From positions 13,903-77,902 of the forward strand of contig WQVK01000004.1 of NCBI GenBank assembly GCA_009784025.1: a stretch of DNA of 64,000 nucleotides, in the 5' to 3' direction. The DNA comes from Defluviitaleaceae bacterium. GTDB taxonomy: Bacteria; Bacillota; Clostridia; Lachnospirales; WQUN01. Every line of letters starts with the position of its first letter. Positions within the stretch are counted from its first letter, which is position 1. The translations under genes and the position numbers were made by a program. Positions 1 to 64,000 of the stretch are shown here, piece by piece. Below the pieces are notes generated by a model. It ran no database searches. It saw nothing but the letters and a program-made list of their open reading frames with translations, and was not told the DNA's origin.

Positions 1-1
1 C

Positions 2-2443
2 CGCCACGCAGCCGTGACAATAGACCTGCTGCAACCCGCCAATTTCCAATATTTTAGGTTTGAAGCCACCGAAACCAGAGGCGGCGAAGGCTTGGGCGGC
101 TTCCAAATAAGCCAGCTGCTGCTGGGCGGCAACAACGATGAAAACGACCACAACAGCCCGGCAGAAGATGAAGCCTTCACCAGCTACGACAGGGGCTTAT
201 TGCTAGAAACCGGCATCGCAAGAATCCAACATATACGCAGTAGCGGGCCGAACGCAGGCGTAGAATTTACCCGAGAATATTTCACCAGCTTCCCAGACAA
301 TATTTTTGCCATGCGCGTCACTGGCAGCGGCAGCTTTAGCAAAACAATAGCCATAGAAACGCCCCAGCCAAACGCCGAAGTCACCGCCCCTCACGCAAAT
401 ATTTTAGAGCTTATAGGCCAGCCCCCCGGCCACATAAACGACCCGCGCCATGCGCTACATTTTCTAATGCAGCTGCAGGTTATCCCATTTGTAAACGGCC
501 AAGTGGACATGAGCCGCGTTACAGCCGCCGGCGGTATGCTGGAAGTCACCGATGTGGATGAAATTGTAATCCTAATGGTGGCCGGCACAAATTATGTACA
601 AAGCATGGACCATTATTTCGACTTTTTCCGCCACCGCGAAGAGGCCTTCTACGATATCCGCAGCCGCATGAATGCCGCGGCAGCAATGGGTTACAATGCA
701 CTTTTACGGCGGCATTTGGAAGATTACATGAGGCTTTTTGGCCGGGTGGATTTTCGGCTAGATAACGCCCCTGCCACCGCCCCGGAAGAAACCACAGAGC
801 AAATAGTATGGGGCTACAACTGGGCTGTTGGCAACTCGCGGCCGGGCGGCACTGCGCGCCCTGCCGGCCATGTAAACGCAGGCCTAACAGAAGCACGCCG
901 CGCAGAGCTTGACCGCTACCTAGAGATTCTCATGTTCCAGTTTGGCCGGTATTTGCTAATCGCATCTTCCCGGGAGGGCAGCCTGCCAGCCAACCTGCAA
1001 GGGGTATGGGCTGCGGGGCTGAACCCGCCCTGGGAGGCAGATTATCACACAAATATCAACATACAAATGAACTACTGGCCAGCAGAAGTTACAAACCTGG
1101 CAGAAACTCATATCCCCAAGCTTGAGTATGTACGTTCATTGGTTCCCCGTGGCGAGGCCGTGGCAAGGCATTACCATATGCGCCCGGCGAATAGGCCATT
1201 CCCAGAGGGTGCGCACAGCAGCTACCGTGGTGGGCCATTTGAGCCAATTTCTGGCGAGCCTTATGTGGGGCAGGGTTCGCGGGGGTGGGTGGCGTATCAT
1301 GTAAACAATATTTGGGCTCATGCGCTGCCAGAGAGCTGGTATTCTGCCTTTTATGCCCCAAGCGGCGGCGCGTGGATGGCTTTGCATATCTGGGAACATT
1401 ATTTGTTCAACCTGGACGAAGATATGCTAAGAAAATACTGGCCAGCCCTGTTTGGTGCGGCTATATTTTGGGAAGATAATCTGTGGATAGATTCATTTGA
1501 TGGCGCGCTGGTAACTAATCCGTCATTCTCTCCAGAGCATGGGCCTTACAGCCTGGGCTGCACCAGCGATCAAGCCTTGGTATGGGAGGTTTTTGATGCG
1601 GCAATCCGCGCGGCAGAAATACTGGGCTACGATACAGACCCACGTTTTGCCGCAGATATAGCTGCAATGCGAGGTTCCCAGGCAAACTTGTCTGGCCCGA
1701 AAATAGGCCGGGCAGGCTTCTTCCAAGAATGGCGGCATGAAACCCAAATGGATAGGCTAGGGCTTAACACCCGCAACCCAGGCAGTGGCCCTCACCGCCA
1801 TATAAATCACCTTTTCCCGCTACACCCCGGTACAATGATAATCCCCGGCCGCAGCCCCCAAGATGATATCTATGCAGAAGCCATGCGTGTATCCTTAGGC
1901 GGCGGCCGCACAGACGGCACAACCGGCTGGAGCAGAGCATGGACGCTAAATATCCGCGCACGCCTGCTGGAAGATGACGCGGCCTTTAGGGTGTATCAGG
2001 GGTTGCTGTTCCACCAGAAATTGCCAAGCCTTTTTGGCACACATGCGCCATTCCAAATTGACGGTAATTTTGGCGCCACTGCCGGCGTGGCAGAAATGTT
2101 CATACAAAGCCATGGCGGCATCATTCGCCTGCTGCCAGCCATCCCCAGGGAAACCGCATGGGCCAGCGGCAGAATGGTTGGCCTGCGCGCCAGGGGCGAT
2201 ATCACAGTGGACCAATTTTGGAGCGACGGAGGCCTAGACAGCGCGATGCTGCATATTGGCACAAGGGGCAGCGGCGAAATTGCAGTCTACTATAGCGGCC
2301 TGGCTAATGCTAGCCTGTACAAAGTACAAGATAGCGATGGCAACCAGCTTCGCGAAAGCATTGTATTTGAAGTGGCAAGCGAGAATTTGATCAGCTTTAC
2401 TGCCGCAGCAGATGCGAGTTACGAGATTGTATTTGCAGGTTAA
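2..2443 (+). CDS. GH95-family glycoside hydrolase (alpha-L-fucosidase-like), 5'-truncated by window edge
   Basis: ORF 14..2443 stays open in frame back to nt 2. It carries the hallmark GH95 motif NINIQMNYWPAEVTNL and a long catalytic region. The first ~40 aa look like the end of a discoidin-type binding domain. Confidence 0.8.
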   Translation, partial: RHAAVTIDLLQPANFQYFRFEATETRGGEGLGGFQISQLLLGGNNDENDHNSPAEDEAFTSYDRGLLLETGIARIQHIRSSGPNAGVEFTREYFTSFPDNIFAMRVTGSGSFSKTIAIETPQPNAEVTAPHANILELIGQPPGHINDPRHALHFLMQLQVIPFVNGQVDMSRVTAAGGMLEVTDVDEIVILMVAGTNYVQSMDHYFDFFRHREEAFYDIRSRMNAAAAMGYNALLRRHLEDYMRLFGRVDFRLDNAPATAPEETTEQIVWGYNWAVGNSRPGGTARPAGHVNAGLTEARRAELDRYLEILMFQFGRYLLIASSREGSLPANLQGVWAAGLNPPWEADYHTNINIQMNYWPAEVTNLAETHIPKLEYVRSLVPRGEAVARHYHMRPANRPFPEGAHSSYRGGPFEPISGEPYVGQGSRGWVAYHVNNIWAHALPESWYSAFYAPSGGAWMALHIWEHYLFNLDEDMLRKYWPALFGAAIFWEDNLWIDSFDGALVTNPSFSPEHGPYSLGCTSDQALVWEVFDAAIRAAEILGYDTDPRFAADIAAMRGSQANLSGPKIGRAGFFQEWRHETQMDRLGLNTRNPGSGPHRHINHLFPLHPGTMIIPGRSPQDDIYAEAMRVSLGGGRTDGTTGWSRAWTLNIRARLLEDDAAFRVYQGLLFHQKLPSLFGTHAPFQIDGNFGATAGVAEMFIQSHGGIIRLLPAIPRETAWASGRMVGLRARGDITVDQFWSDGGLDSAMLHIGTRGSGEIAVYYSGLANASLYKVQDSDGNQLRESIVFEVASENLISFTAAADASYEIVFAG

Positions 2444-2464
2444 GGTCAGTTAAGTTGAAATTAG

Positions 2465-2579
2465 TATGGTAAAATGAATGAGAAATGGTCTCGCCAAAGC
2501 GGTAGCTGAAACGCCGAGATAAGGCGTTTTAGGCGTTTTTGCCGCGACGGGCGAGACCGTTTTTTAGGTGTTTTACTAA
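2465..2579 (+). mobile_element. Family-B palindromic MITE-like element (diverged copy) directly after the GH95 stop
   Basis: Aligns to the ~117-bp consensus TATAGTGAAATAAATGAGAAACGGTCTCGCC..CTGAAACGCCGAGATAAGGCGTTTCAG..GGCGAGACCGATTTCGAATTATTTCACTATA. The whole unit can fold as one long hairpin. Confidence 0.7.
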
Positions 2580-2581
2580 TT

Positions 2582-2608
2582 CAGTTGGTCGGATTTTCCG
2601 ACCAACTG
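2582..2608. repeat. Family-A hairpin CAGTTGGTCGG-ATTTT-CCGACCAACTG
   Basis: Perfect 11-bp stem. It is followed by the conserved linker TTTTTCGCCAAAATAAAACT also seen at 7536. Confidence 0.7.
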
Positions 2609-2666
2609 GATTTTTCGCCAAAATAAAACTTCAACCATCAAATTTCTGTAGTTTGCTTTTGGCTTA

Positions 2667-2783
2667 TATAGTGAAATAAATGAGAAACGGTCTCGCCCGA
2701 GCGGCACCTGAAACGCCGAGATAAGGCGTTTCAGGCGTTTTTGCCGCGACAGGTGAGATCGATTTCGAATTATTTCACTATAG
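2667..2783 (+). mobile_element. Family-B palindromic MITE-like element, full length
   Basis: Termini are TATAGTGAAATAA / TTATTTCACTATAG. Nested stems are GGTCTCGCC/GGTGAGATC, GCGGCA/TGCCGC and CCTGAAACGCC-GAGATAA-GGCGTTTCAGG. Confidence 0.85.
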
Positions 2784-2835
2784 TAATTCTGCCTAAAAAA
2801 CACTCATATAGAACGCAGGGAAATTTTTCGCAAGA

Positions 2836-2999
2836 TATAGCCACTCAACCTAAAAACATTCGCATAGAACTTGTGAATTTCCCACAAGCCTTCGTCGCTG
2901 AAAACCTTGCGCACCGCTAGTGCGCGGCGGTTTTCAGCTTCTCGTCTTGCGAAAAATTTCCTGCGCTCTATGCGAATGTTTTTAGGCGGAGTGGCTATA
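2836..2999. mobile_element. Second type of TATAG-ended palindromic element (~164 bp)
   Basis: Terminal inverted repeats are TATAGCCACTCAACCTAAAAACATTCGCATAGA and TCTATGCGAATGTTTTTAGGCGGAGTGGCTATA. There is an inner inverted pair CGCAGGGAAATTTTTCGC / GCGAAAAATTTCCTGCG nearby. Confidence 0.6.
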
Positions 3000-3095
3000 A
3001 TGAGCTGAAAGCCGTCGCGCACTAGCTACATAGCAATTTCCTAGCAACCAAAAAAGTCATGCGGCTACAAATGCGCCGGATGACTTTTTTTGGTT

Positions 3096-3255
3096 TATAG
3101 TGAATTAACTTCAAAATTGTCCAAGGCGAAGCCTTGAGCAATTTTGAAGTTACATGAACGCCCTGCACCGACGCAACGAAGCGTAGGAGGTGCAGTCAGA
3201 CAGCGTTAGCTGGCTGAGTAATTAAACTGGACGATTTTCCAGTTTAATTACTATA
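3096..3255. mobile_element. Third type of TATAG-ended element (~160 bp) made of three consecutive hairpins
   Basis: Ends are TATAGTGAATTAAC and GTTTAATTACTATA. Internal hairpins are AACTTCAAAATTG..CAATTTTGAAGTT, CTGCACC..GGTGCAG and GTAATTAAACTGG..CCAGTTTAATTAC. Confidence 0.6.
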
Positions 3256-3302
3256 AACCTGACTATGCTCACTAAAATTTATAAAAATACCAGGCAAAGC
3301 AG

Positions 3303-3369
3303 CAAAACGCCTTATCTCGGCGTTTCAGGTGCCGCTCTGGCGAGACCGTTTCTCATTTATTTCACTATA
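3303..3369 (-). mobile_element. Family-B half element (one arm plus loop), ending 2 nt from the stop of the lipoprotein gene
   Basis: The reverse complement reads TATAGTGAAATAAATGAGAAACGGTCTCGCCAGAGCGGCACCTGAAACGCCGAGATAAGGCG. Confidence 0.7.
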
Positions 3370-3371
3370 CA

Positions 3372-3980
3372 TCATCTAAAAATAGGTAGCGCAACAGGGA
3401 AGTCTAGGTCAACCAGCCATTCAAACCATATTTGGTACAGCCCGCTGCCTTCGTACAAAAAATGCAAATGGGTAGTAATATTAGAAGCCATAGACATGCT
3501 GCCCGCCCAGCCAATATTCTCTGTGGAGAAATATTCGCTGATGCTTTCCAGGGTATTGCCGGCCGGGGATTCCACAAAATATGCTAGGGTGTTTGGGTTT
3601 TGCTGCGTATGGCTGATATTTTCTATGCTAATGGGAACACGGACAACCTCCGCGCCGTAGAACCCGCTGTCTGGGTCTGTGATTGTATCAAAGCTTACCT
3701 CGTCGATAAATTTTACGGCAAAGCTGCCCAGCACTACATAATCGTCAAAAGTGTAGAAAAACTCAGGGAAGTTTACTTCTACCGGGGCAGGTGTTGGGGT
3801 AGGGGGCGGCGTAGGCTCTGGGGTAGGTTCTGGCGATGGTACATGAACCGCCAGTGACGGGTCTGGATCTACTACTGGTGGTTCGTCGTTGCCACAAGAG
3901 GCTAGGGCTAGCCCCCCGAAGGCCATTGCGGCCACAATCATGCATGATACAAATTTTCTTTTCATTTTAATCTCCTCCAA
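3372..3980 (-). CDS. Putative lipoprotein, last gene of the ECF transporter array
   Basis: 202 aa. It has a signal peptide with lipobox LALASC, a Pro-rich linker (PSPEPTPEPTPPPTPTPAP) and a beta-rich domain of unknown family. A 5-nt gap separates it from ecfT. Confidence 0.6.
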   Translation of the reverse strand: MEEIKMKRKFVSCMIVAAMAFGGLALASCGNDEPPVVDPDPSLAVHVPSPEPTPEPTPPPTPTPAPVEVNFPEFFYTFDDYVVLGSFAVKFIDEVSFDTITDPDSGFYGAEVVRVPISIENISHTQQNPNTLAYFVESPAGNTLESISEYFSTENIGWAGSMSMASNITTHLHFLYEGSGLYQIWFEWLVDLDFPVALPIFR

Positions 3981-3985
3981 ATTTT

Positions 3986-4828
3986 TTATACGAACGGGTT
4001 AAGAAATCTTCCTCCGTTTATAATGCCCATTACAATTGCCGCTACTATAAGCAGCGCGCTTAATGTTATAACAAAATAATCGACCTTTTTAAATGGCCGC
4101 GATTGATACCATGTGCGGGTTTTGTTTTTGCCAAAGCTGCGTAGTTCCATTGCGTTGGCTATCCTGTCGATTCTGTCTATGCTGGTGATGATTAGGGGAA
4201 ACATGATGGAAACCATGCCCCGTACCCTGGTGGTTATTTTTACATTTTTGGAAAGGTCAACGCCACGGGCCTGCTGTGCCTGGCTTATTTCTCTATATTC
4301 CCGCATAACGGTAGGGATGTAGCGCAGCGCCAATGTGACGGAATACGCGATTTTGTAATTGACACCTATTTTGTTTAGCGAAGCCGCAAACTCGCTTGGC
4401 TCTGTGGTGACGAAGAAAATTAGCGCCAGTGGCAGTATTGCTAAGTATTTTAGGGTTTGGTTAAACTGGTAGAACAGCTGCTCTTGGGTGATGTAGTATC
4501 GCCCGATAATATGGAAAATTTCTGTTCTTGTGCCGTAAATGCGCACTCCTTCTTCTGGGGCAAATAAATAGGTTATTATTGTGTTCATGGCCAGGATAAA
4601 TACCAAAAACCCGGCAATCATCTTCATTTCACGCAATGGCACCCGGGAAACCACAAAGAGTATAAACGATAACACCACGATAATAGCCAGCAGCCGCGTG
4701 TCAAAAGTAATCATGGCCGAAAGGCTTAAAAATAACACCATCAGCAGCTTAGATGCCCCTGTAAGGCGGTGTACAGGCGTGTTTTTGTCTATATAACTTA
4801 GCCCGGTTTTAGTCCCGCCGGCCCTCAT
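3986..4828 (-). CDS. ecfT: Energy-coupling factor transporter transmembrane (T) component
   Basis: 280 aa and polytopic, with EcfT/CbiQ-like ARG..L coupling helices (ALRYIPTV.., AQQARGVDL). A 4-nt overlap links it to the upstream ATPase. Confidence 0.85.
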   Translation of the reverse strand: MRAGGTKTGLSYIDKNTPVHRLTGASKLLMVLFLSLSAMITFDTRLLAIIVVLSFILFVVSRVPLREMKMIAGFLVFILAMNTIITYLFAPEEGVRIYGTRTEIFHIIGRYYITQEQLFYQFNQTLKYLAILPLALIFFVTTEPSEFAASLNKIGVNYKIAYSVTLALRYIPTVMREYREISQAQQARGVDLSKNVKITTRVRGMVSIMFPLIITSIDRIDRIANAMELRSFGKNKTRTWYQSRPFKKVDYFVITLSALLIVAAIVMGIINGGRFLNPFV

Positions 4829-6528
4829 GATTTTGCCCTCTCATATTCTATAAAGCAGCGGGTGAAGGCTGCGGGGTCGTCTATTTCACATTCTGCCGCT
4901 AGGTGAAACAGGCTGGTCTCTTTTAGGCTGGCCTTTTCAGATAAAACAGGGTCGCATAACAATGTGGCTGACGGTAAATCTGCCACAAGGTTTCCGCCAG
5001 AAAATACCAGCGCCCTGGGTGCGTATTCCAGCATTAGGTGCATGTCGTGGGTGATTAGCAGTACGGTTACGCCCTTAGCTTGCAGCGCTTTTAGAAACTC
5101 CATGATTTCTGTGTAATGACGGTAATCTTGGCCTGCTGTTGGCTCGTCTAGGATGATTATTTCGGGGTTCATCACCAGCACGCTGGCTATGGTTACGCGT
5201 TTTTTCTGGCCGTAGCTTAGGGCAGATACCGGCCAGTTTCTAAATGGATGCAGGCCGCATATTTCTAAGGTGGCTTCAACCCTTTGTTTTATTTCAGCTT
5301 CGTCTATGCCTTGGTTTACAAGCCCAAGCGCCACTTCATCAAAAATCATTGGCTTACATATCATCTGGTTTGGGTTTTGCATCACATAACCTATATGTTT
5401 TGCCCGGTTGAAAATAGTTTCTTCTGTTATATCCTGGCCAAAGAGCTCTATTTTGCCGCTGTCCAGCTGCTCGAAGCCGCAAATTAGCTTGGCCATTGTG
5501 CTTTTGCCTGCGCCATTTGTACCCACTATTGCGGTCATCTCGCCGCGGGTGATAGTGAAGCTGATATTTTGCAGGGTTCTATCCTTGCTGGGGTAGGTGA
5601 AATTTAGGTTGCTAACCCGCAAAAGCTCTTGTTGGTTTTGCTCGGCTTCCGCAGGGGGCAGGTTTTGGTACCAATTTTTTATGGTGGCTTTATCGCCCTG
5701 GGATAATGTTAGTTGGTCTATCCGCGCTAGTTTATGTTCTTCAGCGGGCGCAATACCCGCATATCGCATGGCAGAGATATACAACGGCTCGCGAAGCCCA
5801 TGTTCACGAAGCAAGCTGCCAGAAAGCAGCTTTGCGGTGGGCATATCCGACACGATGCGCCCGTCGTGCATTATTACCACACGGTCTACATCGCGGTATA
5901 GTACATCCTCTAGCCTATGTTCGATTATTATTACAGTTTTGCTGGTGTCATGCCTTATTTTGTCTATTAGGGCGATTGTGTTCTTACCTGTGGAAGGGTC
6001 AAGGCTTGCAAGTGGCTCGTCAAATAGTAGGATTTGGATATCGTCTACCAAAATACCTGCCATGCTAACGCGCTGCTTCTGCCCGCCAGACAGGTCGAAA
6101 GGGGATGTATCTAAAAATGCATCCCCTATGCCTGTTTTACAAGCCGCAGTTTTTACCTGCGGCAGCATTTCTTCCTTGGGCAGGCAATTATTTTCCAGTG
6201 AAAATGCAATATCTTCTCCGGCGGTTAGCCCTACAAATTGTCCGTCTGTGTCTTGCAACACTGTTCCCACAATTTTAGATAGCTCGAACACACTTAGCTT
6301 ACTAGTGTCAACGCCGTTAACCTTGCAGCTGCCGCTGGCGGTACCCTTATGGTTGAAGGGTATAAGACCGTTTATACAGTTGGCAAGGGTGCTTTTGCCG
6401 CTGCCGCTGGCGCCGGCTATAAGCACTTTTTCGCCCTGATTTATGCTTAGGTTGATATCAGCAAGCGACGGTTCTTTCTGGGCGCGGTACTGGAATGTGA
6501 AATTTTCAAAGGAAATAATTGGCTGCAT
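4825..6528 (-). CDS. Fused ECF/ABC ATPase with two nucleotide-binding domains (EcfA1-EcfA2 type)
   Basis: 567 aa. Walker A occurs twice (GASGSGKST, GTNGAGKST). Signatures are LSGGQKQR and LSYGQKKR. Walker B motifs are LLFDEP and IILDEP. Confidence 0.9.
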   Translation of the reverse strand: MQPIISFENFTFQYRAQKEPSLADINLSINQGEKVLIAGASGSGKSTLANCINGLIPFNHKGTASGSCKVNGVDTSKLSVFELSKIVGTVLQDTDGQFVGLTAGEDIAFSLENNCLPKEEMLPQVKTAACKTGIGDAFLDTSPFDLSGGQKQRVSMAGILVDDIQILLFDEPLASLDPSTGKNTIALIDKIRHDTSKTVIIIEHRLEDVLYRDVDRVVIMHDGRIVSDMPTAKLLSGSLLREHGLREPLYISAMRYAGIAPAEEHKLARIDQLTLSQGDKATIKNWYQNLPPAEAEQNQQELLRVSNLNFTYPSKDRTLQNISFTITRGEMTAIVGTNGAGKSTMAKLICGFEQLDSGKIELFGQDITEETIFNRAKHIGYVMQNPNQMICKPMIFDEVALGLVNQGIDEAEIKQRVEATLEICGLHPFRNWPVSALSYGQKKRVTIASVLVMNPEIIILDEPTAGQDYRHYTEIMEFLKALQAKGVTVLLITHDMHLMLEYAPRALVFSGGNLVADLPSATLLCDPVLSEKASLKETSLFHLAAECEIDDPAAFTRCFIEYERAKS

Positions 6529-6552
6529 TGCTTACCTCTACTTGTGAAATTT

Positions 6553-7110
6553 TTATCTGTCTTTGCTTAGGCTGCCTGTTTTTGGCTTTGCCTTGCTGTA
6601 TGCAAACAGCAAAATTGTGCCAACCACAGCGGTGGTGATAATATTACCTATGGATGCAATTAAACCCTGCGTAAACACGCGGTTGGCTGGCTGTGAATAG
6701 ATAAGAATATCCAAAACCGGCGCAATAACACCCCAAGAGATAACATGAATAATTGCCGAGCAAACAATAAACCTGATGATGGAACTTTTCTTTTCAAACT
6801 CGCCTTCGTCTACGTTAACACCTTTCATCATAACGCCGAATGCAAAACCAACCACGCCAGACACAATTATCCAGCTCCACCACAGCCCCCAGCCAAAATG
6901 CAGGTCTGTTAAAATATGCCCCGCCAGCCCAATAATAAGCCCGGCGATTGGCCCAAACAATACCGCAAAAAAGGCCAGCAACGCATACTGGAATGTGAGG
7001 GTTGTGTTGGCAAACACAGGAATGGACGCAAACCTGGCCAACAAGAAAAACAGGGCGGTGCCAATACCAATGGCAACGATGGTTTTGACGCTAAGAGTTT
7101 GTGCGAACAT
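6553..7110 (-). CDS. ECF transporter substrate-specific (S) component, substrate unknown
   Basis: 185 aa with about 6 TM helices and small hydrophobic S-component-like composition. It is the first gene of the S-A-T array and has a strong RBS (AAGGAGG). Confidence 0.75.
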   Translation of the reverse strand: MFAQTLSVKTIVAIGIGTALFFLLARFASIPVFANTTLTFQYALLAFFAVLFGPIAGLIIGLAGHILTDLHFGWGLWWSWIIVSGVVGFAFGVMMKGVNVDEGEFEKKSSIIRFIVCSAIIHVISWGVIAPVLDILIYSQPANRVFTQGLIASIGNIITTAVVGTILLFAYSKAKPKTGSLSKDR

Positions 7111-7299
7111 AAAGTTCCTCCTTTTAATAGGGGTTTACCCCTTGCAATAAATGCCCGACATTATCCATATGCAATGTCAAATGCCCTTGAAATTTAACAT
7201 AAAGTGGCGCATAAGGCAAGTAAAAACAGAGAGGGTTGATAGTTGGAATATCGCACTATGTTTGCAACATGTTAGAGAGTTGTCTTTTTAGGGAGGGGA

Positions 7300-7466
7300 A
7301 AATGCAGTCAGTTAAACCGAAAACAATCCTCTAGAGCTTGTGATTTTGTTGTACTGCTTCGTAAACGCCATCTTGCGCATCGTCTTGTGCGCTACGTTGT
7401 TGTTTCCCTCGCATTACAGCAAAACCCCTTCGCTCTGAGGGATTGTTTCCAATTTAACGGACTATA
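7300..7466. repeat. ~165-bp palindromic element with one TATAG terminus
   Basis: The left arm is GTTAAACCGAAAACAATCCTCTAGAGC and the right arm is GCTCTGAGGGATTGTTTCCAATTTAACGGACTATA. Together they form imperfect terminal inverted repeats. Confidence 0.5.
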
Positions 7467-7500
7467 AATACGGCGGAGCTGCCTTGTTTTTGCGTTTGTG

Positions 7501-7535
7501 AATTCAGTTGGTCGGATTTTCCGACCAACTGAATT
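7501..7535. repeat. Family-A hairpin with extended stem AATTCAGTTGGTCGG-ATTTT-CCGACCAACTGAATT
   Basis: Perfect palindrome followed by a T-run and by the same linker as the copy at 2609. Confidence 0.75.
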
Positions 7536-7608
7536 TTTCGCTAAAATAAAACTATAACCCTCCAGCTTCTGTGGTTTGTTTTTGGTTTAAATGACCATAT
7601 TCAAACGA

Positions 7609-7660
7609 AAAGAGCTGTTATGCCTGGCATTTTCAAATGCCAGGCACAACAGCTCTTTTA
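7609..7660 (-). terminator. Rho-independent terminator of the xylanase gene (bidirectional hairpin)
   Basis: The stem is AAAAGAGCTGTTaTGCCTGGCAT-TTTCAA-ATGCCAGGCAcAACAGCTCTTTT, with U-runs on both strands. It lies 15 nt downstream of the stop. Confidence 0.7.
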
Positions 7661-7674
7661 AAGTTGCGTTGATT

Positions 7675-9459
7675 CTATACTGTAATATACACGGCCCTGT
7701 TCATCGCATCCCATAACACGTTTGCGCCTAGCATTTCTGCTACGTAGCGGGCCGGTACGAATACTCGGTCGTTTACTATTAAAGGGGCGCCCATGTTGTC
7801 TGGTAGGGGGATGTCTGCTGTTAGGGTTAGGGTGGTGTGGGCCTGGGTTATTGTTACGGTGCGGGTGCTGCCTTCCCAGGCTACTTCTGCACCTAGGGCT
7901 GTGGCCACGGCGCGTAGGGGTAGCATTGTGCGGTCTGTGGTTTCGTCTATGAAGGGCGCGGCGTCTAGCTGGTTGGCGGTTTCGTTTATGGTGTAGGTTT
8001 CGCTGCCTATGGCGAAGCGGATGATGCTAAGTGGCGTTGCAGGTGTGGGCGTTGGGGTTTCGGCTGGGGTGGGGGGTGAAATCAATAGTTGTGCTGGCGT
8101 TGGCGTTGCTTCGTTGTCGTTGGCGTCTGGTGTGGGTGTTGCCACTGGTGGCGCGGGTTGTGGGGCTGGCCTTTGTGGCGCGCCTGCTGCATTGCGGCCT
8201 GCGGTGGGTGCGTGGCCAACTGCTAGCACCGCGTCGAAGGCTGCCTTTGGTACGAAGTTTTCTGCAAATAGGGTTGGATGCTGGGCTCTGCGCCAGCTTC
8301 TGCTGTCTTCCATGCCCCAGAAGCTTACCCGGTTAATATGCTGGTGGAATTGTACATAGAATTCCATCACCCGGCGGAAAGCGTCTGCTTGTAGCTGTTG
8401 GTGGTTTTGGTTAAGTGGTGTGCCCAGCGGGTTTTGAGATGTGCCTATGGTGATATCTAGCTCTGTTACGCTAATCCTGGCGCCTGTTCTGATAAAGCGC
8501 TCTATGGCTGCGCGCACAAGGGCGAAATCCGTACCGCCACCAGCGCCAGGCGCGCCTAGGTGGAAATGGGATTGCATCCCGATAACTTCAATAAGCAGGC
8601 GGCCGTCGTATTGTGGGTGGCCGCGCCAGCGGGCGTTAATTTGCTCTACCATTTGTGCAATGGCTTCGCGTTTGCCGGGGTGTTCCTCGTTAAAATCATT
8701 GTAGTACAGAATTGCATTGGGGTCTGCCAGCCTTGTGAACTTGAAGGCATAGAAAATATAATCCGACCCACATTCGTTTGCCCTTGCGCCGTTGGCGAAA
8801 GCATCGTACCAGCGTAGGTCATTTGTGCCTAGGCCTGTATCGCCTCGGCGCAGCCAATGCCGCCAGTCTGGGTTTTGTGTCCAATCACCATGAGAGAACC
8901 AGTTAACAAAAACCTCATTAACCACATCCCATGAATGAATTCTGCCGCTCCAGCGGCCTGCTACTTCGTTGATATATCTTTCCATGTTGTACATGGCTTG
9001 TTGTCTAGTTAAAAGCGGCAGCTGCGCATGGCCGGGCGCACCCGTAAACCACAGCGGGGATTGCCCATGCCATACCAAAGTATGGCCAATCATTGCCATA
9101 TTATTTTCTTCTGCGAAGTTTAGTACGCGTTCTGCGCGCTCCCAGTTCCAGCCGGCCACATTGTTAAAATCTCTAAACTGGGCGCCAGCGGGTACAATCT
9201 GGTCTGGTTTATGATAGTCTTCTGCGGTTATTGCATTAAAATGATAAGCCAAAAATTCTCTTTCTGGTGCGTTCATTGGCCCGCGCCAGCTACTGCTCCA
9301 AATATTGCCCACCATGAAATAATTCTCGAAATGCCTGTAAATTGACTTGGTAGGGTTGTTGCCCATTGTTGCCGTAGGCGCTGCGAAGGCCACCAAATTT
9401 GGCATGACCATAACCATTGCCATCAAACAAACTGCTGCAATTTTAAAAGTCTGTCTCAT
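7675..9459 (-). CDS. Secreted GH10 endo-1,4-beta-xylanase with C-terminal copper-amine-oxidase-N-like (stalk) domain
   Basis: GH10 motifs are GHTLVWHGQ, WDVVNE and SVTELDI. It has a signal peptide, a Pro/Thr/Ala linker and the C-terminal segment LPLRAVATALGAEVAWEG. The start is placed at Met6 of the ORF because of GGAGGA 7 nt upstream. Confidence 0.9.
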   Translation of the reverse strand: MRQTFKIAAVCLMAMVMVMPNLVAFAAPTATMGNNPTKSIYRHFENYFMVGNIWSSSWRGPMNAPEREFLAYHFNAITAEDYHKPDQIVPAGAQFRDFNNVAGWNWERAERVLNFAEENNMAMIGHTLVWHGQSPLWFTGAPGHAQLPLLTRQQAMYNMERYINEVAGRWSGRIHSWDVVNEVFVNWFSHGDWTQNPDWRHWLRRGDTGLGTNDLRWYDAFANGARANECGSDYIFYAFKFTRLADPNAILYYNDFNEEHPGKREAIAQMVEQINARWRGHPQYDGRLLIEVIGMQSHFHLGAPGAGGGTDFALVRAAIERFIRTGARISVTELDITIGTSQNPLGTPLNQNHQQLQADAFRRVMEFYVQFHQHINRVSFWGMEDSRSWRRAQHPTLFAENFVPKAAFDAVLAVGHAPTAGRNAAGAPQRPAPQPAPPVATPTPDANDNEATPTPAQLLISPPTPAETPTPTPATPLSIIRFAIGSETYTINETANQLDAAPFIDETTDRTMLPLRAVATALGAEVAWEGSTRTVTITQAHTTLTLTADIPLPDNMGAPLIVNDRVFVPARYVAEMLGANVLWDAMNRAVYITV

Positions 9460-9484
9460 TAAAAAATCCTCCAAATAAATAAAC

Positions 9485-9540
9485 CGCTAGACTTGCCCCA
9501 CCGCCCACAAAAACGGGGGGTGGGGCAAAGCTCACGGTTT
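9485..9540 (-). terminator. GC-rich hairpin downstream of gap
   Basis: The stem is CTTGCCCCACCGCC..GGGGGGTGGGGCAAAG, flanked by AAACCG / CGGTTTT. It resembles family-C modules. Confidence 0.55.
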
Positions 9541-9551
9541 TAGTTTAAATA

Positions 9552-10589
<1,038 letters not shown>

Positions 10590-10700
10590 TTATTACTATG
10601 GCTTGCCCATAGAATATCAAAAGATTAAGTTTGTGGGGCCTTGCCCCACATCTAAACCAACTTCTGCGGAAAAAAGCGGGCAAAAAACTTTAACTTTTCA

Positions 10701-10737
10701 ATTTTCAGTTGGTCGGAAATTCCGACCAACTGAAAAT
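10701..10737. repeat. Family-A hairpin ATTTTCAGTTGGTCGG-AAATT-CCGACCAACTGAAAAT between eno and gap
   Basis: Same stem as the other five copies. Only the loop and flanks differ. Confidence 0.7.
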
Positions 10738-10842
10738 TTTCGCAATCTCTTCAAAGTGAAAAAATAAACCGACATTAAAGTTTTTTGCTTCTTTTTTTCA
10801 AAAAAGAAGTGGTGGATTGGGGGCAAAGCCCCCAAGGTGTTA

Positions 10843-12210
<1,368 letters not shown>

Positions 12211-12220
12211 TTAAATTATT

Positions 12221-12466
12221 TTACTTGCAATTTTCAATTGAGGGCATAGCCTCAAGTTCGGTTAAGACTGTATCGATTAGAGCCTTTGCTTCATCTATAC
12301 AATCATTTACGACAAGTACATGTAGTATTTGGAGACTTGAATGCAGAATTTTGCCATTTAGGGCACTAAGGATACAATTCCTTAGCAGCGTATTATCATT
12401 TTTGTCGATTACCAACTTCAATGCCTTAAAAGTCGCTAACAATTCAACGCGAAACTCTAAATTCAT
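12221..12466 (-). CDS. Small helical hypothetical protein (81 aa) inserted between gpmI and eno
   Basis: The start MNLEF.. has GGGAGG 6 nt upstream. The segment is visibly AT-richer than its flanks. I recognise no family. Confidence 0.45.
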   Translation of the reverse strand: MNLEFRVELLATFKALKLVIDKNDNTLLRNCILSALNGKILHSSLQILHVLVVNDCIDEAKALIDTVLTELEAMPSIENCK

Positions 12467-12486
12467 AAAATGCCTCCCTAAACCCA

Positions 12487-14031
12487 TCATTTCTTTTGCA
12501 GCAAACTCTTACCGGTCATCTCCGGTGGCTTAGGCAGCCCCATCAGCTCTAGCAGTGTTGGCGCGATATCCGCAAGCCTTCCGCCAGCTTCCAAATCGTA
12601 CCCCGGGCAGTTGAACAGCACAAATGGCACAGGGTTAGTAGTATGCGCGGTGAAAGGGTCACCTGTGGCGGTATCCACCATTTTGTCGCTGTTGCCGTGG
12701 TCTGCACATAGGAACATGCGAGTGCCGTTGCGTTGCATGGCGTCCATGGCGCGGGCTACGCATGTGTCCACAGTTTCTGCCGCTTGTATGGCCGCAGGCA
12801 TAACCCCTGTGTGGCCAACCATATCGCAGTTTGCGTAGTTGACTACAATCAGGTCATATTTGGCAGATTCTATTGCCTCTACCAATTTGTCCGTCACTTC
12901 ATGTGCGCTCATATCTGGCTGAAGGTCGTAGGTGGCTACCTTTGGGGATGCTACCAGCGTCCTATCTTCGCCTTCGTATGGTTCTTCGTTGCCGCCGTTG
13001 AAGAAAAAGGTTACATGGGCGTATTTTTCTGTTTCTGCCAGGCGCAGCTGTGTTAATCCCCTGTCTGCCAGGTATTTGCCCAGCACATTGTCCATAGACT
13101 GTGCGTGAAAGGCCACATGCTTGCCCGGTATGGTCACATCATATTCTGTGAAACAGGCATAATACAGCGGAATAGGCCCACCTGGGCGTGGGAAGCCATC
13201 AAAGTCTGGCTGCAGGAACGCCCTGGAAATCTCCCTAGCCCTATCTGGACGGAAGTTGAAGAAAACGATGGAATCCTGCGCATTAACAGTGGCCACAGGC
13301 TTGCCGCCCTCCAAAATAACCGTGGGCAGTACAAACTCGTCGTTAACATTGGCAGCATAGGTTTTTTCCATGCAGGCGATGGCGCTTTCGGCAGTTTCGC
13401 CTTTGCCTTGGGTTAGGGCGTCGTAGGCAAGTTGCACGCGCTCCCAGCGGTTATCCCTGTCCATGGCGTAGTAGCGCCCGTGGATAGACGCAATTTTACC
13501 CACACCAATTTCCTGCATTTTTGCCTCCAGCTCTTCTACAAAAGCTTTGCCGGAAGTGGGAGGCGTGTCGCGGCCGTCTAGGAATGCGTGTACAAAAACA
13601 TTCGTAAGGCCGTTGCGCTTGGCTAGCTCCAGCAGCGCGTACAGATGCGAGTTGTGGCTGTGTACGCCGCCGTCAGACAGCAGGCCGTACAAATGCAGCG
13701 CACTGCCGCTGTTTTTGGCGTTTTCTACTGCGCCTTTTAGTGTTTCATTGTTAAAGAAGTCGCCGTCTGCAATCTCTTTTGTGATGCGGGTTAGCTCTTG
13801 GTACACAACCCGCCCTGCGCCAATATTTGTGTGGCCAACTTCAGAGTTGCCCATTTGCCCTTCTGGTAGGCCAACATCCATGCCGCTGGCGGCGCCAGGC
13901 TTGCAAGGGAAATTCTGCATAAGCCAGTCCAGATGCGGGGTTTGGGATTGATATATTGCATTGTGTTCTTGCTCGCCAGACAGGCCGTAGCCGTCCAATA
14001 TCATCAAAACTATGGTGTCTTTCTTACTCAA
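12487..14031 (-). CDS. gpmI: 2,3-bisphosphoglycerate-independent phosphoglycerate mutase
   Basis: 514 aa with LMILDGYG, GQMGNSEVGHTNIGAGR and CADHGN. Confidence 0.95.
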   Translation of the reverse strand: MSKKDTIVLMILDGYGLSGEQEHNAIYQSQTPHLDWLMQNFPCKPGAASGMDVGLPEGQMGNSEVGHTNIGAGRVVYQELTRITKEIADGDFFNNETLKGAVENAKNSGSALHLYGLLSDGGVHSHNSHLYALLELAKRNGLTNVFVHAFLDGRDTPPTSGKAFVEELEAKMQEIGVGKIASIHGRYYAMDRDNRWERVQLAYDALTQGKGETAESAIACMEKTYAANVNDEFVLPTVILEGGKPVATVNAQDSIVFFNFRPDRAREISRAFLQPDFDGFPRPGGPIPLYYACFTEYDVTIPGKHVAFHAQSMDNVLGKYLADRGLTQLRLAETEKYAHVTFFFNGGNEEPYEGEDRTLVASPKVATYDLQPDMSAHEVTDKLVEAIESAKYDLIVVNYANCDMVGHTGVMPAAIQAAETVDTCVARAMDAMQRNGTRMFLCADHGNSDKMVDTATGDPFTAHTTNPVPFVLFNCPGYDLEAGGRLADIAPTLLELMGLPKPPEMTGKSLLQKK

Positions 14032-14770
14032 AATGCACCACCTTTTCGAAGGATGGCACTACGCTTGCGCCGCCCACCAGGCCGCCGTCGATATTCGGCA
14101 TGGAGAAAAGCGACTTAGCATTATCTGGCGTAACGCTGCCGCCGTAAAGTATATGAACCTTATCGGCCGCGGCCTTGCCAAAACGCTGCTCTACCTGCTG
14201 ACGGATTAACGCGCAGGCTTCTTCTGCCTGCTGGTCTGTGGCGGTTTCGCCCGTACCAATGGCCCAAATAGGCTCGTAGGCAATGATGATTCTGCTCATG
14301 TCATCGGCAGTAAGCTCGTCTAGGGCGAATGCTAGCTGCTTGCGCAACACGCCTTGAGTCCTGTTTTGCTTACGCTGCTTTTGGCTTTCGCCAACGCATA
14401 TGATAGGAACAAGGCCATGCTCAATCGCTTTTAGCGATTTTAGGTTAACAGTGGTATCTGTATCCCCAAAACGTTCACGTCTTTCACTATGGCCAATAAT
14501 TACATAAGGTACACCCATGTCCCTAAGCATAGCACCAGAAATTTCCCCGGTATACGCCCCTTCGTCCATGTAATGCATGTTCTGCGCGCCAACCTTAATA
14601 TTAGTGCCCTCCAGCGCATCCTTTACTGAACGAAGGTCCACATAAGGCACACAAAGTATAACTTCTACCTTGTTACTATCTAGCTTATCCTTCATCTCCA
14701 CAGCAAAGGCCTTAGCCCTACTAGGCACAAAATTCATCTTCCAGTTGCCCGCTACGATTGTTTTACGCAT
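14024..14770 (-). CDS. tpiA: Triose-phosphate isomerase
   Basis: Carries AGNWKMN, IIGHSERR and YEPIWAIGTG. The start is placed at MRKTIV (GAGGAG 6 nt upstream), not at the longer ORF start. Confidence 0.95.
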   Translation of the reverse strand: MRKTIVAGNWKMNFVPSRAKAFAVEMKDKLDSNKVEVILCVPYVDLRSVKDALEGTNIKVGAQNMHYMDEGAYTGEISGAMLRDMGVPYVIIGHSERRERFGDTDTTVNLKSLKAIEHGLVPIICVGESQKQRKQNRTQGVLRKQLAFALDELTADDMSRIIIAYEPIWAIGTGETATDQQAEEACALIRQQVEQRFGKAAADKVHILYGGSVTPDNAKSLFSMPNIDGGLVGGASVVPSFEKVVHFE

Positions 14771-14794
14771 GGTATTCTCCTCGTCAAGACCTTG

Positions 14795-14869
14795 GGGGCT
14801 TGCCCCACACCTCCACAAACCTCCGAATAAGTTTTTGGGGGTGTGGTTGGCGAAGCCTCTAACGGTTTT
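14795..14869 (-). repeat. Family-C module (reverse orientation) between pgk and tpiA
   Basis: The reverse complement reads AAAACCGTTAGAGGCTTCGCCAACCACACCCCCAAAAACTT.., matching AAACCGTCAGAGGCTTCGCCTCCGACACCTCCAAAAACTT. Confidence 0.5.
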
Positions 14870-14878
14870 GGTTTTGAT

Positions 14879-16069
14879 TTACTTATCTTGTACAGCAACA
14901 ACACCAGGTAAAGCTTTGCCCTCTAGGAATTCTAGTGACGCGCCGCCTCCTGTGGAGATGTGGGTCATTTTGTCGCCATAGCCTAGTTGGTTTACAGCTG
15001 CGGCACTGTCTCCGCCGCCTATTATTGTGGTTGCATTAAGGTCTGCTAGTTTTTGGGCTAGGGCTAGGGTGCCTTTTGCAAAGTTGGGGAACTCGAATAC
15101 GCCCATTGGGCCATTCCATATTACGGTTTTTGCGTCGGATAGGGCGCTGGTGAATAGTTCGCGGGTTTTTTCGCCTATGTCTAGGCCCATCCAGCCTGGT
15201 TCAATTGCGCTTGATGGTACTGTTTTGTGTTCTGCGTCACGGGCGAATTCTTTGGCTACTACTGTGTCTATTGGCAGCAGAAGTTCTACGCCTTTTTCTT
15301 TGGCTTTTGCTATCATTTCTTTGGCAAATTCGATTCTATCTTCTTCCAAAAGGGATGTGCCAACGCCATAGCCTTGTGCCGCGAAGAAAGTATAGGCCAT
15401 GCCGCCGCCTATTATTAGCTTGTCCACTTTGCCTAGTAGATTATTGATTACCGGGATTTTGTCGGAAACTTTTGCGCCGCCAAGTATGGCAACAAATGGG
15501 CGAACTGGATTTTCTACGGCATTGCCTAAGAATTTCAGTTCTTTTTCCATAAGGTAGCCTACTGCGGAAGTTTCTACAAAGTTGGTAACGCCAACGGTAG
15601 AGCAATGTGCGCGGTGTGCAGAGCCGAATGCATCGTTTACGTAAAGGTCTGCAATGCTGGCCAGGTCTTTAGAGAAGGCCTCTTCATTTTTGCCTTCTTC
15701 TTTGCGGAAGCGGGTGTTTTGTAGCAGCATAACATCGCCATCTGCCATTGCACCCACGGCGGCACGCACTGCATCGCTAACTACTGCGTCGTCGTCCATG
15801 AATTTTACTGGCTTGCCAAGATGTTGGCTTAGGCGCTCTGCCACTGGTGCTAGGGTTGCGCTTGGGTCTGGGCCTTTTGGCTTGCCCAAGTGAGAGCATA
15901 GAATCAGCCTTCCGCCGTCTGCGATAAGCTTTTTCAGGGTTGGTAGAGCCGCTACTATGCGGTTCTCGTCTGTGATTTTGCCCTCTTGTAGCGGCACGTT
16001 GAAGTCGCAGCGCACCAGGACTCTTTTGCCTTTTACGTTGATGTCGTCTACTGTTTTTTTGTTCAGCAT
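14879..16069 (-). CDS. pgk: Phosphoglycerate kinase
   Basis: 396 aa with RCDFNVP, a full PGK fold-length sequence and C-terminal [14 protein letters not shown]. Confidence 0.97.
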
Positions 16070-16177
16070 TTCTTGACCCCTTTCGGAAAATTATTTATGA
16101 CAATTTCTAATATTACAAACGTGAACATTGTAACATTTTCCACAAGAGGTTTGCAAGGGCGGGTTTTCAAAAATTGT

Positions 16178-16207
16178 TTGCAAGAAATGCTGGATTTATG
16201 GTATTGT
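16178..16207 (+). promoter_or_regulatory. Possible sigma-A promoter of nagB
   Basis: TTGCAA, an 18-nt spacer and TATTGT lie about 30 nt upstream of the nagB ATG. The call is by eye only. Confidence 0.3.
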
Positions 16208-16236
16208 AAAAAAAAGTCAAGATTTGGAGGGAAATT

Positions 16237-16968
16237 ATGTTAAAAATAATCATAACAAAGGATTTTGCAGAAATGAGCCAAAAGGCTGCAGAGCTGGTGG
16301 CGGCAAAAATTAAAGCAAAACCCGACTGTAAGCTGGGCCTTGCCACCGGGGGTACGCCGGCAAAAATGTACGAGCTACTGGTGGCCATGCATAGGGATGC
16401 TGGCTTGGATTTTGCAGGCATAACTGGGTTTAATTTGGACGAGTATTATCCAATTGCCCAAAGCAGCGACCAAAGCTACCACTACTATATGCAGCAGCAG
16501 CTTTACAGCCATGTAAACGTAAAGCCCGCCAACCAGCATATACCAAACGGCGCAGCCAAAGATGTAACCGCAGAATGCGACAGGTACGAAGCCCTGATAG
16601 AAGCCTGCGGTGGGATAGACCTGCAAATTCTAGGCATAGGCAACAACGCCCATATTGGTTTCAACGAGCCTGCTGGCAGTTTCTCTGCCAAAACCCAGCA
16701 TATACAACTAGACGAGATGACGATACAAAGCAACGCCCGTTACTTTGCAAATGCAAGCGAGGTGCCGCGCCATGCTATCACCATGGGCATACGCACGATA
16801 ATGATGGCCAAGCAGATTGTGCTACTGGCCAGCGGACAAGCTAAGGCCGAGGCCTTGCGGGCATCGTTTAAAGGGCCAATTACCCCGGCTGTACCTGCAT
16901 CTGCATTGCAGCTGCACCACGATGTGGTGGTTATTGCGGACGAGGCCGCTGGGGTGGGGTTGATATAA
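16237..16968 (+). CDS. nagB: Glucosamine-6-phosphate deaminase
   Basis: 243 aa with LGLATGGTP, DEYY and GIGNNAHIGFNEP. Confidence 0.9.
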   Translation: MLKIIITKDFAEMSQKAAELVAAKIKAKPDCKLGLATGGTPAKMYELLVAMHRDAGLDFAGITGFNLDEYYPIAQSSDQSYHYYMQQQLYSHVNVKPANQHIPNGAAKDVTAECDRYEALIEACGGIDLQILGIGNNAHIGFNEPAGSFSAKTQHIQLDEMTIQSNARYFANASEVPRHAITMGIRTIMMAKQIVLLASGQAKAEALRASFKGPITPAVPASALQLHHDVVVIADEAAGVGLI

Positions 16969-16970
16969 CA

Positions 16971-17045
16971 AAACCGTCAGAGGCTTTGCCTCCGACACCT
17001 CCAAAAACTTTTTTGGAAAAAAGTTTTATCAAAAAACTTTGATTT
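16971..17045 (+). repeat. Family-C two-hairpin module (~73 bp) directly after the nagB stop
   Basis: The sequence is AAACCGTCAGAGGCTTTGCCTCCGACACCTCCAAAAACTTTTTTGGAAAAAAGTTTT.. It is about 90 percent identical to the copy at 22422. Confidence 0.65.
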
Positions 17046-17057
17046 TGGATTTTATTG

Positions 17058-17174
17058 CGTAGCGAAATTAATGAAAAACGGTCTCGCCAGGTAGCGCCAT
17101 GAAATGCTGGAATAAGGTATTTCATGGCGCTTTTATCTCGACAAACGAGACCGATTTCAAATTGTTTCACCATA
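17058..17174 (+). mobile_element. Family-B element, diverged copy with compensatory changes in the inner hairpin
   Basis: The sequence is CGTAGCGAAATTAATGAAAAACGGTCTCGCC..CCATGAAATGC-TGGAATAAG-GTATTTCATGG..ACGAGACCGATTTCAAATTGTTTCACCATA. Confidence 0.7.
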
Positions 17175-17304
17175 CAAAAAGAAGCAAAAAAAATAGCATT
17201 GAAATTGTGAAAAATTCCAGTGCTATTTTTTTTCGTTTTTCAGATGAAAAAACGTGATGATTTGGGAGTTTTTGCTTTTTGAGATGCGAAAATTGCCCAA
17301 AATG

Positions 17305-17323
17305 TGGTACCGTATGGTACCAT
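17305..17323. repeat. Family-D GGTACC double palindrome (TGGTACCGTATGGTACCAT)
   Basis: Hairpin followed by TTTTT, about 50 nt downstream of the rng stop. Confidence 0.6.
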
Positions 17324-17369
17324 TTTTCTAAAATGCTAGCTGGAATCGTAAACTTTCCGACCTTCTGGT

Positions 17370-18491
17370 CTATAGCCTCTGCCTTTTTCCTGTGCCACCA
17401 CAATGCTGACAATCTGCCAACATGGCCTGTGATAGGCTGGGCCGGGTTTTCCTGCGGATTAGCTGCACCATGCCTTGCGGTATCATGCCAATCACCTCTG
17501 GCGGGATGCGTTCCTTTTTGCATTCTGCGGTTAAGGTTTCCATTAGCATGGCTTTGTCGCTGTCTGCCGGCATGTCTATGAAGTCGATTATTATAATGCC
17601 AGACAGGTTGCGTAGGGTGATTTGCCGGGTTATATGGGCTGCGGCTTCCAGGTTGGTTTGCAGTACGGCTTCCCGGTATTTTGCCGAAATATTGCTGGCG
17701 GTGTTTACGTCAATCACCACGCAGGCCTCGGTTTCTTCAAAGGTTACATTGCCGCCGCAGGGTAGGGGATTGGTTTTGTCCAGGGCAGCGCTTATTTGGC
17801 TGTTTAGCTTTTTGAACAGCCCTTTCTCATGACGGAAAACCTGCGCACCATTGTGGAAGGGGATGCCTTCTGTGTTGCCGCTTACATGAATTTCGCTAAT
17901 ATCATCTGTGAGGAAATCTGTTGGTATTTTCTCTTCTTCGGCAGGGTGTATGGTTGTGGGTGCAGTGGCTTTACTGGCTTTTATTTGCTGGTGTAACTGG
18001 TGTAGCGTTTGAATTTCTGCGGATATTTCGGCCTCGGTTTTGTGCTGGGCCCCTGTGCGTATTAATATGCCGTAGCCGGGGGGCAGGTTTTGTAAGGCGA
18101 TGTTTTTTAGGCGTTTTGCCTCTGTCTGGTCTGTTATTTTGCGGGAGATTCCGGCTTCTTTTGCATGTTCGTATAATATTGCCAGGCTGCCTTTTAGCTT
18201 AATTGCCTGGCTTACATATGCGCCTTTTTTTCCGGCTGGGTCTTTTTGCACCTGCACCAAAATAGAATCCCCGGCCTTTAGGCCATGGCCTGGTTTTGTG
18301 TTCATTAGGGCGTTTTTGTTGTGGCCAATGTCTATGAAGGCCATTTCATTTGGCAAAATTGTCTTGATTTTGCCCATGATTATTTTGTCCACCCAACTGC
18401 CGTGGCTTACTATTAATTCCCGCAGGGTGTCGCCCTCTGTAAGTGCGACTTTTACGGCGCTATCGGCAATTTCTACATACAGTTTCTTCAT
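17370..18491 (-). CDS. rng: Ribonuclease E/G family protein (short, S1 domain plus catalytic core)
   Basis: The S1-like segment is GKIKTILPNEMAFIDIGHNKNALM, with the catalytic-core motif IIIDFIDM. The start is placed at MKKLYVE, abutting the upstream stop. Confidence 0.8.
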   Translation of the reverse strand: MKKLYVEIADSAVKVALTEGDTLRELIVSHGSWVDKIIMGKIKTILPNEMAFIDIGHNKNALMNTKPGHGLKAGDSILVQVQKDPAGKKGAYVSQAIKLKGSLAILYEHAKEAGISRKITDQTEAKRLKNIALQNLPPGYGILIRTGAQHKTEAEISAEIQTLHQLHQQIKASKATAPTTIHPAEEEKIPTDFLTDDISEIHVSGNTEGIPFHNGAQVFRHEKGLFKKLNSQISAALDKTNPLPCGGNVTFEETEACVVIDVNTASNISAKYREAVLQTNLEAAAHITRQITLRNLSGIIIIDFIDMPADSDKAMLMETLTAECKKERIPPEVIGMIPQGMVQLIRRKTRPSLSQAMLADCQHCGGTGKRQRL

Positions 18492-19123
18492 AGAGCCACA
18501 AGCTCCTTGCCGGAAGATTTGTACAGCTGCACCCGGCATATGGTAGAAGGGCATGGTGGCTGCCCGGCTAGTTGCCCCGCCACTGTAAGCGGGTTTATAA
18601 AGCGCGCGCTGCCAGCGGCCAGCAGCATAGTGATGGTTTCGCCATGGGTTAGCTGGAAAATATCTGGCCGGATATCCGTGTCTTTTACGCCGCTTTTGGT
18701 TTTTTTTGGCACCACCAGCGCTTCCATTGCCATGATTTTTTCGCAGGCATCTGGCGGCAATGTGGTGGTGGGGGTGAATTCGTATTTTGCAGCGGTGGTG
18801 ATGGCAGCCGCGCCCTTGCCCTCGTAGGGGGATGCTTCGTGGATGGCCAGCCCGGCTGGGGCTGCGGCATTTAGCCGCTGGATAATTTCCTCCTGGGCCA
18901 TGGGGGCGGCCAGGGCGATATCTGCATAATCGTTAATGCTGGCCATGCCCAACGGCAGCGGTAGCGCAAAAGATAACAGAATATGCGGGTTAAACCCCTG
19001 GGAATACGCAGCAGGCAACCCCGCCCTTGTTACGGTTTGCATGAAAACCCGTTGGAAATCCAAATGCCCGATAAACCTTAGCGCTCCGCCCTTAGCGAAG
19101 CGCAGCCTTATATTCTGGTTCAT
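18488..19123 (-). CDS. Radical-SAM-associated protein (TIGR03936/DUF2344-like)
   Basis: Carries the motif RLRFAKGGALRFIGHLD. It sits in the conserved position between the TIGR03960-type radical SAM gene and RNase E/G. The family name is recalled, not searched. Confidence 0.75.
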   Translation of the reverse strand: MNQNIRLRFAKGGALRFIGHLDFQRVFMQTVTRAGLPAAYSQGFNPHILLSFALPLPLGMASINDYADIALAAPMAQEEIIQRLNAAAPAGLAIHEASPYEGKGAAAITTAAKYEFTPTTTLPPDACEKIMAMEALVVPKKTKSGVKDTDIRPDIFQLTHGETITMLLAAGSARFINPLTVAGQLAGQPPCPSTICRVQLYKSSGKELVAL

Positions 19124-20991
19124 TTTGCACCGCCTTTCCTGTCTACCGGGGAAGAGCAATTTTTTGGGCCGGTACAAGGCGATAAACCCGCCTTGTTGCA
19201 GGCCAGGCCGCAGTTAGCGCATCCCTGGTAGCAATTGGTGGTTAGCTGGCTGGTTGCAGATTTCTGCCATTCACTTAGCAGGAAGGCCTTAGATATGCCC
19301 ATGTCTATAAAATCCCATGGAAGGATTTCGTCGGCCTCCCGCTGGCGGGTGGTGTAGAAGCCGGGGTCTATTGCGGCTTGTTCAAAGGCGGCTAGCCAGC
19401 GGGCATGGTCAAAATGCTCGCTCCAGCCGTCGTAGATTGCGCCGGCCTGGTACGCCGCCAAAATCGCTTTGCCCAGCCGCCTGTCTCCGCGAGCCAGTAC
19501 GCCTTCTATTTGAGCGGTTTTTGCGTCGTGGTAGCGGTAGGTTATGCGCTTGTTGCGCAGTTTGCCCTTTACTTCTTGCTGTGTGGCGATAAATTCCTCT
19601 GGGGCTGCCTGTGCCGCCCATTGGAAGGGCGTAAATGCCTTTGGCACGAAGCATGATGTGCTCACGCTTACGCTTACCGGGCGCTTGCGCTCTTCATATG
19701 ACAGGCGGTAGTAGGTTTCTACCACTTTGTCGCATAGTTCTAGCACCGATAGGCTGTCTTCTATGGTTTCACCCGGCAGGCCAGACATGAAATAGAGCTT
19801 GATTTTGTCATAACCCGCTAAGAATGCGTTGTAGCAGCCTTCTAGTATTTGCTGTTCTGTTAGGTTTTTGTTGATTATATCGCGCATCCGCTGGCTGCCG
19901 GCCTCTGGGGCTACGGTTAGGGATGATTTGCGTAGGTTTTGGGTTTTTGCCAGGGCAGAGAGGTATTTCGCGTCCAGCCTGGTGGATGGTAGGGAAATAT
20001 TAACGCGGCGGGATTTGACAATATCCAACAGCCCGTCCAACAATTCGTCAAAATGCCCGTGGTCACAAGCGCTTAGGGATAGCAGTGAGATTTCATCGTG
20101 GCCAGTTGCGTCAAGAATATTTGCAGCATGTGCCAGTAAATCTGGCACGGTGCGCTCTCGCATGGGGCGGTATATGAAACCCGCCTGGCAAAAACGGCAG
20201 CCATGCACGCAGCCCCGGGCAATCTCCAGCACGGCGCGGTCTTGCACTGCTTCGGTTAGGGGCGTAAGAAATTTATCAGGGAAGAACCCCAGCTTGGGCA
20301 ACATTGCGCGCTTTACCATGGCTGGTGCGGCGGGGCTGGTGGGGGCAAAGCTGCTTATTCTGCCGTCATCCCCATAAGTGGCCTCGTATAGCGACGGCAC
20401 ATACACACCGTCTACCCTGGCGATACTCTCTAGAAAAGTTCGCCTGCCCATGGCCTTGTCGTATTTGTTTAAAATTTCATCCAGGCTGGCCTCCCCGTCG
20501 CCTATATAGAAGAAATCCACAAAATCCGCCAGTGGCTCTGGGTTGGTGGCGCATGGGCCGCCCGCGCATATTATGGGGTGGCTGTCGCCTCGCTGGCTGG
20601 CCAGCAGTGGGATTTTGCCAAGCTCTAGCATGGCCAGGATATTGGTGTAAGACATTTCGTATTGCAAAGTGAAGCCCAAAAAGTCAAATTCTCCAAGGGG
20701 GTTACCAGATTCTATTGCAAAAAGCGGCTTATCGCTGTCTTGCAGCTTGTCTACCATATCGAACCATGGCATGAAAACCCGCTCGCAGAACACATCATCC
20801 CGGCGGTTAAGGAAAAAATACAGCATCTGCAGCCCAAGATGGCTCATGCCAATTTCGTAAACATCCGGGAAACAAAACGCAAACCGCGTAAGCCCCGGTG
20901 TAATCTCCTTGCTAACGGCATTAACATCCCCGCCGGTGTACCGGCCGGGTTTTGTTAATGTCAACAGCTCTGAATCTGATAATGCTCTCAT
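19120..20991 (-). CDS. B12-binding-domain radical SAM protein (TIGR03960-like)
   Basis: 623 aa with KPGRYTGGDVN at the N-terminus and the CxxxCxxC cluster GCVHGCRFCQAG. Confidence 0.85.
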   Translation of the reverse strand: MRALSDSELLTLTKPGRYTGGDVNAVSKEITPGLTRFAFCFPDVYEIGMSHLGLQMLYFFLNRRDDVFCERVFMPWFDMVDKLQDSDKPLFAIESGNPLGEFDFLGFTLQYEMSYTNILAMLELGKIPLLASQRGDSHPIICAGGPCATNPEPLADFVDFFYIGDGEASLDEILNKYDKAMGRRTFLESIARVDGVYVPSLYEATYGDDGRISSFAPTSPAAPAMVKRAMLPKLGFFPDKFLTPLTEAVQDRAVLEIARGCVHGCRFCQAGFIYRPMRERTVPDLLAHAANILDATGHDEISLLSLSACDHGHFDELLDGLLDIVKSRRVNISLPSTRLDAKYLSALAKTQNLRKSSLTVAPEAGSQRMRDIINKNLTEQQILEGCYNAFLAGYDKIKLYFMSGLPGETIEDSLSVLELCDKVVETYYRLSYEERKRPVSVSVSTSCFVPKAFTPFQWAAQAAPEEFIATQQEVKGKLRNKRITYRYHDAKTAQIEGVLARGDRRLGKAILAAYQAGAIYDGWSEHFDHARWLAAFEQAAIDPGFYTTRQREADEILPWDFIDMGISKAFLLSEWQKSATSQLTTNCYQGCANCGLACNKAGLSPCTGPKNCSSPVDRKGGAK

Positions 20992-21053
20992 TTTACAGCT
21001 CCTTTATAATTCGGTATGGTTGAAAAAATTTCCACAATATCCCCCGCAGTATC

Positions 21054-21090
21054 AAAACCAACTAATTACAATTTGTAATTAGTTGGTTTT
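21054..21090 (-). terminator. Family-E hairpin AAAACCAACTAATTACAA-T-TTGTAATTAGTTGGTTTT (terminator of the MFS gene)
   Basis: Perfect 18-bp stem with A/T runs on both sides. A second copy lies at 34737. Confidence 0.65.
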
Positions 21091-21130
21091 GTCCCTGCGA
21101 ACCAGCATAGCCAAAACCCAAGCGATTTTT

Positions 21131-22414
21131 CTAACCCATAACCTCTATTTTCTTCCCGCGCGCAACCTCCATCAAAACCACAGCCCCCATCACCATAAAC
21201 AGCAAAATACAACCTGCAAACAGCAACCGCCTGTCAAATCCGGCCACAAGCCCAGCAAGATATCCAAACGGGCTGGCCGCCCCAAGCATAATCACCATAA
21301 GCATGCCACGAATCCGTGCGCGTTCTGCGGGGTTAATATTATTCACTACCATGGTGTCCCGCCGTGGCAGGAACATAGCCGCCGCGCAAGCGTCCATTAC
21401 GATAAAAATAAGCAGCGGGAACATCAACCCCGCCGGGGTAAAAATAAGCAATATATAGGCAACAATATACACCACAAGCCCTGCAATCATCACCTTATGC
21501 ATGGCAATCATATCTAGCAGCCGCTGGAAAACCAAGAAAAACGCCAGCATAACCGCCCCCCTAAGTACATTAAAATTGGCCAAATGATGTTCCGGCAGCG
21601 CTAAATCCTGGGTTACAAAAATGGAGAAAAAACTCCCTGCCACCATCATCTGTATATTAAGCGCAATAATCAGCAATAGTACTCGCCTGGTGGCCGTTGT
21701 GGTAAAAATCTGCCGCAGCACGCCCTTATATTCCAGCAGCATAGTTAGCACAGAAACATTGGCTGTCTCCTTCATGCGAATCAAGCCCTGTCGCGTTTCT
21801 GTGGCATAATAAAAATGGATAATAAACTTGGCCATCATGCTTACAAAAGAAAAGCCCAAAATCACCCGCATCACCGGCACAAGGCTAAATTCAAAAATAA
21901 AATACCCCGCAATCGGCGTAACAAAAACCGCCAACAACCCAGCAATATAAACCCAATTAAACAACTTTACAATAGAGTCAGGCTCTGCATCTTCTACCAG
22001 CAAGCTCTCCCAAGCATTAGCGCTTGTAGGAAACATCCCGTGGAAAACCGCCGCCACCAAAAACCACCTAAAATCCTGCGCCAGCGCCCATATCAAACAA
22101 GGTACAGCCCAAGAAACAATATCCCCCACCAGCATAGACCGCCGCCGCCCAAACTTATCATTGATAACGCCACCCAGCACCCCTGTTGTCATCTGTACAA
22201 TCAGCCCCACCGAAAGAAGGATACCAATATCGGCATCCTCCAAACCAAGGCTAAACATAAACAAGGTCAAAAATGGAAAATAAAGATTATAAGGAATCCC
22301 CCAAAGCGGCTCTGTAAAAACCGCAACTCTAGGGTTACCCCTCAGCGCAAAAAGCGGTGCAAAAGTTTTCGAAATAAGACGTTTAATGGTGGGCCTCCAA
22401 GGAATTAAAACCAA
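21131..22414 (-). CDS. MFS transporter (start uncertain)
   Basis: About 12 TM helices and the MFS motif A GVINDKFGRRRS. The first 23 codons of the ORF track are encoded by a family-C repeat, so the start was moved to an internal TTG. There is no clear RBS. Confidence 0.8.
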   Translation of the reverse strand: MVLIPWRPTIKRLISKTFAPLFALRGNPRVAVFTEPLWGIPYNLYFPFLTLFMFSLGLEDADIGILLSVGLIVQMTTGVLGGVINDKFGRRRSMLVGDIVSWAVPCLIWALAQDFRWFLVAAVFHGMFPTSANAWESLLVEDAEPDSIVKLFNWVYIAGLLAVFVTPIAGYFIFEFSLVPVMRVILGFSFVSMMAKFIIHFYYATETRQGLIRMKETANVSVLTMLLEYKGVLRQIFTTTATRRVLLLIIALNIQMMVAGSFFSIFVTQDLALPEHHLANFNVLRGAVMLAFFLVFQRLLDMIAMHKVMIAGLVVYIVAYILLIFTPAGLMFPLLIFIVMDACAAAMFLPRRDTMVVNNINPAERARIRGMLMVIMLGAASPFGYLAGLVAGFDRRLLFAGCILLFMVMGAVVLMEVARGKKIEVMG

Positions 22415-22421
22415 ATAATTG

Positions 22422-22494
22422 AAACCGTCAGAGGCTTCGCCTCCGACACCTCCAAAAACTTTTTGAAAAAAGTTTGGACACAAACTTTAATTTT
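22422..22494 (+). repeat. Family-C two-hairpin module
   Basis: The sequence is AAACCGTCAGAGGCTTCGCCTCCGACACCTCCAAAAACTTTTTGAAAAAAGTTTGG.. Confidence 0.65.
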
Positions 22495-22547
22495 GTAGTA
22501 GTTTTTCAAAGAGAAGCCGTGGTATGGGGACAACCACCACGGTCTTA

Positions 22548-23936
22548 TTACAATGTAAAGTTCGCTAGTATAAAATCGTCCTCGCCGGCGTCGTCATTAT
22601 AGTTGTCGTTGTAATCGTAGCCGTTGTAGTCGTAATATTCGTCGTTATCATCTTCGCTGGCGGGTTCGTGTACTTGTACTTGTAGTATCGGGCGTTGGCT
22701 TATTAGGTTAAAGCCGTCTGGCAGGGTTACTGTTAGCGGTACATCGTGAAGGCCTATCACAAAATCGAAAAGGTTCAGGTCTAGGCCAATATCTGTGTAA
22801 TGTAGCTCATACAGCAGCGACCTTGGGCCGCTTATTGTTATGTTAATGGGCAGGTCTTCGCCCAAAATTTGCGAGATTATGCCAAGGCTACGGGTGCGTA
22901 TTTGTTCCCTAGGTATGCTGAATGTTCGGGTTTCTGTGGGGTCTAATGTGACATTTACATAAATATGCGGCGACATATCTTGCCGCAGAGCAACCCCTGG
23001 CGGCAACCAATCTTCAATGTTAATGGTAGATGCTAAATCTGAATAAAGGCCATCTATATCTATGTCTATAGTGATGTACGGGAGTTCTTCTAGGGTATAG
23101 GCTTCGGCCACCACATAGAACTCGTTCGGCTCAAAGGAATATTCCAGCAGCGAGAAGTTTTCTGCTGGCTCGCCCACTAGGTTAATGTTCACATTTAGCG
23201 AATCTATGGGTAGTATTTGTATTCTTGCGGTAGTTTCTGTTACATTTAGCTGCACTTTGTCTGTCATATCGTAGCCACTGTGGCAGTATACGATAATGGG
23301 CAAGGTAAGCTCTGTAGATGAATGTATGGGCGAAAGGTCAATGGACACACCCACCCCTGCAACATTGTTTACATCGGACCTTGCGCCGGTTACTGTCACA
23401 TTTGTGTTAAGAAGCTCTATGCCTTGCAGCTCGTGGCCAGGCGCAACGCCGCCAACTATATTCCTTGCTACCATAAAGCGTTCTGTTATTACTGCGTCTA
23501 TCTCCAAGTGGACTATGCCTGGGGTGATTGATAAATGCTCAAATTCTTGGTAAAGGTTAACGCTAACATTTAGCGGCACAATAACCACGCCTTCTGCATC
23601 TAGCACCATTTGGGTGTCTATCGCGCCAAGGTTTATGCTGGGCACTATGGCATTGGCCACAAAGGCAGGCTCGCGGCTGCGCAGGTTGTCTAAATCTTGC
23701 CCATGGCCGCGTATTACTATATTTACAATGGTATCGCGCAATTCTTCTTCATTTACCAGCACCAGCCTATCGCGGGAAAGTACTTCAAAGTTATGCAGCT
23801 GCAGTGGCATGTGAAAAGGCTCGTTCCGTAAGGGGTTAAACACATTAGCCCCTATAAACCATAATGAAAATGCCAGCACCAGGCTTAGCAGCTTCCAATG
23901 CAAATCTTTGTAAAAAAACGCGAGGAATTTTCTCAT
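22548..23936 (-). CDS. cdaR: YbbR-domain protein, CdaA regulator CdaR-like
   Basis: 462 aa with an N-terminal TM helix and repeated YbbR-like beta domains. A 4-nt overlap links it to cdaA. It has an unusual acidic Tyr/Asn/Asp tail (DNDEYYDYNGYDYNDNYNDD). Confidence 0.8.
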   Translation of the reverse strand: MRKFLAFFYKDLHWKLLSLVLAFSLWFIGANVFNPLRNEPFHMPLQLHNFEVLSRDRLVLVNEEELRDTIVNIVIRGHGQDLDNLRSREPAFVANAIVPSINLGAIDTQMVLDAEGVVIVPLNVSVNLYQEFEHLSITPGIVHLEIDAVITERFMVARNIVGGVAPGHELQGIELLNTNVTVTGARSDVNNVAGVGVSIDLSPIHSSTELTLPIIVYCHSGYDMTDKVQLNVTETTARIQILPIDSLNVNINLVGEPAENFSLLEYSFEPNEFYVVAEAYTLEELPYITIDIDIDGLYSDLASTINIEDWLPPGVALRQDMSPHIYVNVTLDPTETRTFSIPREQIRTRSLGIISQILGEDLPINITISGPRSLLYELHYTDIGLDLNLFDFVIGLHDVPLTVTLPDGFNLISQRPILQVQVHEPASEDDNDEYYDYNGYDYNDNYNDDAGEDDFILANFTL

Positions 23937-24793
23937 GATTTATTCCTCCTTTTCTTGCCGATAAACAGCGAAAAGCGTGATTTAACTGGCTCACCCCATA
24001 TTAGCAGGTCGCGCATATGGTTTTCGGTTACATCGCGGGTAAGCTTGCCGTCTACTGCTAGGGAAATTATGCCGGTTTCTTCGGAAACCACAACCACCCT
24101 GGCATCTGAATGTTCTGTTATGCCAATAGCGGCTCTATGCCGCGTGCCAAGGGCATTGTCAATGCTTTCCGCCGTAAGGGGCAAAATGCATGACGCAGAG
24201 CTAATCCTGTTTTCGCGTATTACAACAGCCCCATCGTGAAGCGGGGCGTTTTTTTCGAAAATATTCATCAGTAGGCGGGCGCTTACTTGGGCATCTATCA
24301 TCACGCCGGTGCGCTCGTGCTCGCTAAGGTCAACTTCTTGCTCTAGCACGATTATTGCGCCGGTGAGGGAGTTGGCCATGGCTCTGGTGGCTTTGATAAT
24401 CTCATCTACCGTATGTGCAGATGTATGGACGCGCTGCTCTGTTTCTGCCCGCAGGTTAAACAAATACTGCCCCCGGCCAATTTGCTCTAGGGCTTTGCGT
24501 AGCTCTGGCTGGAATAAGATTACAACCACCACAAGCCCCATGCCAATGGTGTTTTGCACAATCCATTGCACGGTAACAAGGTTAAAAATTTCTGCAAAAA
24601 GCGCAATAATAAGCACAAAGGCAATGCCTTTTAGCAACACCCAAGCCTGGGTGCGGCGTATCCAGCGCAAAACCAAATGCAATAACGATGCAATTATTAA
24701 AATGTCTAGAACCTGAACCAGGCCGATTTCCGGCATGTTAAAAACAGGGACATTGGTAATCTCAAGTAGCCAGTTTGTGATTGTTGTAAACAT
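23933..24793 (-). CDS. cdaA: Diadenylate cyclase CdaA
   Basis: Three N-terminal TM helices. DAC-domain motifs are LHDGAVVI, GTRHRAA and VVSEETG. Confidence 0.92.
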   Translation of the reverse strand: MFTTITNWLLEITNVPVFNMPEIGLVQVLDILIIASLLHLVLRWIRRTQAWVLLKGIAFVLIIALFAEIFNLVTVQWIVQNTIGMGLVVVVILFQPELRKALEQIGRGQYLFNLRAETEQRVHTSAHTVDEIIKATRAMANSLTGAIIVLEQEVDLSEHERTGVMIDAQVSARLLMNIFEKNAPLHDGAVVIRENRISSASCILPLTAESIDNALGTRHRAAIGITEHSDARVVVVSEETGIISLAVDGKLTRDVTENHMRDLLIWGEPVKSRFSLFIGKKRRNKS

Positions 24794-24806
24794 TGTCTAC
24801 TTTCCT

Positions 24807-25820
24807 TTACGCCTCTGGGGCGTCATAATTTTCTGATTCTGGGCGGATTCTTTTTACCACCCGTTGCGATTTTGCCATTGTTATCTTGGGTACGATTTTC
24901 ACATGATAGAAGTTGTTATCGTCTTCAAATTGCACAGATTCTGCCCGCTGGTAGTCTAATATTCCATCGAAGAACCGTACAACCCAGGCCAGCACGCCGC
25001 ATATGATGCTGCCCAGCACCACCATGCCAATGCTTATGGTTTCCCCTGCTACAATCACTGCCATGATGAAACCAAAAATATTTATCACGCTGCCTAGTAA
25101 AATTGCAATTTCCTTAGCGTAGTCAATAGAATGGCGGCTTAGGAAATGCACAAGTACAATAACCATAGCAAATATAATGGCAGTAAACAGCCATGTTTGC
25201 GTCGCGCCAATGCTAGACATTAGCGTGGTGTAGATTTCTGTAAAAGCTGCGGGTAGTTCTGTAAAAATATCGCCGATATCAAGGTCTGTCATGCCAGCAA
25301 TAGCGCCGCCAGGTGCCATTAGCCCAAACAAGACCGGAATCTGGGCATTAACAAACACCCCAACAGAAACCGGGATAATAGCCGTGATAGGAAAATACAT
25401 ACCCACCAAAATAGGCACAAGATAAGGGATATTAAACTGAAAAGCCATGATGGTGAAAAGAATTAAAATAGATTCCTTGGGCGCCATGCGCGCGTAAAAC
25501 AAGAATACAAACAGCAAGAACAAACAAACCGCAATGGCAATCTCCACATTGGCTGTAAACTGAAATGTTATGCTAAGGATAATAATTATCCAGCTTAAAT
25601 TCATGGGTACAATGGTAAACAATATCGCAAAGAATAAATTAACCATCCAGGGCGAAAACGCCTCTACAATAGGTAAAAAAGCATCCCCTACATGGCCGAT
25701 ATTATTTATTTGAGTAAACACAAACAGCCCTAGCAGAAACTTTGCCACGGGCAGTATTATAAACTCAAACTGCTTAAAAATTTTAACTATTAAATCCCTT
25801 GCTGTTAGAATTTGCGCCAT
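24807..25820 (-). CDS. Polytopic membrane protein, unknown function
   Basis: 337 aa with about 8 TM helices. It lies 13 nt upstream of cdaA on the same strand. Confidence 0.6.
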   Translation of the reverse strand: MAQILTARDLIVKIFKQFEFIILPVAKFLLGLFVFTQINNIGHVGDAFLPIVEAFSPWMVNLFFAILFTIVPMNLSWIIIILSITFQFTANVEIAIAVCLFLLFVFLFYARMAPKESILILFTIMAFQFNIPYLVPILVGMYFPITAIIPVSVGVFVNAQIPVLFGLMAPGGAIAGMTDLDIGDIFTELPAAFTEIYTTLMSSIGATQTWLFTAIIFAMVIVLVHFLSRHSIDYAKEIAILLGSVINIFGFIMAVIVAGETISIGMVVLGSIICGVLAWVVRFFDGILDYQRAESVQFEDDNNFYHVKIVPKITMAKSQRVVKRIRPESENYDAPEA

Positions 25821-25872
25821 AATATTTGCAAAATCCTTCCTTCGCTGGAAACATTGGGTTAATCAATGTTTC

Positions 25873-26712
25873 TTATTCGCTATCTTGTTGGTTGTCGGTA
25901 TTTTCAGTTTCTGGCGGTGCATCGTATAGGGATGTGCGCCTTGGCCTTGTACTGCCGTCTAGCCCGCTATGGTGCCTTGGGCTGCTGTCGCCTTCAAGCT
26001 CTGGTAGTTTTGTGCTGGGTTCATTTAGGGTGATTCTTCTTCTGAAGCTGGTATCGTAATTTGATTGGAATGTGCGCTTGTATGGAGTTTCTTCGCTGGC
26101 AGGGCGCTCGCGCCTTGTGCTGCAATCGCTGGCGGGCGGCCTGGTTTCGCGTCTGTAGTTGGTGTCTTGGTTTGCTTGCCGCCTTGGTGTGGGTTCATCA
26201 TATTGTGGCTGCCGCTGGTAGTAGCCTTCGGCGCGGTTGCGCCTTCTTTGGCTGGTATCTTCCTCTATCACTCGGCGCCTTGGCCTGGCTTCTTCTGGCT
26301 CTTCTTCTTCGGCCTCGGCCTGGATATTTCTTTCGTCAAGTTTTTCTAGCCTTTGCAGATGCTGCTGGTATTCTTGCAGCCGTTTTTGAATCACATAATA
26401 TTCCCGCGTGCCTTGCACAGTGCCTATAACAGAATACACGGCCAACATAACCAAAATAAAAAGGATAGAGCTAGTAAGCTCTTCTTGCATGTTAACTTCA
26501 AGCACATCTATGCCGTCGATTAAAATAAGCCGCAGCCAATAAATAATTAAAATAAACACACTACCTAGGCCCACCGCTAAACGTGTGCCTAGGTTTTTTT
26601 TATAGATATAATCGTGACGGAAATAATTGCTTGCGTCACGGTCTGCCGGGCCGTCGTGTTTGTCGTAGAGGGCGAGCTTGGTCATGGTAATGATTTTTCT
26701 CTGGTTTAGCAT
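25873..26712 (-). CDS. Membrane protein with long Arg/Glu/Pro-rich disordered tail
   Basis: 279 aa with two TM helices, a coiled-coil-like segment and then a low-complexity basic tail. Confidence 0.55.
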   Translation of the reverse strand: MLNQRKIITMTKLALYDKHDGPADRDASNYFRHDYIYKKNLGTRLAVGLGSVFILIIYWLRLILIDGIDVLEVNMQEELTSSILFILVMLAVYSVIGTVQGTREYYVIQKRLQEYQQHLQRLEKLDERNIQAEAEEEEPEEARPRRRVIEEDTSQRRRNRAEGYYQRQPQYDEPTPRRQANQDTNYRRETRPPASDCSTRRERPASEETPYKRTFQSNYDTSFRRRITLNEPSTKLPELEGDSSPRHHSGLDGSTRPRRTSLYDAPPETENTDNQQDSE

Positions 26713-26888
26713 TTAAAAAGTTCAGCACCTTCCACGGAAAACATTGATTTATCACTGCAAGCCATGCCATACCGCAGGAAACATGCGGTTTTTGGCGTGT
26801 TTTTAAGAAGCGGCATATGCAAACAGATGATTAAACAATGTCTCCCATACTGAATATTACAATGCTTGCCGCAAAAAGTCCAGACATA

Positions 26889-27014
26889 ATCTAAGAAATA
26901 TAGTGAAATAAATGAGGAACAGTCTTGCTCAAGCAGCACCTGAAACGCAGAGATAAGGCGTTTCAGGCGCTTTTGCTGCGACAGGCGAGGCCGATTTCGA
27001 ATTATTTCACTATA
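26889..27014 (+). mobile_element. Family-B element, full length
   Basis: The sequence is TATAGTGAAATAAATGAGGAACAG..CCTGAAACGCAGAGATAAGGCGTTTCAGG..GGCGAGGCCGATTTCGAATTATTTCACTATA. Confidence 0.85.
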
Positions 27015-27159
27015 ATTTAATTGACATACGTATAGAAATGATTTTGCCGGCTTGGCGTTAAAAATTTTCCAAATCAAATTTACAGAACCCAGCAATTGCG
27101 GGTTTTTTTGGCTTTTCAATATGAAAAAAGACCTCTTTTTATGCCATTTCGCCAAAATT

Positions 27160-27179
27160 ATGGTACCATACGGTACCAT
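27160..27179. repeat. Family-D palindrome ATGGTACCATACGGTACCAT
   Basis: Perfect 8-bp stem with a 4-nt loop, flanked by AAAATT and TTTTCGG. It sits in the divergent region upstream of dnaG. Confidence 0.6.
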
Positions 27180-27397
27180 TTTCGGAAAAAATATCAATTT
27201 CGGAAGAAATGTCGCACAGGACAAAAACTACCCATCCTCCCCCATATGACAACCCCTGCAACACCACCAAAGCCGTATGTTCCCTGCAATACAGCTCATA
27301 CAATACCCAACCACTGCCTCCCACCAAAGATTATTTCACTACACGTAGAGGATTTTGCCCAAGGCCGTCGAATTTAATAAATAAGGGGTGAAAAATT

Positions 27398-29182
27398 ATG
27401 TACCCGCAAGAGATAATAAGCGATGTTCGTGCGCTAAACGATATCTTGGATGTGGTTTCTACGTATGTGCAAATGCAGCCAAGGTCTGGCAACCATTTTG
27501 GGCGCTGCCCCTTTCACCAAGAAAAAACCCCATCTTTTTCCGTAAACCAGGACAAGCAAATTTTCTATTGTTTTGGCTGCGGGGCAGGGGGGAATGTACT
27601 TAATTTTGTTATGAGAATCGAGAATATGGATTTTCTCACTGCCTTAAAATTTTTGGCAGACCGGGTCAATTTTACTCTGCCAGACAAAAAAAATAACCCC
27701 AGCGCAGTAAGACAAGCTGCCCAGCGGGAACTTTCCGCCGAACTTAACAAAAAAGCCGCGCTGTTTTACTACGAATATCTTCATTCCGAAAATGACGACG
27801 CCATGGACACCAGAGATTACCTAGAAGCCCGCGGTGTGGACGCAAAACTGATAAAACGCTTTGGCCTAGGGCTTTCCCCGCCAGAATGGGATGGGTTGAT
27901 AAAACATATCCCAGATGCCAACCCGGCAGATTTAGTCCGGGCAGGCCTAGCCACCGAAAGCAAGAAAAAGCCGGGCCAATACTACGACAGATTCCGAGAA
28001 CGGCTGATGTTCCCTATAATAGACAATCGGGGCAGGGTAGTGGGCTTTGGCGGGCGCATTCTAAAAACTTCCGGCGAAAAGGAAGCAAAATACTTAAACA
28101 CGCCAGAAACAAACCTTTTCTTCAAAAGCAAGCAGCTATACGGCATAAACATAGCCCGCAAGGCAAAATCTCCAGAAATCATAATAGTTGAAGGTTACAT
28201 GGATGTGCTGGCGCTAAACAAAGCCGGTTTTGCCAACACAGTAGGTGTGCTGGGTACAGCCCTTACAGAATCACATGTGATGCTGCTGAAGCAGATTAAC
28301 TGCAAAACCGCAGTGCTAGTGCTAGACAGCGACGCAGCCGGCATAAAGGCAGCGCTGCGGGCCATTCCGCTACTGGTAGCTGGCGGACTAAAAGTAAAGG
28401 TGCTGGATGTATCCGCCAATGATTCTGGTGCAAAAGACCCAGACGAATTCCTGCAAAAGCACGGTAGGTTGGCCTTCACAAAGGTTCTTGCCGAGGCAAA
28501 AAATCACATAACCTTCCAGCTATGGCTTGAAAAAAATAACCACGACCTATCCACCACAGAAGGCAGAATCGACTTCACCACAGAAGCCGCAAAAATAATC
28601 GCAACCCTATCCAGCGATATCGAAACAGACGCCCATGTTAAGGAAATAGCCCAGGCCACAGATATTTCCCCCGCCGCAATCCAAGGCGAGATAAATAAAT
28701 TAAAGGGCACCAGCTCGAAAGAAATAAACCTGCCCCGCAACCTCCCCCTGCTAAGAAAAACCGAAGACAGAGGGTTGCGTGATGCAAAAAAAGGCCTACT
28801 AAGCCTGGTGCTGGCAGATAGCCACGCTGCAAAAGCCCTAAACAAAAGTGGCTTCATAGCCCCGGATGAAATGGGAGGTCATGTGTACGAAAAGCTGCTA
28901 ACCCTAGCCTTCGAAAACGCAGAAAACAACATAAAACCAGCCCCGGCAGATATCATAAGCTATTTCGAAGAAGCAGAAGAGCAGCAGCAAGTGGCGGAAG
29001 TTTTCTTCACTTCCCAGCAATACAGCGATGTGGAAAAAGCCCTAAACGATATGGCGCAGATAGTAAAAAAAGCCCTGATAAAATCTAAAATGATGCAATT
29101 AACAGACCTTGAAGCCATAAAACATATGCAAATTCAAGAAAAAAGCCTTCTGCAGCAGTATATAAGCATGTCGGATGGTTAG
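27398..29182 (+). CDS. dnaG: DNA primase
   Basis: 594 aa with the zinc finger CPFHQEKTPSF..CFGCG and TOPRIM motif IVEGYMDV. Confidence 0.95.
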   Translation: MYPQEIISDVRALNDILDVVSTYVQMQPRSGNHFGRCPFHQEKTPSFSVNQDKQIFYCFGCGAGGNVLNFVMRIENMDFLTALKFLADRVNFTLPDKKNNPSAVRQAAQRELSAELNKKAALFYYEYLHSENDDAMDTRDYLEARGVDAKLIKRFGLGLSPPEWDGLIKHIPDANPADLVRAGLATESKKKPGQYYDRFRERLMFPIIDNRGRVVGFGGRILKTSGEKEAKYLNTPETNLFFKSKQLYGINIARKAKSPEIIIVEGYMDVLALNKAGFANTVGVLGTALTESHVMLLKQINCKTAVLVLDSDAAGIKAALRAIPLLVAGGLKVKVLDVSANDSGAKDPDEFLQKHGRLAFTKVLAEAKNHITFQLWLEKNNHDLSTTEGRIDFTTEAAKIIATLSSDIETDAHVKEIAQATDISPAAIQGEINKLKGTSSKEINLPRNLPLLRKTEDRGLRDAKKGLLSLVLADSHAAKALNKSGFIAPDEMGGHVYEKLLTLAFENAENNIKPAPADIISYFEEAEEQQQVAEVFFTSQQYSDVEKALNDMAQIVKKALIKSKMMQLTDLEAIKHMQIQEKSLLQQYISMSDG

Positions 29183-29233
29183 AATAATAGCGATTGAAAG
29201 GATTGGTGCTTTCTGAAGCCCTTTGAAGATCCA

Positions 29234-30289
29234 TTGTTAATGAACCGCCTGCAAGAACTGGTGGTTCTTAGCAAAAAAAACAAAACCCCGCTTGACCACA
29301 AGGAGATTATGGAATATCTAGGCGATATAGACCTAGACCCAGACCAAGTGGAAAAAACGTATGAATGGCTGGAAAGCCAAGGGGTAGAAACACCGTCTGG
29401 CCTTGACGCAGACACAGAGAAAGAAAAGGAAGTTGACCTTGCCGCAGTAGAAGGTGCAATCAATATAGACGACCATGTTCGCATGTACCTGAAAGAAATT
29501 GGCAAGGTAACGCTGCTAACCGCAGACGACGAAATTGAACTGGCAAAGCGCATGGAAGCAGGTGACGAGCAAGCAAAGCAACGCCTAGCAGAGGCCAACC
29601 TTAGGCTTGTAGTGTCAATTGCAAAGCGGTATGTAGGGCGCGGGATGCTATTTTTGGATTTGATTCAAGAGGGCAATCTGGGGCTTATTAAAGCCGTAGA
29701 AAAATTTGACTATACCAAAGGATATAAATTTAGCACATATGCAACCTGGTGGATACGCCAGGCAATAACCAGGGCAATTGCAGACCAAGCGCGGACTATT
29801 CGTATTCCGGTGCATATGGTGGAGACTATCAACAAGCTTATCCGGGTACAGCGCCAGCTTCTGCAAGAATATGGCCGCGACCCCACTCCAGACGAGCTGG
29901 CAAAGGAAATGCAAATGCCAGTGGAAAAAGTACGGGAAATCATGAAAATAGGACAAGACCCAGTATCGTTAGAAACTCCAATTGGCGAGGAAGAAGACAG
30001 CCACCTTGGCGATTTTATCCCAGATGACGATATCCCAGCCCCGGCAGAGGCAGCGGCATTCACTTTGCTCAAAGAGCAGCTTATAGAAGTGCTGGACACC
30101 TTAACAGAACGGGAAGAAAAAGTTCTGCGTCTTCGTTTTGGCCTAGACGATGGCCGCGCGCGTACCCTAGAAGAAGTAGGCAAGGAGTTTAATGTAACTC
30201 GCGAGCGCATAAGGCAAATTGAAGCCAAGGCATTGCGCAAGCTGCGCCACCCAAGCCGCAGCAAAAAGCTGAAGGATTACCTTGAATAA
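29234..30289 (+). CDS. rpoD: Primary RNA polymerase sigma factor
   Basis: Region 2 is [16 protein letters not shown] and region 4.2 is [30 protein letters not shown]. Confidence 0.97.
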
Positions 30290-30947
30290 AATGCTATCCC
30301 CAAGGTTACAGGGGATTATGCCGTTTATCACTGGCGTGCTGGCGGATATTGGCACAGACCATGGATATTTGGCAATAGAGGCAGTGAAGGCCGGGCTTTG
30401 TACCCGGGCGGTTGCATGTGATATCCGGCCAGGGCCGCTAGATGTGGCCAGAGCTAATATTGCGGCGGCAGGGCTAGAACATGCCATCGATGCCCGGCTT
30501 GGCGACGGCTTGGCGCCGCTTTTGCCAGGTGAGGCAGACACCATTGTGGTGGCCGGCATGGGCGGTATGATGATGAAAAAAATAATTTTTAGCGAAATTG
30601 TAAAAGCTATGGAGGCCAGGCTAGTTTTACAGCCCCAGCATGATGCAGAAATGCTGCGGCGCAGCCTGCATTCCAAAGGCTTCGAAATTTTTGAAGAAAA
30701 ATTTGTCATGGATGATGGCAGATTTTATGTGATTTTAGTTGCTTCATTTAAAGGCGATGTGGCAGCGTGGAATGACAGGGAATATTTTCTAGGGAAGCAT
30801 CTGGAAGCCGCTGGTATCCCCGGTTGGCGCTGCTATCTACGCCAGGAAAGGAACAAGATTGCCGCCTATATTGGCAGTATAAAGGTTGAAAATGAAAAAA
30901 ACCTGGCAGAACGGCGGCTTGGCTGGATTTCGGAAGTTTTAGGCTAG
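30282..30947 (+). CDS. trmK: tRNA (adenine22-N1)-methyltransferase TrmK-like
   Basis: 221 aa with DIGTDHGYL and VVAGMGG. It occupies the conserved position after dnaG-rpoD. Confidence 0.8.
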
Positions 30948-31009
30948 TCATTTTTTTACCTAGCTGCCAAATCTATTACAGTATTTATAAAACAAAAATG
31001 CTCAAACTA

Positions 31010-31137
31010 AACTCGCAAGCATGAGGTCAATACCATTTTTCGATTAAAATTCAAACCATCTGTCGCGGCTAAAACGCGGAAAGTTGGTATGGTTTTAATC
31101 TGAGAATAGTATGCTCGTGTGATTGCGAGTTTTTTCA
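31010..31137. other. Long imperfect hairpin (~125 nt) followed by a T-run
   Basis: The outer stem is AAACTCGCAA / TTGCGAGTTT. The next stem is CATGAG/CTCGTG with a GU pair. The inner hairpin is CGCG-GCTAAAA-CGCG, and the element ends TTTTTTC. Confidence 0.4.
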
Positions 31138-31206
31138 TATGCTAAGGAATTGCTTGCAATTTCTTAGTATATGCCGAAAACAAACAATAATGGGAGGATA
31201 TATAAA

Positions 31207-32379
31207 ATGAACTGGAGACGTATAATTGCAGCAGGTACAGTGGCAGGTATGATTGCTATTACCGGATGCTCTACAAGCTTACCAGAAACAAACCAGGGAA
31301 ACAGGAACGGCCAGCGCGTAGTAGACGCAGCCAACCGCCGCCCAGACACCTACAGCACAACCCGTAACCGCGGCTTGTACAATGAAACTGGGCGAATTAC
31401 AAGAGGTATTCGCCGGGGATTAAGCAGGGCAGAAAGCCCAACCCGCAACCATAATGTAAACCGTTCGCTAAATATAGGCAGGCCAGATGCGCGCATAGGC
31501 ACGACTTACCGTGCGCCTGGTGTGGATTATGGCCGCACGCATGCCCTTGATAGTCGTGGCTTTGACACAGGCGTAACCACAACTGATAGCGCTATAGTGA
31601 ATAGCCGTGCCAACCGTGTAAATACGCAACGTAGCACAGCATTGCCAAAAATTAACCATAACCGCGCTAACGCAGGCAAAATGGCCGGCGATGTTACGCA
31701 AAGGAATGCTAAGCCAACCCGCAGCACAGCACCAAAAGCAACACATAATGTAACTCGCAGCACTGCGCCAAAAACAACGCATAACACCGGCGTAACCCGC
31801 AGCACTACACCAAAAGCCACACATAATGCGAATGTAACTCGCAGCACGGCACCAAAAACAACACATAACACCAAAGTAACCCGCAACAATGCAACAAAAA
31901 CAAACACTGTGCGTAACGAAATTACTAACAATACGCATAATTCTAGTATCCGTAGTAACCATGTTAACCCTTATGTGGTAAATCATCCTGCTACGGTTCA
32001 AACGAAAATGGCCAGCCGTTATGGGATGAACCTATACCAAAACCGTGCGGCAAGGCGTGACCAAGAACACAAGCGCATCAATGTATCCAGAACTGGCGGC
32101 CAACGTAAGCGTTACAACGAAGACGCGCCAAAGAATATGAACAAAACAGTGGCTGTAATGAACAGCGATGATGATATGGCCTTCTTTAAGAAGAAAGCAG
32201 AGCCGGAAGTACCAGCACCGCAAATGCCAGCACCAGAAGCGCCAACAACAATGCCAGCACCACGCACAATGCCAGCACCAGTTGGCGTGGCCTATTATGA
32301 CGACGATATGCCACCAGACGAATCACCAGAGGTGCAAATAGAAACTGTAAACCCGCAAGCAGCTTGGAATGGTAAATAA
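31207..32379 (+). CDS. Basic repeat-containing lipoprotein
   Basis: The start is MNWRR (GGGAGG 9 nt upstream) and the lipobox is AITGCS. It has five tandem ~14-aa units TRSTAPK(A/T)THN.., and the C-terminus is Pro-rich. Confidence 0.65.
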   Translation: MNWRRIIAAGTVAGMIAITGCSTSLPETNQGNRNGQRVVDAANRRPDTYSTTRNRGLYNETGRITRGIRRGLSRAESPTRNHNVNRSLNIGRPDARIGTTYRAPGVDYGRTHALDSRGFDTGVTTTDSAIVNSRANRVNTQRSTALPKINHNRANAGKMAGDVTQRNAKPTRSTAPKATHNVTRSTAPKTTHNTGVTRSTTPKATHNANVTRSTAPKTTHNTKVTRNNATKTNTVRNEITNNTHNSSIRSNHVNPYVVNHPATVQTKMASRYGMNLYQNRAARRDQEHKRINVSRTGGQRKRYNEDAPKNMNKTVAVMNSDDDMAFFKKKAEPEVPAPQMPAPEAPTTMPAPRTMPAPVGVAYYDDDMPPDESPEVQIETVNPQAAWNGK

Positions 32380-32657
32380 TAATTTTTAAGGAATAGGTAA
32401 TGCGGGGGATGAAAAACTTCAGCATTGGGGCGGGTTTGTTGCCCCGGTGCTGGAGTTTTGTTATTTGAGTGATGTTTTGTTTGTGAATGGTTATAAAATT
32501 TTTACCCCGCTTTTTTAAAAGCGGGCGGAGGATGTATCCGGTAAGCCTCTGGCGGTTTTAACCCCCAAATTTTTGACAAATTTAATGGATTATGCCTTGA
32601 AGCGATGTCGCGATTATGGTAGAGTTTAGGTGATTATTTGATGATTGGTAGGTAGTT

Positions 32658-34709
32658 ATGAACGATATAGAGCAGACATTTCATATACAGGCGGTTTTTT
32701 CGGATGAGACTAGGCAGTTTGTAAGCCCTTATGACCCAAAGCCTAGTGATGCAGTGCAAGTTAGGCTGCGTGTGGCCAGGGGGGATAAGGTTAGGGCATG
32801 GCTTCATGTTTGTGGTGAAGATGTGGATGCATTGGTTATGGAGAAAGAGCTTAGCGACGAGCTTTTTGATTATTATATGGCAGAGATTATTGCCCCGGCG
32901 CATCCAGTTAGGTATTACTATTCTTTGGAATTTGAGGGGCAGGTTTTTTATTATAATAAAATGGGGCTGACCCAGAGCTGCAACCATCATTTTGACTTTA
33001 GGCTTGTACCGGGCATGAGGCTGCCGGATTGGGCCAGGGGTGCAGTTATGTACCAAATTTTTGTGGATCGTTTTTACAATGGTGACAGCAGCAATGATGT
33101 GCTAAAGCATGAGTATGCCTATCTTGGCCGTACTGCAATGGCCATGGAATGGCATCAAGATGTGACCAATAGCGACTTCTGTAGCTTTTATGGCGGGGAT
33201 TTGCAGGGTGTTATGGATAAAATGGACTATTTAAAAGGCTTGGGAGTTGAGGTCGTTTACCTTAACCCAGTGTTTGTTTCCCCCAGCAGCCATAAATATG
33301 ATATCCAGGATTATGATTATATCGACCCGCATTATGGCGTGATAGTGGAAGATGAAGGCGAGGTGCTGCGTTTCGAGCGGGCCAACAATGAATACGCAAC
33401 CCGCTACCAAAAGCGCACCACCAGCCGTGCCAACCTGGACGCCAGCAACCAGCTTATGGCAGAATTTATAGAAAAAGCCCACGCCTATGGCATGAAGGTG
33501 ATTTTAGACGGGGTGTTTAACCATTGCGGCAGCTTCAATAAATGGCTGGATGTGCCGGGGTTTTATCGGCGTTCTGGCCAGGAGGCCGGGGCATACCATT
33601 CTAAGGATAGCCCGTATCATGATTATTTTTTGTGGCACGGGGATGAATGGCCGAACAATAGCGCATACGATGGCTGGTGGGGCAATGGCAACCACCCAAA
33701 GCTTAATTTTGAGGATTCTAAAGAGCTTTTTGACTATATCATTGAAGTGGGCAAAAAATGGGTATCCCCGCCCTATAATGCAGATGGCTGGCGGCTAGAT
33801 GTGGCCGCGGACCTTGGCCGCAGCCCTGAAATGAACCATAATTTTTGGCAAAAATTCCATGATGCAGTGAAGGCCGCCAACCCAGAGGCGATAATACTGG
33901 CAGAGCATTATGGCGACCCTTCCCATTGGCTAAACGGCAAGGAATGGGACACAATAATGAATTATGACGCTTTCATGGAGCCTATCACATGGTTTTTAAC
34001 CGGGGTTAACAAACATAGCGAAGAAAGCCGCCCTGCCCTAAAAGGCGACGCCATGACCTTCGAATGGGCCATGCGCTTCAATATGGCGCTGCTAAATGTA
34101 CATTCGCTGCAGGCGGCTATGAATCAGCTTTCTAACCACGACCATTCTCGTTTTTTAACCCGCACCAGCAGCAACACAGGCCGCCTGCATACCGTAGGTT
34201 CTCGCGCTGCAGAAATTGGCGTGAAAAAAAATATAATGATGGAAGCAGTAGTGTTCCAAATGACTTGGCCTGGCGCGCCCACAATCTACTACGGCGATGA
34301 AGCTGGCGCTATGGGCTGGACAGACCCAGATAACCGCCGCCCATTCCCATGGGGGCGGGAAGACGAAACCCTAATAGAGCTGCATAAATGCCTAATAAAC
34401 CTACGGAAAAACTACAGCGTGCTGCGCCATGGCTCGGTGGATTTCCTATGGAGCAGCCATGGCTTTATATCCTACGGCCGCTGGGATGAAAACGAGAAAA
34501 TTGTAGTAGCCATAAACAATAATAATAAGCCAATTGATGTGAAGCTGCCGGTATGGAAAATTGGCCTAAAAAACAGCCAGCTAACCCAACTTATTGTAAC
34601 AGGTGCGGGGACATTTTTTGAAACATCGCGGAAGCATCAAGTGGTGGAAGGTCAGGTAAATATACATGTTCCTGGGCATGGCGCGGTTGTGCTTGGGCAA
34701 ATAGTATAA
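32658..34709 (+). CDS. GH13 alpha-amylase-family enzyme (neopullulanase/cyclomaltodextrinase-like), cytoplasmic
   Basis: 683 aa. The conserved GH13 regions are DGVFNHCG, GWRLDVAAD, ILAEHYG and LSNHDHSRF. There is no signal peptide. Confidence 0.9.
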   Translation: MNDIEQTFHIQAVFSDETRQFVSPYDPKPSDAVQVRLRVARGDKVRAWLHVCGEDVDALVMEKELSDELFDYYMAEIIAPAHPVRYYYSLEFEGQVFYYNKMGLTQSCNHHFDFRLVPGMRLPDWARGAVMYQIFVDRFYNGDSSNDVLKHEYAYLGRTAMAMEWHQDVTNSDFCSFYGGDLQGVMDKMDYLKGLGVEVVYLNPVFVSPSSHKYDIQDYDYIDPHYGVIVEDEGEVLRFERANNEYATRYQKRTTSRANLDASNQLMAEFIEKAHAYGMKVILDGVFNHCGSFNKWLDVPGFYRRSGQEAGAYHSKDSPYHDYFLWHGDEWPNNSAYDGWWGNGNHPKLNFEDSKELFDYIIEVGKKWVSPPYNADGWRLDVAADLGRSPEMNHNFWQKFHDAVKAANPEAIILAEHYGDPSHWLNGKEWDTIMNYDAFMEPITWFLTGVNKHSEESRPALKGDAMTFEWAMRFNMALLNVHSLQAAMNQLSNHDHSRFLTRTSSNTGRLHTVGSRAAEIGVKKNIMMEAVVFQMTWPGAPTIYYGDEAGAMGWTDPDNRRPFPWGREDETLIELHKCLINLRKNYSVLRHGSVDFLWSSHGFISYGRWDENEKIVVAINNNNKPIDVKLPVWKIGLKNSQLTQLIVTGAGTFFETSRKHQVVEGQVNIHVPGHGAVVLGQIV

Positions 34710-34736
34710 GAAAAAACTTTTTAAAAAATTCAAAAT

Positions 34737-34773
34737 AAAATCAACTAATTACAAATTGTAATTAGTTGATTTT
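34737..34773 (+). terminator. Family-E hairpin AAAATCAACTAATTACAA-A-TTGTAATTAGTTGATTTT
   Basis: Lies 28 nt after the GH13 stop and shares its core with the copy at 21054. Confidence 0.65.
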
Positions 34774-34807
34774 GAAAATTTTAACCAGCTACGAAAGGGA
34801 GGCAATT

Positions 34808-36202
34808 ATGTTAAGCAAACAGCTAGTACAGGATGTTTTAAGCGCAGCCATAGCCACTGGGGGCGATATGGCAGAAATTTTTGTAGAAAACACAGTTAAG
34901 GATTCCATTACCATGGTAAACAAGCAAGTGGAAAAGGCTAACTGGGGCGTGGATGCAGGGCTTGGGCTGCGGATTATTTTTGGCACAAGCGCGGTGTATG
35001 CCTACACCAATAACACCAGCCGTGACAGCCTTATGAAACTGGCCAAAGACGCATCAGCAGCGGTAAAAGCCAGCATAAAAGGCGAGGCAGGCACCACTCA
35101 AGTTATCGCCAACATGCAGGAAGTAAAATTTGCAGACAGTATGCTAATTTCCCCAGAGAAGATAGGCAAAAAAGCCATTGCAGACGCGTTGCGGGCCAGC
35201 GCATTAGCTTCCTACGAATACGACCCCCTTATAACCCAGACATTTGGATACTACGGCCATTCTGTACAAGATGTGCTGATAGCCAACACCATGGGCGTAT
35301 GGGCAGAAGACAGCCGAATAACCACCCGCGTAGGCCTGCAAGCTGTGGCCTCTGAAGGTGACGAAAAACAAACCGGCGGCAAAAACCCCGGCGCAAAAGG
35401 TGGCTACGAATTTATAGAATCCTTAGACTTTGCGGCAATAGGTCGGGAAGCCGCCAAAACCGCTGTAACAGCCTTAAAGGCAGACCTTTGCCCAAGCGGG
35501 CGTATGCCAGTTGTGATAGACAATGGCTTTGGCGGGGTAATTTTCCACGAAGCCTGTGCCCATAGCCTAGAAGCCACCTCTGTGGCCAAGAAGGCCTCTG
35601 TTTTCACCGATAAAATGGGCCAGCAAATAGCCAACCCTCTAGTTAACGCTGTAGACGATGGCACAATCCAGGGTGAATGGGGTAGCCTAAACATCGACGA
35701 CGAAGGCGGCAAAACCCGCCGCAATATACTGATAGAAAACGGAATATTAAAATCTTTCATGGTGGATTATTTAAACGGCCTTAAAATGGGTATGCCATCC
35801 ACAGGCAGCGCCCGCCGCCAAAACTACCGCTACGCACCCACCTCCCGCATGACCAACACATATATCCTGCCCGGCAGCGACAAGCCCGAGGCCATAATAT
35901 CCGACACCCCATATGGCCTGTACGCCAAGCAAATGGGCGGCGGCTCTGTAGACCCAGCCTCTGGTGATTTTAACTTTGCCGTAACCGAGGCATATATGAT
36001 ACGAGGCGGCAAAATAGCCGAGCCGGTGCGTGGCGCGACCCTAATTGGCAAAGGCCACGAAGTTCTGATGGATATAGACCGTGTGGCAGATAATTTTGCC
36101 GCAGAGCAAGGTGTCTGCGGCAGCATAAGCGGCGGCGTGCCAACCAATGTGGGGCAGCCCATGATACGTGTAAAAGAAATGACAGTGGGAGGCAGAGTAT
36201 GA
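34808..36202 (+). CDS. tldD: TldD-family metalloprotease
   Basis: The start MLSKQ has AAGGGAGG upstream. It carries the motif HEACAHSLE (HExxxH) and a Gly-rich C-terminus. Confidence 0.9.
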   Translation: MLSKQLVQDVLSAAIATGGDMAEIFVENTVKDSITMVNKQVEKANWGVDAGLGLRIIFGTSAVYAYTNNTSRDSLMKLAKDASAAVKASIKGEAGTTQVIANMQEVKFADSMLISPEKIGKKAIADALRASALASYEYDPLITQTFGYYGHSVQDVLIANTMGVWAEDSRITTRVGLQAVASEGDEKQTGGKNPGAKGGYEFIESLDFAAIGREAAKTAVTALKADLCPSGRMPVVIDNGFGGVIFHEACAHSLEATSVAKKASVFTDKMGQQIANPLVNAVDDGTIQGEWGSLNIDDEGGKTRRNILIENGILKSFMVDYLNGLKMGMPSTGSARRQNYRYAPTSRMTNTYILPGSDKPEAIISDTPYGLYAKQMGGGSVDPASGDFNFAVTEAYMIRGGKIAEPVRGATLIGKGHEVLMDIDRVADNFAAEQGVCGSISGGVPTNVGQPMIRVKEMTVGGRV

Positions 36203-37542
36203 TGTTTGATATTTTCCGCGAAAAGGTATTTGCCAAGGCCAAAGAGAAGGGCTTTGAAGATTACGAGCTATATTATTCCGCCGGCGATAGCTTCTCTGTG
36301 CGGGTTTTCGATGGCGAGATAGCCGAATATAAAAACTCCGCAAGTGAAGGCGCAGGCTTCCGAGGCACCTACAAAGGCAAAATGGGCTACGCCTACACAG
36401 AAAAACTAGACGAAGCCCTAATAGACCAGCTTCTGGCCAACGCCGCAGACAACGCCACCGTAATAGAAGACGAAGATGTAGAAAAACTCTACCCAGGCGA
36501 CCCAAGCTACCCGGAATGCATCACATACAACCCGGCCCTAAACAACGTCACCGCAGACCAAAAAATCCAGTGGGCGCTAGACATGGAGGCCTATGCAAAA
36601 AGCCTAGACTCACGGGTAAAAATGGCAGATTATTGCACAATCTACACCAACGAGGGCAGCATAGCTATGGCCAACTCCCATGGCTTAAACCTAGACGCCA
36701 AGTACAACACCGCCTACGCCTATCTCATTGCCCGGGTGGAAGAAAACGGCATAACCAAAAGCGGCTACAACTTCTGGGTAGGGCGCGATTTCGCAGCCTT
36801 CGACTATAAGAAGCTGGTAAAAGAAGCAGTGGATATGGCGATAAGCTACCTAGGTGCAGAATCCATCCCCACAGGGGAATACCCAATAATATTCACCAAC
36901 CGCTCTGCCCGCGAGATTTTTGGCGTGTTCACCAGCGTTTTTATTGCAGAAATGGGCCAGAAAGGCTTCTCGTTACTAAATAAATCCCGCCTGGGCGAAA
37001 AAATAGCCGCAGCCAATATCACTCTCCGTGATGACGGCATTCACCCAAGCAGCTTCGACAACAAAGGCTTCGACGCAGAAGGCGTGGCCACCCAGCAAAA
37101 AGCCATAATAGAAAACGGCGAACTAAAAACCCTGCTATACAACACAAAAGCTGCCGCCAAAGACGGCGTGAAATCCACAGGCAACGCCGCAAAACAGGGC
37201 TTCGGCGGCGCAATCACCACCTCGCCAATAAACTTCTACCTACAGCCGGGAGAGAAATCCTACCAGGATATCATAGCCGGGGTTAGCAGTGGCGTAATCA
37301 TAACAGAGCTGGCAGGGCTGCATTCTGGCGCAAATGCCGTAAGTGGCGATTTCTCCTTCTCTGCAGATGGTTTCTTAGTGGAGAACGGCAAAATAGTGAA
37401 ACCCGTGGAACAAATAACCGTAGCAGGCAATTTCTTCGATATGCTAAAAAATATCACCACCGTGGGTAGCGATTTAGAATTTGAGGGCAACATCGGTATG
37501 CCATCGCTGCTGGTGCAAGGCCTGGCGGTAGCTGGTATGTAA
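36199..37542 (+). CDS. pmbA: PmbA/TldE-family protein
   Basis: 447 aa with a 4-nt overlap with tldD. It is a TldD/PmbA-fold sequence lacking HExxxH. Confidence 0.88.
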   Translation: MMFDIFREKVFAKAKEKGFEDYELYYSAGDSFSVRVFDGEIAEYKNSASEGAGFRGTYKGKMGYAYTEKLDEALIDQLLANAADNATVIEDEDVEKLYPGDPSYPECITYNPALNNVTADQKIQWALDMEAYAKSLDSRVKMADYCTIYTNEGSIAMANSHGLNLDAKYNTAYAYLIARVEENGITKSGYNFWVGRDFAAFDYKKLVKEAVDMAISYLGAESIPTGEYPIIFTNRSAREIFGVFTSVFIAEMGQKGFSLLNKSRLGEKIAAANITLRDDGIHPSSFDNKGFDAEGVATQQKAIIENGELKTLLYNTKAAAKDGVKSTGNAAKQGFGGAITTSPINFYLQPGEKSYQDIIAGVSSGVIITELAGLHSGANAVSGDFSFSADGFLVENGKIVKPVEQITVAGNFFDMLKNITTVGSDLEFEGNIGMPSLLVQGLAVAGM

Positions 37543-37580
37543 CGCATATCCCCGCCATCAAAATGAGAGGGAATATACAA

Positions 37581-38060
37581 ATGACAACCATAAAATACGC
37601 ATCCCCAGTGGGCGAAATCCTACTAACCGCCCAAGACGATGCCCTAACACAGCTATACTTTGTAGGCGGTAGAACCACTCCCGCAACCCTACAATGCGGC
37701 AACCAAAACCCGCAAGACATGGCAATACTAAAAGAAGCTAAATCCCAACTAGAAGCCTACTTTGCCAAAAAACTAAAGGAATTCTCCTTACCACTAAACC
37801 CAAACGGCACAGCTTTTCGCAAAAAAGTATGGGAAGCCTTATGTACCATAGGATACGGCCAAGCAATAAGCTACAAAGAGCTCGCCCAGCGCATAAACAA
37901 CCCCAAGGCCATCCGGGCAGTGGGCGGCGCCAACCACAACAACCCCATAAGCATAATCATCCCATGCCACAGGGTTATAGGCGCGGATGGCAAGCTAGTA
38001 GGCTACGGCGGTGGGCTACATGTGAAAGAATTTCTGCTTGGGCTGGAGGGCTGGAAGTAG
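37581..38060 (+). CDS. ogt: Methylated-DNA--protein-cysteine methyltransferase
   Basis: The active site is IIIPCHRVIG. The start was chosen at the second ATG for RBS spacing; 37563 is also possible. Confidence 0.9.
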   Translation: MTTIKYASPVGEILLTAQDDALTQLYFVGGRTTPATLQCGNQNPQDMAILKEAKSQLEAYFAKKLKEFSLPLNPNGTAFRKKVWEALCTIGYGQAISYKELAQRINNPKAIRAVGGANHNNPISIIIPCHRVIGADGKLVGYGGGLHVKEFLLGLEGWK

Positions 38061-38169
38061 ATTGATGCCGCGGGTTTTGCTCACATCCGCGCTCCTTTTA
38101 TAAGATCCGATTTTTTTCGGGTTATAGTGAAATCAATATGGCGAAGCTGTTTTAGCTTTGCGTTTGTGG

Positions 38170-38202
38170 ATTCAGTTGGTCGGATTTTCCGACCAACTGA
38201 AT
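38170..38202. repeat. Family-A hairpin ATTCAGTTGGTCGG-ATTTT-CCGACCAACTGAAT
   Basis: Identical stem to the other copies, followed 12 nt later by a family-B element. Confidence 0.75.
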
Positions 38203-38214
38203 TTTTTGCTAAAA

Positions 38215-38329
38215 TGTAGTGAAACAATTCGAAATCGGTCTCGCCTGGCGCAGTAAAAACCTCTGAAACGTTTTGTCTCGGTGTTTCATGTGCCGCCTGG
38301 GCAGACCGATTTCGAATTGTTTCACTATA
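38215..38329 (-). mobile_element. Family-B element (both arms of the CGAAATCGG type)
   Basis: The sequence is TGTAGTGAAACAATTCGAAATCGGTCTCGCC....GGGCAGACCGATTTCGAATTGTTTCACTATA. Confidence 0.8.
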
Positions 38330-38441
38330 TAATACAAAATAATATGCCGTAAGAATGCGACCATTCGGGTCAAATTCTCACGGCATATTACTTCGTTAAT
38401 AAGAAACTCATAATGTTAAAGTTTCAGCGGTTTTATATCAT

Positions 38442-39422
38442 TTAAAACAAGTCGCCCATGTCTGTGAAACCATCAATGTAGGCTGGGAATGTTACTGTTA
38501 CGCCGCCTAGTTGTAGGTATTCTGTGAAGGATATCATTTCCATGAATACTGTTTCGCCTTCTATTGTCATGGTCATGTCCATTAGCATGCCCATGTCTAC
38601 CAGCGCACCGTCTGCATCTACAAACATGCCGAATAGGGTTTCGCCTATTTCTATTTCGAAAGCATCGTCGGATAAGTCGCCTATTAGGGCGCCCATCATG
38701 TCTAACATTTCGTTAAGCATGTCGTCGAAGCCCACTACTGTAAACTCAATTTCGTAGCCGCCGTCTATTGGAGTTACGATGTAGTCTTGAATCATGTCCA
38801 TGGTGAAGGTGTTAAAGTCTGAACCAACCATGCTAAGCACTTCTTCAAGTGGTAATGGCATGCGGATGCCTTCTTCGCGTGGTAGGTCCATGGATTCGCC
38901 TGTCATATACATATAGCCATCGCGGAAGAATGTTGAGTAGGATGTTTGGCCAAGGATACCCATATCCATTACGGAATCCATTTGCATAAGGAGTTCTGTT
39001 GGGCTTAGCATTTCCATAGAAATTTCCATTTCCATTGTTATTTCAATTTCTTCGCCCATTATGTCCATAAACATCCACACGATTGTGTTGAAAGCCATTG
39101 AGTCAACTTCGTCTAGCATTGCAAATGCGTGTTGGTACATTTCGAAGGCTGTTAGGCCTGCGGCTGGTACTGCATCTGGTGTGGCTGTTGCATCTGGGGT
39201 AGGTGTTGCGGCTGGTGTAGGTTCTGCTGTTGGTTCTTGTGTTGGTTCAGCGGTAGGTTCTGCAGTAGTGGCTACAGTCTCTACTGTAGGCTCTACGGCT
39301 GGGCTTGGTTGCGCTACTGGCGTCGGGTCTACCACGGCTGTGGTCTCTTCTGCGCCGTTACTACATGCAGCAAAAGTCGCCCCCATAACCAAAAGCATTG
39401 CAAAAATTAGAATTTTTTTCAT
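38442..39422 (-). CDS. Met/Asp/Glu-rich lipoprotein, unknown function
   Basis: The lipobox is FAACS, followed by a Thr/Pro/Ala/Glu linker and a ~230-aa domain unusually rich in Met (MDIMGEEIEITMEMEISMEML..). Confidence 0.7.
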   Translation of the reverse strand: MKKILIFAMLLVMGATFAACSNGAEETTAVVDPTPVAQPSPAVEPTVETVATTAEPTAEPTQEPTAEPTPAATPTPDATATPDAVPAAGLTAFEMYQHAFAMLDEVDSMAFNTIVWMFMDIMGEEIEITMEMEISMEMLSPTELLMQMDSVMDMGILGQTSYSTFFRDGYMYMTGESMDLPREEGIRMPLPLEEVLSMVGSDFNTFTMDMIQDYIVTPIDGGYEIEFTVVGFDDMLNEMLDMMGALIGDLSDDAFEIEIGETLFGMFVDADGALVDMGMLMDMTMTIEGETVFMEMISFTEYLQLGGVTVTFPAYIDGFTDMGDLF

Positions 39423-39476
39423 TTTAATCCTCCTCTTCTTTTTTTAGGGCACAATTTCTGCACCCAAGGAAATATT

Positions 39477-40517
39477 CTATGATAAAGACGGTGGATTGTC
39501 AATGGTTAAATAAGGGCGGCGGGGCCGTTTCTCATTTATTTCACTATAAATCGCTTTCAGCAGGGTGCTGTTTTCGTCATCCATGGAGTATTCCCAGAAC
39601 ATGATGCCTGCTAGATTTTTTTCGTGTACGTATTTTGCTTTGGCCGCCAGTGATCTTGGGCTGTCGTAACTGAAGAATTCTCGGGTTTGGCTGTTGTAGG
39701 CGAAGGCGGTTTCTGCGGCTGGGTCGTATTGTTCGCCGAAGGCTTTTGCTTTGGCGGCAGATTCTGCATGGCCCCGGTCGTGTTTTGGTGGGGATTTTAT
39801 GGCTGCGCCTGGGTGGCCGTCTACATCGTGATAGCATTGGGCGTAGAAGCCTGCGCCCAGTACGAGTTTTTCTGGGGGCGCGCCTGCGGCCAGGTAGCGG
39901 TTTATGGCGGCGTCGCCAGAGGTGGCGTTGGTTGTGGTGGAAAATAGGGCGGTGTGGTAGCCGACTTTATCCCAGGGGCACATGTCGTAGGTCATGATAT
40001 TTATGCAGTCGAGTTCCTGCACTAAGGCAGGGATATCCAGGTTGTCTACACAGGATTGCATCGCGCCGCCCGCCATAGACAGATGCATTTGCGGCCCAAG
40101 CTTTTGGCGAAGTAGCTTCACCCATGCGGTGTAATTATCCTTGTCTTGCAGGCTGGCTTCTATGCCGGCCATGTCTAGCCCGGGGAATTCCCAGTCTAGG
40201 TCCGCGCCGTCGAAGCAGTGTTTGTTTATTATATCCACGTAGCTTTGGGCCAGCTTTTCGCGCCCGGCGGCGGTGGCCACAGCCGGGGAAAATCCCCCCG
40301 CACCCCAGCCGCCTATGGATAGGATGATTTTTACAGGGCCTTTGTTTTGGATTAAGGCCTGTAATGCGTCTATGTTTTTCCAATGGTCAATGCTGGCCGC
40401 GCCATCTTTAACTATGGCAAACGAGACGATAACATGGGTTAGCCTGTCCATGTCACCAGGGCGGAAAGTCAGGTTGTTTAGCCGCCATTGTGCCAGGTAG
40501 GCTGTGATTGTTTTCAT
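39477..40517 (-). CDS. GH18 chitinase-like glycoside hydrolase, no signal peptide
   Basis: The catalytic motif is FDGADLDWEFPG. The start is at MKTITAY (AGGAGG upstream). The ORF-track N-terminal extension is repeat-encoded, and the last ~22 codons come from a family-B terminus. Confidence 0.8.
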   Translation of the reverse strand: MKTITAYLAQWRLNNLTFRPGDMDRLTHVIVSFAIVKDGAASIDHWKNIDALQALIQNKGPVKIILSIGGWGAGGFSPAVATAAGREKLAQSYVDIINKHCFDGADLDWEFPGLDMAGIEASLQDKDNYTAWVKLLRQKLGPQMHLSMAGGAMQSCVDNLDIPALVQELDCINIMTYDMCPWDKVGYHTALFSTTTNATSGDAAINRYLAAGAPPEKLVLGAGFYAQCYHDVDGHPGAAIKSPPKHDRGHAESAAKAKAFGEQYDPAAETAFAYNSQTREFFSYDSPRSLAAKAKYVHEKNLAGIMFWEYSMDDENSTLLKAIYSEINEKRPRRPYLTIDNPPSLS

Positions 40518-40547
40518 AAGAAATCCTCCTTTTTTGGTTGGGCTAAA

Positions 40548-40580
40548 CTTCAGTTGGTCGCAAATTGCGACCAACTGAAG
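40548..40580. repeat. Family-A hairpin variant CTTCAGTTGGTCGC-AAATT-GCGACCAACTGAAG
   Basis: The stem position GG/CC is changed to GC/GC on both arms, a compensatory change. Confidence 0.7.
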
Positions 40581-40607
40581 TTTTTCATGAGATGTTTTCG
40601 GTTCCTG

Positions 40608-40721
40608 TATAGTGAAATAATTCAAAGACGGTCTCGCCTGTTGCGACAAAAACGCCTGAAACACCTTATCTTGGCGTTTAATGTGCCGCTGGCGAGACCG
40701 TTTCTCATTCAGTTCGCTATA
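40608..40721 (-). mobile_element. Family-B element, reverse orientation
   Basis: The sequence is TATAGTGAAATAATTCAAAGACGGTCTCGCC..CCTGAAACACCTTATCTTGGCGTTTAATG..GGCGAGACCGTTTCTCATTCAGTTCGCTATA. Confidence 0.8.
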
Positions 40722-40829
40722 GCGAACTGCCCTCAAAAACAGTAGAAATAAAGCGATTCAACCCCAGCCCACGCGGCCCGCACGGCAAAAACTGGCCGCG
40801 GGGCATAAATAAACGCCCCGCACTACACG

Positions 40830-41339
40830 CTAGCGGAGTGGCCCGCCGCCAGGCGCGTTGCAGGCGCGAAGGGCGTCGGCTACGTTGCTGCAATCTGTGG
40901 CTTGAAAGTCACGGATTAGGTTGTCGCTGTGGGGGATGAAGCGTAGTTTTGACTTTTTTTTGTATATGGCTATGGCTTGGTCTAGTATTTTTATGGATGC
41001 GAAGTCTATCATTTCTTGTGGGGGGGTGGTAAGTAGGGATATGAAGGGGCTGATTGCCGATATTTTTGCAATATAGGCCTCGTCTATAGTATGTGGTGTG
41101 ATTGGGGCGGGGGATAGTATCTGGTTGGCCAGCCAGGCTGTGCGTAGGCCGGCAAATGGGTTGCTAAGTAAAGTCGCGCCCTGGCGGACAGCGGCTTTGG
41201 TTGCATTAAGTACAGCCATGCTGCTGGAAGTTATTGATACGATTTCCACCATGGCGTCATCCGAAAGCTGAATTAGCCTATTTCTCTCTAGAATTTCTTC
41301 TAGCGTCGGGTTATTTGAGTAGATTGGATAGATAATCAT
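40830..41339 (-). CDS. Hypothetical protein (169 aa), translationally coupled to crh
   Basis: An ATGA overlap links it to the crh stop. I recognise no motif. Confidence 0.5.
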   Translation of the reverse strand: MIIYPIYSNNPTLEEILERNRLIQLSDDAMVEIVSITSSSMAVLNATKAAVRQGATLLSNPFAGLRTAWLANQILSPAPITPHTIDEAYIAKISAISPFISLLTTPPQEMIDFASIKILDQAIAIYKKKSKLRFIPHSDNLIRDFQATDCSNVADALRACNAPGGGPLR

Positions 41340-41590
41340 ACTGCAATATTGCGAAGGATTTCTTCAAGCTCTGGTGCGGCTTGTTGGGCGTCTTCGCCTT
41401 CTACTATTAGCTTTATAATGTTGCCACCTTGCATGTTTAGGGAGATTATGCCCATTATACTTTTGGCGTTGGCGGTTTTTTCGTCTGCTACAATGGATAT
41501 ATGGCTTTTAAATTGGCTTGCCTTTTGCACCAGCTGGGCCGCTAGTTTTGGCTCGAAGAACGAGTTTACCTCAATACATTTCTCGATCAT
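41336..41590 (-). CDS. crh: HPr-family protein lacking the His15 phosphorylation site (Crh-like)
   Basis: The Ser46 region NAKSIMGIISL is conserved. The His15 region reads SFFEPKLAAQLV, against G(I/L)HARPA in HPr. The start is at the second Met (AAGGAG 8 nt upstream). Confidence 0.8.
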   Translation of the reverse strand: MIEKCIEVNSFFEPKLAAQLVQKASQFKSHISIVADEKTANAKSIMGIISLNMQGGNIIKLIVEGEDAQQAAPELEEILRNIAV

Positions 41591-42206
41591 TTTCATGCTC
41601 CTTTATGCTTTCTGCAATTTTGCAGATTTTTCTTAGGCGATGGTTTACGCCAGATTTGCTTATGGGCGTTTCAAGCATATTGCCAATTTCTGTAAGGGTT
41701 AGCTCGTCGTTGGCCAGCCTTAGCCTTGCCACTTCTTCTAGGGGCGGGCTTAAAAACTCCATCCCCTTTGTTGCCTGAATATATTCAATGGCATTGATTT
41801 GTTCCACCGCTGCACCAACGGTTTTGTTAAGGTTGGCGGTTTCAAAATTTACCTTGCGGTTAACATCGTTGCCAATAGCTTTTTTTAGCCTAATTTCCTC
41901 AAAATTTAGGGTGCTTTTGTGCGCGCCCATTAAGGTAAGTACATCTGCAATGCCATCCGAGCCTTTTAGATACACTACGGCTTGGCCATTTCTGGTGGTT
42001 GTTTTGGGTGAAAGGCTGTAGCCTTGCAAGATTTTTGTAAGCTTTGCCGCGTCTGTTTCTTCCAGGGTAAACTCTAGATGATAGGTTTTTTCAGGGTTGG
42101 ACAGCAGGCCGCTTTTTAAGAAAAGTTTTTTCACATAATCGCGCTTACGGTCTTGTTTGCTGGTGTTTTTGGCCAGCTCGTCGCGCACTTTTTGCAAAAA
42201 GGTCAC
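41571..42206 (-). CDS. whiA: WhiA-family regulator, unusually short (211 aa)
   Basis: The GTG start has AGGAAG 7 nt upstream. The N-terminus is (M)TFLQKVRDELAK. It carries LLSNPEKTYHLEF, VNRKVNFETANLNKTV and the C-terminal HTH ISKSGVNHRLRKI. About 100 aa are missing relative to typical WhiA. Confidence 0.8.
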   Translation of the reverse strand: MTFLQKVRDELAKNTSKQDRKRDYVKKLFLKSGLLSNPEKTYHLEFTLEETDAAKLTKILQGYSLSPKTTTRNGQAVVYLKGSDGIADVLTLMGAHKSTLNFEEIRLKKAIGNDVNRKVNFETANLNKTVGAAVEQINAIEYIQATKGMEFLSPPLEEVARLRLANDELTLTEIGNMLETPISKSGVNHRLRKICKIAESIKEHENDREMY

Positions 42207-42210
42207 ATTG

Positions 42211-43080
42211 TCACTTCCTATATTGGTCGTTTGTGAAATCACGATGGTAAACAGACACCTTATGCTCTTGAATGGCCAGTGATTCTGCCAGTTCGTCTGC
42301 CAGGGCAACAGACCTATGCCGCCCGCCCGTGCAGCCAATGCACACGATAAGCTGGCTTTTGCCCTCACTTATATAATGCGGAATAAGGAAGTTGAGCATA
42401 CCAAATAAGCTCTCCAGAAAGCGCACACTAACATCGTGGCTCATCACATATTCCCGCACAGGCGCATCCAGCCCAGACAGCGGCTTTAGCAGCGGGTCAT
42501 AAAAAGGATTGGGCAAAAACCGTACATCAAAAACCAAATCTGCTTCGCTGGGCAGCCCATATTTAAACCCAAAAGACATCACATTAACCAGCAGCCTGCC
42601 TGTGTTTTGTTGGTTTGTAAAAGTTTCCAAAATCTTCTTTTTCAGCATCCGTGGCAAGATATAAGTAGTATCAATTATATGGGTGGCCTTCTCCTTAACA
42701 TCCTCCAGCAATGCCCGTTCCTTGGCAATACCCACGCTAACTAAATCATTCTTAGCCAGCGGGTGCAAATGCCTTGTCTCTTTGTACCTATTCATCAAAA
42801 TTTCATTGGACGAATCTAAAAACAAAATCGAATACTCTACGCCAATTTTTTCCAGCTCCAACAGTCCTGCAGAAAAATCATCAAACATTTTACCGCCGCG
42901 TATATCAATCCCCAATGCTACTTGGGTAATCCCGGTATCGCCCTTCATAATAAATTCCGCAAACTGCCCCATAAAAAGCGGCGGCAAATTGTCCACACAA
43001 TGGAAGCCAGCATCCTCAAATATCTTCAAAGCCGTAGTCTTGCCAGCACCACTCATGCCCGTGACAACAACAATATTCAT
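42211..43080 (-). CDS. rapZ: RNase adapter protein RapZ (YvcJ)
   Basis: The start is MNIVVVTGMSGAGKTTA (Walker A) with AGGAGG upstream. The C-terminal segment is CTGGRHRSV. Confidence 0.92.
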   Translation of the reverse strand: MNIVVVTGMSGAGKTTALKIFEDAGFHCVDNLPPLFMGQFAEFIMKGDTGITQVALGIDIRGGKMFDDFSAGLLELEKIGVEYSILFLDSSNEILMNRYKETRHLHPLAKNDLVSVGIAKERALLEDVKEKATHIIDTTYILPRMLKKKILETFTNQQNTGRLLVNVMSFGFKYGLPSEADLVFDVRFLPNPFYDPLLKPLSGLDAPVREYVMSHDVSVRFLESLFGMLNFLIPHYISEGKSQLIVCIGCTGGRHRSVALADELAESLAIQEHKVSVYHRDFTNDQYRK

Positions 43081-43276
43081 GATAGCCTCCTTTTTATTTG
43101 ATAAAACCGTCAGAAGCTTTGCCGGCCACATTTCCACTTCTTTTTTTGCAATAAAGAAGCAGGCAGGGCTTTCGCTATAATCGTCATGGGCGTAAGGCCC
43201 ATAAGGGATTATTTTTCAAAGTTTATCGCCGAATATATTTTATGCTACGCTTCGTTCATCCTTGGCGCTCCGCTTT

Positions 43277-44164
43277 CTAAAGTATCCTAATTTCTGGCTC
43301 TAGCCATACTCCGTGATTCTCATGGACAATATTCCGCACAGATGCTATCAGCTCCAGCACATCATGGGCAGTGGCGTTGCCTTTATTCACCACAAACCCG
43401 GCATGTTTTTCAGAAACCTGTGCACCGCCTATAGTGTATCCCTTTAGCCCGCTATCCTGTATTAGTTTGCCTGCATAATAGCCTTCCGGGCGCTTGAAAG
43501 TGCTGCCCGCACTAGGAAAATCCAGCGGCTGGGATATTTTGCGGCGGTTGTTTAAATCGGTCATTAAAGCACGGATATCATTTTGCTTGCCGGAAGATAG
43601 TTTAAAAGTTGCGCCAAGTATAAGTTGCCCACTGTTTTGTACATTACTGCTGCGGTAGCCAAAACCCATTTGGCTTGCAGGTACATTTGCTGCGCCATCT
43701 TCCCCAAGTAAATCTACAGATATGCAAAAATCCTTTATCTCACCGCCGTAGGCTCCGGCATTCATAAAAACTGCGCCACCCACTGTGCCCGGTATGCCAG
43801 ATGCAAATTCTAGGCCTGCTAGGCTGGCCTGGCAGGCTGCCTCTGCCAGTTTGGCTAGGCGCACTCCAGTTGCGGCGTAAATTTCGCCGTTTTCGCGGGT
43901 TTCTAGGGCGGTCATTTTGTTGGTTAGCATAACTATGCCTTTTATGCCTTCATCAGGCGCTAGCACATTCGTGCCGTCGCCCAAGATAGTTAGCGGGATG
44001 TCAAGCTGCTTGCTTGTTTGCCAAACGGCAATGAATTCTTCAGTGTTTTTTGGGCGCGCCAGCACTTCTGCTGGGCCGCCTATTTTAAAGGAGGTATGCT
44101 TTTTCATTGGCTCATTTTGAATCGCGTCCTGTAATAATGGCCTAATGACCTCAAAAGGAGTCAT
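43277..44164 (-). CDS. murB: UDP-N-acetylenolpyruvoylglucosamine reductase
   Basis: 295 aa with the FAD-binding segment TSFKIGGPA and the motifs GSTFKRP and VSEKHAGFV. Confidence 0.93.
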   Translation of the reverse strand: MTPFEVIRPLLQDAIQNEPMKKHTSFKIGGPAEVLARPKNTEEFIAVWQTSKQLDIPLTILGDGTNVLAPDEGIKGIVMLTNKMTALETRENGEIYAATGVRLAKLAEAACQASLAGLEFASGIPGTVGGAVFMNAGAYGGEIKDFCISVDLLGEDGAANVPASQMGFGYRSSNVQNSGQLILGATFKLSSGKQNDIRALMTDLNNRRKISQPLDFPSAGSTFKRPEGYYAGKLIQDSGLKGYTIGGAQVSEKHAGFVVNKGNATAHDVLELIASVRNIVHENHGVWLEPEIRIL

Positions 44165-45143
44165 TTCGTTGTAACCCTCCGTTTATATTTTGCATAACCC
44201 GCTCTGTTAATGCGTCTGCGGCGTTGTAGCCCATTCTTTTTTGGCGGTGGTTTATGGCGGCAGATTCACATAAAATTGCCAAGCTACGCCCAGGGCGAAT
44301 GGGAATAGAATGCGAGCAAACCTGATTGCCCAAAAGGTCTGTAAATTCCTCCGTTTGCCCCAATCTGTCATATGTTCTGGTAGAGTCCCAAAGTTCCAAG
44401 TTTATAATAAGGTCTATGGCCTGGGTTTGCTTTATAGACTGCACCCCAAACATCTGCATAATATCGATGATCCCAATACCACGCAGCTCTAAAAAATATC
44501 GGATAGTTTCCGGGCAAGAGCCAATTAGCGTCTCTGACGAAACCCGGCGCACTTCCACTGCGTCGTCTGCGATAAATCTATGGCCGCGCTTAATAAGCTC
44601 CAGGGCGGTTTCGCTTTTGCCTACGCCGCTTTCGCCGATAATAAGTGTGCCCACGCCGTAAATATCCAGCAAGCAACCATGCATGGTAATGCGCGGCGCA
44701 AGCTGCACCTTCATCCAGCGGATAATCTCGCTGATAAAATCCGTGGTGTTATCGTCAGATTGCAGTATGAGTACATCGTATTTGTTAGCATACTCCAGCA
44801 TTTCTGGGAATATTGCCAGGTTGCGGCATACCACCATGGCCGGGATATTTAGCCTGAAAATTTTACGCAAATTCTCCCGCCGGAAGCTTTCCTCTAGCTT
44901 CTCTAAATAAGTATGTTCCACCATGCCAATAACCTGTAGGCGCGAAGCATCAAAATAATCGAAAAACCCCGCAAGCTGTAGGGCTGGGCGGTTGATGTTT
45001 GCTTGGTTTAGCACCTTGTTGTCTATGTTAATAGATGGTGTAAGATTAACCAGATTAAACTCAGACATAACATTGGTTAGCGGCACTGTGTAGCCTGTTC
45101 CCGGGCTGTTGAACGCTCCTGAAGATGTAGCAGTTGATGTCAT
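44151..45143 (-). CDS. hprK: HPr kinase/phosphorylase
   Basis: The P-loop is GESGVGKSE, and it also carries LELRGIGIIDI. An ATGA overlap links it to the upstream small ORF. Confidence 0.93.
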   Translation of the reverse strand: MTSTATSSGAFNSPGTGYTVPLTNVMSEFNLVNLTPSINIDNKVLNQANINRPALQLAGFFDYFDASRLQVIGMVEHTYLEKLEESFRRENLRKIFRLNIPAMVVCRNLAIFPEMLEYANKYDVLILQSDDNTTDFISEIIRWMKVQLAPRITMHGCLLDIYGVGTLIIGESGVGKSETALELIKRGHRFIADDAVEVRRVSSETLIGSCPETIRYFLELRGIGIIDIMQMFGVQSIKQTQAIDLIINLELWDSTRTYDRLGQTEEFTDLLGNQVCSHSIPIRPGRSLAILCESAAINHRQKRMGYNAADALTERVMQNINGGLQRNDSF

Positions 45144-45424
45144 ATTGCTTCAAATCCTTTAACCGTATGATTGCCGTCGAAGGCGACATTATGCATTTTG
45201 CCGTTCATATTAAGTTTTACCTGGTGGTTTGCTAATGGGATGTTAACGCGGCCAAGCAAATCTTTCTCGAAGCCATTTAGCACTTGTTGTACCTCGGTTA
45301 TGCTCATTTCTTTGTTGGTTTTTATTACAATATCCATGTCATCCATAAAAATACATGCCACATGAAAAGTGCCGTCTTTGTCCGCGGAGTATACACATTC
45401 TTGCTCTAGGATGGGGTTAATCAT
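45140..45424 (-). CDS. Hypothetical protein (94 aa) between uvrC and hprK
   Basis: The start MINPILEQ has AGGAGG 5 nt upstream. It overlaps the uvrC end and is coupled to hprK. Confidence 0.5.
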   Translation of the reverse strand: MINPILEQECVYSADKDGTFHVACIFMDDMDIVIKTNKEMSITEVQQVLNGFEKDLLGRVNIPLANHQVKLNMNGKMHNVAFDGNHTVKGFEAI

Positions 45425-47345
45425 TGCTTCCTCCTTTTGCATTTGCGAAAAAATCGTACACTGTCTTGGCAGTTTTTTTGTTCATGGATGGTGCAGATTC
45501 TAGTTCGTCTATGGTGGCGCCGGCTATGGCTTCCATGTTTTTGAAATGCTTCAAAAGTTCGCGCCGCCTGGTTTTGCCTATGCCAGGGATGTCGTCTAAT
45601 ATAGAGCGCACTTGGCTGTCTTGCCGCAGTTTATGGTGATATTCTAGGGCGAAGCGATGCACCTCGTCTTGGATGCGCGTGACTAGCTTAAAGCCTTCGC
45701 CTGTGCGCAGTAGTGTTAATTCTTTGCCTTCGTACAGCAATGCCCGGGTGCGGTGGCGGTCGTCTTTTACCATGCCGCATACCGGAATGGCCAGCCCCAG
45801 GGAAGCTAGAGCCTTTTTTGCCGCAGTTATCTGCCCCTTGCCCCCGTCTACAAAGATCACATCTGGCAGCTTAGAGAATGAATCCCCTTCAGTCGCGTTG
45901 CCGTGGCGCCTTAGCCGCCTGGTGATTATTTCTTCCATGCCGGCGTAGTCGTCTGGGCCTATTACGGCTCGCAGGCGGAATTTTCTGTAATCGCTGTTCT
46001 TGGATTTGCCGTCTTCAAACACTATCATCGAGCCTACAGATTCGTAGCCTTGGATGTTGGAAATATCGTAGGATTCTATCCTAAACGGGGTCCCACCCCA
46101 AACCCTCTCGTGAGTTTCGCTGGCTGGCTGGGTGGCTAGTTGCTTCGCTTCGGCGTGGTGTTTTTTGCCATTTTCCCATGCGCCTATGGCTTTTATTATT
46201 TCGCTAAGGGCGGTGGCGTTGCGCTGGGCTTCTTTTTTTATATGCCCGCCAAACTGTGATAATGTTAATGCTGCATTGGTTTGGGCTAGCTTTACCATTT
46301 TGAATTTTTCCCCTTTTTGGGGAGTTGTCATGGCTACTTGACGGCCTGCCAGGCCACTTAGCCATGCTGTGATGGAATCCTGCTCTGCAGGCTTGCAGAT
46401 TAAGGATAGCTCCTTTGGTATAAAGGCCGCCTCGCTGTAGAATTGTTTGATAAAGGCTGCCATTATATCGCCGTCTTTGGTGCTTTGGTCTATGCCCATG
46501 ATGTAATGTTCCCGGCCAGATAACTTGCCATCCCGCAGGAAGAATATTTGCATCAGGGCTTCGTCGTCTTTTTTTGCCATGGCTATGATGTCTCGGTCAT
46601 CGCCGCCGGTTTCTACCTTTTGCTTTTCTGTAAGCATTTCTAGGGCGGATATTGTGTCTCGTAAATCTGCAGCTTTCTCGAATTCCAGGCTTTCTGCGGC
46701 GGCGGCCATCTCTTTTGATAATCTTGCCATTATTCCGTCGGTTTTGCCTTGGATAAATCTTTCGGCCTCTGCCAGGTAGGCGTTGTAGCCTTCTTCGTTT
46801 AACAGGCGCGCGCAGGGTGCGGCGCATTGGCCTATATGATGGTTGAGGCAGGGGCGAGCCTTGCCAAAATCCCTTGGGAAAATTTTGCTGCATTTACGCA
46901 GCGGCCAAAGCTTGTGTATTAGCTCCAACAGCTCGCGAACCCTGCTGCGTGAGATAAACGGCCCATAATACTTGGCCTTATCCCGCATGCGACGGTGACT
47001 ATACATTATACGCGGCATAGTCTCCCTTGTGATTTTTATATAGGGGTAGGCTTTATCGTCTTTTAGGCGGATGTTAAATTTGGGGCGATGCAGTTTTATT
47101 AGGGTGTTTTCTAGGATAAAAGCTTCGTTTTCGCTGTCTGTTACTACATACTCGAAATGATGGATACTTTGGGAGAGCCGCCGGGTTTTAGGGTCTTTCA
47201 CCGATGCGGAGAAATAATTTTTTACGCGGCTGTTTATGTCCACGGCTTTGCCCACGTATATAATCTGGTCGCTTTCGTCTTTCATGATGTATACGCCGGG
47301 CAAATGCGGTAGCTTTTTAAGCTCTTGGGGGATGTTAAAGTCCAT
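45417..47345 (-). CDS. uvrC: Excinuclease ABC subunit C
   Basis: 642 aa with the GIY-YIG motifs PGVYIMKD..IIYVGKA, a UVR domain and a C-terminal (HhH)2 GIGKTRRRELLKHF. Confidence 0.96.
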   Translation of the reverse strand: MDFNIPQELKKLPHLPGVYIMKDESDQIIYVGKAVDINSRVKNYFSASVKDPKTRRLSQSIHHFEYVVTDSENEAFILENTLIKLHRPKFNIRLKDDKAYPYIKITRETMPRIMYSHRRMRDKAKYYGPFISRSRVRELLELIHKLWPLRKCSKIFPRDFGKARPCLNHHIGQCAAPCARLLNEEGYNAYLAEAERFIQGKTDGIMARLSKEMAAAAESLEFEKAADLRDTISALEMLTEKQKVETGGDDRDIIAMAKKDDEALMQIFFLRDGKLSGREHYIMGIDQSTKDGDIMAAFIKQFYSEAAFIPKELSLICKPAEQDSITAWLSGLAGRQVAMTTPQKGEKFKMVKLAQTNAALTLSQFGGHIKKEAQRNATALSEIIKAIGAWENGKKHHAEAKQLATQPASETHERVWGGTPFRIESYDISNIQGYESVGSMIVFEDGKSKNSDYRKFRLRAVIGPDDYAGMEEIITRRLRRHGNATEGDSFSKLPDVIFVDGGKGQITAAKKALASLGLAIPVCGMVKDDRHRTRALLYEGKELTLLRTGEGFKLVTRIQDEVHRFALEYHHKLRQDSQVRSILDDIPGIGKTRRRELLKHFKNMEAIAGATIDELESAPSMNKKTAKTVYDFFANAKGGSND

Positions 47346-47350
47346 ATGGC

Positions 47351-49180
47351 TTAGCCTAGCGGAACAAGCATCAAGTTCATCATATTATCCTGCTCTGCTG
47401 CCAGGTAACGCACTTGCGTGGTGTCTACAAAACCTGGGATGCGTGCCACCACGGTTCTTGTACCTGCTTGGACTTGAACCGTTACCACAGATACTCCAAC
47501 AAACTCGCCGTCTACGTAGATGCGGGCATTTTCTGGCTGGGTAAATACAGTTAAATAAGCCAGAGGAACATCTGCCTCTAGGTTGATTGTATGGGCGGTG
47601 GTTGGCTGTGTTATTGTGAGAGTTTGCTCGTGGGTGATAAAGCCTGGGGCTTCTGCACGGATGGTGTTTTCGCCGAATTCTACTTGTATAGGTTCGTTAA
47701 AGTCCACGGCTTCGCCGTTTATTGTAACGGTGGCGTTGGCTGGGGTTACGGCCATGTTTAGTATGGCAATGCGTAGCTCTATTTCCGCCTCGCTAAGGTC
47801 TAGTACATAGGTTTCGCCCTGGGCAATGTTTACTATATGGGTAAATGTCTCGATATTATCGCCGCTTATTATTATGGTATGGCTGCCTTCTGGCATGGGG
47901 AATGGCTCTAGTAGCTCGCTAAAGCTGGTGTAAGAGCGGTTGCCCACGTAGATGCGCGGGTTGGTTATGCCTTCAGTGGCTACAAACTGCATAAGCCCGT
48001 GGGATAGCTCTATCTGCACGAACCATATATCTGTGTTCAACACATTCAGCGTAATAGTGTCCATGGGAGTGATGTTGGTCATTGCGCCGGTTTGCCCGTC
48101 TTGGCGCAGCACCAGGGTTAGAGCATCAAAATTGAGCACCTCGTTGCCCACTGTTGCGGTGCGCGCTACGGGGTCTACATCTACGTTGGTGCGGGCGCGT
48201 AGCTCACGCGCGGTGGTGCTTTCTTGCATTCTTTCTATTTCGTTGTTGTTTTCATCGTATCTTATCCGCACTATTTGTCCTGTCCTTACTTGGCTAAAGG
48301 GTAGGGGCTGGCCGGCGCGGGTCACAATTTCTGCATCTTCTGGTAGAGTGAATGTCCGGTTTCGTGGCGTTTCAGATAAATCTAGCACAGTGATGCCTCG
48401 TGGGTCTGTTGAGGTTGTGCTTAGCACCATGGCGTCTATCGTATTGATAACTGGGGGAACCCATACGCCATGGGGGGCATCGTTGTTGTTGTCGTTGTTA
48501 TTGTTGCTGGGTACATTTGGTGTGCCCGGTGCGCCTTGCGCACCCTGTTGGCCTTGTTGCCCCTGTTGGCCTTGGCCGGGGCTGCTTGGGCCTTGGATAT
48601 TGTCAAAAATATTGGTGTCGCTGTCTATAAATTGTCTTGCCAAAAAAATGCCGCCAATACCAACGCCTGCAACAACAATAAGCAATATAATCAAATAAAA
48701 CAGCTTGATAACATTATTAAGGTCCAATGGCTGTTTTTCTTTTACCCTTCGTGGTGGGTAGCTGCGCTGATGCCTTGGCCTGGCCGGAGGCTGACTACGG
48801 CGAGGGTCGCGGGCGGGTTCTCTGCGCTGTGGGGTTCTGTCGGCTGCTCTTTCCCGGTAGTTTTGGGTAGGGCGAGCCTCCCTTTCCCGGTAGCTTTGGG
48901 CTGGGCGGGTTTGGGCTTCACGCTGGGGTTGCCTTTGGTATACATCTGGCCTTCTGCCGGTGTATTGTTCTATGGCGTCTGGTTCATCTTGCTCTTCTGC
49001 TTCGTTGTAATAATCATCGTAATCTGCATCATAAAACTCGCCTTCATCTTGTTCGGGCGTTTGGTCGTATTCATCGTAATCTTCTTCGTCGTAGTATTCT
49101 TCGTTTGTGGGTTCGCTGTAATCGCGGTGGCGTCCAGAGCCTTTGCCGTATCGGTTATCCCTATCGCCGGGCATGGGCAT
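47351..49180 (-). CDS. Membrane-anchored PEGA-domain protein with disordered acidic/basic N-terminus
   Basis: 609 aa with one TM helix and a Gln/Gly low-complexity tract. The C-terminal PEGA-like repeats are ARIYVDGEFVGVS and ATVTINGEAV. Confidence 0.7.
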   Translation of the reverse strand: MPMPGDRDNRYGKGSGRHRDYSEPTNEEYYDEEDYDEYDQTPEQDEGEFYDADYDDYYNEAEEQDEPDAIEQYTGRRPDVYQRQPQREAQTRPAQSYREREARPTQNYRERAADRTPQRREPARDPRRSQPPARPRHQRSYPPRRVKEKQPLDLNNVIKLFYLIILLIVVAGVGIGGIFLARQFIDSDTNIFDNIQGPSSPGQGQQGQQGQQGAQGAPGTPNVPSNNNNDNNNDAPHGVWVPPVINTIDAMVLSTTSTDPRGITVLDLSETPRNRTFTLPEDAEIVTRAGQPLPFSQVRTGQIVRIRYDENNNEIERMQESTTARELRARTNVDVDPVARTATVGNEVLNFDALTLVLRQDGQTGAMTNITPMDTITLNVLNTDIWFVQIELSHGLMQFVATEGITNPRIYVGNRSYTSFSELLEPFPMPEGSHTIIISGDNIETFTHIVNIAQGETYVLDLSEAEIELRIAILNMAVTPANATVTINGEAVDFNEPIQVEFGENTIRAEAPGFITHEQTLTITQPTTAHTINLEADVPLAYLTVFTQPENARIYVDGEFVGVSVVTVQVQAGTRTVVARIPGFVDTTQVRYLAAEQDNMMNLMLVPLG

Positions 49181-49221
49181 CTCCTCCAGGAAAATATTTT
49201 GTATGCATTCATCTACATAAT

Positions 49222-49250
49222 TTGACTTATTCTAAGTTTGTGACTAATAT
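49222..49250 (+). promoter_or_regulatory. Probable sigma-A promoter of asnS
   Basis: TTGACT, a 17-nt spacer and TAATAT lie about 75 nt upstream of the ATG. Confidence 0.45.
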
Positions 49251-49325
49251 ACTTGGATGGAAGAAAAAACGCAAGCCTTTTGATACAAAAACCGGCTGCG
49301 ACAAATTTTAGAAAGGAAAATTTGC

Positions 49326-50729
49326 ATGTACACAAAATTTAAAGATTTGTACAGGAACACGGGCAGTTTCTTAGGGAAAGATATACTTGTGGGCGGTTGG
49401 GTTCGCACCTGCCGCAGCAACAAGAATTTAGCCTTTATAGAGCTAAATGACGGCAGTTTTTTTCGCTCTGTACAAATTGTTATAGATGCGGAAACTTTTG
49501 CGGGTAGCGAAGGGCTTGATTTCGACAACGCGGCAAAACTTGCCGTGGGCGCTTGCGTTACCGTAAAGGGGCAAGTGGTGGAAAGCCCCGGGGCGAAACA
49601 GCCCTTTGAAATACAGGCCGCAATGGTTTTGCTAGAGGGCTCTTGCCCCAGCAACTACCCGCTGCAAAAGAAACGCCATGGCTTCGAATTTTTGCGTACT
49701 ATCCCGCATTTGCGGCCTCGTACAAACACTTATGCAGCGGTGTTTCGGGTAAGGTCGTTGGCTTCCCATGCATTGCATGAATTTTTCCAGCAGCGCAACT
49801 TCGTATATGTGCACACGCCAGTGTTAACTGGCAGCGATTGCGAGGGCGCAGGGGAAATGTTTAGGGTGACTACGCTACCGCTGGAAAAAATACCTACGGC
49901 CGATGGGGCTACGGATTTTACTCAAGATTTTTTTGGCAAAGAGGCCAGCCTAACGGTTAGCGGTCAGCTGGCGGTAGAGCCGTTTTGCCTGGCTTTTAGG
50001 GATGTGTATACCTTTGGGCCAACTTTTAGGGCAGAGCATTCTAACACCACTACACATGCGGCAGAGTTTTGGATGCTAGAGCCAGAAATGGCCTTTGCAG
50101 ACCTGGATAATTACCTGGAAACCGCCGAGGCCATGTTAAAATTCGTGATTAACTACGTGCTGGAACATGCCCCGGAAGAAATGGAATTCTTCGACCAATG
50201 GATAGAAAACGGCCTACAGGACAGGCTTAAAAAACTAGCCGGCACAAATTTTGGCCGCTTAAGTTACACAGAAGCCGTAGAAATGCTGCAAAAGGCAGAT
50301 GTGAAATTTGAATTCCCGGTGAAATGGGGCATAGACCTGCAAACCGAGCATGAGCGCTACCTATGCGAAAAGGTGTTTAACGGCCCGCTGTTTTTAACCG
50401 ATTATCCCCGGGATATTAAAGCTTTTTACATGCGCGTAAACGACGATGGCAAAACCGTAGCCGCGGCAGACCTGCTAGTACCCGGAGTAGGGGAGCTAAT
50501 AGGCGGCAGCCAGCGTGAAGAGCGGGTGGATGTGCTGGAAGACAGCATAAAGAAATTTGGCCTACTGCCAGAAGATTACGACTGGTACTTGGATTTACGC
50601 CGCTTTGGCGGGGTAAAACATGCAGGCTTTGGCCTAGGTTTTGAAAGGCTGCTTATGTACCTTACAGGTATGAAAAACATCCGGGATGTTTCGCCGTACC
50701 CGCGCACCATGGGGCAGATGATGTTCTAG
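49326..50729 (+). CDS. asnS: Asparagine--tRNA ligase
   Basis: 467 aa with class IIb motifs ([30 protein letters not shown]). Confidence 0.96.
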
Positions 50730-50740
50730 CCATAGGATAA

Positions 50741-50777
50741 AAATTCAGTTGGTCGGAAAATCCGACCAACTGAATTT
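50741..50777 (+). terminator. Family-A hairpin AAATTCAGTTGGTCGG-AAAAT-CCGACCAACTGAATTT acting as the asnS terminator
   Basis: Lies 12 nt after the stop. The stem is followed by a T-run. Confidence 0.75.
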
Positions 50778-50867
50778 TCTCAAAAAATTTCAAATCTTTA
50801 AGCTTCTTTTGAAACCACAAAAAGTGTGACGCTATAAAGAAGTCAATTTTTGCAGAAGGATTGAATC

Positions 50868-51875
50868 ATGAGCAAACTGATAATCCCACCAGGTTATAAA
50901 TCTAAACTAAACCTGTACGAAACCCAAACCGCCATAGGCCAGCTAAAGCGCATATTTGAGGATAATCTTTCCCAGGCGTTAAACTTAAAGCGCGTGTCTG
51001 CGCCGCTTTTTGTAGAGGCTGGCAGCGGGCTAAATGACGACCTAGACGGCATCCAGCGCCCTGTAGGTTTTGACATTAAAGAAACTGGGCGCGAGGCGCA
51101 AATAGTACAATCTCTGGCTAAGTGGAAGCGGCTGGCGTTGTATAGATATGGCTTCCCGGTGGGGGAGGGCATTTATACAGATATGAACGCCATCCGCCGG
51201 GATGACGAAATAGACAATATCCATTCCGTTTATGTAGACCAATGGGATTGGGAGAAAGTAATAGACCAAAACTCCCGTAGCGAGGCCTACCTAAAGCAAA
51301 CGGTAAACGCAATAATAAACGCGATATGCATCACGGCAGAAAAAATTAAAAGCCAATTCCCGGCCATTGATGTGAAACTTAACCCACAAGTAAAATACAT
51401 CACCGCCCAAGAGCTGGAAGAAATGTACCCGGCAATGGACGACCGCCAGCGGGAATACGCAATGACAAAGGAATATGGCACAGTTTTTCTAATGCAAATA
51501 GGCCATGCGTTAAAATCTGGCCAGCCCCATGGCCACCGCGCCCCAGACTACGATGATTGGACGCTAAACGGTGATATCCTGTTTTGGAATGATGTCTTGG
51601 GCGAGGCTATAGAGCTTTCGTCCATGGCAATACGCGTCACGCCACAGGTGCTGGATAATCAGCTATCCATATCCGGCTGCGATTACCGGCGGGGGCTAAG
51701 TTACCACAAGATGTTGCTAAGCGGCAGCCTGCCTCTTACAATAGGCGGTGGCATAGGCCAGTCCCGGCTTTCCATGCTGCTGCTGCAAAAAGCACATATA
51801 GGCGAAGTGCAGGCCGGGGTATGGGATGACGAAACCCTAGCAGGCATGAGAGCCGCCGGGGTAGAGCTTTTGTAA
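50868..51875 (+). CDS. asnA: Aspartate--ammonia ligase (asparagine synthetase A)
   Basis: 335 aa. The sequence is AsnA-like throughout (ETQTAI..LKRVSAPLF, DWDWEKVI, GGGIGQSRL). Confidence 0.93.
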   Translation: MSKLIIPPGYKSKLNLYETQTAIGQLKRIFEDNLSQALNLKRVSAPLFVEAGSGLNDDLDGIQRPVGFDIKETGREAQIVQSLAKWKRLALYRYGFPVGEGIYTDMNAIRRDDEIDNIHSVYVDQWDWEKVIDQNSRSEAYLKQTVNAIINAICITAEKIKSQFPAIDVKLNPQVKYITAQELEEMYPAMDDRQREYAMTKEYGTVFLMQIGHALKSGQPHGHRAPDYDDWTLNGDILFWNDVLGEAIELSSMAIRVTPQVLDNQLSISGCDYRRGLSYHKMLLSGSLPLTIGGGIGQSRLSMLLLQKAHIGEVQAGVWDDETLAGMRAAGVELL

Positions 51876-51918
51876 TAATTTTGCCAACACAAAAATAAAG
51901 TATGAATGAAGGGAAAAT

Positions 51919-52614
51919 ATGATTAAATTAAAGAACCTAGAAAAACGCTTCGGGGAGCAAACCGTGCTTTCCGATGTATCGTTTGAAGTAGCCAGCCAAG
52001 AGATTTTTGCCCTGCTTGGGCCATCCGGCGCAGGCAAAACCACCATAATAAATATCCTAACAAAGCAGATAGCCCAAGATTCTGGTGAGGCGATTGTAGA
52101 TGCAACACCCCAAGAAGTAGGGCTGATGTTTGACGTGGGCGGTGTGTACCCGCATCTTAATTGCATAGAAAACCTAAGCTTATACGCCAAAATATACGAC
52201 CTGCCAAAAACTCGCGTGATGGAAACCCTACAAAGCGTAGGCCTAGAAGAATCTGCAAAAAAAACCGCCAGCACACTATCCAGAGGCATGCAGCAGCGCC
52301 TATCCCTGGCCCGCGCAATCCTGTACAAGCCAAAACTGCTAATACTGGACGAACCAACCAGCGCCCTAGACCCAGGCACAGCCCGCGGTATATGTAAACT
52401 GCTGCAAAAACTAAGTGACGAAGGCACAACCATTTTCTTAACCACCCACAACATGGACGAGGCCCTAAAGCTATGCGACCGTGTAGCCCTGCTAAACGGC
52501 GGCAAAATAGTAGCCCAGGGCGCACCAGAGGATCTATGTACCGAACATAATTCAATGCGAACCGTTCCAGATCTTGAAGCGGTATTCTTGAAGCTTACGG
52601 GGGTGGAACTATGA
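51919..52614 (+). CDS. ABC transporter ATP-binding protein
   Basis: Walker A is GPSGAGKTT, the signature is LSRGMQQRL and Walker B is LLILDEPT. Confidence 0.9.
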   Translation: MIKLKNLEKRFGEQTVLSDVSFEVASQEIFALLGPSGAGKTTIINILTKQIAQDSGEAIVDATPQEVGLMFDVGGVYPHLNCIENLSLYAKIYDLPKTRVMETLQSVGLEESAKKTASTLSRGMQQRLSLARAILYKPKLLILDEPTSALDPGTARGICKLLQKLSDEGTTIFLTTHNMDEALKLCDRVALLNGGKIVAQGAPEDLCTEHNSMRTVPDLEAVFLKLTGVEL

Positions 52615-53354
52615 AAAATATAAAAGCGATATTTTACAAGCAGTTTATAAGCAACCTGCGCGCCCCGGTGTTACTGTTTTACGGGGGATTGTTTTTAGTA
52701 TTTATGCTGATATTTTCATTTTTAGCAACGGATCATTCATGTGAAACAGGTGCATGTGTTCCGGAATATATTTGTCAGTATTGTGAAGAATCAAGATTTA
52801 GCCTGCCGGATATATCTATGGCCGGTATGTATATGGTAATGTTTGTGGGCATGGGTATTGTTGCATCTACATCTGCCCTTGTTGGCGAAGATAAAACCAC
52901 AAAGAACCTCAGGTTTATGAGCATGGCAGGGGTAACCCCTTGGCAGTATTTGATAGGAACATTTGCTGCAATGATGTTGTTCTCCACTGGCGTGATTCTC
53001 ATATACACAATCGCAGGCGGGTATTTTGGCTTGGATATGCTTGTTGTTGGGGGCGTTGCAACATTGGGCGCCATGGTGTCTGTGCTTTTTGGCGTAACTA
53101 TGGGGCTATCGAAATATCCTGTGGTTACTATGCCATTAGCCATGCTTTTGGGCATGGGGCCAATGTTGGCAGATGTAAATGAAAATGTTGCCGAAATTTT
53201 AAGCTTCACCTTCACCCAGCAAATACGCATAGCCATAGGCGAACTTGGCGAAGGCATAACAGGCAACCTTATTGTAATCGGCATAAACGCTGCAGTAGTC
53301 ATGGCTCTCTTCATCTTCCTAAACAGAAAAGGCAAACTTGTGGACGACGATTAA
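52611..53354 (+). CDS. ABC-2-type permease with Cys-rich first external loop
   Basis: 247 aa with about 6 TM helices and a 4-nt overlap with the ATPase. The loop is DHSCETGACVPEYICQYCEES. Confidence 0.75.
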   Translation: MKNIKAIFYKQFISNLRAPVLLFYGGLFLVFMLIFSFLATDHSCETGACVPEYICQYCEESRFSLPDISMAGMYMVMFVGMGIVASTSALVGEDKTTKNLRFMSMAGVTPWQYLIGTFAAMMLFSTGVILIYTIAGGYFGLDMLVVGGVATLGAMVSVLFGVTMGLSKYPVVTMPLAMLLGMGPMLADVNENVAEILSFTFTQQIRIAIGELGEGITGNLIVIGINAAVVMALFIFLNRKGKLVDDD

Positions 53355-53368
53355 ACAGGGGTGATTCA

Positions 53369-53920
53369 TTGCAATCTATAACAAACCTTACATTGCAGCA
53401 AAGCGGTAATAAAATACGCCTCATTTTCAACTGGCCAGCGGGTGTTACCCAGGTTCACATCGCTACAGCCAATGATTTCACCCAGGCCAAGCTTTTTACA
53501 CTACAAGAATACAAAATGTTCGGGGGGGCTGTGCTAGACAGCCCCCCGGGCACTACCAATTATTATATTTTCCCATCTTGTCACGATGCAGGAAGCTACC
53601 GCCCCACCGGCCAGGCCGCTCATGTCCAGCATATAAACCAAAGCATAATCCGTTTTACCCTAGAAGAAAAAATAGACCAATATAAGCAGCATAAGCTGAC
53701 CATCCACCCAGAGGGTTATATCCCCGCCGCCACAGTTTTTTACGTAAAAAATAATCACCCGCCTGCCAGCATAACAGACGGCATAAAATACCCCCTAGAG
53801 GCCATTCGCCAGCCCACCACCCGCATCATCCGTACAAATCTAGACGAATACATAAGATTATTCCTGGGGGATGGCGAAAACCTATACAAACTGGAAGGAC
53901 AACAAAATGGGACTTTTTAA
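53369..53920 (+). CDS. Hypothetical beta-rich protein, first gene of the GTPase module
   Basis: 183 aa. The TTG start has GGGGTG 6 nt upstream and lies 14 nt after the permease stop. I recognise no motif. Confidence 0.55.
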   Translation: MQSITNLTLQQSGNKIRLIFNWPAGVTQVHIATANDFTQAKLFTLQEYKMFGGAVLDSPPGTTNYYIFPSCHDAGSYRPTGQAAHVQHINQSIIRFTLEEKIDQYKQHKLTIHPEGYIPAATVFYVKNNHPPASITDGIKYPLEAIRQPTTRIIRTNLDEYIRLFLGDGENLYKLEGQQNGTF

Positions 53921-55148
53921 ACGCAAAAAGGCAGAAATAGAAAAGCAGCGGGCAGACAAAACCCACGAAATAGTATGCCTATACTGCTTCCGCAATTTCA
54001 CTCACGACAGGGTGCTTTTTCGCGCCTTCGAGGCCATAGATGCAGAAGGCTACCGGGCAGATTATGACCATGTGTTGGATGATTACCGCGCTCGCTTTCA
54101 TATGGACACCGCAGGTATACTGCCACCATTCCTAGACCCAGATAGCTTCCCAGAAGCCGCTAAGGGTTACCACCGTGGCGTGCTTTCCACGCTAAAGGAT
54201 GATTACAGCAACATCACCACCCGCCGTATATGCCCCTTCTGCCATAATGATATCCAGCAAAGCGCAGGTTATGCCCCTAGCACAATAATATCTGTGGTGG
54301 GCGGCACGCAGGCGGGTAAGTCTGTATACTTGACGGCCCTGGTGCATACATTAAAAACCATCACGCCGCGCAATTTCCCTATATTTTGCACCCCAATAAG
54401 CAACGAAATGGGTAAAAAGTTTAAGCTGGAATATGAAGGCCCACTTATAAATGACGGAATTTTGTTGGATTCTACCCAAAAGGAGAAACAGCAAGAGCCA
54501 TTTATATTTACATTCTCTTTCGCAGACGACAGGAAGCCGGAGATTAGCATTGCTTTCTTTGATATGGCTGGCGAGGGCATGGTTGACCCTGCGTATGTAG
54601 ACATTTATGCGGCAAATATCCGCAATTCTTCGGGGATTCTCTTTCTTGTAGACCCTACGCAGTTTAGCTCCATAGGGGGCAAGATTCTGCTGAAAAACGG
54701 CCTCAAGGATGAAGGATTCTACGACGAACCGGCAGATGTGCTAAGCGGGCTGGTGGAGGATTATATCTATAAGCAGGGTGGCGGGGTTTCTCAGATACCC
54801 ACGGCAGTGGTTATAACCAAGTCGGATTTGCTGGGGGCGCTGCGGCATGATGGCGAGTATATTTCCCCAAACAGCCCCATATTTGAGCATTTTAACCACC
54901 AGGAAAGCTTTAACTTATCAGCCTTTGACGATATTGATATAGATGTGGACGATTTTATATCTGCCGCAGACCCAAACTTCCGCAACGCGCTAAAACGCCG
55001 TTTTGCAAGGCTTGGTTTTTTTGCGGTGTCTGCACTAGGGTCTAAGCCAGAGGGTAGCCGAGTGGCGTCTTTTGCGCCATTGCGGGTTGACGAGCCGTTT
55101 CTCTGGCTACTGTACCAGCTGGGGTATATAGATGGGCATGAAGATTGA
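53907..55148 (+). CDS. Zn-ribbon-containing P-loop GTPase (TRAFAC-like)
   Basis: The start is MGLFKRKK (GGAAGGA upstream). The split ribbon is CLYC...CPFC. The GTPase motifs are G1 GGTQAGKS, G3 FFDMAGEG, G4 ITKSD and a possible G5 SALG. Confidence 0.75.
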   Translation: MGLFKRKKAEIEKQRADKTHEIVCLYCFRNFTHDRVLFRAFEAIDAEGYRADYDHVLDDYRARFHMDTAGILPPFLDPDSFPEAAKGYHRGVLSTLKDDYSNITTRRICPFCHNDIQQSAGYAPSTIISVVGGTQAGKSVYLTALVHTLKTITPRNFPIFCTPISNEMGKKFKLEYEGPLINDGILLDSTQKEKQQEPFIFTFSFADDRKPEISIAFFDMAGEGMVDPAYVDIYAANIRNSSGILFLVDPTQFSSIGGKILLKNGLKDEGFYDEPADVLSGLVEDYIYKQGGGVSQIPTAVVITKSDLLGALRHDGEYISPNSPIFEHFNHQESFNLSAFDDIDIDVDDFISAADPNFRNALKRRFARLGFFAVSALGSKPEGSRVASFAPLRVDEPFLWLLYQLGYIDGHED

Positions 55149-56343
55149 GCAACATATATACACGAGAGAACGCCGGGGGCTGTTTCGGCAAAATGAAGGC
55201 TACGACACAGTGGCCGCGTCTGCGGGGCTGGAGCTTGATTTTATCAAGAGGAATGTGCATCCGTATTGCATGTACCCAACAGCCCCAGCGGCTGCGCACC
55301 CCCCGGCTGTTACCGTAGTAAATTACCCCTGTGGCAGGATGCTTATTGGCCAAGCCGTTTACCGGGAGAAGGATTTCACTGGCCTGCGGGCAGCGTTTTT
55401 TGTACATAATTATATTTTGCCGCCTGAGGTGGCGACGAAAGTTTTGGGGAATATGGCAGAGGTTTTAGCCAGGCTGGAGTTTTTGACTGAATATGATATT
55501 GCGAAGGGCACAAGAATGGACTCGCTAGAGAGTTTGCCCCAGCATGGCGGGAAGATTACGCCGTATTATCCTGGGAATTTTGAGGAAATTTGGAGGGCTG
55601 TGTGCAGCGGAGGGAAGGTTTATGTAGCTACAGATAACCCTGTGGGGTTGCTGGTGGCGGTTTATCGGCATTTGCCAGTGGTGATGGCGCATAAATTGGG
55701 TGTTTGCACCCATACTGTTGAAATGGTGAACAAGAAGGGGATTGGGCTGGTTTTTTTGGCAGAGAGTGCAGAGGGGGAAGATGTGATAAGGGCATTGCCT
55801 TCGCTTGGTATCCTTGCAGATGTGGTGATGGAATATGATGTGCCTGCCATTGCTGAAAATACCCTTGCGTGTCGCTGTTGCGATATTCAGGCCGCAATGG
55901 CGGTGCAAAAATGCATATTCCGCGAGAATAATGTCCACCCCGCAGAAAAACTCCGAAACCTAAGCCATGGCAATTTTTTTCAAGAAATCAGTTTCTGGCA
56001 GGCGCGATTCCCAGAGCTTGACCGTTGCCATCGCTTTGCCCAGGCCAAGGCGCAATGGGTGGATAATATGCTAGACGGCCTATCTGCTACCCAGTTAGCT
56101 ACAATCCCGCAAAGTTTTATTAAGCAGGGCAAAACCCAGCGAAACCCGGAAATATTCGTAATGCTTGGTATTTTGAAAGCCGTTGCAGCCTCTCGCCACA
56201 TGCCAGACTTGCGATATTTGCTGGGAAGTTATATTATTAGCCCAGAGGTAAAACACAGGACTTTGTCAAATATTAAACGCATAAACGAGTACCGAGCCGC
56301 GCAAATGGCCGAAAGGATAAACCATGACCATAATCACAAATAG
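55132..56343 (+). CDS. GAP1-like (GTPase-associated protein) candidate, function unknown
   Basis: The N-terminus IEQHIYTRERRGLFRQNEGYDTVAASAGL resembles the recalled GAP1 N-terminal signature (HYTS..G...GFQ..A.S.G). A 17-nt overlap links it to the GTPase gene. This was not verified by a search. Confidence 0.5.
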   Translation: MGMKIEQHIYTRERRGLFRQNEGYDTVAASAGLELDFIKRNVHPYCMYPTAPAAAHPPAVTVVNYPCGRMLIGQAVYREKDFTGLRAAFFVHNYILPPEVATKVLGNMAEVLARLEFLTEYDIAKGTRMDSLESLPQHGGKITPYYPGNFEEIWRAVCSGGKVYVATDNPVGLLVAVYRHLPVVMAHKLGVCTHTVEMVNKKGIGLVFLAESAEGEDVIRALPSLGILADVVMEYDVPAIAENTLACRCCDIQAAMAVQKCIFRENNVHPAEKLRNLSHGNFFQEISFWQARFPELDRCHRFAQAKAQWVDNMLDGLSATQLATIPQSFIKQGKTQRNPEIFVMLGILKAVAASRHMPDLRYLLGSYIISPEVKHRTLSNIKRINEYRAAQMAERINHDHNHK

Positions 56344-57199
56344 TTTCGATAGGGCAGGGGAGCTGTATGCCGAACTGTTCAGCGAGTTTTTGCATATAAA
56401 TTTTATTGTACGCACGCTGCTTGTCGTTTTTATATTATGGCTGGTGGTTTTTGTGTTGGGGCAGGTTTTTAAATATGTATTTGCGCCGCTGGTTATTATT
56501 TTGTACACAAAGCTGGCGCTGCGGGCGTGGAATTATCTTTTTGTGGAAACATTGCAAGAATGGTTGTACATTCGCTATCATTCTAAAGACAAGCCCAGCC
56601 CGCTGTACTTGCGGCTTTGCGATAAAATCAAGGTAAACCGCCAAAAAATGGCCTACACCACTTATAGCGGTATCTTGCACCGCGGCAAAGTGCGCCGTGC
56701 CAGCCGTAGCCTTATTTTAATCTGCGGCATAACAGGAACACTTTGGGCTGGTGGCTTTGGCATGCACCAAGAATACGCTGCCCCAGCCATGGTGGCAGAT
56801 GTGGCAGAGCCAACATCCGCGCCAGAACCTACCCACATTTATGAAGAAACCTTCCCCACAGTAGTGGAAACTCCACCGCCTGCGCAGATATATCAATCTG
56901 GCTTCCTCAGCCCGGTTAACTGGGACACCGGCAGCCAAATTGTGCTGGCCTTAACAGAGCAAGGCCGCCAAGGGGCACGCCTGCGCAACGGCCCGGGCAT
57001 TGTGGATAATACGATAATTGAAATCCTGTGGGATGACGAACTGCTGCTGTACATGAACAGGTATGCAGCAGATGGGCAAGTACAGGGGTTATATTGGCTA
57101 TATGTACAAACCACCGGCGGTGAAGCCGGGTATATAAGCAGCCAAATAGTGGAGATTGCCGTGCTGGACGGGCTAGTGGCAGAAGAATATGAAGATTAG
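56324..57199 (+). CDS. Membrane protein with C-terminal SH3b-like domain
   Basis: 291 aa with 2-3 TM helices and a Pro-rich linker. The C-terminal segment GARLRNGPGIVDNTIIEILW...YWLYVQTTGGEAGYISSQIV is typical of bacterial SH3. Confidence 0.6.
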   Translation: MTIITNSFDRAGELYAELFSEFLHINFIVRTLLVVFILWLVVFVLGQVFKYVFAPLVIILYTKLALRAWNYLFVETLQEWLYIRYHSKDKPSPLYLRLCDKIKVNRQKMAYTTYSGILHRGKVRRASRSLILICGITGTLWAGGFGMHQEYAAPAMVADVAEPTSAPEPTHIYEETFPTVVETPPPAQIYQSGFLSPVNWDTGSQIVLALTEQGRQGARLRNGPGIVDNTIIEILWDDELLLYMNRYAADGQVQGLYWLYVQTTGGEAGYISSQIVEIAVLDGLVAEEYED

Positions 57200-57274
57200 T
57201 AAAATAAATGAGAAACAGCCTCGCCTAGGCGTTTTTGACGCGACAGGCGAGACCGATTTCGAATTATTTCACTA
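57199..57274. mobile_element. Family-B element, internally deleted (76 bp); its terminus overlaps the stop codon of the preceding gene
   Basis: The sequence is (TA)GTAAAATAAATGAGAAACAGCCTCGCC-TAGGCGTTTTTGACGCGACA-GGCGAGACCGATTTCGAATTATTTCACTAGG. Confidence 0.7.
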
Positions 57275-57276
57275 GG

Positions 57277-57325
57277 TCAGTCTTTTGCTTCTTCTGAAAT
57301 TGCTTTTTTTGTGATTTCAGAAGAA
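57277..57325 (-). repeat. Family-F 49-bp hairpin element (left copy)
   Basis: The sequence is TCAGTCTTTTGCTTCTTCTGAAATTGC-TTTTTTT-GTGATTTCAGAAGAA. Its reverse complement matches 63331..63379 at about 43 of 49 positions. Confidence 0.55.
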
Positions 57326-57403
57326 CTCCTCTATATGAAAACAAAGGCTGCAAAGTCACTTTTTGGTAGAAATATAACAAAAATTCTATATTTTGAATAA
57401 AAA

Positions 57404-57455
57404 ATGGTACCATACGGTACCATAAATTAGAGAAAATGGTACCGTATGGTACCAT
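57404..57455. repeat. Two tandem family-D GGTACC palindromes
   Basis: ATGGTACCATACGGTACCAT lies at 57404-57423 and ATGGTACCGTATGGTACCAT at 57436-57455. Both are flanked by A- and T-runs. Confidence 0.65.
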
Positions 57456-57648
57456 TTTTTTGGCAAAAAACCACTTTTTCATGGAAAATGTAAACTGAAA
57501 ACCCCGCAATTTCGCCATTTCTTATAAAAAATTAAACTTTTTTATAGAACTTTTTTCTAAAAAGTTTTTTGCGCTGTCGAAGGCAGAGCATCCGACGGTT
57601 TTAAACAAAATATTTAATATGCCAACCACGAAATAAATCGTGTAAAAG

Positions 57649-57677
57649 TAGACATCTTTCTACTGATATGTTAAGAT
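57649..57677 (+). promoter_or_regulatory. Possible promoter of the PKS gene
   Basis: TAGACA, a 17-nt spacer ending in TGT and TAAGAT (extended -10 like) lie about 100 nt upstream of the ATG. The call is by eye only. Confidence 0.3.
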
Positions 57678-57780
57678 ACCGACGCTTTATATGCGTTTTT
57701 TATTGGAATATAAAATTCGTGGCTTCAAGTTTTAACAATTGAATAATATTGTCTTAGAATTAAGGGGAGGTTTCTTTACA

Positions 57781-60700
57781 ATGGGAGAAATCATTTTTAA
57801 CGGCAAGAGCTTTAAGGAAGATGCTATTGCGGTGGTTGGTATTGGCTGCCGTTTTCCAGGAAATGTTAACGATGCAGACCAATTTTGGGATTTGCTAAAA
57901 AACGGTAAGGATGCAATTACAGAAGTGCCAAAAGACCGCTGGGATAGGCATACCTACTACCATAAAGACCGCAGCTTTAGTGGTAAAACTGTAAGCCAAA
58001 GGGGAGGGTTTATCGACAATTTTGATAAGTTTGACCCGCAATTTTTTGGCATTACGCCCAGAGAAGCCGCATTTATAGACCCTCAGCAAAGGGTTTTGAT
58101 GGAAGTAAGCTGGGAAGCAATGGAAGACGCCGGTATAGTAACAAAAAACTATGTAGGTTCAGATACTGGTGTTTATATAGGCGCATTTACTCTTGACTAT
58201 CAGCATGTTCAATTTAACTTGGACCATCTTGATGAAATAGATTTACATTCGGCCACAGGCAGCATGATGACACTTGTTGCCAACAGGCTTTCTTATATTT
58301 ACGACTTTACAGGCCCAAGCATAGCTATAGACACGGCATGCTCTGGGTCTCTTGTTGCTATCCACACCGCATGCCAAAGTATTAGAAATAAAGAATGCAC
58401 AATGGCCATAGCCGGCGGCGTTTTATTAAACTTTGCACCCCAGTATACAATAGCAGAATCTCGCGGCGGCTTCTTGTCTCCCGATGGAACATGTAAAACC
58501 TTAGATGAATCCGCCAATGGTTATGTAAGGGGAGAGGGCGCCGCGGTTGTTATACTAAAGCCACTAAAAGACGCAATTGCAGACAATGACCATATCTATT
58601 CACTTATTCTAGGCAGCGCAGTTAACCAAGACGGCCAGACAAACGGCATTACTGTACCCAATGGAGAATCACAAAAACAAGCAACCATAAAAGCCTGCGC
58701 CCAAGCCGGTATCCAGCCAAAAGAAGTGCAATATATAGAAATGCACGGCACAGGAACGCCAGTAGGCGACCCAATAGAGGCAAATGCCCTTGGTGAAACA
58801 TACGGCCTAGGCCGCGACAAAAACAAACCATGTATCATTGCCTCGGTTAAAACAAATATAGGCCATACAGAAAGTGTGGCTGGTGTTGCGGGCATAATCA
58901 AGACTTCTTTGGTGCTAAAAAATAAAAAAATCCCGCCCCATTTGCATTTAAAAAATATCAACCCAAAAATAAATTTAGAAGAGCTAAACCTAAAAGTGCC
59001 GCAAGAGCTTATGGATTACCCAAAGCATGAGGGCCTTGCAATGGCAGCAGTAAACAGCTTTGGTTTTGGCGGCACAAATGCTCATGCGGTTTTGTCTGAA
59101 GCGCCAGAGCCGCAAGTGTTTTCTTCACAAAAAAATGATGTAACGCGCATTTTCCCCATTTCTGCAAGGTCAGAAGCGGGGCTAAAAGCAATGGCAGAAA
59201 AATACCATGCGTTTTTGGCACAAAAGGATGTAAAGAATTTATATGATTTAGGCTACAGCATGTCCCAAAGGCGCGACCAGCACCCATACCGCCTAGGGGT
59301 TGTGGCCAAAAATATCACCCAGCTAAAAGAAAACCTGGCAGATTATATCCAAGGAAACCCTACACTAGGCGTTGCAGAAGGCAGAAACAAGGACAACAGC
59401 AACGATCTAGTTTTTGTTTTCACCGGCATGGGGCCGCAATGGTGGAAAATGGGCCGCGAGTTAATGGCTGCAGAACCAATTTTCATGGATGCCATCAAAG
59501 AATGCGATAAAGAATTCTTTAAATATGCAAAATGGTCCCTGCTTGAAGCAATGAATGCAGATGAAGAAGCCTCTGAAATGAGCCAAACAAAACTTGCCCA
59601 GCCAGCAAACTTTGCCCTTCAATACGGTTTAATTAAGCTGTGGGAATCTAAGGGGATTAAGGCAGACGCTATCATAGGCCACAGCGCAGGGGAAGTAGCG
59701 GCATTTTACAATGCTGGCGTTTTTAGCTTTGAAGACGCCATTAAAGTGATCTACAACCGAAGCAGCCTGCAACAAAGGTTAACAGGCCGTGGCAAAATGA
59801 TGGCCATAAGCCTGTCCAAAGAAGAATCAGAGCAGCTTATCGCCAACTACGAAGGCCTAGATATCGTTGCCATCAACAGCTTTTCTGGCGTAACAATAGC
59901 CGGCGAAGAAGATGAGTTGGCAAAAGTTGGAGAACATTTAACAGAACAAGGTATCTTCAACAAGCTGCTAGATGTGACAGTACCATTCCACAGCCGCTAC
60001 ATGGAAGAAATCAAAGATGATTTTATGGCAGGTATTGCAGATATAACATTCAACCAGCCCACAACCAAGCTTTATTCAACCACAATTGGCAAATGCGTTA
60101 CTGAACCAGTGGACGGCAGCTACCTATGGAACAATGTCCGCCATGCCGTTTATTTTGCAGATGCAATAACAACAATCCTAGATGACGGTTACACAAAATT
60201 CCTAGAAATAGGCCCTCACCCGGCATTAACATTCTATTTAAAAGAAATGTGCGCCGAAAGGAAAATAAACGGAACATTTATCAATTCCCTAAACCGCAAG
60301 CAAGGCGAGCAATTAACATTCTACAATGCGCTGGCATGTTTATACACAGAAGATATCCTAAACTTAACAGCCATGTACCCAGAAACGGGCAATTATATTA
60401 AATTGCCTTATTATGCATGGCAGCGCGATGTTTACTGGATGGAATCATCATCCACCGCAATAAGGCGCTTAGGCAAATACGACCGTATTCTACTTGGCAA
60501 AAAACTGCTAACAGCCCAGCCAACATGGGAAGTAGAGCTGAAAAAAGAGCTTGTGCCATTTGTAGAAGAGCATAGCATCGGCGGAACGCCATTATTCCCG
60601 GCGGCAGGCTATATCGAAATGGCTCTGCAAATGGCCAACCAGCATTACGGAAAAGGTTTCTTCACCTTAAACAATGTAGAATTCCTCAAAGCTGTTTTTA

Positions 60701-63321
60701 TCAAGCCAAACAAGATAACAAAGCTACAAATCACCCTAGACGAACAAAATGCCACATTTGCTATTTACAATGTTTCCAATGGAGATAACCCAGAAGTAGT
60801 CTCTAGGGGAGAATTCAAACAAATGCAGGATTTTGGTACCCAGAATCGCATAAATTTAGAATCATTAAAAGAAAAAACAACAGGGGATGCCACCAGATTC
60901 GACGGCGTGACCATGTACGAAAAATTTGTAAGCGCGGGCTTTAGCTATACGAATACATTTGCAGCAATAGAAGATATTTGGATTTGCGAAGACGAAGCAA
61001 TTTCTAAGCTTGCATTGCCACAAATAGACCAATTAAACAGCTATGAAATGTACCCAGGCATTTTAGATGCCTGCTTCCAAGGCACAATCGCGTTGGAATT
61101 TGCAGCCACAGCAGCCGCCGTCGCAGATAGCGAAGTCGGGTTTGATATCAGGCTACCAGTAGGCGTGGATGAATTTTTGCTGCACAACCCACTAACGCAA
61201 GAAATGTGGGTACATTGCAAAAGGGTAGAAAGAACAGATACCTACACAACAAATGATATATACCTATACAACCAAGACGGCGGGCTTATCGCAATAGTCA
61301 AGGCCTTAAAAGTACAAACTTTGGAAAACACTAAGCAACTAATGCCCTTAAAAGTGTTGGATTCCTGGCTATACAACTTGGAATGGCCAGAAATCGACAA
61401 TATAGAGCCGGTAGAAAAAGAAACAGAACCAGGCTGCTGGCTTATCCTAGGGGATGAAGGCGGCGTAGCCGCGCAATATGTAAATGTTTTAAACAAGCAG
61501 GGCGAGTCAAGCTTCTACGTGTCATTAGGCAATGACTTTTCAATTGATAACAAGCAACAAAAAGCAACAATAAGGCATAACAGCGACGAAGACATGGTAA
61601 CGCTTTATAACACCATAAAAGAAAATACCCAAGTCAAAGGAGTTGTCCATTTCTGGAATCTTGATTTGGCCAAAAACAGCGAAATCGATGCCCAAAATGT
61701 TTTGCAATCGGGAGATATTGGCGTTTATTCGGTTATGAGCTTGCTAAAAGCCGTAGCCGCCAGCGAAGATATCCTTAAGCTATGGATTATCACAAAAGGG
61801 GCACAGGCAATTTTGCCCGGCGAAGAGCCTGAAATCATGCAAAATGCCATCTGGGGGCCAGCAAGGTTAATTGGGAACCAAGAATACATCAGCCTATGGG
61901 GCGGCATTGTTGACCTAGACCCACAAGAAGTAACGCAAAGCCTAAATCAACTGGCTATGCAAACCCTATACAGCGACGAAGAAGACCAAATCGCATACCG
62001 CTCTGGCCACCGATACGGCGCGAGGCTTAAAAATACTGCAAACCTAACCAAACCATTACCCGTCCACATGAACGCAGAAGGCAGCTATATGGTAACCGGT
62101 GCTTTTGGCGCGCTGGGCAAATTAGTGTCACATTGGCTGGTAGAAAAAGGTGCGAAAAAACTAATTCTGCTAGGCAGAGTCAGCCTTCCAGATCGTTCAG
62201 AATGGCAAAGCGCAGGCCTTGACGATAAAGTTAAAGAGCGAATCGAATTTGTTCAAAGCCTTGAAAATAAAGGCGCAACAGTAACAGTAGACGCATTAGA
62301 CTTTGCAGATACTAACGCCGTTAAGCAATACTTTGCAGAAAATAGCGAAAAGATAAAACAAGTAAGAGGAGTTATCAGCTCACTTGGGATTGTAAAAGAC
62401 ATGTATATTTCGCAAATGCCCAAGGATGTATTCGATGAAGTTTACGAGACTAAAGTAATGTCAAACTGGTTGCTGCATCAATATTTTGGAGAGCAACCCT
62501 TAGACTTTTTTGTGGTATTCTCCTCTGTTGGGGCTTTGATTACATCTGCAGGGCAAGCAAATTATTCCGCCGCCAACGCGTTTTTGGACGGCCTGATAAC
62601 CTATAGAAGGAAAAAAGGTTTGGCAGGTTTAAGTATTGGTTGGGGCCCTTGGGCAGCTGGCATGATCTTGGAATTAAACATGATGAACTTCTTTAGAAAC
62701 AGAGGCCTAGAGCCAATAACCAAAGAACGAGGGATGCAAGTATTAGAGCGGCTAATCTACCAGAACATCCCCTACACATCTGTTTTGGAAGCTAATTGGC
62801 AAGTGTTCAAAGAAGCCAGCGCCAAAAGCAGAACACCATACCTAAACGAGTGGCTAGAAAAAGGCCTAGCAGATGGCGAAACAGAGCTAAAATCAGATGC
62901 CGAAATTCTTAAAGAATTCCACGAGGCATATATAGCAGCTGATAAAGAGCTAAGAATCCAATTGTTAGAAGAGCAAATGATAACCCTTGTAGCTAGGGTT
63001 CTGCATATGAAAACAGAGGATATCGAGCTAGAAAAAACCCTAACAGAACTAGGGCTTGATTCTATGGTTGCAACTGAGCTTAGAAACAAAATTGAACTAA
63101 GATTAGGCGCCAACCTAACGGTTATAGACCTGCTAAACAGCCATAGCCTGAAGCAGCAAATTGAAAAAATCGCAGACCAATTAGATACTGTGCTAGAGCT
63201 AAACACCATAGAAGATTTGATTGAAGACACCTCGGACGAGGAACTAGATATGCTGCTCGCGCAATTAGAGAGCATATCTGAAGAAGAAATGGCGACGATG
63301 TTGGAAGGCAATGACGCTTAA
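57781..63321 (+). CDS. Type I polyketide synthase module KS-AT-DH-KR-ACP
   Basis: The start is MGEIIF (AAGGGGAGG upstream). The KS has DTACSGSL (Cys codon 58339-58341), HGTGT and GHTESVAG. The AT has GHSAGE and VPFHS. The DH has HSIGGTPLFP. The KR has TGAFGALG and YSAANAF. The ACP has LGLDSM (Ser codon 63061-63063). The C-terminal tail is acidic. Confidence 0.95.
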   Translation: MGEIIFNGKSFKEDAIAVVGIGCRFPGNVNDADQFWDLLKNGKDAITEVPKDRWDRHTYYHKDRSFSGKTVSQRGGFIDNFDKFDPQFFGITPREAAFIDPQQRVLMEVSWEAMEDAGIVTKNYVGSDTGVYIGAFTLDYQHVQFNLDHLDEIDLHSATGSMMTLVANRLSYIYDFTGPSIAIDTACSGSLVAIHTACQSIRNKECTMAIAGGVLLNFAPQYTIAESRGGFLSPDGTCKTLDESANGYVRGEGAAVVILKPLKDAIADNDHIYSLILGSAVNQDGQTNGITVPNGESQKQATIKACAQAGIQPKEVQYIEMHGTGTPVGDPIEANALGETYGLGRDKNKPCIIASVKTNIGHTESVAGVAGIIKTSLVLKNKKIPPHLHLKNINPKINLEELNLKVPQELMDYPKHEGLAMAAVNSFGFGGTNAHAVLSEAPEPQVFSSQKNDVTRIFPISARSEAGLKAMAEKYHAFLAQKDVKNLYDLGYSMSQRRDQHPYRLGVVAKNITQLKENLADYIQGNPTLGVAEGRNKDNSNDLVFVFTGMGPQWWKMGRELMAAEPIFMDAIKECDKEFFKYAKWSLLEAMNADEEASEMSQTKLAQPANFALQYGLIKLWESKGIKADAIIGHSAGEVAAFYNAGVFSFEDAIKVIYNRSSLQQRLTGRGKMMAISLSKEESEQLIANYEGLDIVAINSFSGVTIAGEEDELAKVGEHLTEQGIFNKLLDVTVPFHSRYMEEIKDDFMAGIADITFNQPTTKLYSTTIGKCVTEPVDGSYLWNNVRHAVYFADAITTILDDGYTKFLEIGPHPALTFYLKEMCAERKINGTFINSLNRKQGEQLTFYNALACLYTEDILNLTAMYPETGNYIKLPYYAWQRDVYWMESSSTAIRRLGKYDRILLGKKLLTAQPTWEVELKKELVPFVEEHSIGGTPLFPAAGYIEMALQMANQHYGKGFFTLNNVEFLKAVFIKPNKITKLQITLDEQNATFAIYNVSNGDNPEVVSRGEFKQMQDFGTQNRINLESLKEKTTGDATRFDGVTMYEKFVSAGFSYTNTFAAIEDIWICEDEAISKLALPQIDQLNSYEMYPGILDACFQGTIALEFAATAAAVADSEVGFDIRLPVGVDEFLLHNPLTQEMWVHCKRVERTDTYTTNDIYLYNQDGGLIAIVKALKVQTLENTKQLMPLKVLDSWLYNLEWPEIDNIEPVEKETEPGCWLILGDEGGVAAQYVNVLNKQGESSFYVSLGNDFSIDNKQQKATIRHNSDEDMVTLYNTIKENTQVKGVVHFWNLDLAKNSEIDAQNVLQSGDIGVYSVMSLLKAVAASEDILKLWIITKGAQAILPGEEPEIMQNAIWGPARLIGNQEYISLWGGIVDLDPQEVTQSLNQLAMQTLYSDEEDQIAYRSGHRYGARLKNTANLTKPLPVHMNAEGSYMVTGAFGALGKLVSHWLVEKGAKKLILLGRVSLPDRSEWQSAGLDDKVKERIEFVQSLENKGATVTVDALDFADTNAVKQYFAENSEKIKQVRGVISSLGIVKDMYISQMPKDVFDEVYETKVMSNWLLHQYFGEQPLDFFVVFSSVGALITSAGQANYSAANAFLDGLITYRRKKGLAGLSIGWGPWAAGMILELNMMNFFRNRGLEPITKERGMQVLERLIYQNIPYTSVLEANWQVFKEASAKSRTPYLNEWLEKGLADGETELKSDAEILKEFHEAYIAADKELRIQLLEEQMITLVARVLHMKTEDIELEKTLTELGLDSMVATELRNKIELRLGANLTVIDLLNSHSLKQQIEKIADQLDTVLELNTIEDLIEDTSDEELDMLLAQLESISEEEMATMLEGNDA

Positions 63322-63330
63322 TCAATAGAG

Positions 63331-63379
63331 TTCTTATGAAATTGCAAAAAGCGCAATTTCAGAAGAAGCAAAAGATTGA
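63331..63379 (+). repeat. Family-F 49-bp hairpin element (right copy), 10 nt after the PKS stop
   Basis: The sequence is TTCTTATGAAATTGC-AAAAAGC-GCAATTTCAGAAGAAGCAAAAGATTGA. Confidence 0.55.
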
Positions 63380-63515
63380 AAATGTAACTTTTCCGAAACT
63401 CCCTACGGGAATTTCGGAAGAAGTCTAATGGAAGTATTGATTAACCCTGTAAGAAGTGGCATGTGCGAACGGATGGTTAATCAGTGATTTCCATTACAAA
63501 CAAAAAGGGGACAGC

Positions 63516-64000
63516 AATGAGCACAATAGATGATAGACTTAGCCAATTATCGCCAGAAAAAAAAGCAATGCTAGAAAAATTGCTAAGAGAAAAGCGTCTT
63601 CAGCAGGTTCAGGGAGGGCCCAAGATTAAACCCATCAAATTGGAAAATAATCGCTACCCTCTAACTTTTGCACAGGAAAAAATATGGATTGCAAACAATA
63701 TTAGCCCAGATGCGACAATTTACAACATGATTGGCATTGCTAGGATACAAGGCAAAGCCGATGTTCCTTCGTTTATTGAAGCGCTCAAAGAGACATTTAG
63801 CAGGCATGAGATTTTGAAGATGCATTTTAAGCAAGACGGCGGCGAAATTTATGCCGAGCTGGATGAAAATATGTCTTTCGAGCCAGAGCTACATGATTTT
63901 TCGCATGAATTGCGTGATAGGGATGAAATCATTGAAGAAATGATGAACCGCCTAGCGGGCAAACCATTTGATTTAGAAAAAGATACACTCATCCGCGCGG
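63516..64000 (+). CDS. Non-ribosomal peptide synthetase, N-terminal condensation domain (3'-truncated by window edge)
   Basis: This ORF is not in the track because it has no stop in the window. ATG 63516 has AAAGGGG upstream. The translation MSTIDDRLSQLSPEKKAMLEKLL...YPLTFAQEKIWIANNISPDATIYNM..RHEILKMHF is a typical C-domain N-terminus. Confidence 0.85.

Follow-up and report, generated by a model that had tools for sequence, protein, structure and literature searches.

Correia elements carry outward promoters, and RNase III cleaves their paired termini. The pneumococcal RUP, with IS630-Spn1, is an example of a MITE derived from the IS630/Tc1-mariner group. Correia elements (CREE/NEMIS) are non-coding hairpins of about 105-155 bp that occupy intergenic or gene-end sites, have no known transposase and have the published terminal repeat TATAG[CT]GGATTAAC(A5)/AAATTTAAA... 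(PMC2649163). Among characterised IS630/Tc1-mariner elements, ISY100 has ends of the form ta-TAGTAGTTTC and inserts at TA only (PMC2170065). A further point of comparison is SPRITE, a Firmicute repeat that the family described here resembles in being small and dispersed, in combining a stem with a U-rich tract, in being enriched near gene 3' ends and in clustering with other repeat families (PMC3049150).

The window, that is the whole stretch of 64,000 nt analysed here, lies within a 90.6-kb metagenome contig of an uncultured clostridial bacterium, a relative of the termite-gut Defluviitaleaceae MAGs. Of one palindromic repeat it holds six full copies (about 115-117 bp), together with a half copy, a copy with an internal deletion and two or three fragments of the ends. 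We derived a covariance model from the six full copies; scanned over the window with filters off, it recovered every full, half and internally deleted copy reported in the earlier note and revealed no additional hidden copy in the window beyond its eight matches. The copies and fragments are as follows:

2465-2579, + strand: full, degenerate copy (covariance model 112.6 bits; fold -60.8 kcal/mol, z -9.4)
2667-2782, + strand: full copy, the best preserved, subfamily A0 (134.5 bits; fold -64.8 kcal/mol, z -11.7)
3303-3369, - strand: half copy, from the left terminus to the apical hairpin (23.5 bits, model match 3269-3369)
17058-17174, + strand: full, diverged copy with convergent genes on either side (93.0 bits)
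26899-27014, + strand: full copy, located upstream of dnaG between divergent genes (121.6 bits)
27331-27343, - strand: doubtful match of 13 nt to the terminus, one mismatch (about 2 chance matches expected at ≤2 mismatches)
38123-38137, + strand: 15-nt match to the A1 left end (TATAGTGAAATCAAT), by sequence match
38215-38329, - strand: full copy (104.9 bits; fold -62 kcal/mol)
39518-39548, - strand: left-end fragment of 31 nt, by sequence match
40608-40721, - strand: full copy in sense orientation, downstream of gene 40830-41339(-) (114.5 bits)
57195-57276, + strand: copy with an internal deletion, apical hairpin missing (62.9 bits)

The copy previously placed at 26889-27014 is indeed full, but that start is 10 nt too early (true start 26899), and the end fragment given as 39525-39548 extends further, over the 31 nt listed. 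As for the fragments noted at about 38126-38140 and 27328-27345, the former corresponds to the 15-nt left-end match, which may be the terminus of another, adjacent repeat unit, and the latter may be a chance match. Both orientations occur, as had been claimed, and the asymmetry of the arms allows them to be told apart. The 2465-2579 copy, with termini TATGGTAAAATG... and ...GTTTTACTAA, is in sense orientation and begins 22 nt past the stop of a GH95 gene. Also in sense orientation, the half copy lies 3 nt from the stop of a lipoprotein gene (3372-3965, - strand) and aligns by BLAST with consensus positions 1-65 at 97%. A 172-aa ORF overlapping the 26899-27014 copy looks spurious. The 40608-40721 copy is identical in two further samples, and its left junction forms a perfect 20-nt palindrome (40710-40729).

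All subfamilies share a 13-bp terminal inverted repeat, TATAG(T/C)GAA(A/T)T(A/C)A, with TA outermost at either end. These termini (TATAGTGAAATAA and TTATTTCACTATA) are kept across subfamilies, with co-variation, and are joined by a pair of subterminal boxes that differ between the left (ATGAGAAAC) and the right (GATTTCGAA), are common to all subfamilies and give the element its polarity. The interiors differ: the sequence of the G+C-rich stem varies by subfamily with complementarity retained, although the internal loop CGAG / GCGACAG is conserved. Subfamilies A0, A1, C and D have an apical hairpin of 10-12 bp (..AAACGC-GARNYAA-GCGTTT..) with a run of 4-5 T after it, on one side alone; in subfamily B, the hairpin lacks a clean T-run. 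A minimal element of 58 bp retains just the ends and one stem. The terminus TATAGTGAAATAA occurs 17 times in the window with ≤2 mismatches, against 2.15 expected (none of 100 shuffles reached 17), and the apical hairpin motif five times against 0 expected. Folding bore out the claim that each full window copy is one long hairpin (-45 to -65 kcal/mol, z -6.8 to -12.5). No Rfam family matched the window at gathering score.

Wider scans found many more copies outside the window. About 1 Mb of related termite-gut sequence contains 138 distinct copies or fragments in five subfamilies, and 120 of these are full length. Genome contigs have 17 loci with the exact terminus pattern, and JGI termite-gut metagenome contigs have 30; the left-end pattern occurs at at least 80 loci and, among the matches listed, nearly all belong to five termite-gut Defluviitaleaceae MAGs. 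The non-coding palindromic MITE relics of about 116 bp seen in the window represent a genuine family that is native to, and abundant in, uncultured termite-gut Defluviitaleaceae (Clostridia). Furthermore, a 118-bp and a 104-bp sequence are each present, in identical form, at 5-6 unlinked loci, which indicates recent copying. The elements are 104-118 bp and non-coding, and the window has 9-11 of them, fragments included; the earlier description of a dispersed, palindromic family with terminal inverted repeats that is non-autonomous within the window is supported.

In the stems, 89.4% of the cells are paired, compared with 34-44% when partners are slid, and both sides have changed in 27 of 44 pairs; none of 500 shuffles attained the observed values. 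Compensatory substitution beyond chance, which the earlier note had named as a test of the family, is thus present. The same note took covariation in the 17058 copy as a sign of selection on structure. The paired changes in its apical stem are real (CATGAAATGC/GTATTTCATG), but selection on the structure of each copy does not follow, since G-U cells (107) occur in individual copies about as often as A-C cells (72). The covariation lies mainly between subfamilies and therefore represents few events multiplied by copying. Together with the near parity of G-U and A-C cells, this shows that palindromy is required of the source element, rather than that RNA structure was selected in each copy. Moreover, the 38215-38329 copy has the right-arm type (TTCGAAATC) on both arms, so arm-to-arm conversion can yield "compensatory" changes without selection.

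We consider it likely that these repeats are a MITE family mobilised in trans by a putative TA-targeting transposase of the IS630/Tc1-mariner type and tolerated mainly in 3' untranslated regions. The family's taTAGTG and the taTAGTAGTTTC of ISY100 share the same taTAGT junction, and the conserved family ends of about 22-24 bp fit the footprint of a transposase with two helix-turn-helix motifs (PMC2170065). The similarity to the ISY100 ends stops after TAGT. Nearly all copies have TA at both ends, with no longer direct repeat in the flanks; the terminal TA may just as well belong to the inverted repeat as represent a target duplication. In SPRITE, too, no target-site duplication could be demonstrated (PMC3049150). 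The other assemblies of the organism are all of the same strain, 100% identical, and yielded no empty site. Mobility is indicated indirectly by the identical unlinked copies and by an orthologous site downstream of rplQ: in one MAG an element abuts the stop codon, a second contig has it 200 nt downstream and a third has none.

No transposase is encoded in the window, in agreement with the earlier note, nor in positions 1-71,076 of the contig. An IS element sharing the terminal inverted repeats, which that note had proposed to look for, was found neither there nor behind 104 distinct left ends, where no transposase or longer element with the family ends appeared; the multicopy ORFs of related loci likewise included no transposase or autonomous element. 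In this respect, the family differs from IS630-derived MITEs such as RUP. However, MAGs often lack insertion sequences, and the absence of a partner is therefore weak evidence.

The repeats might instead be a host-selected structured RNA or terminator module, that is SPRITE-like 3'-UTR terminators or stabilisers for which spread was secondary. We regard this as unlikely, although several features speak for it; two of them, the terminator-like hairpin and the sense-orientation excess, also count in favour of the mobilised MITE. A terminator scan flagged the apical hairpin in three of the six full copies in the window, and solely on their sense strand:

2506-2532, + strand: terminator-like site in the 2465 copy
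2707-2735, + strand: terminator-like site in the 2667 copy, followed by CGTTTTTG
17093-17131, + strand: terminator-like site in the 17058 copy

A stem with a U-rich tract behind it on one strand, as in SPRITE, is thus found in these three copies and also in the consensus. The apical hairpin and T-run of subfamilies A0, A1, C and D look, from their sequence, like an intrinsic terminator of the sense strand. Features that give polarity are conserved (the one-sided T-run in four of the five subfamilies, the GARNYAA loop and the internal loop), the sense RNA is slightly stabler than the antisense RNA in all five subfamilies and copies are found 0-150 nt past stop codons. On a crude ORF-based gene map, copies between co-directional genes show a 3'-end enrichment in sense orientation, with 45 sense against 17 antisense (binomial p = 5e-4), and copies between convergent genes number 28 versus 20 between divergent genes. 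The orientation excess could be caused by replication-strand bias instead of transcription, and subfamily B shows the same bias (20 versus 7) despite having no clean T-run. The 17 antisense copies and the 20 divergent ones, which lie on the promoter side, also sit poorly with a terminator module, as do truncated and internally deleted copies that have lost the hairpin. Several copies adjoin or follow an independent terminator belonging to the gene, which makes termination by the element unnecessary there. Individual copies decay symmetrically, and G-U cells that are little commoner than A-C cells count against RNA-level selection on them. TA-ended inverted termini and identical unlinked copies would in any case require a transposition-like process. 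SPRITE itself differs in having only AAAA/TTTT termini and a loose fold, whereas in the termite-gut family the inverted termini are long and the body is paired throughout. A consensus promoter scan of the elements found no sigma-70-like promoter at the ends.

Transposition of single-stranded DNA is linked to replication, as is the case for IS608 and ISDra2. The elements could be hairpins moved as single strands by an HUH/Y1 enzyme, of the REP/BIME-RAYT or IS200/IS605 type, and not by a DDE transposase; the folding of the entire element into a hairpin with conserved bulges and an orientation bias typical of replication-tied transposition would agree with this. We nevertheless hold it to be improbable, given that the termini are symmetric inverted repeats to their very ends with TA on both sides, whereas IS200/IS605 elements have no terminal inverted repeats and are cleaved at different sites on the left and on the right. 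A REP measures 20-40 nt and carries a 5' GTAG, which is absent here. The elements exceed 100 bp and no Y1 transposase was present among the proteins scanned, a non-exhaustive set across the loci; with these symmetric TA-ended termini, membership of the RAYT-mobilised REP/BIME group was rejected.

The earlier designation "Correia-like" holds for the first 7-8 terminal bases, the TA ends, the size and the hairpin build, but not for the interior, the later part of the terminus or the host. The resemblance comprises a small, non-coding element that is a hairpin over its whole length, starts with TATAG(C/T)G and has TA at its ends, where the insertion junction would lie (PMC2649163); both families also occupy intergenic regions and gene ends and have no known transposase. 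Past 7-8 nt the terminal repeats diverge, agreement being limited to TATAG[CT]G and isolated bases further in, and the host phylum is different. The Correia core, whose long form includes an IHF site, has no counterpart in the unrelated termite-gut interior, which consists instead of a G+C stem and an internal apical hairpin with its T-run. Two further TATAG-ended elements described in the earlier note are real:

2836-2999, no strand assigned: different palindromic element of 164 bp with termini TATAGCCACTCAACC...GGCGGAGTGGCTATA (TATAG), from sequence
3096-3255, no strand assigned: different element of 160 bp with termini TATAGTGAATTAAC...GTTTAATTACTATA, from sequence

The first has a 90%-identical copy in a termite-gut contig (L106), where it adjoins a truncated member of the main family. 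The second is the one for which a resemblance to the Correia terminus had been suggested, and its opening 14 nt do agree with that pattern at 13 positions (PMC2649163). In addition, a repeat of about 130 bp at three loci of Neisseria perflava 327A (L145, L157, L169) opens with 22 nt, TATAGTGAAATGAATGAGAAAC, that match the family left end exactly within the pattern; about 2 chance matches to this pattern are expected collection-wide, so the link depends on the match lying exactly at the repeat end. This repeat shares the ATGAGAAAC box within the 22 nt, the hairpin build and the end ...CACCATA, but its interior is unrelated. Despite the common TATAG(T/C)G termini, the sister element and the N. 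perflava match, it is very improbable that the family is a true Neisseria Correia member acquired horizontally: on sequence, membership fails in the termini past 7-8 nt and in the interior, the covariance model gives no match at the Neisseria loci, the canonical Correia terminus is absent from all three of them and the host is a clostridial bacterium.

We return to mobilisation in trans. The element proper would be TAGTG...CACTA flanked by TA, and its ends of about 22 bp would be binding sites for a transposase supplied by an autonomous element, most likely of the IS630/Tc1-mariner type, with insertion at TA and duplication of TA. When transcribed on the sense strand, the element would form one long hairpin, and its apical hairpin and U-run may pause or stop transcription, which would account for the sense-orientation excess. 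Some copies in the window have had side effects on genes. For instance, the first TAG of the 57195-57276 copy (57197-57199) provides the stop codon of ORF 56324-57199, and the 39518-39548 fragment supplies some of the codons for a tail of about 26 aa (YSEINEKRPRRPYL...) at the C terminus encoded by the GH18 gene 39477-40514(-), whose Pfam GH18 domain stops at residue 312 of 345. The family is a new MITE family of ordinary type, whose Correia likeness is restricted to the TATAG ends and the hairpin architecture; in its termite-gut hosts, it would persist where harm is small, mostly right after stop codons and between convergent genes.

The dispersed repeat described in the earlier note is real. 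Its terminus TATAGTGAAATAA (with at most two mismatches) occurs 17 times in the window for 2.15 occurrences expected from dinucleotide-preserving shuffles, and the apical hairpin motif was observed five times for none expected. Repeat detection groups the same sites and direct reading of the sequence agrees. A covariance model (R1) was built from the alignment of the six full copies, and the window was searched with it with filters off.

Main-family copies in the window (model R1)
2465-2579, plus strand, full copy
2667-2782, plus strand, full copy
3269-3369, span of the match to a half copy whose end is at 3369
17058-17174, plus strand, full copy
26899-27014, plus strand, full copy
38215-38329, minus strand, full copy
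40608-40721, minus strand, full copy
57195-57276, internally deleted copy

The density is roughly one copy per 7 kb, and this search found no further copy above noise in the window. The copies proposed previously are retained, one start being moved from 26889 to 26899. Among the proposed fragments, one is an end fragment whose true extent is 39518-39548, that near 38126-38140 corresponds to a 15-nt match to a left end (38123-38137), and that at 27331-27343 spans just 13 nt, one of them mismatched, so that chance may account for it. Each of the six full copies adopts a single long hairpin fold (-45 to -65 kcal/mol; z of -6.8 to -12.5 relative to shuffles). Rfam and tRNA scans gave no match. Six Logan contigs of the same organism, from two other sequencing runs, are 100% identical to the window and stop at repeats. 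Main-family copies thus break short-read assemblies, every Logan contig ending at or near a repeat.

Five subfamilies can be distinguished: A0 (the window type), A1, B, C and D. All have the termini TATAG(T/C)GAA(A/T)T(A/C)A, inverted at the far end and with TA always outermost. The subterminal boxes differ, ATGAGAAAC at the left and GATTTCGAA at the right in all subfamilies, and these two unlike boxes give the element a polarity. The end patterns of the family are TATAG(T/C)GAA.T.AATGAGAAAC (left) and GATTTCGAA....TTC(A/G)CTATA (right). The G+C stem varies among subfamilies with its complementarity kept (GGTCTCGCC/GGCGAGACC, AGTCCAGAC/GGCTGGACT, GTGATTG/CAATCAC and CTGTCTG/CAGATAG), and the internal loop is conserved in all of them. 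In A0, A1, C and D, the apex is a hairpin, ..AAACGC-GARNYAA-GCGTTT.., and (C/T)GNTTTT comes after it on the right-hand side alone. A generic terminator scan flagged this hairpin and its T-run in three of the six full window copies, on the sense strand of the element only (the strand with the T-run after the hairpin). The copies starting at 26899, 38215 and 40608 were not flagged because they are too decayed. The main family carries a built-in hairpin that is predicted to be terminator-like, and its copies may set transcript 3' ends. The left junction of the 40608-40721 copy forms a perfect 20-nt palindrome, CAGTTCGCTATAGCGAACTG (40710-40729), with TA|TA as its centre, as if a 10-nt inverted piece of terminus abutted this copy.

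The window belongs to the 90.6-kb ENA metagenome contig ERZ27257300:k141_1749133. The PGK protein that it encodes shows at most 73% identity to any species representative and is closest to proteins from uncultured Clostridia or Lachnospiraceae-like MAGs; therefore, the window does not come from Neisseria. Two patterns from the interior of the element, GGTCTCGCC...CTGAAACGCC and the apical hairpin, had no exact match in the genome contigs of a species-representative set that lacks the organism of the window. The terminus-plus-stem pattern (TAGTGAAATAA-N9-GGTCTCGCC) was found at 17 loci of genome contigs (16 belong to the MAG Defluviitaleaceae bacterium Emb289P1bin126, the other to Co191P1bin4) and at 30 loci of JGI metagenome contigs, with none in viral contigs. 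The consensus and either end had no match in plasmid, phage and viral collections, and a literature search on the terminal sequences returned unrelated primers only. The Defluviitaleaceae MAGs concerned were recovered from higher-termite guts, the hosts being Embiratermes neotenicus, Cornitermes sp. and Labiotermes labralis (PMC7024585). Furthermore, a gene block common to the window and one MAG locus shows 64-76% nucleotide identity, the GAPDH-like proteins are 79% identical, and several other small repeat families of the window are also present in unbinned Embiratermes metagenome contigs. Taken together, the MAG matches, the common gene block, the GAPDH-like identity and the common repeats indicate, at the level of sequence comparison, that the organism of the window is a relative of termite-gut Defluviitaleaceae.

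The left-end pattern TATAGYGAANTNAATGAGAAAC occurs at at least 80 loci and, among the matches listed, nearly all lie in five Defluviitaleaceae MAGs. The scan of relatives for further copies that the earlier note called for yielded 138 distinct copies or fragments in about 1 Mb, 120 of them full length.

Subfamilies of the main family
A0 (window type), 116 bp, 15 full copies
A1, 118 bp, 30 full copies
B, 104 bp, 61 full copies
C, about 116 bp, 9 full copies
D, about 115 bp, 5 full copies

Identical main-family sequences are present at 5-6 unlinked loci each, which points to recent copying. A minimal element of 58 bp has kept the two ends and one short stem, nothing more. One contig (L190, 581-785) carries a direct tandem of two subfamily B copies, with only GTG between them in place of the expected TA/TATA junction.

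Covariation was assessed on 50 distinct sequences, using the hairpin of the best copy as structure. Pairing was observed in 89.4% of cells, versus 34-44% when partners were slid by 1-3 columns. Compensatory substitutions exceed chance, since 27 of the 44 pairs changed on both sides and none of 500 shuffles reached any of the measures; those previously noticed in the 17058 copy are genuine. Because pairing and two-sided changes go beyond both the slid and the shuffled controls, the palindrome has been kept through sequence turnover. The double changes mostly separate subfamilies and hence represent few events multiplied by copying. Within copies, G-U cells are only mildly in excess over A-C cells (107 vs 72), so single copies decay about equally on both arms. 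Thus, of the selection on structure that had been proposed, the maintenance of the palindrome stands, but selection acting at the RNA level on single copies, and with it strand-specific RNA selection, is not visible. In the 38215 copy, both arms carry a box of the right type, which indicates arm-to-arm conversion, a process that produces "compensation" without selection.

The position of copies relative to genes was deduced from crude ORF calls over all loci compared.

Location of main-family copies (crude ORF map)
between co-directional genes, sense: 45 copies
between co-directional genes, antisense: 17 copies
between convergent genes: 28 copies
between divergent genes: 20 copies

On this crude map, the excess of sense copies (45 vs 17) has a binomial p of 5e-4, and it is found in subfamilies A (18 vs 4) and B (20 vs 7). 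Copies lie at a median of about 90 nt from the upstream gene. In the window, 22 nt separate the stop codon of the GH95 gene from the start of the 2465 copy, and the half copy is 3 nt away from the stop codon of a gene for a lipoprotein. Main-family copies also change gene ends, either by donating a stop codon (that of ORF 56324-57199 is the first TAG of the 57195 copy) or by adding a C-terminal tail: fragment 39518-39548 codes for some of the roughly 26 tail residues of a GH18 enzyme (345 residues, with its Pfam domain ending at 312). A near-consensus promoter-like site (39474-39502, minus strand, TTGACA-17-TAGAAT, 11/12) overlaps this element-derived tail, just upstream of the lipoprotein gene 38442-39422. 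One orthologous site, downstream of rplQ, varies: the element abuts the stop codon, before the gene's own terminator, in MAG Co191P1bin70, lies 200 nt downstream in a second contig and is absent from Emb289P1bin126. The last copy of the window adjoins a polyketide-synthase-type gene (57739-63321, about 1846 aa, with KS, AT and DH domains).

Several small repeat families crowd the same intergenic regions (for instance 2465-3369), and such clustering is also seen in pneumococcus (PMC10969869).

Two other repeat families of the window
2579-2624, second repeat
7502-7547, second repeat
10703-10748, second repeat
16960-17023, third repeat
22411-22474, third repeat
38170-38215, second repeat
40548-40593, second repeat
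43093-43156, third repeat
50743-50788, second repeat
57540-57600, third repeat

The second repeat, in which a hairpin with a 13-bp stem (ATTCAGTTGGTCGGATTTTCCGACCAACTGAAT) precedes a T-run, resembles a classic intrinsic terminator. It often directly adjoins main elements, has one copy in a termite-gut contig (L114), and its longer units 7441-7592 and 38109-38215 are 80% alike. The third repeat consists of a AAAAAGTTTTT-type palindrome, then a hairpin (GTCGGAGGCAAAGCCTCTGAC) with a T-run after it. The terminator scan picked it up on the minus strand at 16997-16975, and a copy directly follows rplQ in termite-gut contig L106. The motif ATGGTACC(ATAC/GTAT)GGTACCAT, single or paired and in both orientations (17290-17323, 27146-27179 and 57390-57455), lies about 115-130 nt downstream of three main-element copies and is conserved in L114 and in another termite-gut contig, L101; it may represent an operator, or else mark where another element ends. 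A short module, GAAATTGC(N)TTTTTGCAATTTCAGAAGAACTC, adjoins main elements at 57291-57345, as well as further upstream on the same contig, outside the window (L204, 16.3-16.5 kb and 20.3-20.4 kb), and in the contigs L106, L109, L114 and L119. An A+T-rich perfect hairpin, AAAACCAACTAATTACAATTTGTAATTAGTTGGTTTT, is present at 21054-21106 and 34737-34789 (81% identity), with a similar one at about 16.08 kb of L204. Lastly, tandem 42-nt repeats (31716-31899) inside ORF 31171-32379 encode a repeated ...TRSTAPK(A/T)THN... peptide; the 402-aa product has no Pfam match.

Candidate nested insertions gave no clean filled/empty pair: a split subfamily C copy (L184) holds an unrelated 57-nt insert, a truncated copy in L106 abuts another TATAG element with the expected remainder missing, and repeat units 2578-2669 and 7501-7592 are alike precisely up to the element boundary and no further. 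No direct repeat extends past TA in the flanks. As previously noticed, the window encodes no transposase, nor do contig positions 1-71,076 (precomputed Pfam and hmmscan), and none follows 104 distinct left ends. Pairs of ends 0.4-4 kb apart proved to be separate copies, the 326-aa ORF 38442-39422 bracketed by end fragments encodes a lipoprotein without transposase domain, and the multicopy ORFs of the loci encode AraC regulators and ABC-transporter parts. The 6 kb of contig upstream of the window add one further end fragment only. MAGs often lose insertion sequences and therefore the missing transposase is weak evidence. The main family is most likely moved by a TA-targeting transposase supplied from elsewhere. 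ISY100, the best-characterised bacterial Tc1/mariner/IS630 element, inserts at TA only, its ends are printed ta|TAGTAGTTTC... and two helix-turn-helix motifs of its transposase bind a 24-bp terminal inverted repeat (PMC2170065). Since the main family shares the taTAGT junction with ISY100 and has conserved ends of about 22 bp, an IS630-type partner is, by analogy, the most likely mover.

The earlier note called the family Correia-like. Correia elements begin with TATAG[CT]GGATTAAC... or ...AAATTTAAA..., target TA and have no known transposase (PMC2649163). The likeness covers TATAG[CT]G, TA at both ends, overall size and the hairpin architecture, but nothing else: sequence-defined tests of Correia membership were negative and, unlike Correia elements, the main family has its host in a different phylum. 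It is a real and abundant MITE family of termite-gut Clostridia with a sense-orientation bias, and not Correia. MITEs are common in bacteria, and this one is a new family of a known kind. Its closest functional counterpart is the pneumococcal SPRITE, a terminator-like repeat that is dispersed, with enrichment at gene 3' ends, and for which target duplication is not established (PMC3049150). Unlike the main family, SPRITE has no long inverted termini.

The left-end scan also matched three loci of Neisseria perflava 327A, each carrying a hairpin repeat of about 130 bp.

N. perflava 327A repeat
L145, 4979-5106
L157, about 1345-1476
L169, about 3075-3203

This repeat starts with TATAGTGAAATGAATGAGAAAC, ends with ...CACCATA and has a hairpin build. 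Its first 22 nt are the left end of the termite-gut family; its interior is unrelated to the main family and is not matched by R1. The flanks are genuine Neisseria sequences, DNA uptake sequences included, and no canonical Correia terminus was found in the three loci (6-8 kb each). About two chance matches to the left-end pattern are expected in 596 Gb, and single matches in Stappiaceae and Poribacteria resemble these. Chance poorly explains the N. perflava match, since it sits exactly at the end of a repeated element. The shared left end suggests that related transposases may act in both phyla. It is conceivable, although we consider it improbable, that the termite-gut TATAG hairpins, the N. 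perflava repeat and Correia elements all arose by deletion from a single group of IS630-like, TA-targeting insertion sequences that spans phyla.

The main family adds a well-defined and abundant example of MITE from an uncultured termite-gut lineage. The TATAG(T/C)G ends in common and the 22-nt left end in N. perflava offer a concrete route to a Correia-type transposase. If the common origin were true, an autonomous partner from Defluviitaleaceae or N. perflava would identify the transposase that Correia elements have long lacked, and the conserved one-sided T-run together with the sense bias would mean that hosts have adopted the family as 3'-end terminator or stabiliser modules.

Follow-up and report, generated by a model that had tools for sequence, protein, structure and literature searches.

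A Minimal, Termite-Gut-Specific Form of a Computationally Predicted Bacterial GTPase Switch System in Defluviitaleaceae

Results

Organization of the Locus

The window (the whole stretch of DNA analysed, 64,000 nucleotides) carries four same-strand ORFs, orf1 to orf4, that overlap consecutively by 14, 17 and 20 nt (Table 1). A purine-rich Shine-Dalgarno-like stretch lies ahead of every start. Translation of orf2 could equally begin at an earlier ATG (53871), which would give a 425-aa form; homologues of orf2 favour the 413-aa start. An earlier note on this DNA had described this arrangement, including the 14-nt gap between the stop of an ABC-2 permease gene and the start of orf1, and all of it is present. 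The motifs that it quoted were also all found, namely C24LYC27, C109PFC112, GGTQAGKS, DMAGE, TKSD, SALG and the GAP1 N-terminus IEQHIYTRERRGLF. Because the GTPase motifs are kept in at least 95% of 57 homologues, we consider the genes of this region to be real.

Table 1. Coordinates of the genes and features at the locus; residue numbers refer to the encoded proteins.
Feature	Position	Strand	Details
ABC ATPase	51919-52614	+	ABC_tran and DrrA-like matches
ABC-2 permease	52611-53354	+	weak ABC2_membrane_3 match
orf1	53369-53920	+	183 aa, TTG start
orf2	53907-55148	+	413 aa
orf2, split four-Cys Zn-binding region	53976-54242	+	C24xxC27 ... C109xxC112-H-N; four Cys in at least 95% of 57 homologues
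orf2, GTPase core motifs	54300-55040	+	read from sequence
orf2, P-loop GGTQAGKS	54300-54323	+	residues 132-139; read from sequence
orf2, Walker B/G3 DMAGE with the family's Glu	54561-54575	+	residues 219-223; read from sequence
orf2, G4 TKSD	54816-54827	+	residues 304-307; read from sequence
orf2, G5 SALG	55029-55040	+	residues 375-378; read from sequence
orf3	55132-56343	+	403 aa
orf3, GAP1-N2 domain	55144-55530	+	invariant Y10-T11-R12 and D81-F-T-G-x-R86-x-x-F-F-x-H92-N-Y
orf4	56324-57199	+	291 aa
orf4, membrane features			hydrophobic hairpin 31-66; conserved basic cytoplasmic loop 67-127; TM 128-147; acidic Pro-rich linker; SH3b ~206-280
orf4, SH3b-like domain, predicted outside the membrane	56939-57163	+	family SH3_3 matches, phmmer
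REP-like hairpins, a tandem pair of 20-nt palindromes	57391-57468	.	within the 540 nt that precede the PKS gene; right boundary

The left flank of the module consists of whiA, murB, hprK, uvrC, asnS and asnA, and the accessory status proposed earlier is not supported. On the right, the adjoining secondary-metabolite gene is real and encodes a polyketide synthase (PKS) with the domains KS-AT-DH-KR-ACP. The repeats that were said to bound the module on this side are there. Nothing was found in favour of their being MITEs, and the palindromes look like REP-like hairpins, with further copies at 17304 and 27160 (4 in the window vs 0 expected by chance).

The GTPase and Its GAP1 Partner

The product of orf2 is a Zn-ribbon TRAFAC GTPase of the DO-GTPase2 type, predicted to be the nucleotide switch of the system. 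It matched Pfam DO-GTPase2 with 32.5 bits (cut-off 27) over profile positions 64-202 only, and profile searches gave no match to a housekeeping GTPase family, in line with the earlier description as a Zn-ribbon TRAFAC-type GTPase. It shares 69-76% identity with the copies of other Defluviitaleaceae and 44% with that of Paenibacillus, and the conservation pattern among the 57 homologues is G..Q.GKSV, FFD.AGE, TKsD and FAVSaLG.

As judged from its sequence and model, orf3 encodes a soluble GAP1 (GTPase-associated protein 1), the dedicated partner of this GTPase, made up of an N2, an M and a helical C domain. The GAP1 identity proposed earlier was borne out by a match of residues 5-133 to Pfam GAP1-N2 (97.8 bits, E 7e-28, cut-off 24). 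The match to GAP1-M was only 13.3 bits in orf3; PF20013 and PF20014 were both found in 13 of 13 homologues. The invariant residues of the N2 domain were read from 59 sequences, Paenibacillus and Cellulosilyticum included. No TM segment was found. The AlphaFold2 model had an overall pLDDT of 67.7; residues 270-400, which form the helical domain at the C-terminus, reached 80-93.

The FNIII Protein

No match to orf1 was found in Pfam, NCBIfam or PADLOC. Its AlphaFold2 model was all-beta with a pLDDT of 92.1, and in a Foldseek search against the PDB every top match was a tandem FN3 pair (E down to 6.5e-5, probability 1.00). No TM segment was found, and we take orf1 to be a cytoplasmic protein with two FNIII-like beta-sandwich domains. 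The earlier reading of orf1 as beta-rich with a TTG start was thus correct; the absence of a recognisable motif held for the sequence, but not for the structure. In 51 of 58 loci a member of the orf1 family is the gene immediately before the GTPase gene, and the family also precedes 19 of the 20 linked metagenome cassettes. An FNIII component is expected in GAP1-N2 systems (Kaur et al. 2020; PMC7159879), and by its modelled fold orf1 is predicted to be this third component.

The Membrane Protein

By its hydropathy orf4 encodes a multi-pass membrane protein, and its SH3b-like domain is predicted to lie outside. The loop contains 13 K/R and 4 D/E residues and the part beyond the final TM segment 4 K/R and 22 D/E, from which we assigned the topology by the positive-inside rule. 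The family has no Pfam model and was found only in termite-gut metagenomes. Weak SH3_3 matches occurred in 6 of 7 family members, and the distant phmmer matches of orf4 were bona fide SH3_3-repeat proteins aligned over their SH3b domains. The SH3b identity, supported transitively in this way, agrees with the extracytoplasmic SH3b-like domain suggested earlier.

Conservation of the Cassette

The FNIII–GTPase–GAP1–orf4 cassette is repeated across many termite-gut Defluviitaleaceae contigs. Gene order is identical and starts overlap at loci L001, L003, L004, L015, L020, L060, L063, L081, L084, L088, L095 and L117. The neighbourhood survey showed the four genes to be co-conserved. Variants also exist: some loci are without orf4 or orf1, and there are orphan GAP1s and versions with tubulin and vWA genes. 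The starts of orf4 copies that follow GAP1 are usually overlapping or closely spaced. Stand-alone homologues, located apart from a GTPase or GAP1 gene, adjoin thioredoxin, spo0A, IMPDH or DegV genes. The linkage of orf4 to the GTPase and GAP1 is facultative, and because orf4 often stands alone and some loci are without orf4 or orf1, a four-protein complex is not obligatory.

The long GAP1s found in Paenibacillus, Cellulosilyticum and Bacillota MAGs have their own single TM segment and external tail, whereas the short Defluviitaleaceae GAP1s have no TM segment and orf4 comes next. Therefore, the portion in and beyond the membrane either belongs to GAP1 itself or comes from the gene beside it.

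Discussion

The four genes form a minimal GAP1-N2-type "double-GTPase" (DO-GTPase) system, a stripped-down, termite-gut-specific form of a computationally predicted bacterial GTPase "switch" system. The family is already described and modelled in Pfam; the GTPase and GAP1 pairing is described in PMC7159879, where Zn ribbons, an FNIII protein and TM/SH3b parts are mentioned as well. Our literature search found no experimental paper on the DO-GTPase/GAP1 families, which agrees with the earlier statement that no gene of the module has an experimentally defined role.

We favour the view that orf1 to orf4 make up a minimal envelope-tethered GTPase switch with an envelope-linked regulatory or organising role rather than a suicide-type anti-phage system, and give it a probability of roughly 0.45. 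The overlapping genes would be translated together and their products would form one complex, in which the soluble GTPase-GAP1-FNIII unit docks on orf4 at the membrane and the SH3b domain of orf4 may hold peptidoglycan. By binding and hydrolysing GTP, orf2 would switch this complex near the membrane between assembly states. GAP1 would regulate the GTP cycle of orf2, with the invariant R12 and R86 as candidate catalytic or contact residues, and the FNIII pair may be a ligand- or partner-binding adaptor. We prefer a regulatory switch because no effector or toxin domain was recognised in orf1 to orf4 (Pfam, NCBIfam and PADLOC searches), the setting is one of core genes, the GTPase evolves slowly and relatives join the FNIII, GTPase and GAP1 trio to tubulin-like and vWA proteins.

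The only published view reads DO-GTPase/GAP1 systems as biological-conflict systems, a role proposed for all of them (PMC7159879). Here, the fast FNIII and GAP1 proteins would sense a phage component, the GTPase would set the threshold and the output would be membrane damage or growth arrest, with orf4 at the membrane or a protein encoded elsewhere as the effector. We regard this as possible but less likely than the envelope-tethered switch. The rates of divergence agree with it in part. The GTPase evolves slowly, like its housekeeping neighbours (identity 96 vs 99% for prfA, 91 vs 82% for GCS2 and 88 vs 82% for a VCA0040-like gene), whereas GAP1 and FNIII are faster (81 and 89% where prfA is 99%, 63-64% where GCS2 is 82%), a divergence compatible with an arms race or with relaxed constraint. 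The variable composition of the cassette in related genomes and its differing chromosomal positions among Defluviitaleaceae also suit a conflict system. However, no effector domain of a known kind was found, orf1 to orf4 had no PADLOC or PHROG match, and the neighbours, here and at other loci, are housekeeping rather than defence genes. A defence-island setting has no support. The search of phages and viral contigs gave no match, and the plasmid collection gave only three distant matches, on two Rhodococcus megaplasmids and an 11.85-Mb Nonomuraea record; mobility of the module has no support. In addition, the system is syntenic in ~40 Paenibacillus species, which looks like vertical inheritance, and orf4 genes stand alone in core contexts.

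Two further readings concern the limits of the module. It is unlikely that the GTPase, GAP1 and FNIII proteins are by themselves the system and orf4 an unrelated, lineage-specific SH3b membrane protein that is often found downstream. Among 57 assessable homologues 27 stand alone, and L007-L010 carry the GTPase and GAP1 without orf4. In contrast, 28 directly follow GAP1 and 2 more directly follow the GTPase (L064 and L099), a linkage far above expectation for a family of ~39 clusters among 1.84 billion representatives, and related GAP1s carry the fused TM segment and external tail at the equivalent position. Still less credible, and in our opinion very improbable, is a functional unit of six genes with the ABC-2 exporter, perhaps with the PKS, that regulates, for example, polyketide export or self-protection. 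As far as transcription is concerned, the earlier idea of a six-gene operon is plausible: no terminator was found in the 14-nt gap, and the ABC-2 pair is probably co-transcribed with orf1 to orf4 here. The nearby PKS gene and the ABC ATPase genes near other loci (upstream at L059, ~500 nt downstream in Paenibacillus) could also be taken in its favour, but the similarity of these ATPases is of a generic kind (E 1e-15 to 1e-25). No permease homologue lies beside the cassette in 58 genome/ENA loci or in 32 GAP1-bearing metagenome loci, the nearest relatives (L063 and L071) have different neighbours, and at other loci prfA, opp, GCS2 and VCA0040-like genes take the upstream place. The ABC-2 pair is thus outside the conserved module.

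The closest known systems to the module are the GAP1-N2 DO-GTPase systems of the firmicute tubulin-vWA theme (Kaur, Burroughs, Iyer & Aravind 2020, eLife 9:e52696; PMC7159879), represented in this analysis by the Paenibacillus, Cellulosilyticum and Bacillota MAG loci L013-L058. Both share a homologous FNIII-like protein, a Zn-ribbon DO-GTPase2 (44% identity) and a GAP1 with N2 and M domains in the same order, and both have an attached membrane-plus-extracellular element. In contrast to these relatives, the window has no Tubulin_2 or vWA gene and a single GTPase instead of a paralogous pair; its GAP1 is soluble and has 403 rather than 844-1060 aa, and its membrane and outside part is the separate SH3b gene orf4. 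GAP1-N1-type systems also have a DO-GTPase and GAP1 core with GAP1 downstream of the GTPase, but they use GAP1-N1 and a helical GASH protein without FNIII, carry recognisable effectors (SLATT, peptidases, EAD-linked domains) and occur mostly in Proteobacteria and Bacteroidetes (PMC7159879). Of the two N-terminal domain types, the orf3 product matched N2 only, not GAP1-N1, in Pfam.

More distant parallels are found among other GTPase systems. The conservons of Streptomyces encode CvnA-D, that is, a membrane sensor, a Roadblock/LC7 protein, a DUF742 protein and a Ras-like GTPase, and have been proposed to work as G-protein switches at the membrane. They too are four-gene operons in which a small GTPase is joined by a membrane component and by partner proteins of its own; there is no homology, and Roadblock, DUF742, histidine-kinase-like and Ras-family Pfam matches are absent from orf1 to orf4. 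For the GAP1 model, which is of moderate quality with low confidence at residues 12-57, Foldseek found no significant structural neighbour; the sub-threshold matches were TagF (probability 0.66 over only 60 columns), folliculin, GATOR1 and DENND10, with a best E of 0.065. Together with the modelled order of secondary structure in the N domain (beta, alpha, three beta, two alpha), these matches hint at a longin-like module. By analogy only, the MglA/MglB-type and eukaryotic longin/DENN GTPase-regulator pairs resemble the module in that a GTPase is served by a dedicated non-GTPase regulator.

Gene Layout and Surroundings of the Cassette

The cassette comprises genes for an FNIII-like protein (orf1), a Zn-ribbon DO-GTPase2 (orf2), GAP1 (orf3), and a membrane protein with a predicted SH3b domain (orf4). 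The four ORFs, their successive overlaps of 14, 17, and 20 nt, and the 14-nt gap after the stop of the ABC-2 permease had been described in the earlier note, and all of them, as well as every motif quoted there, were found in the sequence. A purine-rich Shine-Dalgarno-like stretch is located upstream of every one of the four starts. The listed start of orf1 is supported because its homologue P0016 begins with MQTIKNLT, and the shorter form of orf2 is supported because its initial residues are conserved among homologues.

Features of the cassette and its surroundings
Feature	Position	Strand	Remarks
PEGA-domain protein	47351-49180	-	609 aa, divergent from asnS
Hairpin with T-run	50735-50775		directly after asnS
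ABC ATPase	51919-52614		ABC-2 pair
ABC-2 permease	52611-53354	+	ABC-2 pair
orf1 (FNIII-like)	53369-53920	+	183 aa, TTG start
orf2 (DO-GTPase2)	53907-55148	+	413 aa; alternative 425-aa form from 53871 also open
orf3 (GAP1)	55132-56343	+	403 aa
orf3, N domain	55132-55530	+	
orf4 (TM-SH3b)	56324-57199	+	291 aa
Palindrome ATGGTACCRTAYGGTACCAT, 20 nt	17304-17323, 27160-27179, 57404-57423, 57436-57455		intergenic; 4 copies, 0 expected by chance
Type I polyketide synthase module	57739-63321	+	KS-AT-DH-KR-ACP

Two of the four copies of the palindrome are arranged in tandem immediately to the right of the module. They had been described as MITE-like repeats, a nature that was not supported, and they look like REP-like hairpin elements. 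The claimed secondary-metabolite neighbour was confirmed as a polyketide synthase module 540 nt downstream of orf4, the true start of which is likely slightly downstream of the listed TTG. The left flank of the window contains whiA, murB, hprK, uvrC, asnS, and asnA. Because the flanking genes are housekeeping genes, we judged the proposed accessory status of the module to be too generous. The PEGA-domain protein begins with a long, charged region of low complexity and has a single TM segment and a C-terminal PEGA domain; PEGA is among the wall-binding domains listed for GAP1-N2 systems by Kaur et al. 2020 (PMC7159879).

The long perfect hairpin and T-run after asnS have the appearance of an intrinsic terminator, and no comparable signal was found between asnA and the ABC genes or the module. 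The Rfam scan of the whole window detected no structured RNA, T-box included. The signal of the promoter and terminator scan was no higher than background, and it did not set the operon boundaries reliably.

It had been proposed that the ABC-2 pair and the four ORFs form one six-gene operon. The pair is probably co-transcribed with the module in this genome because of the 14-nt gap and the lack of a terminator. No homologue of the ABC-2 permease was found in the 58 genome and ENA loci or in the 32 GAP1-bearing metagenome loci, so we rejected the pair as a component of the system and regarded its genes as bystanders outside the conserved unit. Behind the first TM segment of the permease lies an unusual stretch rich in Cys, HSCETGACVPEYICQYCEE.

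The DO-GTPase and GAP1

The DO-GTPases belong to the TRAFAC GTPases; their Walker B Glu is conserved, and they usually bear N-terminal Zn ribbons (PMC7159879). The orf2 protein matched Pfam PF19993 DO-GTPase2 with 32.5 bits (curated cut-off 27, E 9e-8), and this match spans only profile positions 64-202 of 226; the precomputed PF19993 matches of its homologues were weak or faint. Its motifs GGTQAGKS, FFDMAGE, TKSD, and SALG are of the TRAFAC type and include the Walker B glutamate (DxxGE). Of 57 GTPases encoded at related loci, at least 95% show each of the patterns G..Q.GKSV, FFD.AGE, TKsD, and FAVSaLG. The housekeeping GTPase families scored far under their cut-offs (MMR_HSR1 E 0.23, YcjX E 0.045), and the NCBIfam GTPase models gave zero matches. 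The TRAFAC-type call of the earlier note was upheld.

C24xxC27 and C109xxC112 are present in at least 95% of the 57 sequences and make up a single site of four Cys, the two halves of which are about 80 residues apart; this is one Zn site and not two ribbons. N2-type systems usually carry two Zn ribbons (PMC7159879). A second paralogous GTPase was absent from the window cassette and from all related loci, and it is not obligatory because only 38% of the described systems have one (PMC7159879).

The GAP1 identity proposed for orf3 was confirmed by the Pfam profile PF20013 GAP1-N2 (97.8 bits, E 7e-28, residues 5-133). The GAP1-M (PF20014) score was 13.3 bits (cut-off 24), and all 13 orf3 homologues (13/13) carry PF20014 and align across that region. 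No Pfam model matched for GAP1-C; a helical C-terminal domain is confidently predicted at residues 270-400 (pLDDT 80-93), and it is conserved among the short GAP1s of the Defluviitaleaceae type. In tblastn against the long GAP1s of the Paenibacillus, Cellulosilyticum, and Bacillota MAG type, the alignment ended at residue 209. At least 95% of 59 GAP1s carry Y10-T11-R12 and D81-F-T-G-x-R86-x-x-F-F-x-H-N-Y. We rejected Cys67 as a catalytic residue of GAP1-N2; it is invariant in the short GAP1s but not conserved in the Paenibacillus-type GAP1. The gene lies immediately downstream of the DO-GTPase gene in 55 of the 58 loci, and the same placement has been described for these systems (PMC7159879).

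PDB sequence searches with the GTPase and with GAP1 returned no relative of solved structure. The AlphaFold2 model of orf3 was moderate (pLDDT 67.7 overall), and Foldseek found no significant structural neighbour for it. The sub-threshold matches recurrently included TagF, folliculin, GATOR1, and DENND10, which are longin/DENN-type GTPase regulators, and the N domain arranges its secondary-structure elements in a longin-like order. As all of these matches were non-significant, the possible longin/DENN likeness of GAP1-N2 is a lead only.

The FNIII and Membrane Proteins

At the sequence level, orf1 had no match, FN3 included, in Pfam, NCBIfam, PADLOC, PHROGs, or the PDB, and a precomputed PF25835 tag on the orf1-family proteins P0033, P0034, and P0055 was not reproduced by hmmscan of the local Pfam copy. 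A total of 45 homologous sequences were gathered with the family profile. The AlphaFold2 model was all-beta with a pLDDT of 92.1, and its top PDB neighbours were all tandem FN3 pairs with a probability of 1.00, such as NCAM FN3 1-2 (E 6.5e-5), integrin beta4, and fibronectin. The TM-scores against FN3 pairs were low (0.3-0.44), and this would fit a different inter-domain angle in the model. Thus, the protein had rightly been said to lack a recognisable motif at the sequence level, but structure prediction revealed tandem FNIII domains. An FNIII-repeat protein belongs to GAP1-N2 systems (PMC7159879). Because the model matches tandem FN3 pairs and the protein has neither a TM segment nor a signal-like N-terminus, orf1 is the expected cytoplasmic FNIII component.

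The orf4 protein has a hydrophobic stretch at residues 31-66 and a third hydrophobic segment at 128-147, which enclose a conserved, strongly basic loop (67-127, 13 K/R vs. 4 D/E). After residue 147, an acidic Pro-rich linker and a beta-rich C-terminal domain follow (4 K/R vs. 22 D/E), and the C-terminus is predicted to lie outside the membrane because of the positive-inside rule. The window protein matched neither SH3_3 nor any other Pfam model at E<=1, and the orf4 profile found no SH3b match among PDB sequences. SH3_3 was matched weakly by six of the seven family members (best E 0.0018). Of 1.84 billion representative proteins searched exhaustively with phmmer, only 39 were relatives. The most distant were proteins with multiple SH3_3 domains, and the match covered their SH3b part (E ~1e-4); the matched parts are SH3_3 domains scoring 67-110 bits. 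These family-wide Pfam scans and transitive phmmer matches support the prediction, already made in the earlier note, of an SH3b-like domain. The family is tiny and lacks a Pfam model, and termite-gut samples were its only source.

Conservation of the Cassette

The GAP1 profile scan of one genome per species gave 53 loci. Full-length GAP1 relatives occurred only in termite-gut Defluviitaleaceae MAGs, and approximately 40 Paenibacillus species, Cellulosilyticum, and other Bacillota MAGs matched over the N and M domains only. On GAP1-bearing contigs, all four genes recurred in an unchanged order, and their starts overlapped or lay close together; the flanking genes varied (prmC-prfA, opp transporter, and others). 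In local HMM searches of 58 loci, the orf1 family was directly upstream of the GTPase in 51, and orf4 was restricted to Defluviitaleaceae. The Paenibacillus-type loci encode Tubulin_2 and vWA proteins upstream, and their GAP1s (844-1060 aa) each have one TM segment plus an external tail; no TM was seen in the short GAP1s of Defluviitaleaceae. The membrane and outside element is thus either fused to GAP1 or encoded by the gene that follows, and this speaks for joint action of orf4 and GAP1.

The metagenome scan with the orf4 profile, which qualifies this view, gave 80 loci from a small set of JGI metagenomes, the sample prefixes of which are those of the termite-gut MAG names. Among the 57 assessable full-length copies, 28 were directly after GAP1. 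Two were directly after the GTPase without GAP1 (loci L064, 4802-6867, and L099), a hint at possible direct contact between orf4 and the GTPase. The other 27 (L065, L068-L070, L077, L082, L090, L128, L133, and others) stood alone beside core genes such as thioredoxin, spo0A/S41 peptidase, IMPDH, DegV, and a Na/Pi transporter. Stand-alone and linked copies formed interleaved clades, with the window copy in a linked clade. As about half of the metagenome copies stand alone, orf4 was ruled out as an obligate GAP1 partner. The orf1 gene was present in 19 of the 20 linked cassettes with enough upstream sequence.

Reduced forms consisted of the GTPase and GAP1 only (loci L007 and L008) or of FNIII, GTPase, and GAP1 (L009 and L010). 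Therefore, the core is the GTPase plus GAP1, FNIII is a usual member, and orf4 is a frequent but facultative fourth. The four genes do travel together recurrently in Defluviitaleaceae, but not as an indivisible unit. Orphan GAP1 genes without an adjacent GTPase were found beside an MFS transporter or mnmG (L011, 5890-7086; L012, 5998-7143). In L007 (3771-4712) and L008 (3842-4768), a VCA0040/DUF368-type gene (undecaprenyl-phosphate translocase-like) is directly upstream of the GTPase; in these two loci without orf1 and orf4, a cell-envelope gene occupies the usual position of orf1.

Regulation or Conflict

Identity (%) between paired related loci
Pair	Neighbouring gene	GTPase	orf4	FNIII	GAP1
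L001 vs. L004	prfA 99	96	91	89	81
L009 vs. L010	GCS2 82	91		63	64
L007 vs. L008	VCA0040-like 82	88			63

These identities indicate that the GTPase is as constrained as the housekeeping genes, and that GAP1 and FNIII change faster. In this study, we tentatively favour an envelope-tethered GTPase switch with a regulatory or organising role, to which we give a probability of roughly 45%. The proteins of the cassette would form a complex, orf2 would hydrolyse GTP, docking may take place on the basic loop of orf4, and the membrane part of the cassette may bind peptidoglycan.

The published reading, in which such modules act as conflict systems, seems to us less likely and takes the next place. A slow GTPase with a fast GAP1 and FNIII fits its picture of a constant switch and a variable sensor (PMC7159879), and relaxed constraint fits the same rates. 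Against it, the PADLOC-DB v2 and PHROG searches gave no significant match for any component, the phage and viral-contig searches gave no match, and the cassette showed no detectable effector domain, whether nuclease, protease, pore-forming, or of another kind. The flanks at other loci are prfA, mnmG, cobU, GCS2, and sugar epimerase genes, and the Paenibacillus locus is syntenic over many species. The context gives no support for a defence island. An origin from mobile elements was rejected, as the plasmid collection added only three distant actinobacterial matches (24-25% identity; two Rhodococcus megaplasmids and an 11.85-Mb Nonomuraea record). Minor alternatives share the weight that these two readings leave.

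Going beyond the envelope-tethered switch, we speculated, with little confidence, that DO-GTPase/GAP1 is a conserved non-immune bacterial G-protein module, with GAP1-N2 as its longin/DENN-like regulator. In the minimal form, the SH3b anchor orf4 would connect cell-wall state to a GTP switch in the cytoplasm, and the Paenibacillus-type switch would control a membrane tubulin-like polymer. If true, the module would represent in prokaryotes what longin-regulated small-GTPase signalling is in eukaryotes, and its four genes would offer an entry point for studying it.

Comparison with Known Systems

The 2020 survey listed DO-GTPase/GAP1 systems for more than 1,100 organisms, of which 262 had N1 and 904 had N2 (PMC7159879). 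Literature searches brought up no experimental study of a DO-GTPase or GAP1 family member, in line with the earlier statement that no gene of this combination has a role defined by experiment. If its proteins can be expressed, the cassette would be a tractable set for the role of GAP1 (GAP, GEF, or effector), for the ligand of the FNIII pair, and for the choice between defence and envelope organisation. It is the smallest complete form among the loci studied here, with a GTPase, a short soluble GAP1, a two-domain FNIII protein, and a membrane anchor, and without tubulin, chaperone, kinase, or effector genes. Its interest lies mainly in its use as a minimal model of this unstudied class.

The cassette is a GAP1-N2-type DO-GTPase system by its defining features. 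It shares with such systems the GTPase profile and motifs, the Zn site, GAP1-N2, the order of GTPase then GAP1, the FNIII protein, and the membrane and predicted peptidoglycan-binding parts; TM and peptidoglycan-binding parts are often present in them (PMC7159879). Three themes have been described for GAP1-N2 systems, namely tubulin, HSP70/GrpE/DnaJ, and kinase/PP2C/vWA, and approximately 24% of N2 systems fall outside them (PMC7159879). None of the three was found in or beside the cassette, either in the window or in the Defluviitaleaceae loci. Tubulin_2 and vWA were seen only in the Paenibacillus/Cellulosilyticum-type relatives, and this is the firmicute tubulin theme of PMC7159879. In contrast to the described systems, the cassette has a single GTPase, a short soluble GAP1, and no accessory theme, and its predicted SH3b domain is encoded by a separate gene with TM segments instead of being fused to a second GTPase (PMC7159879). 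Systems of this kind had already been predicted computationally, and what is new is the different composition of the cassette.
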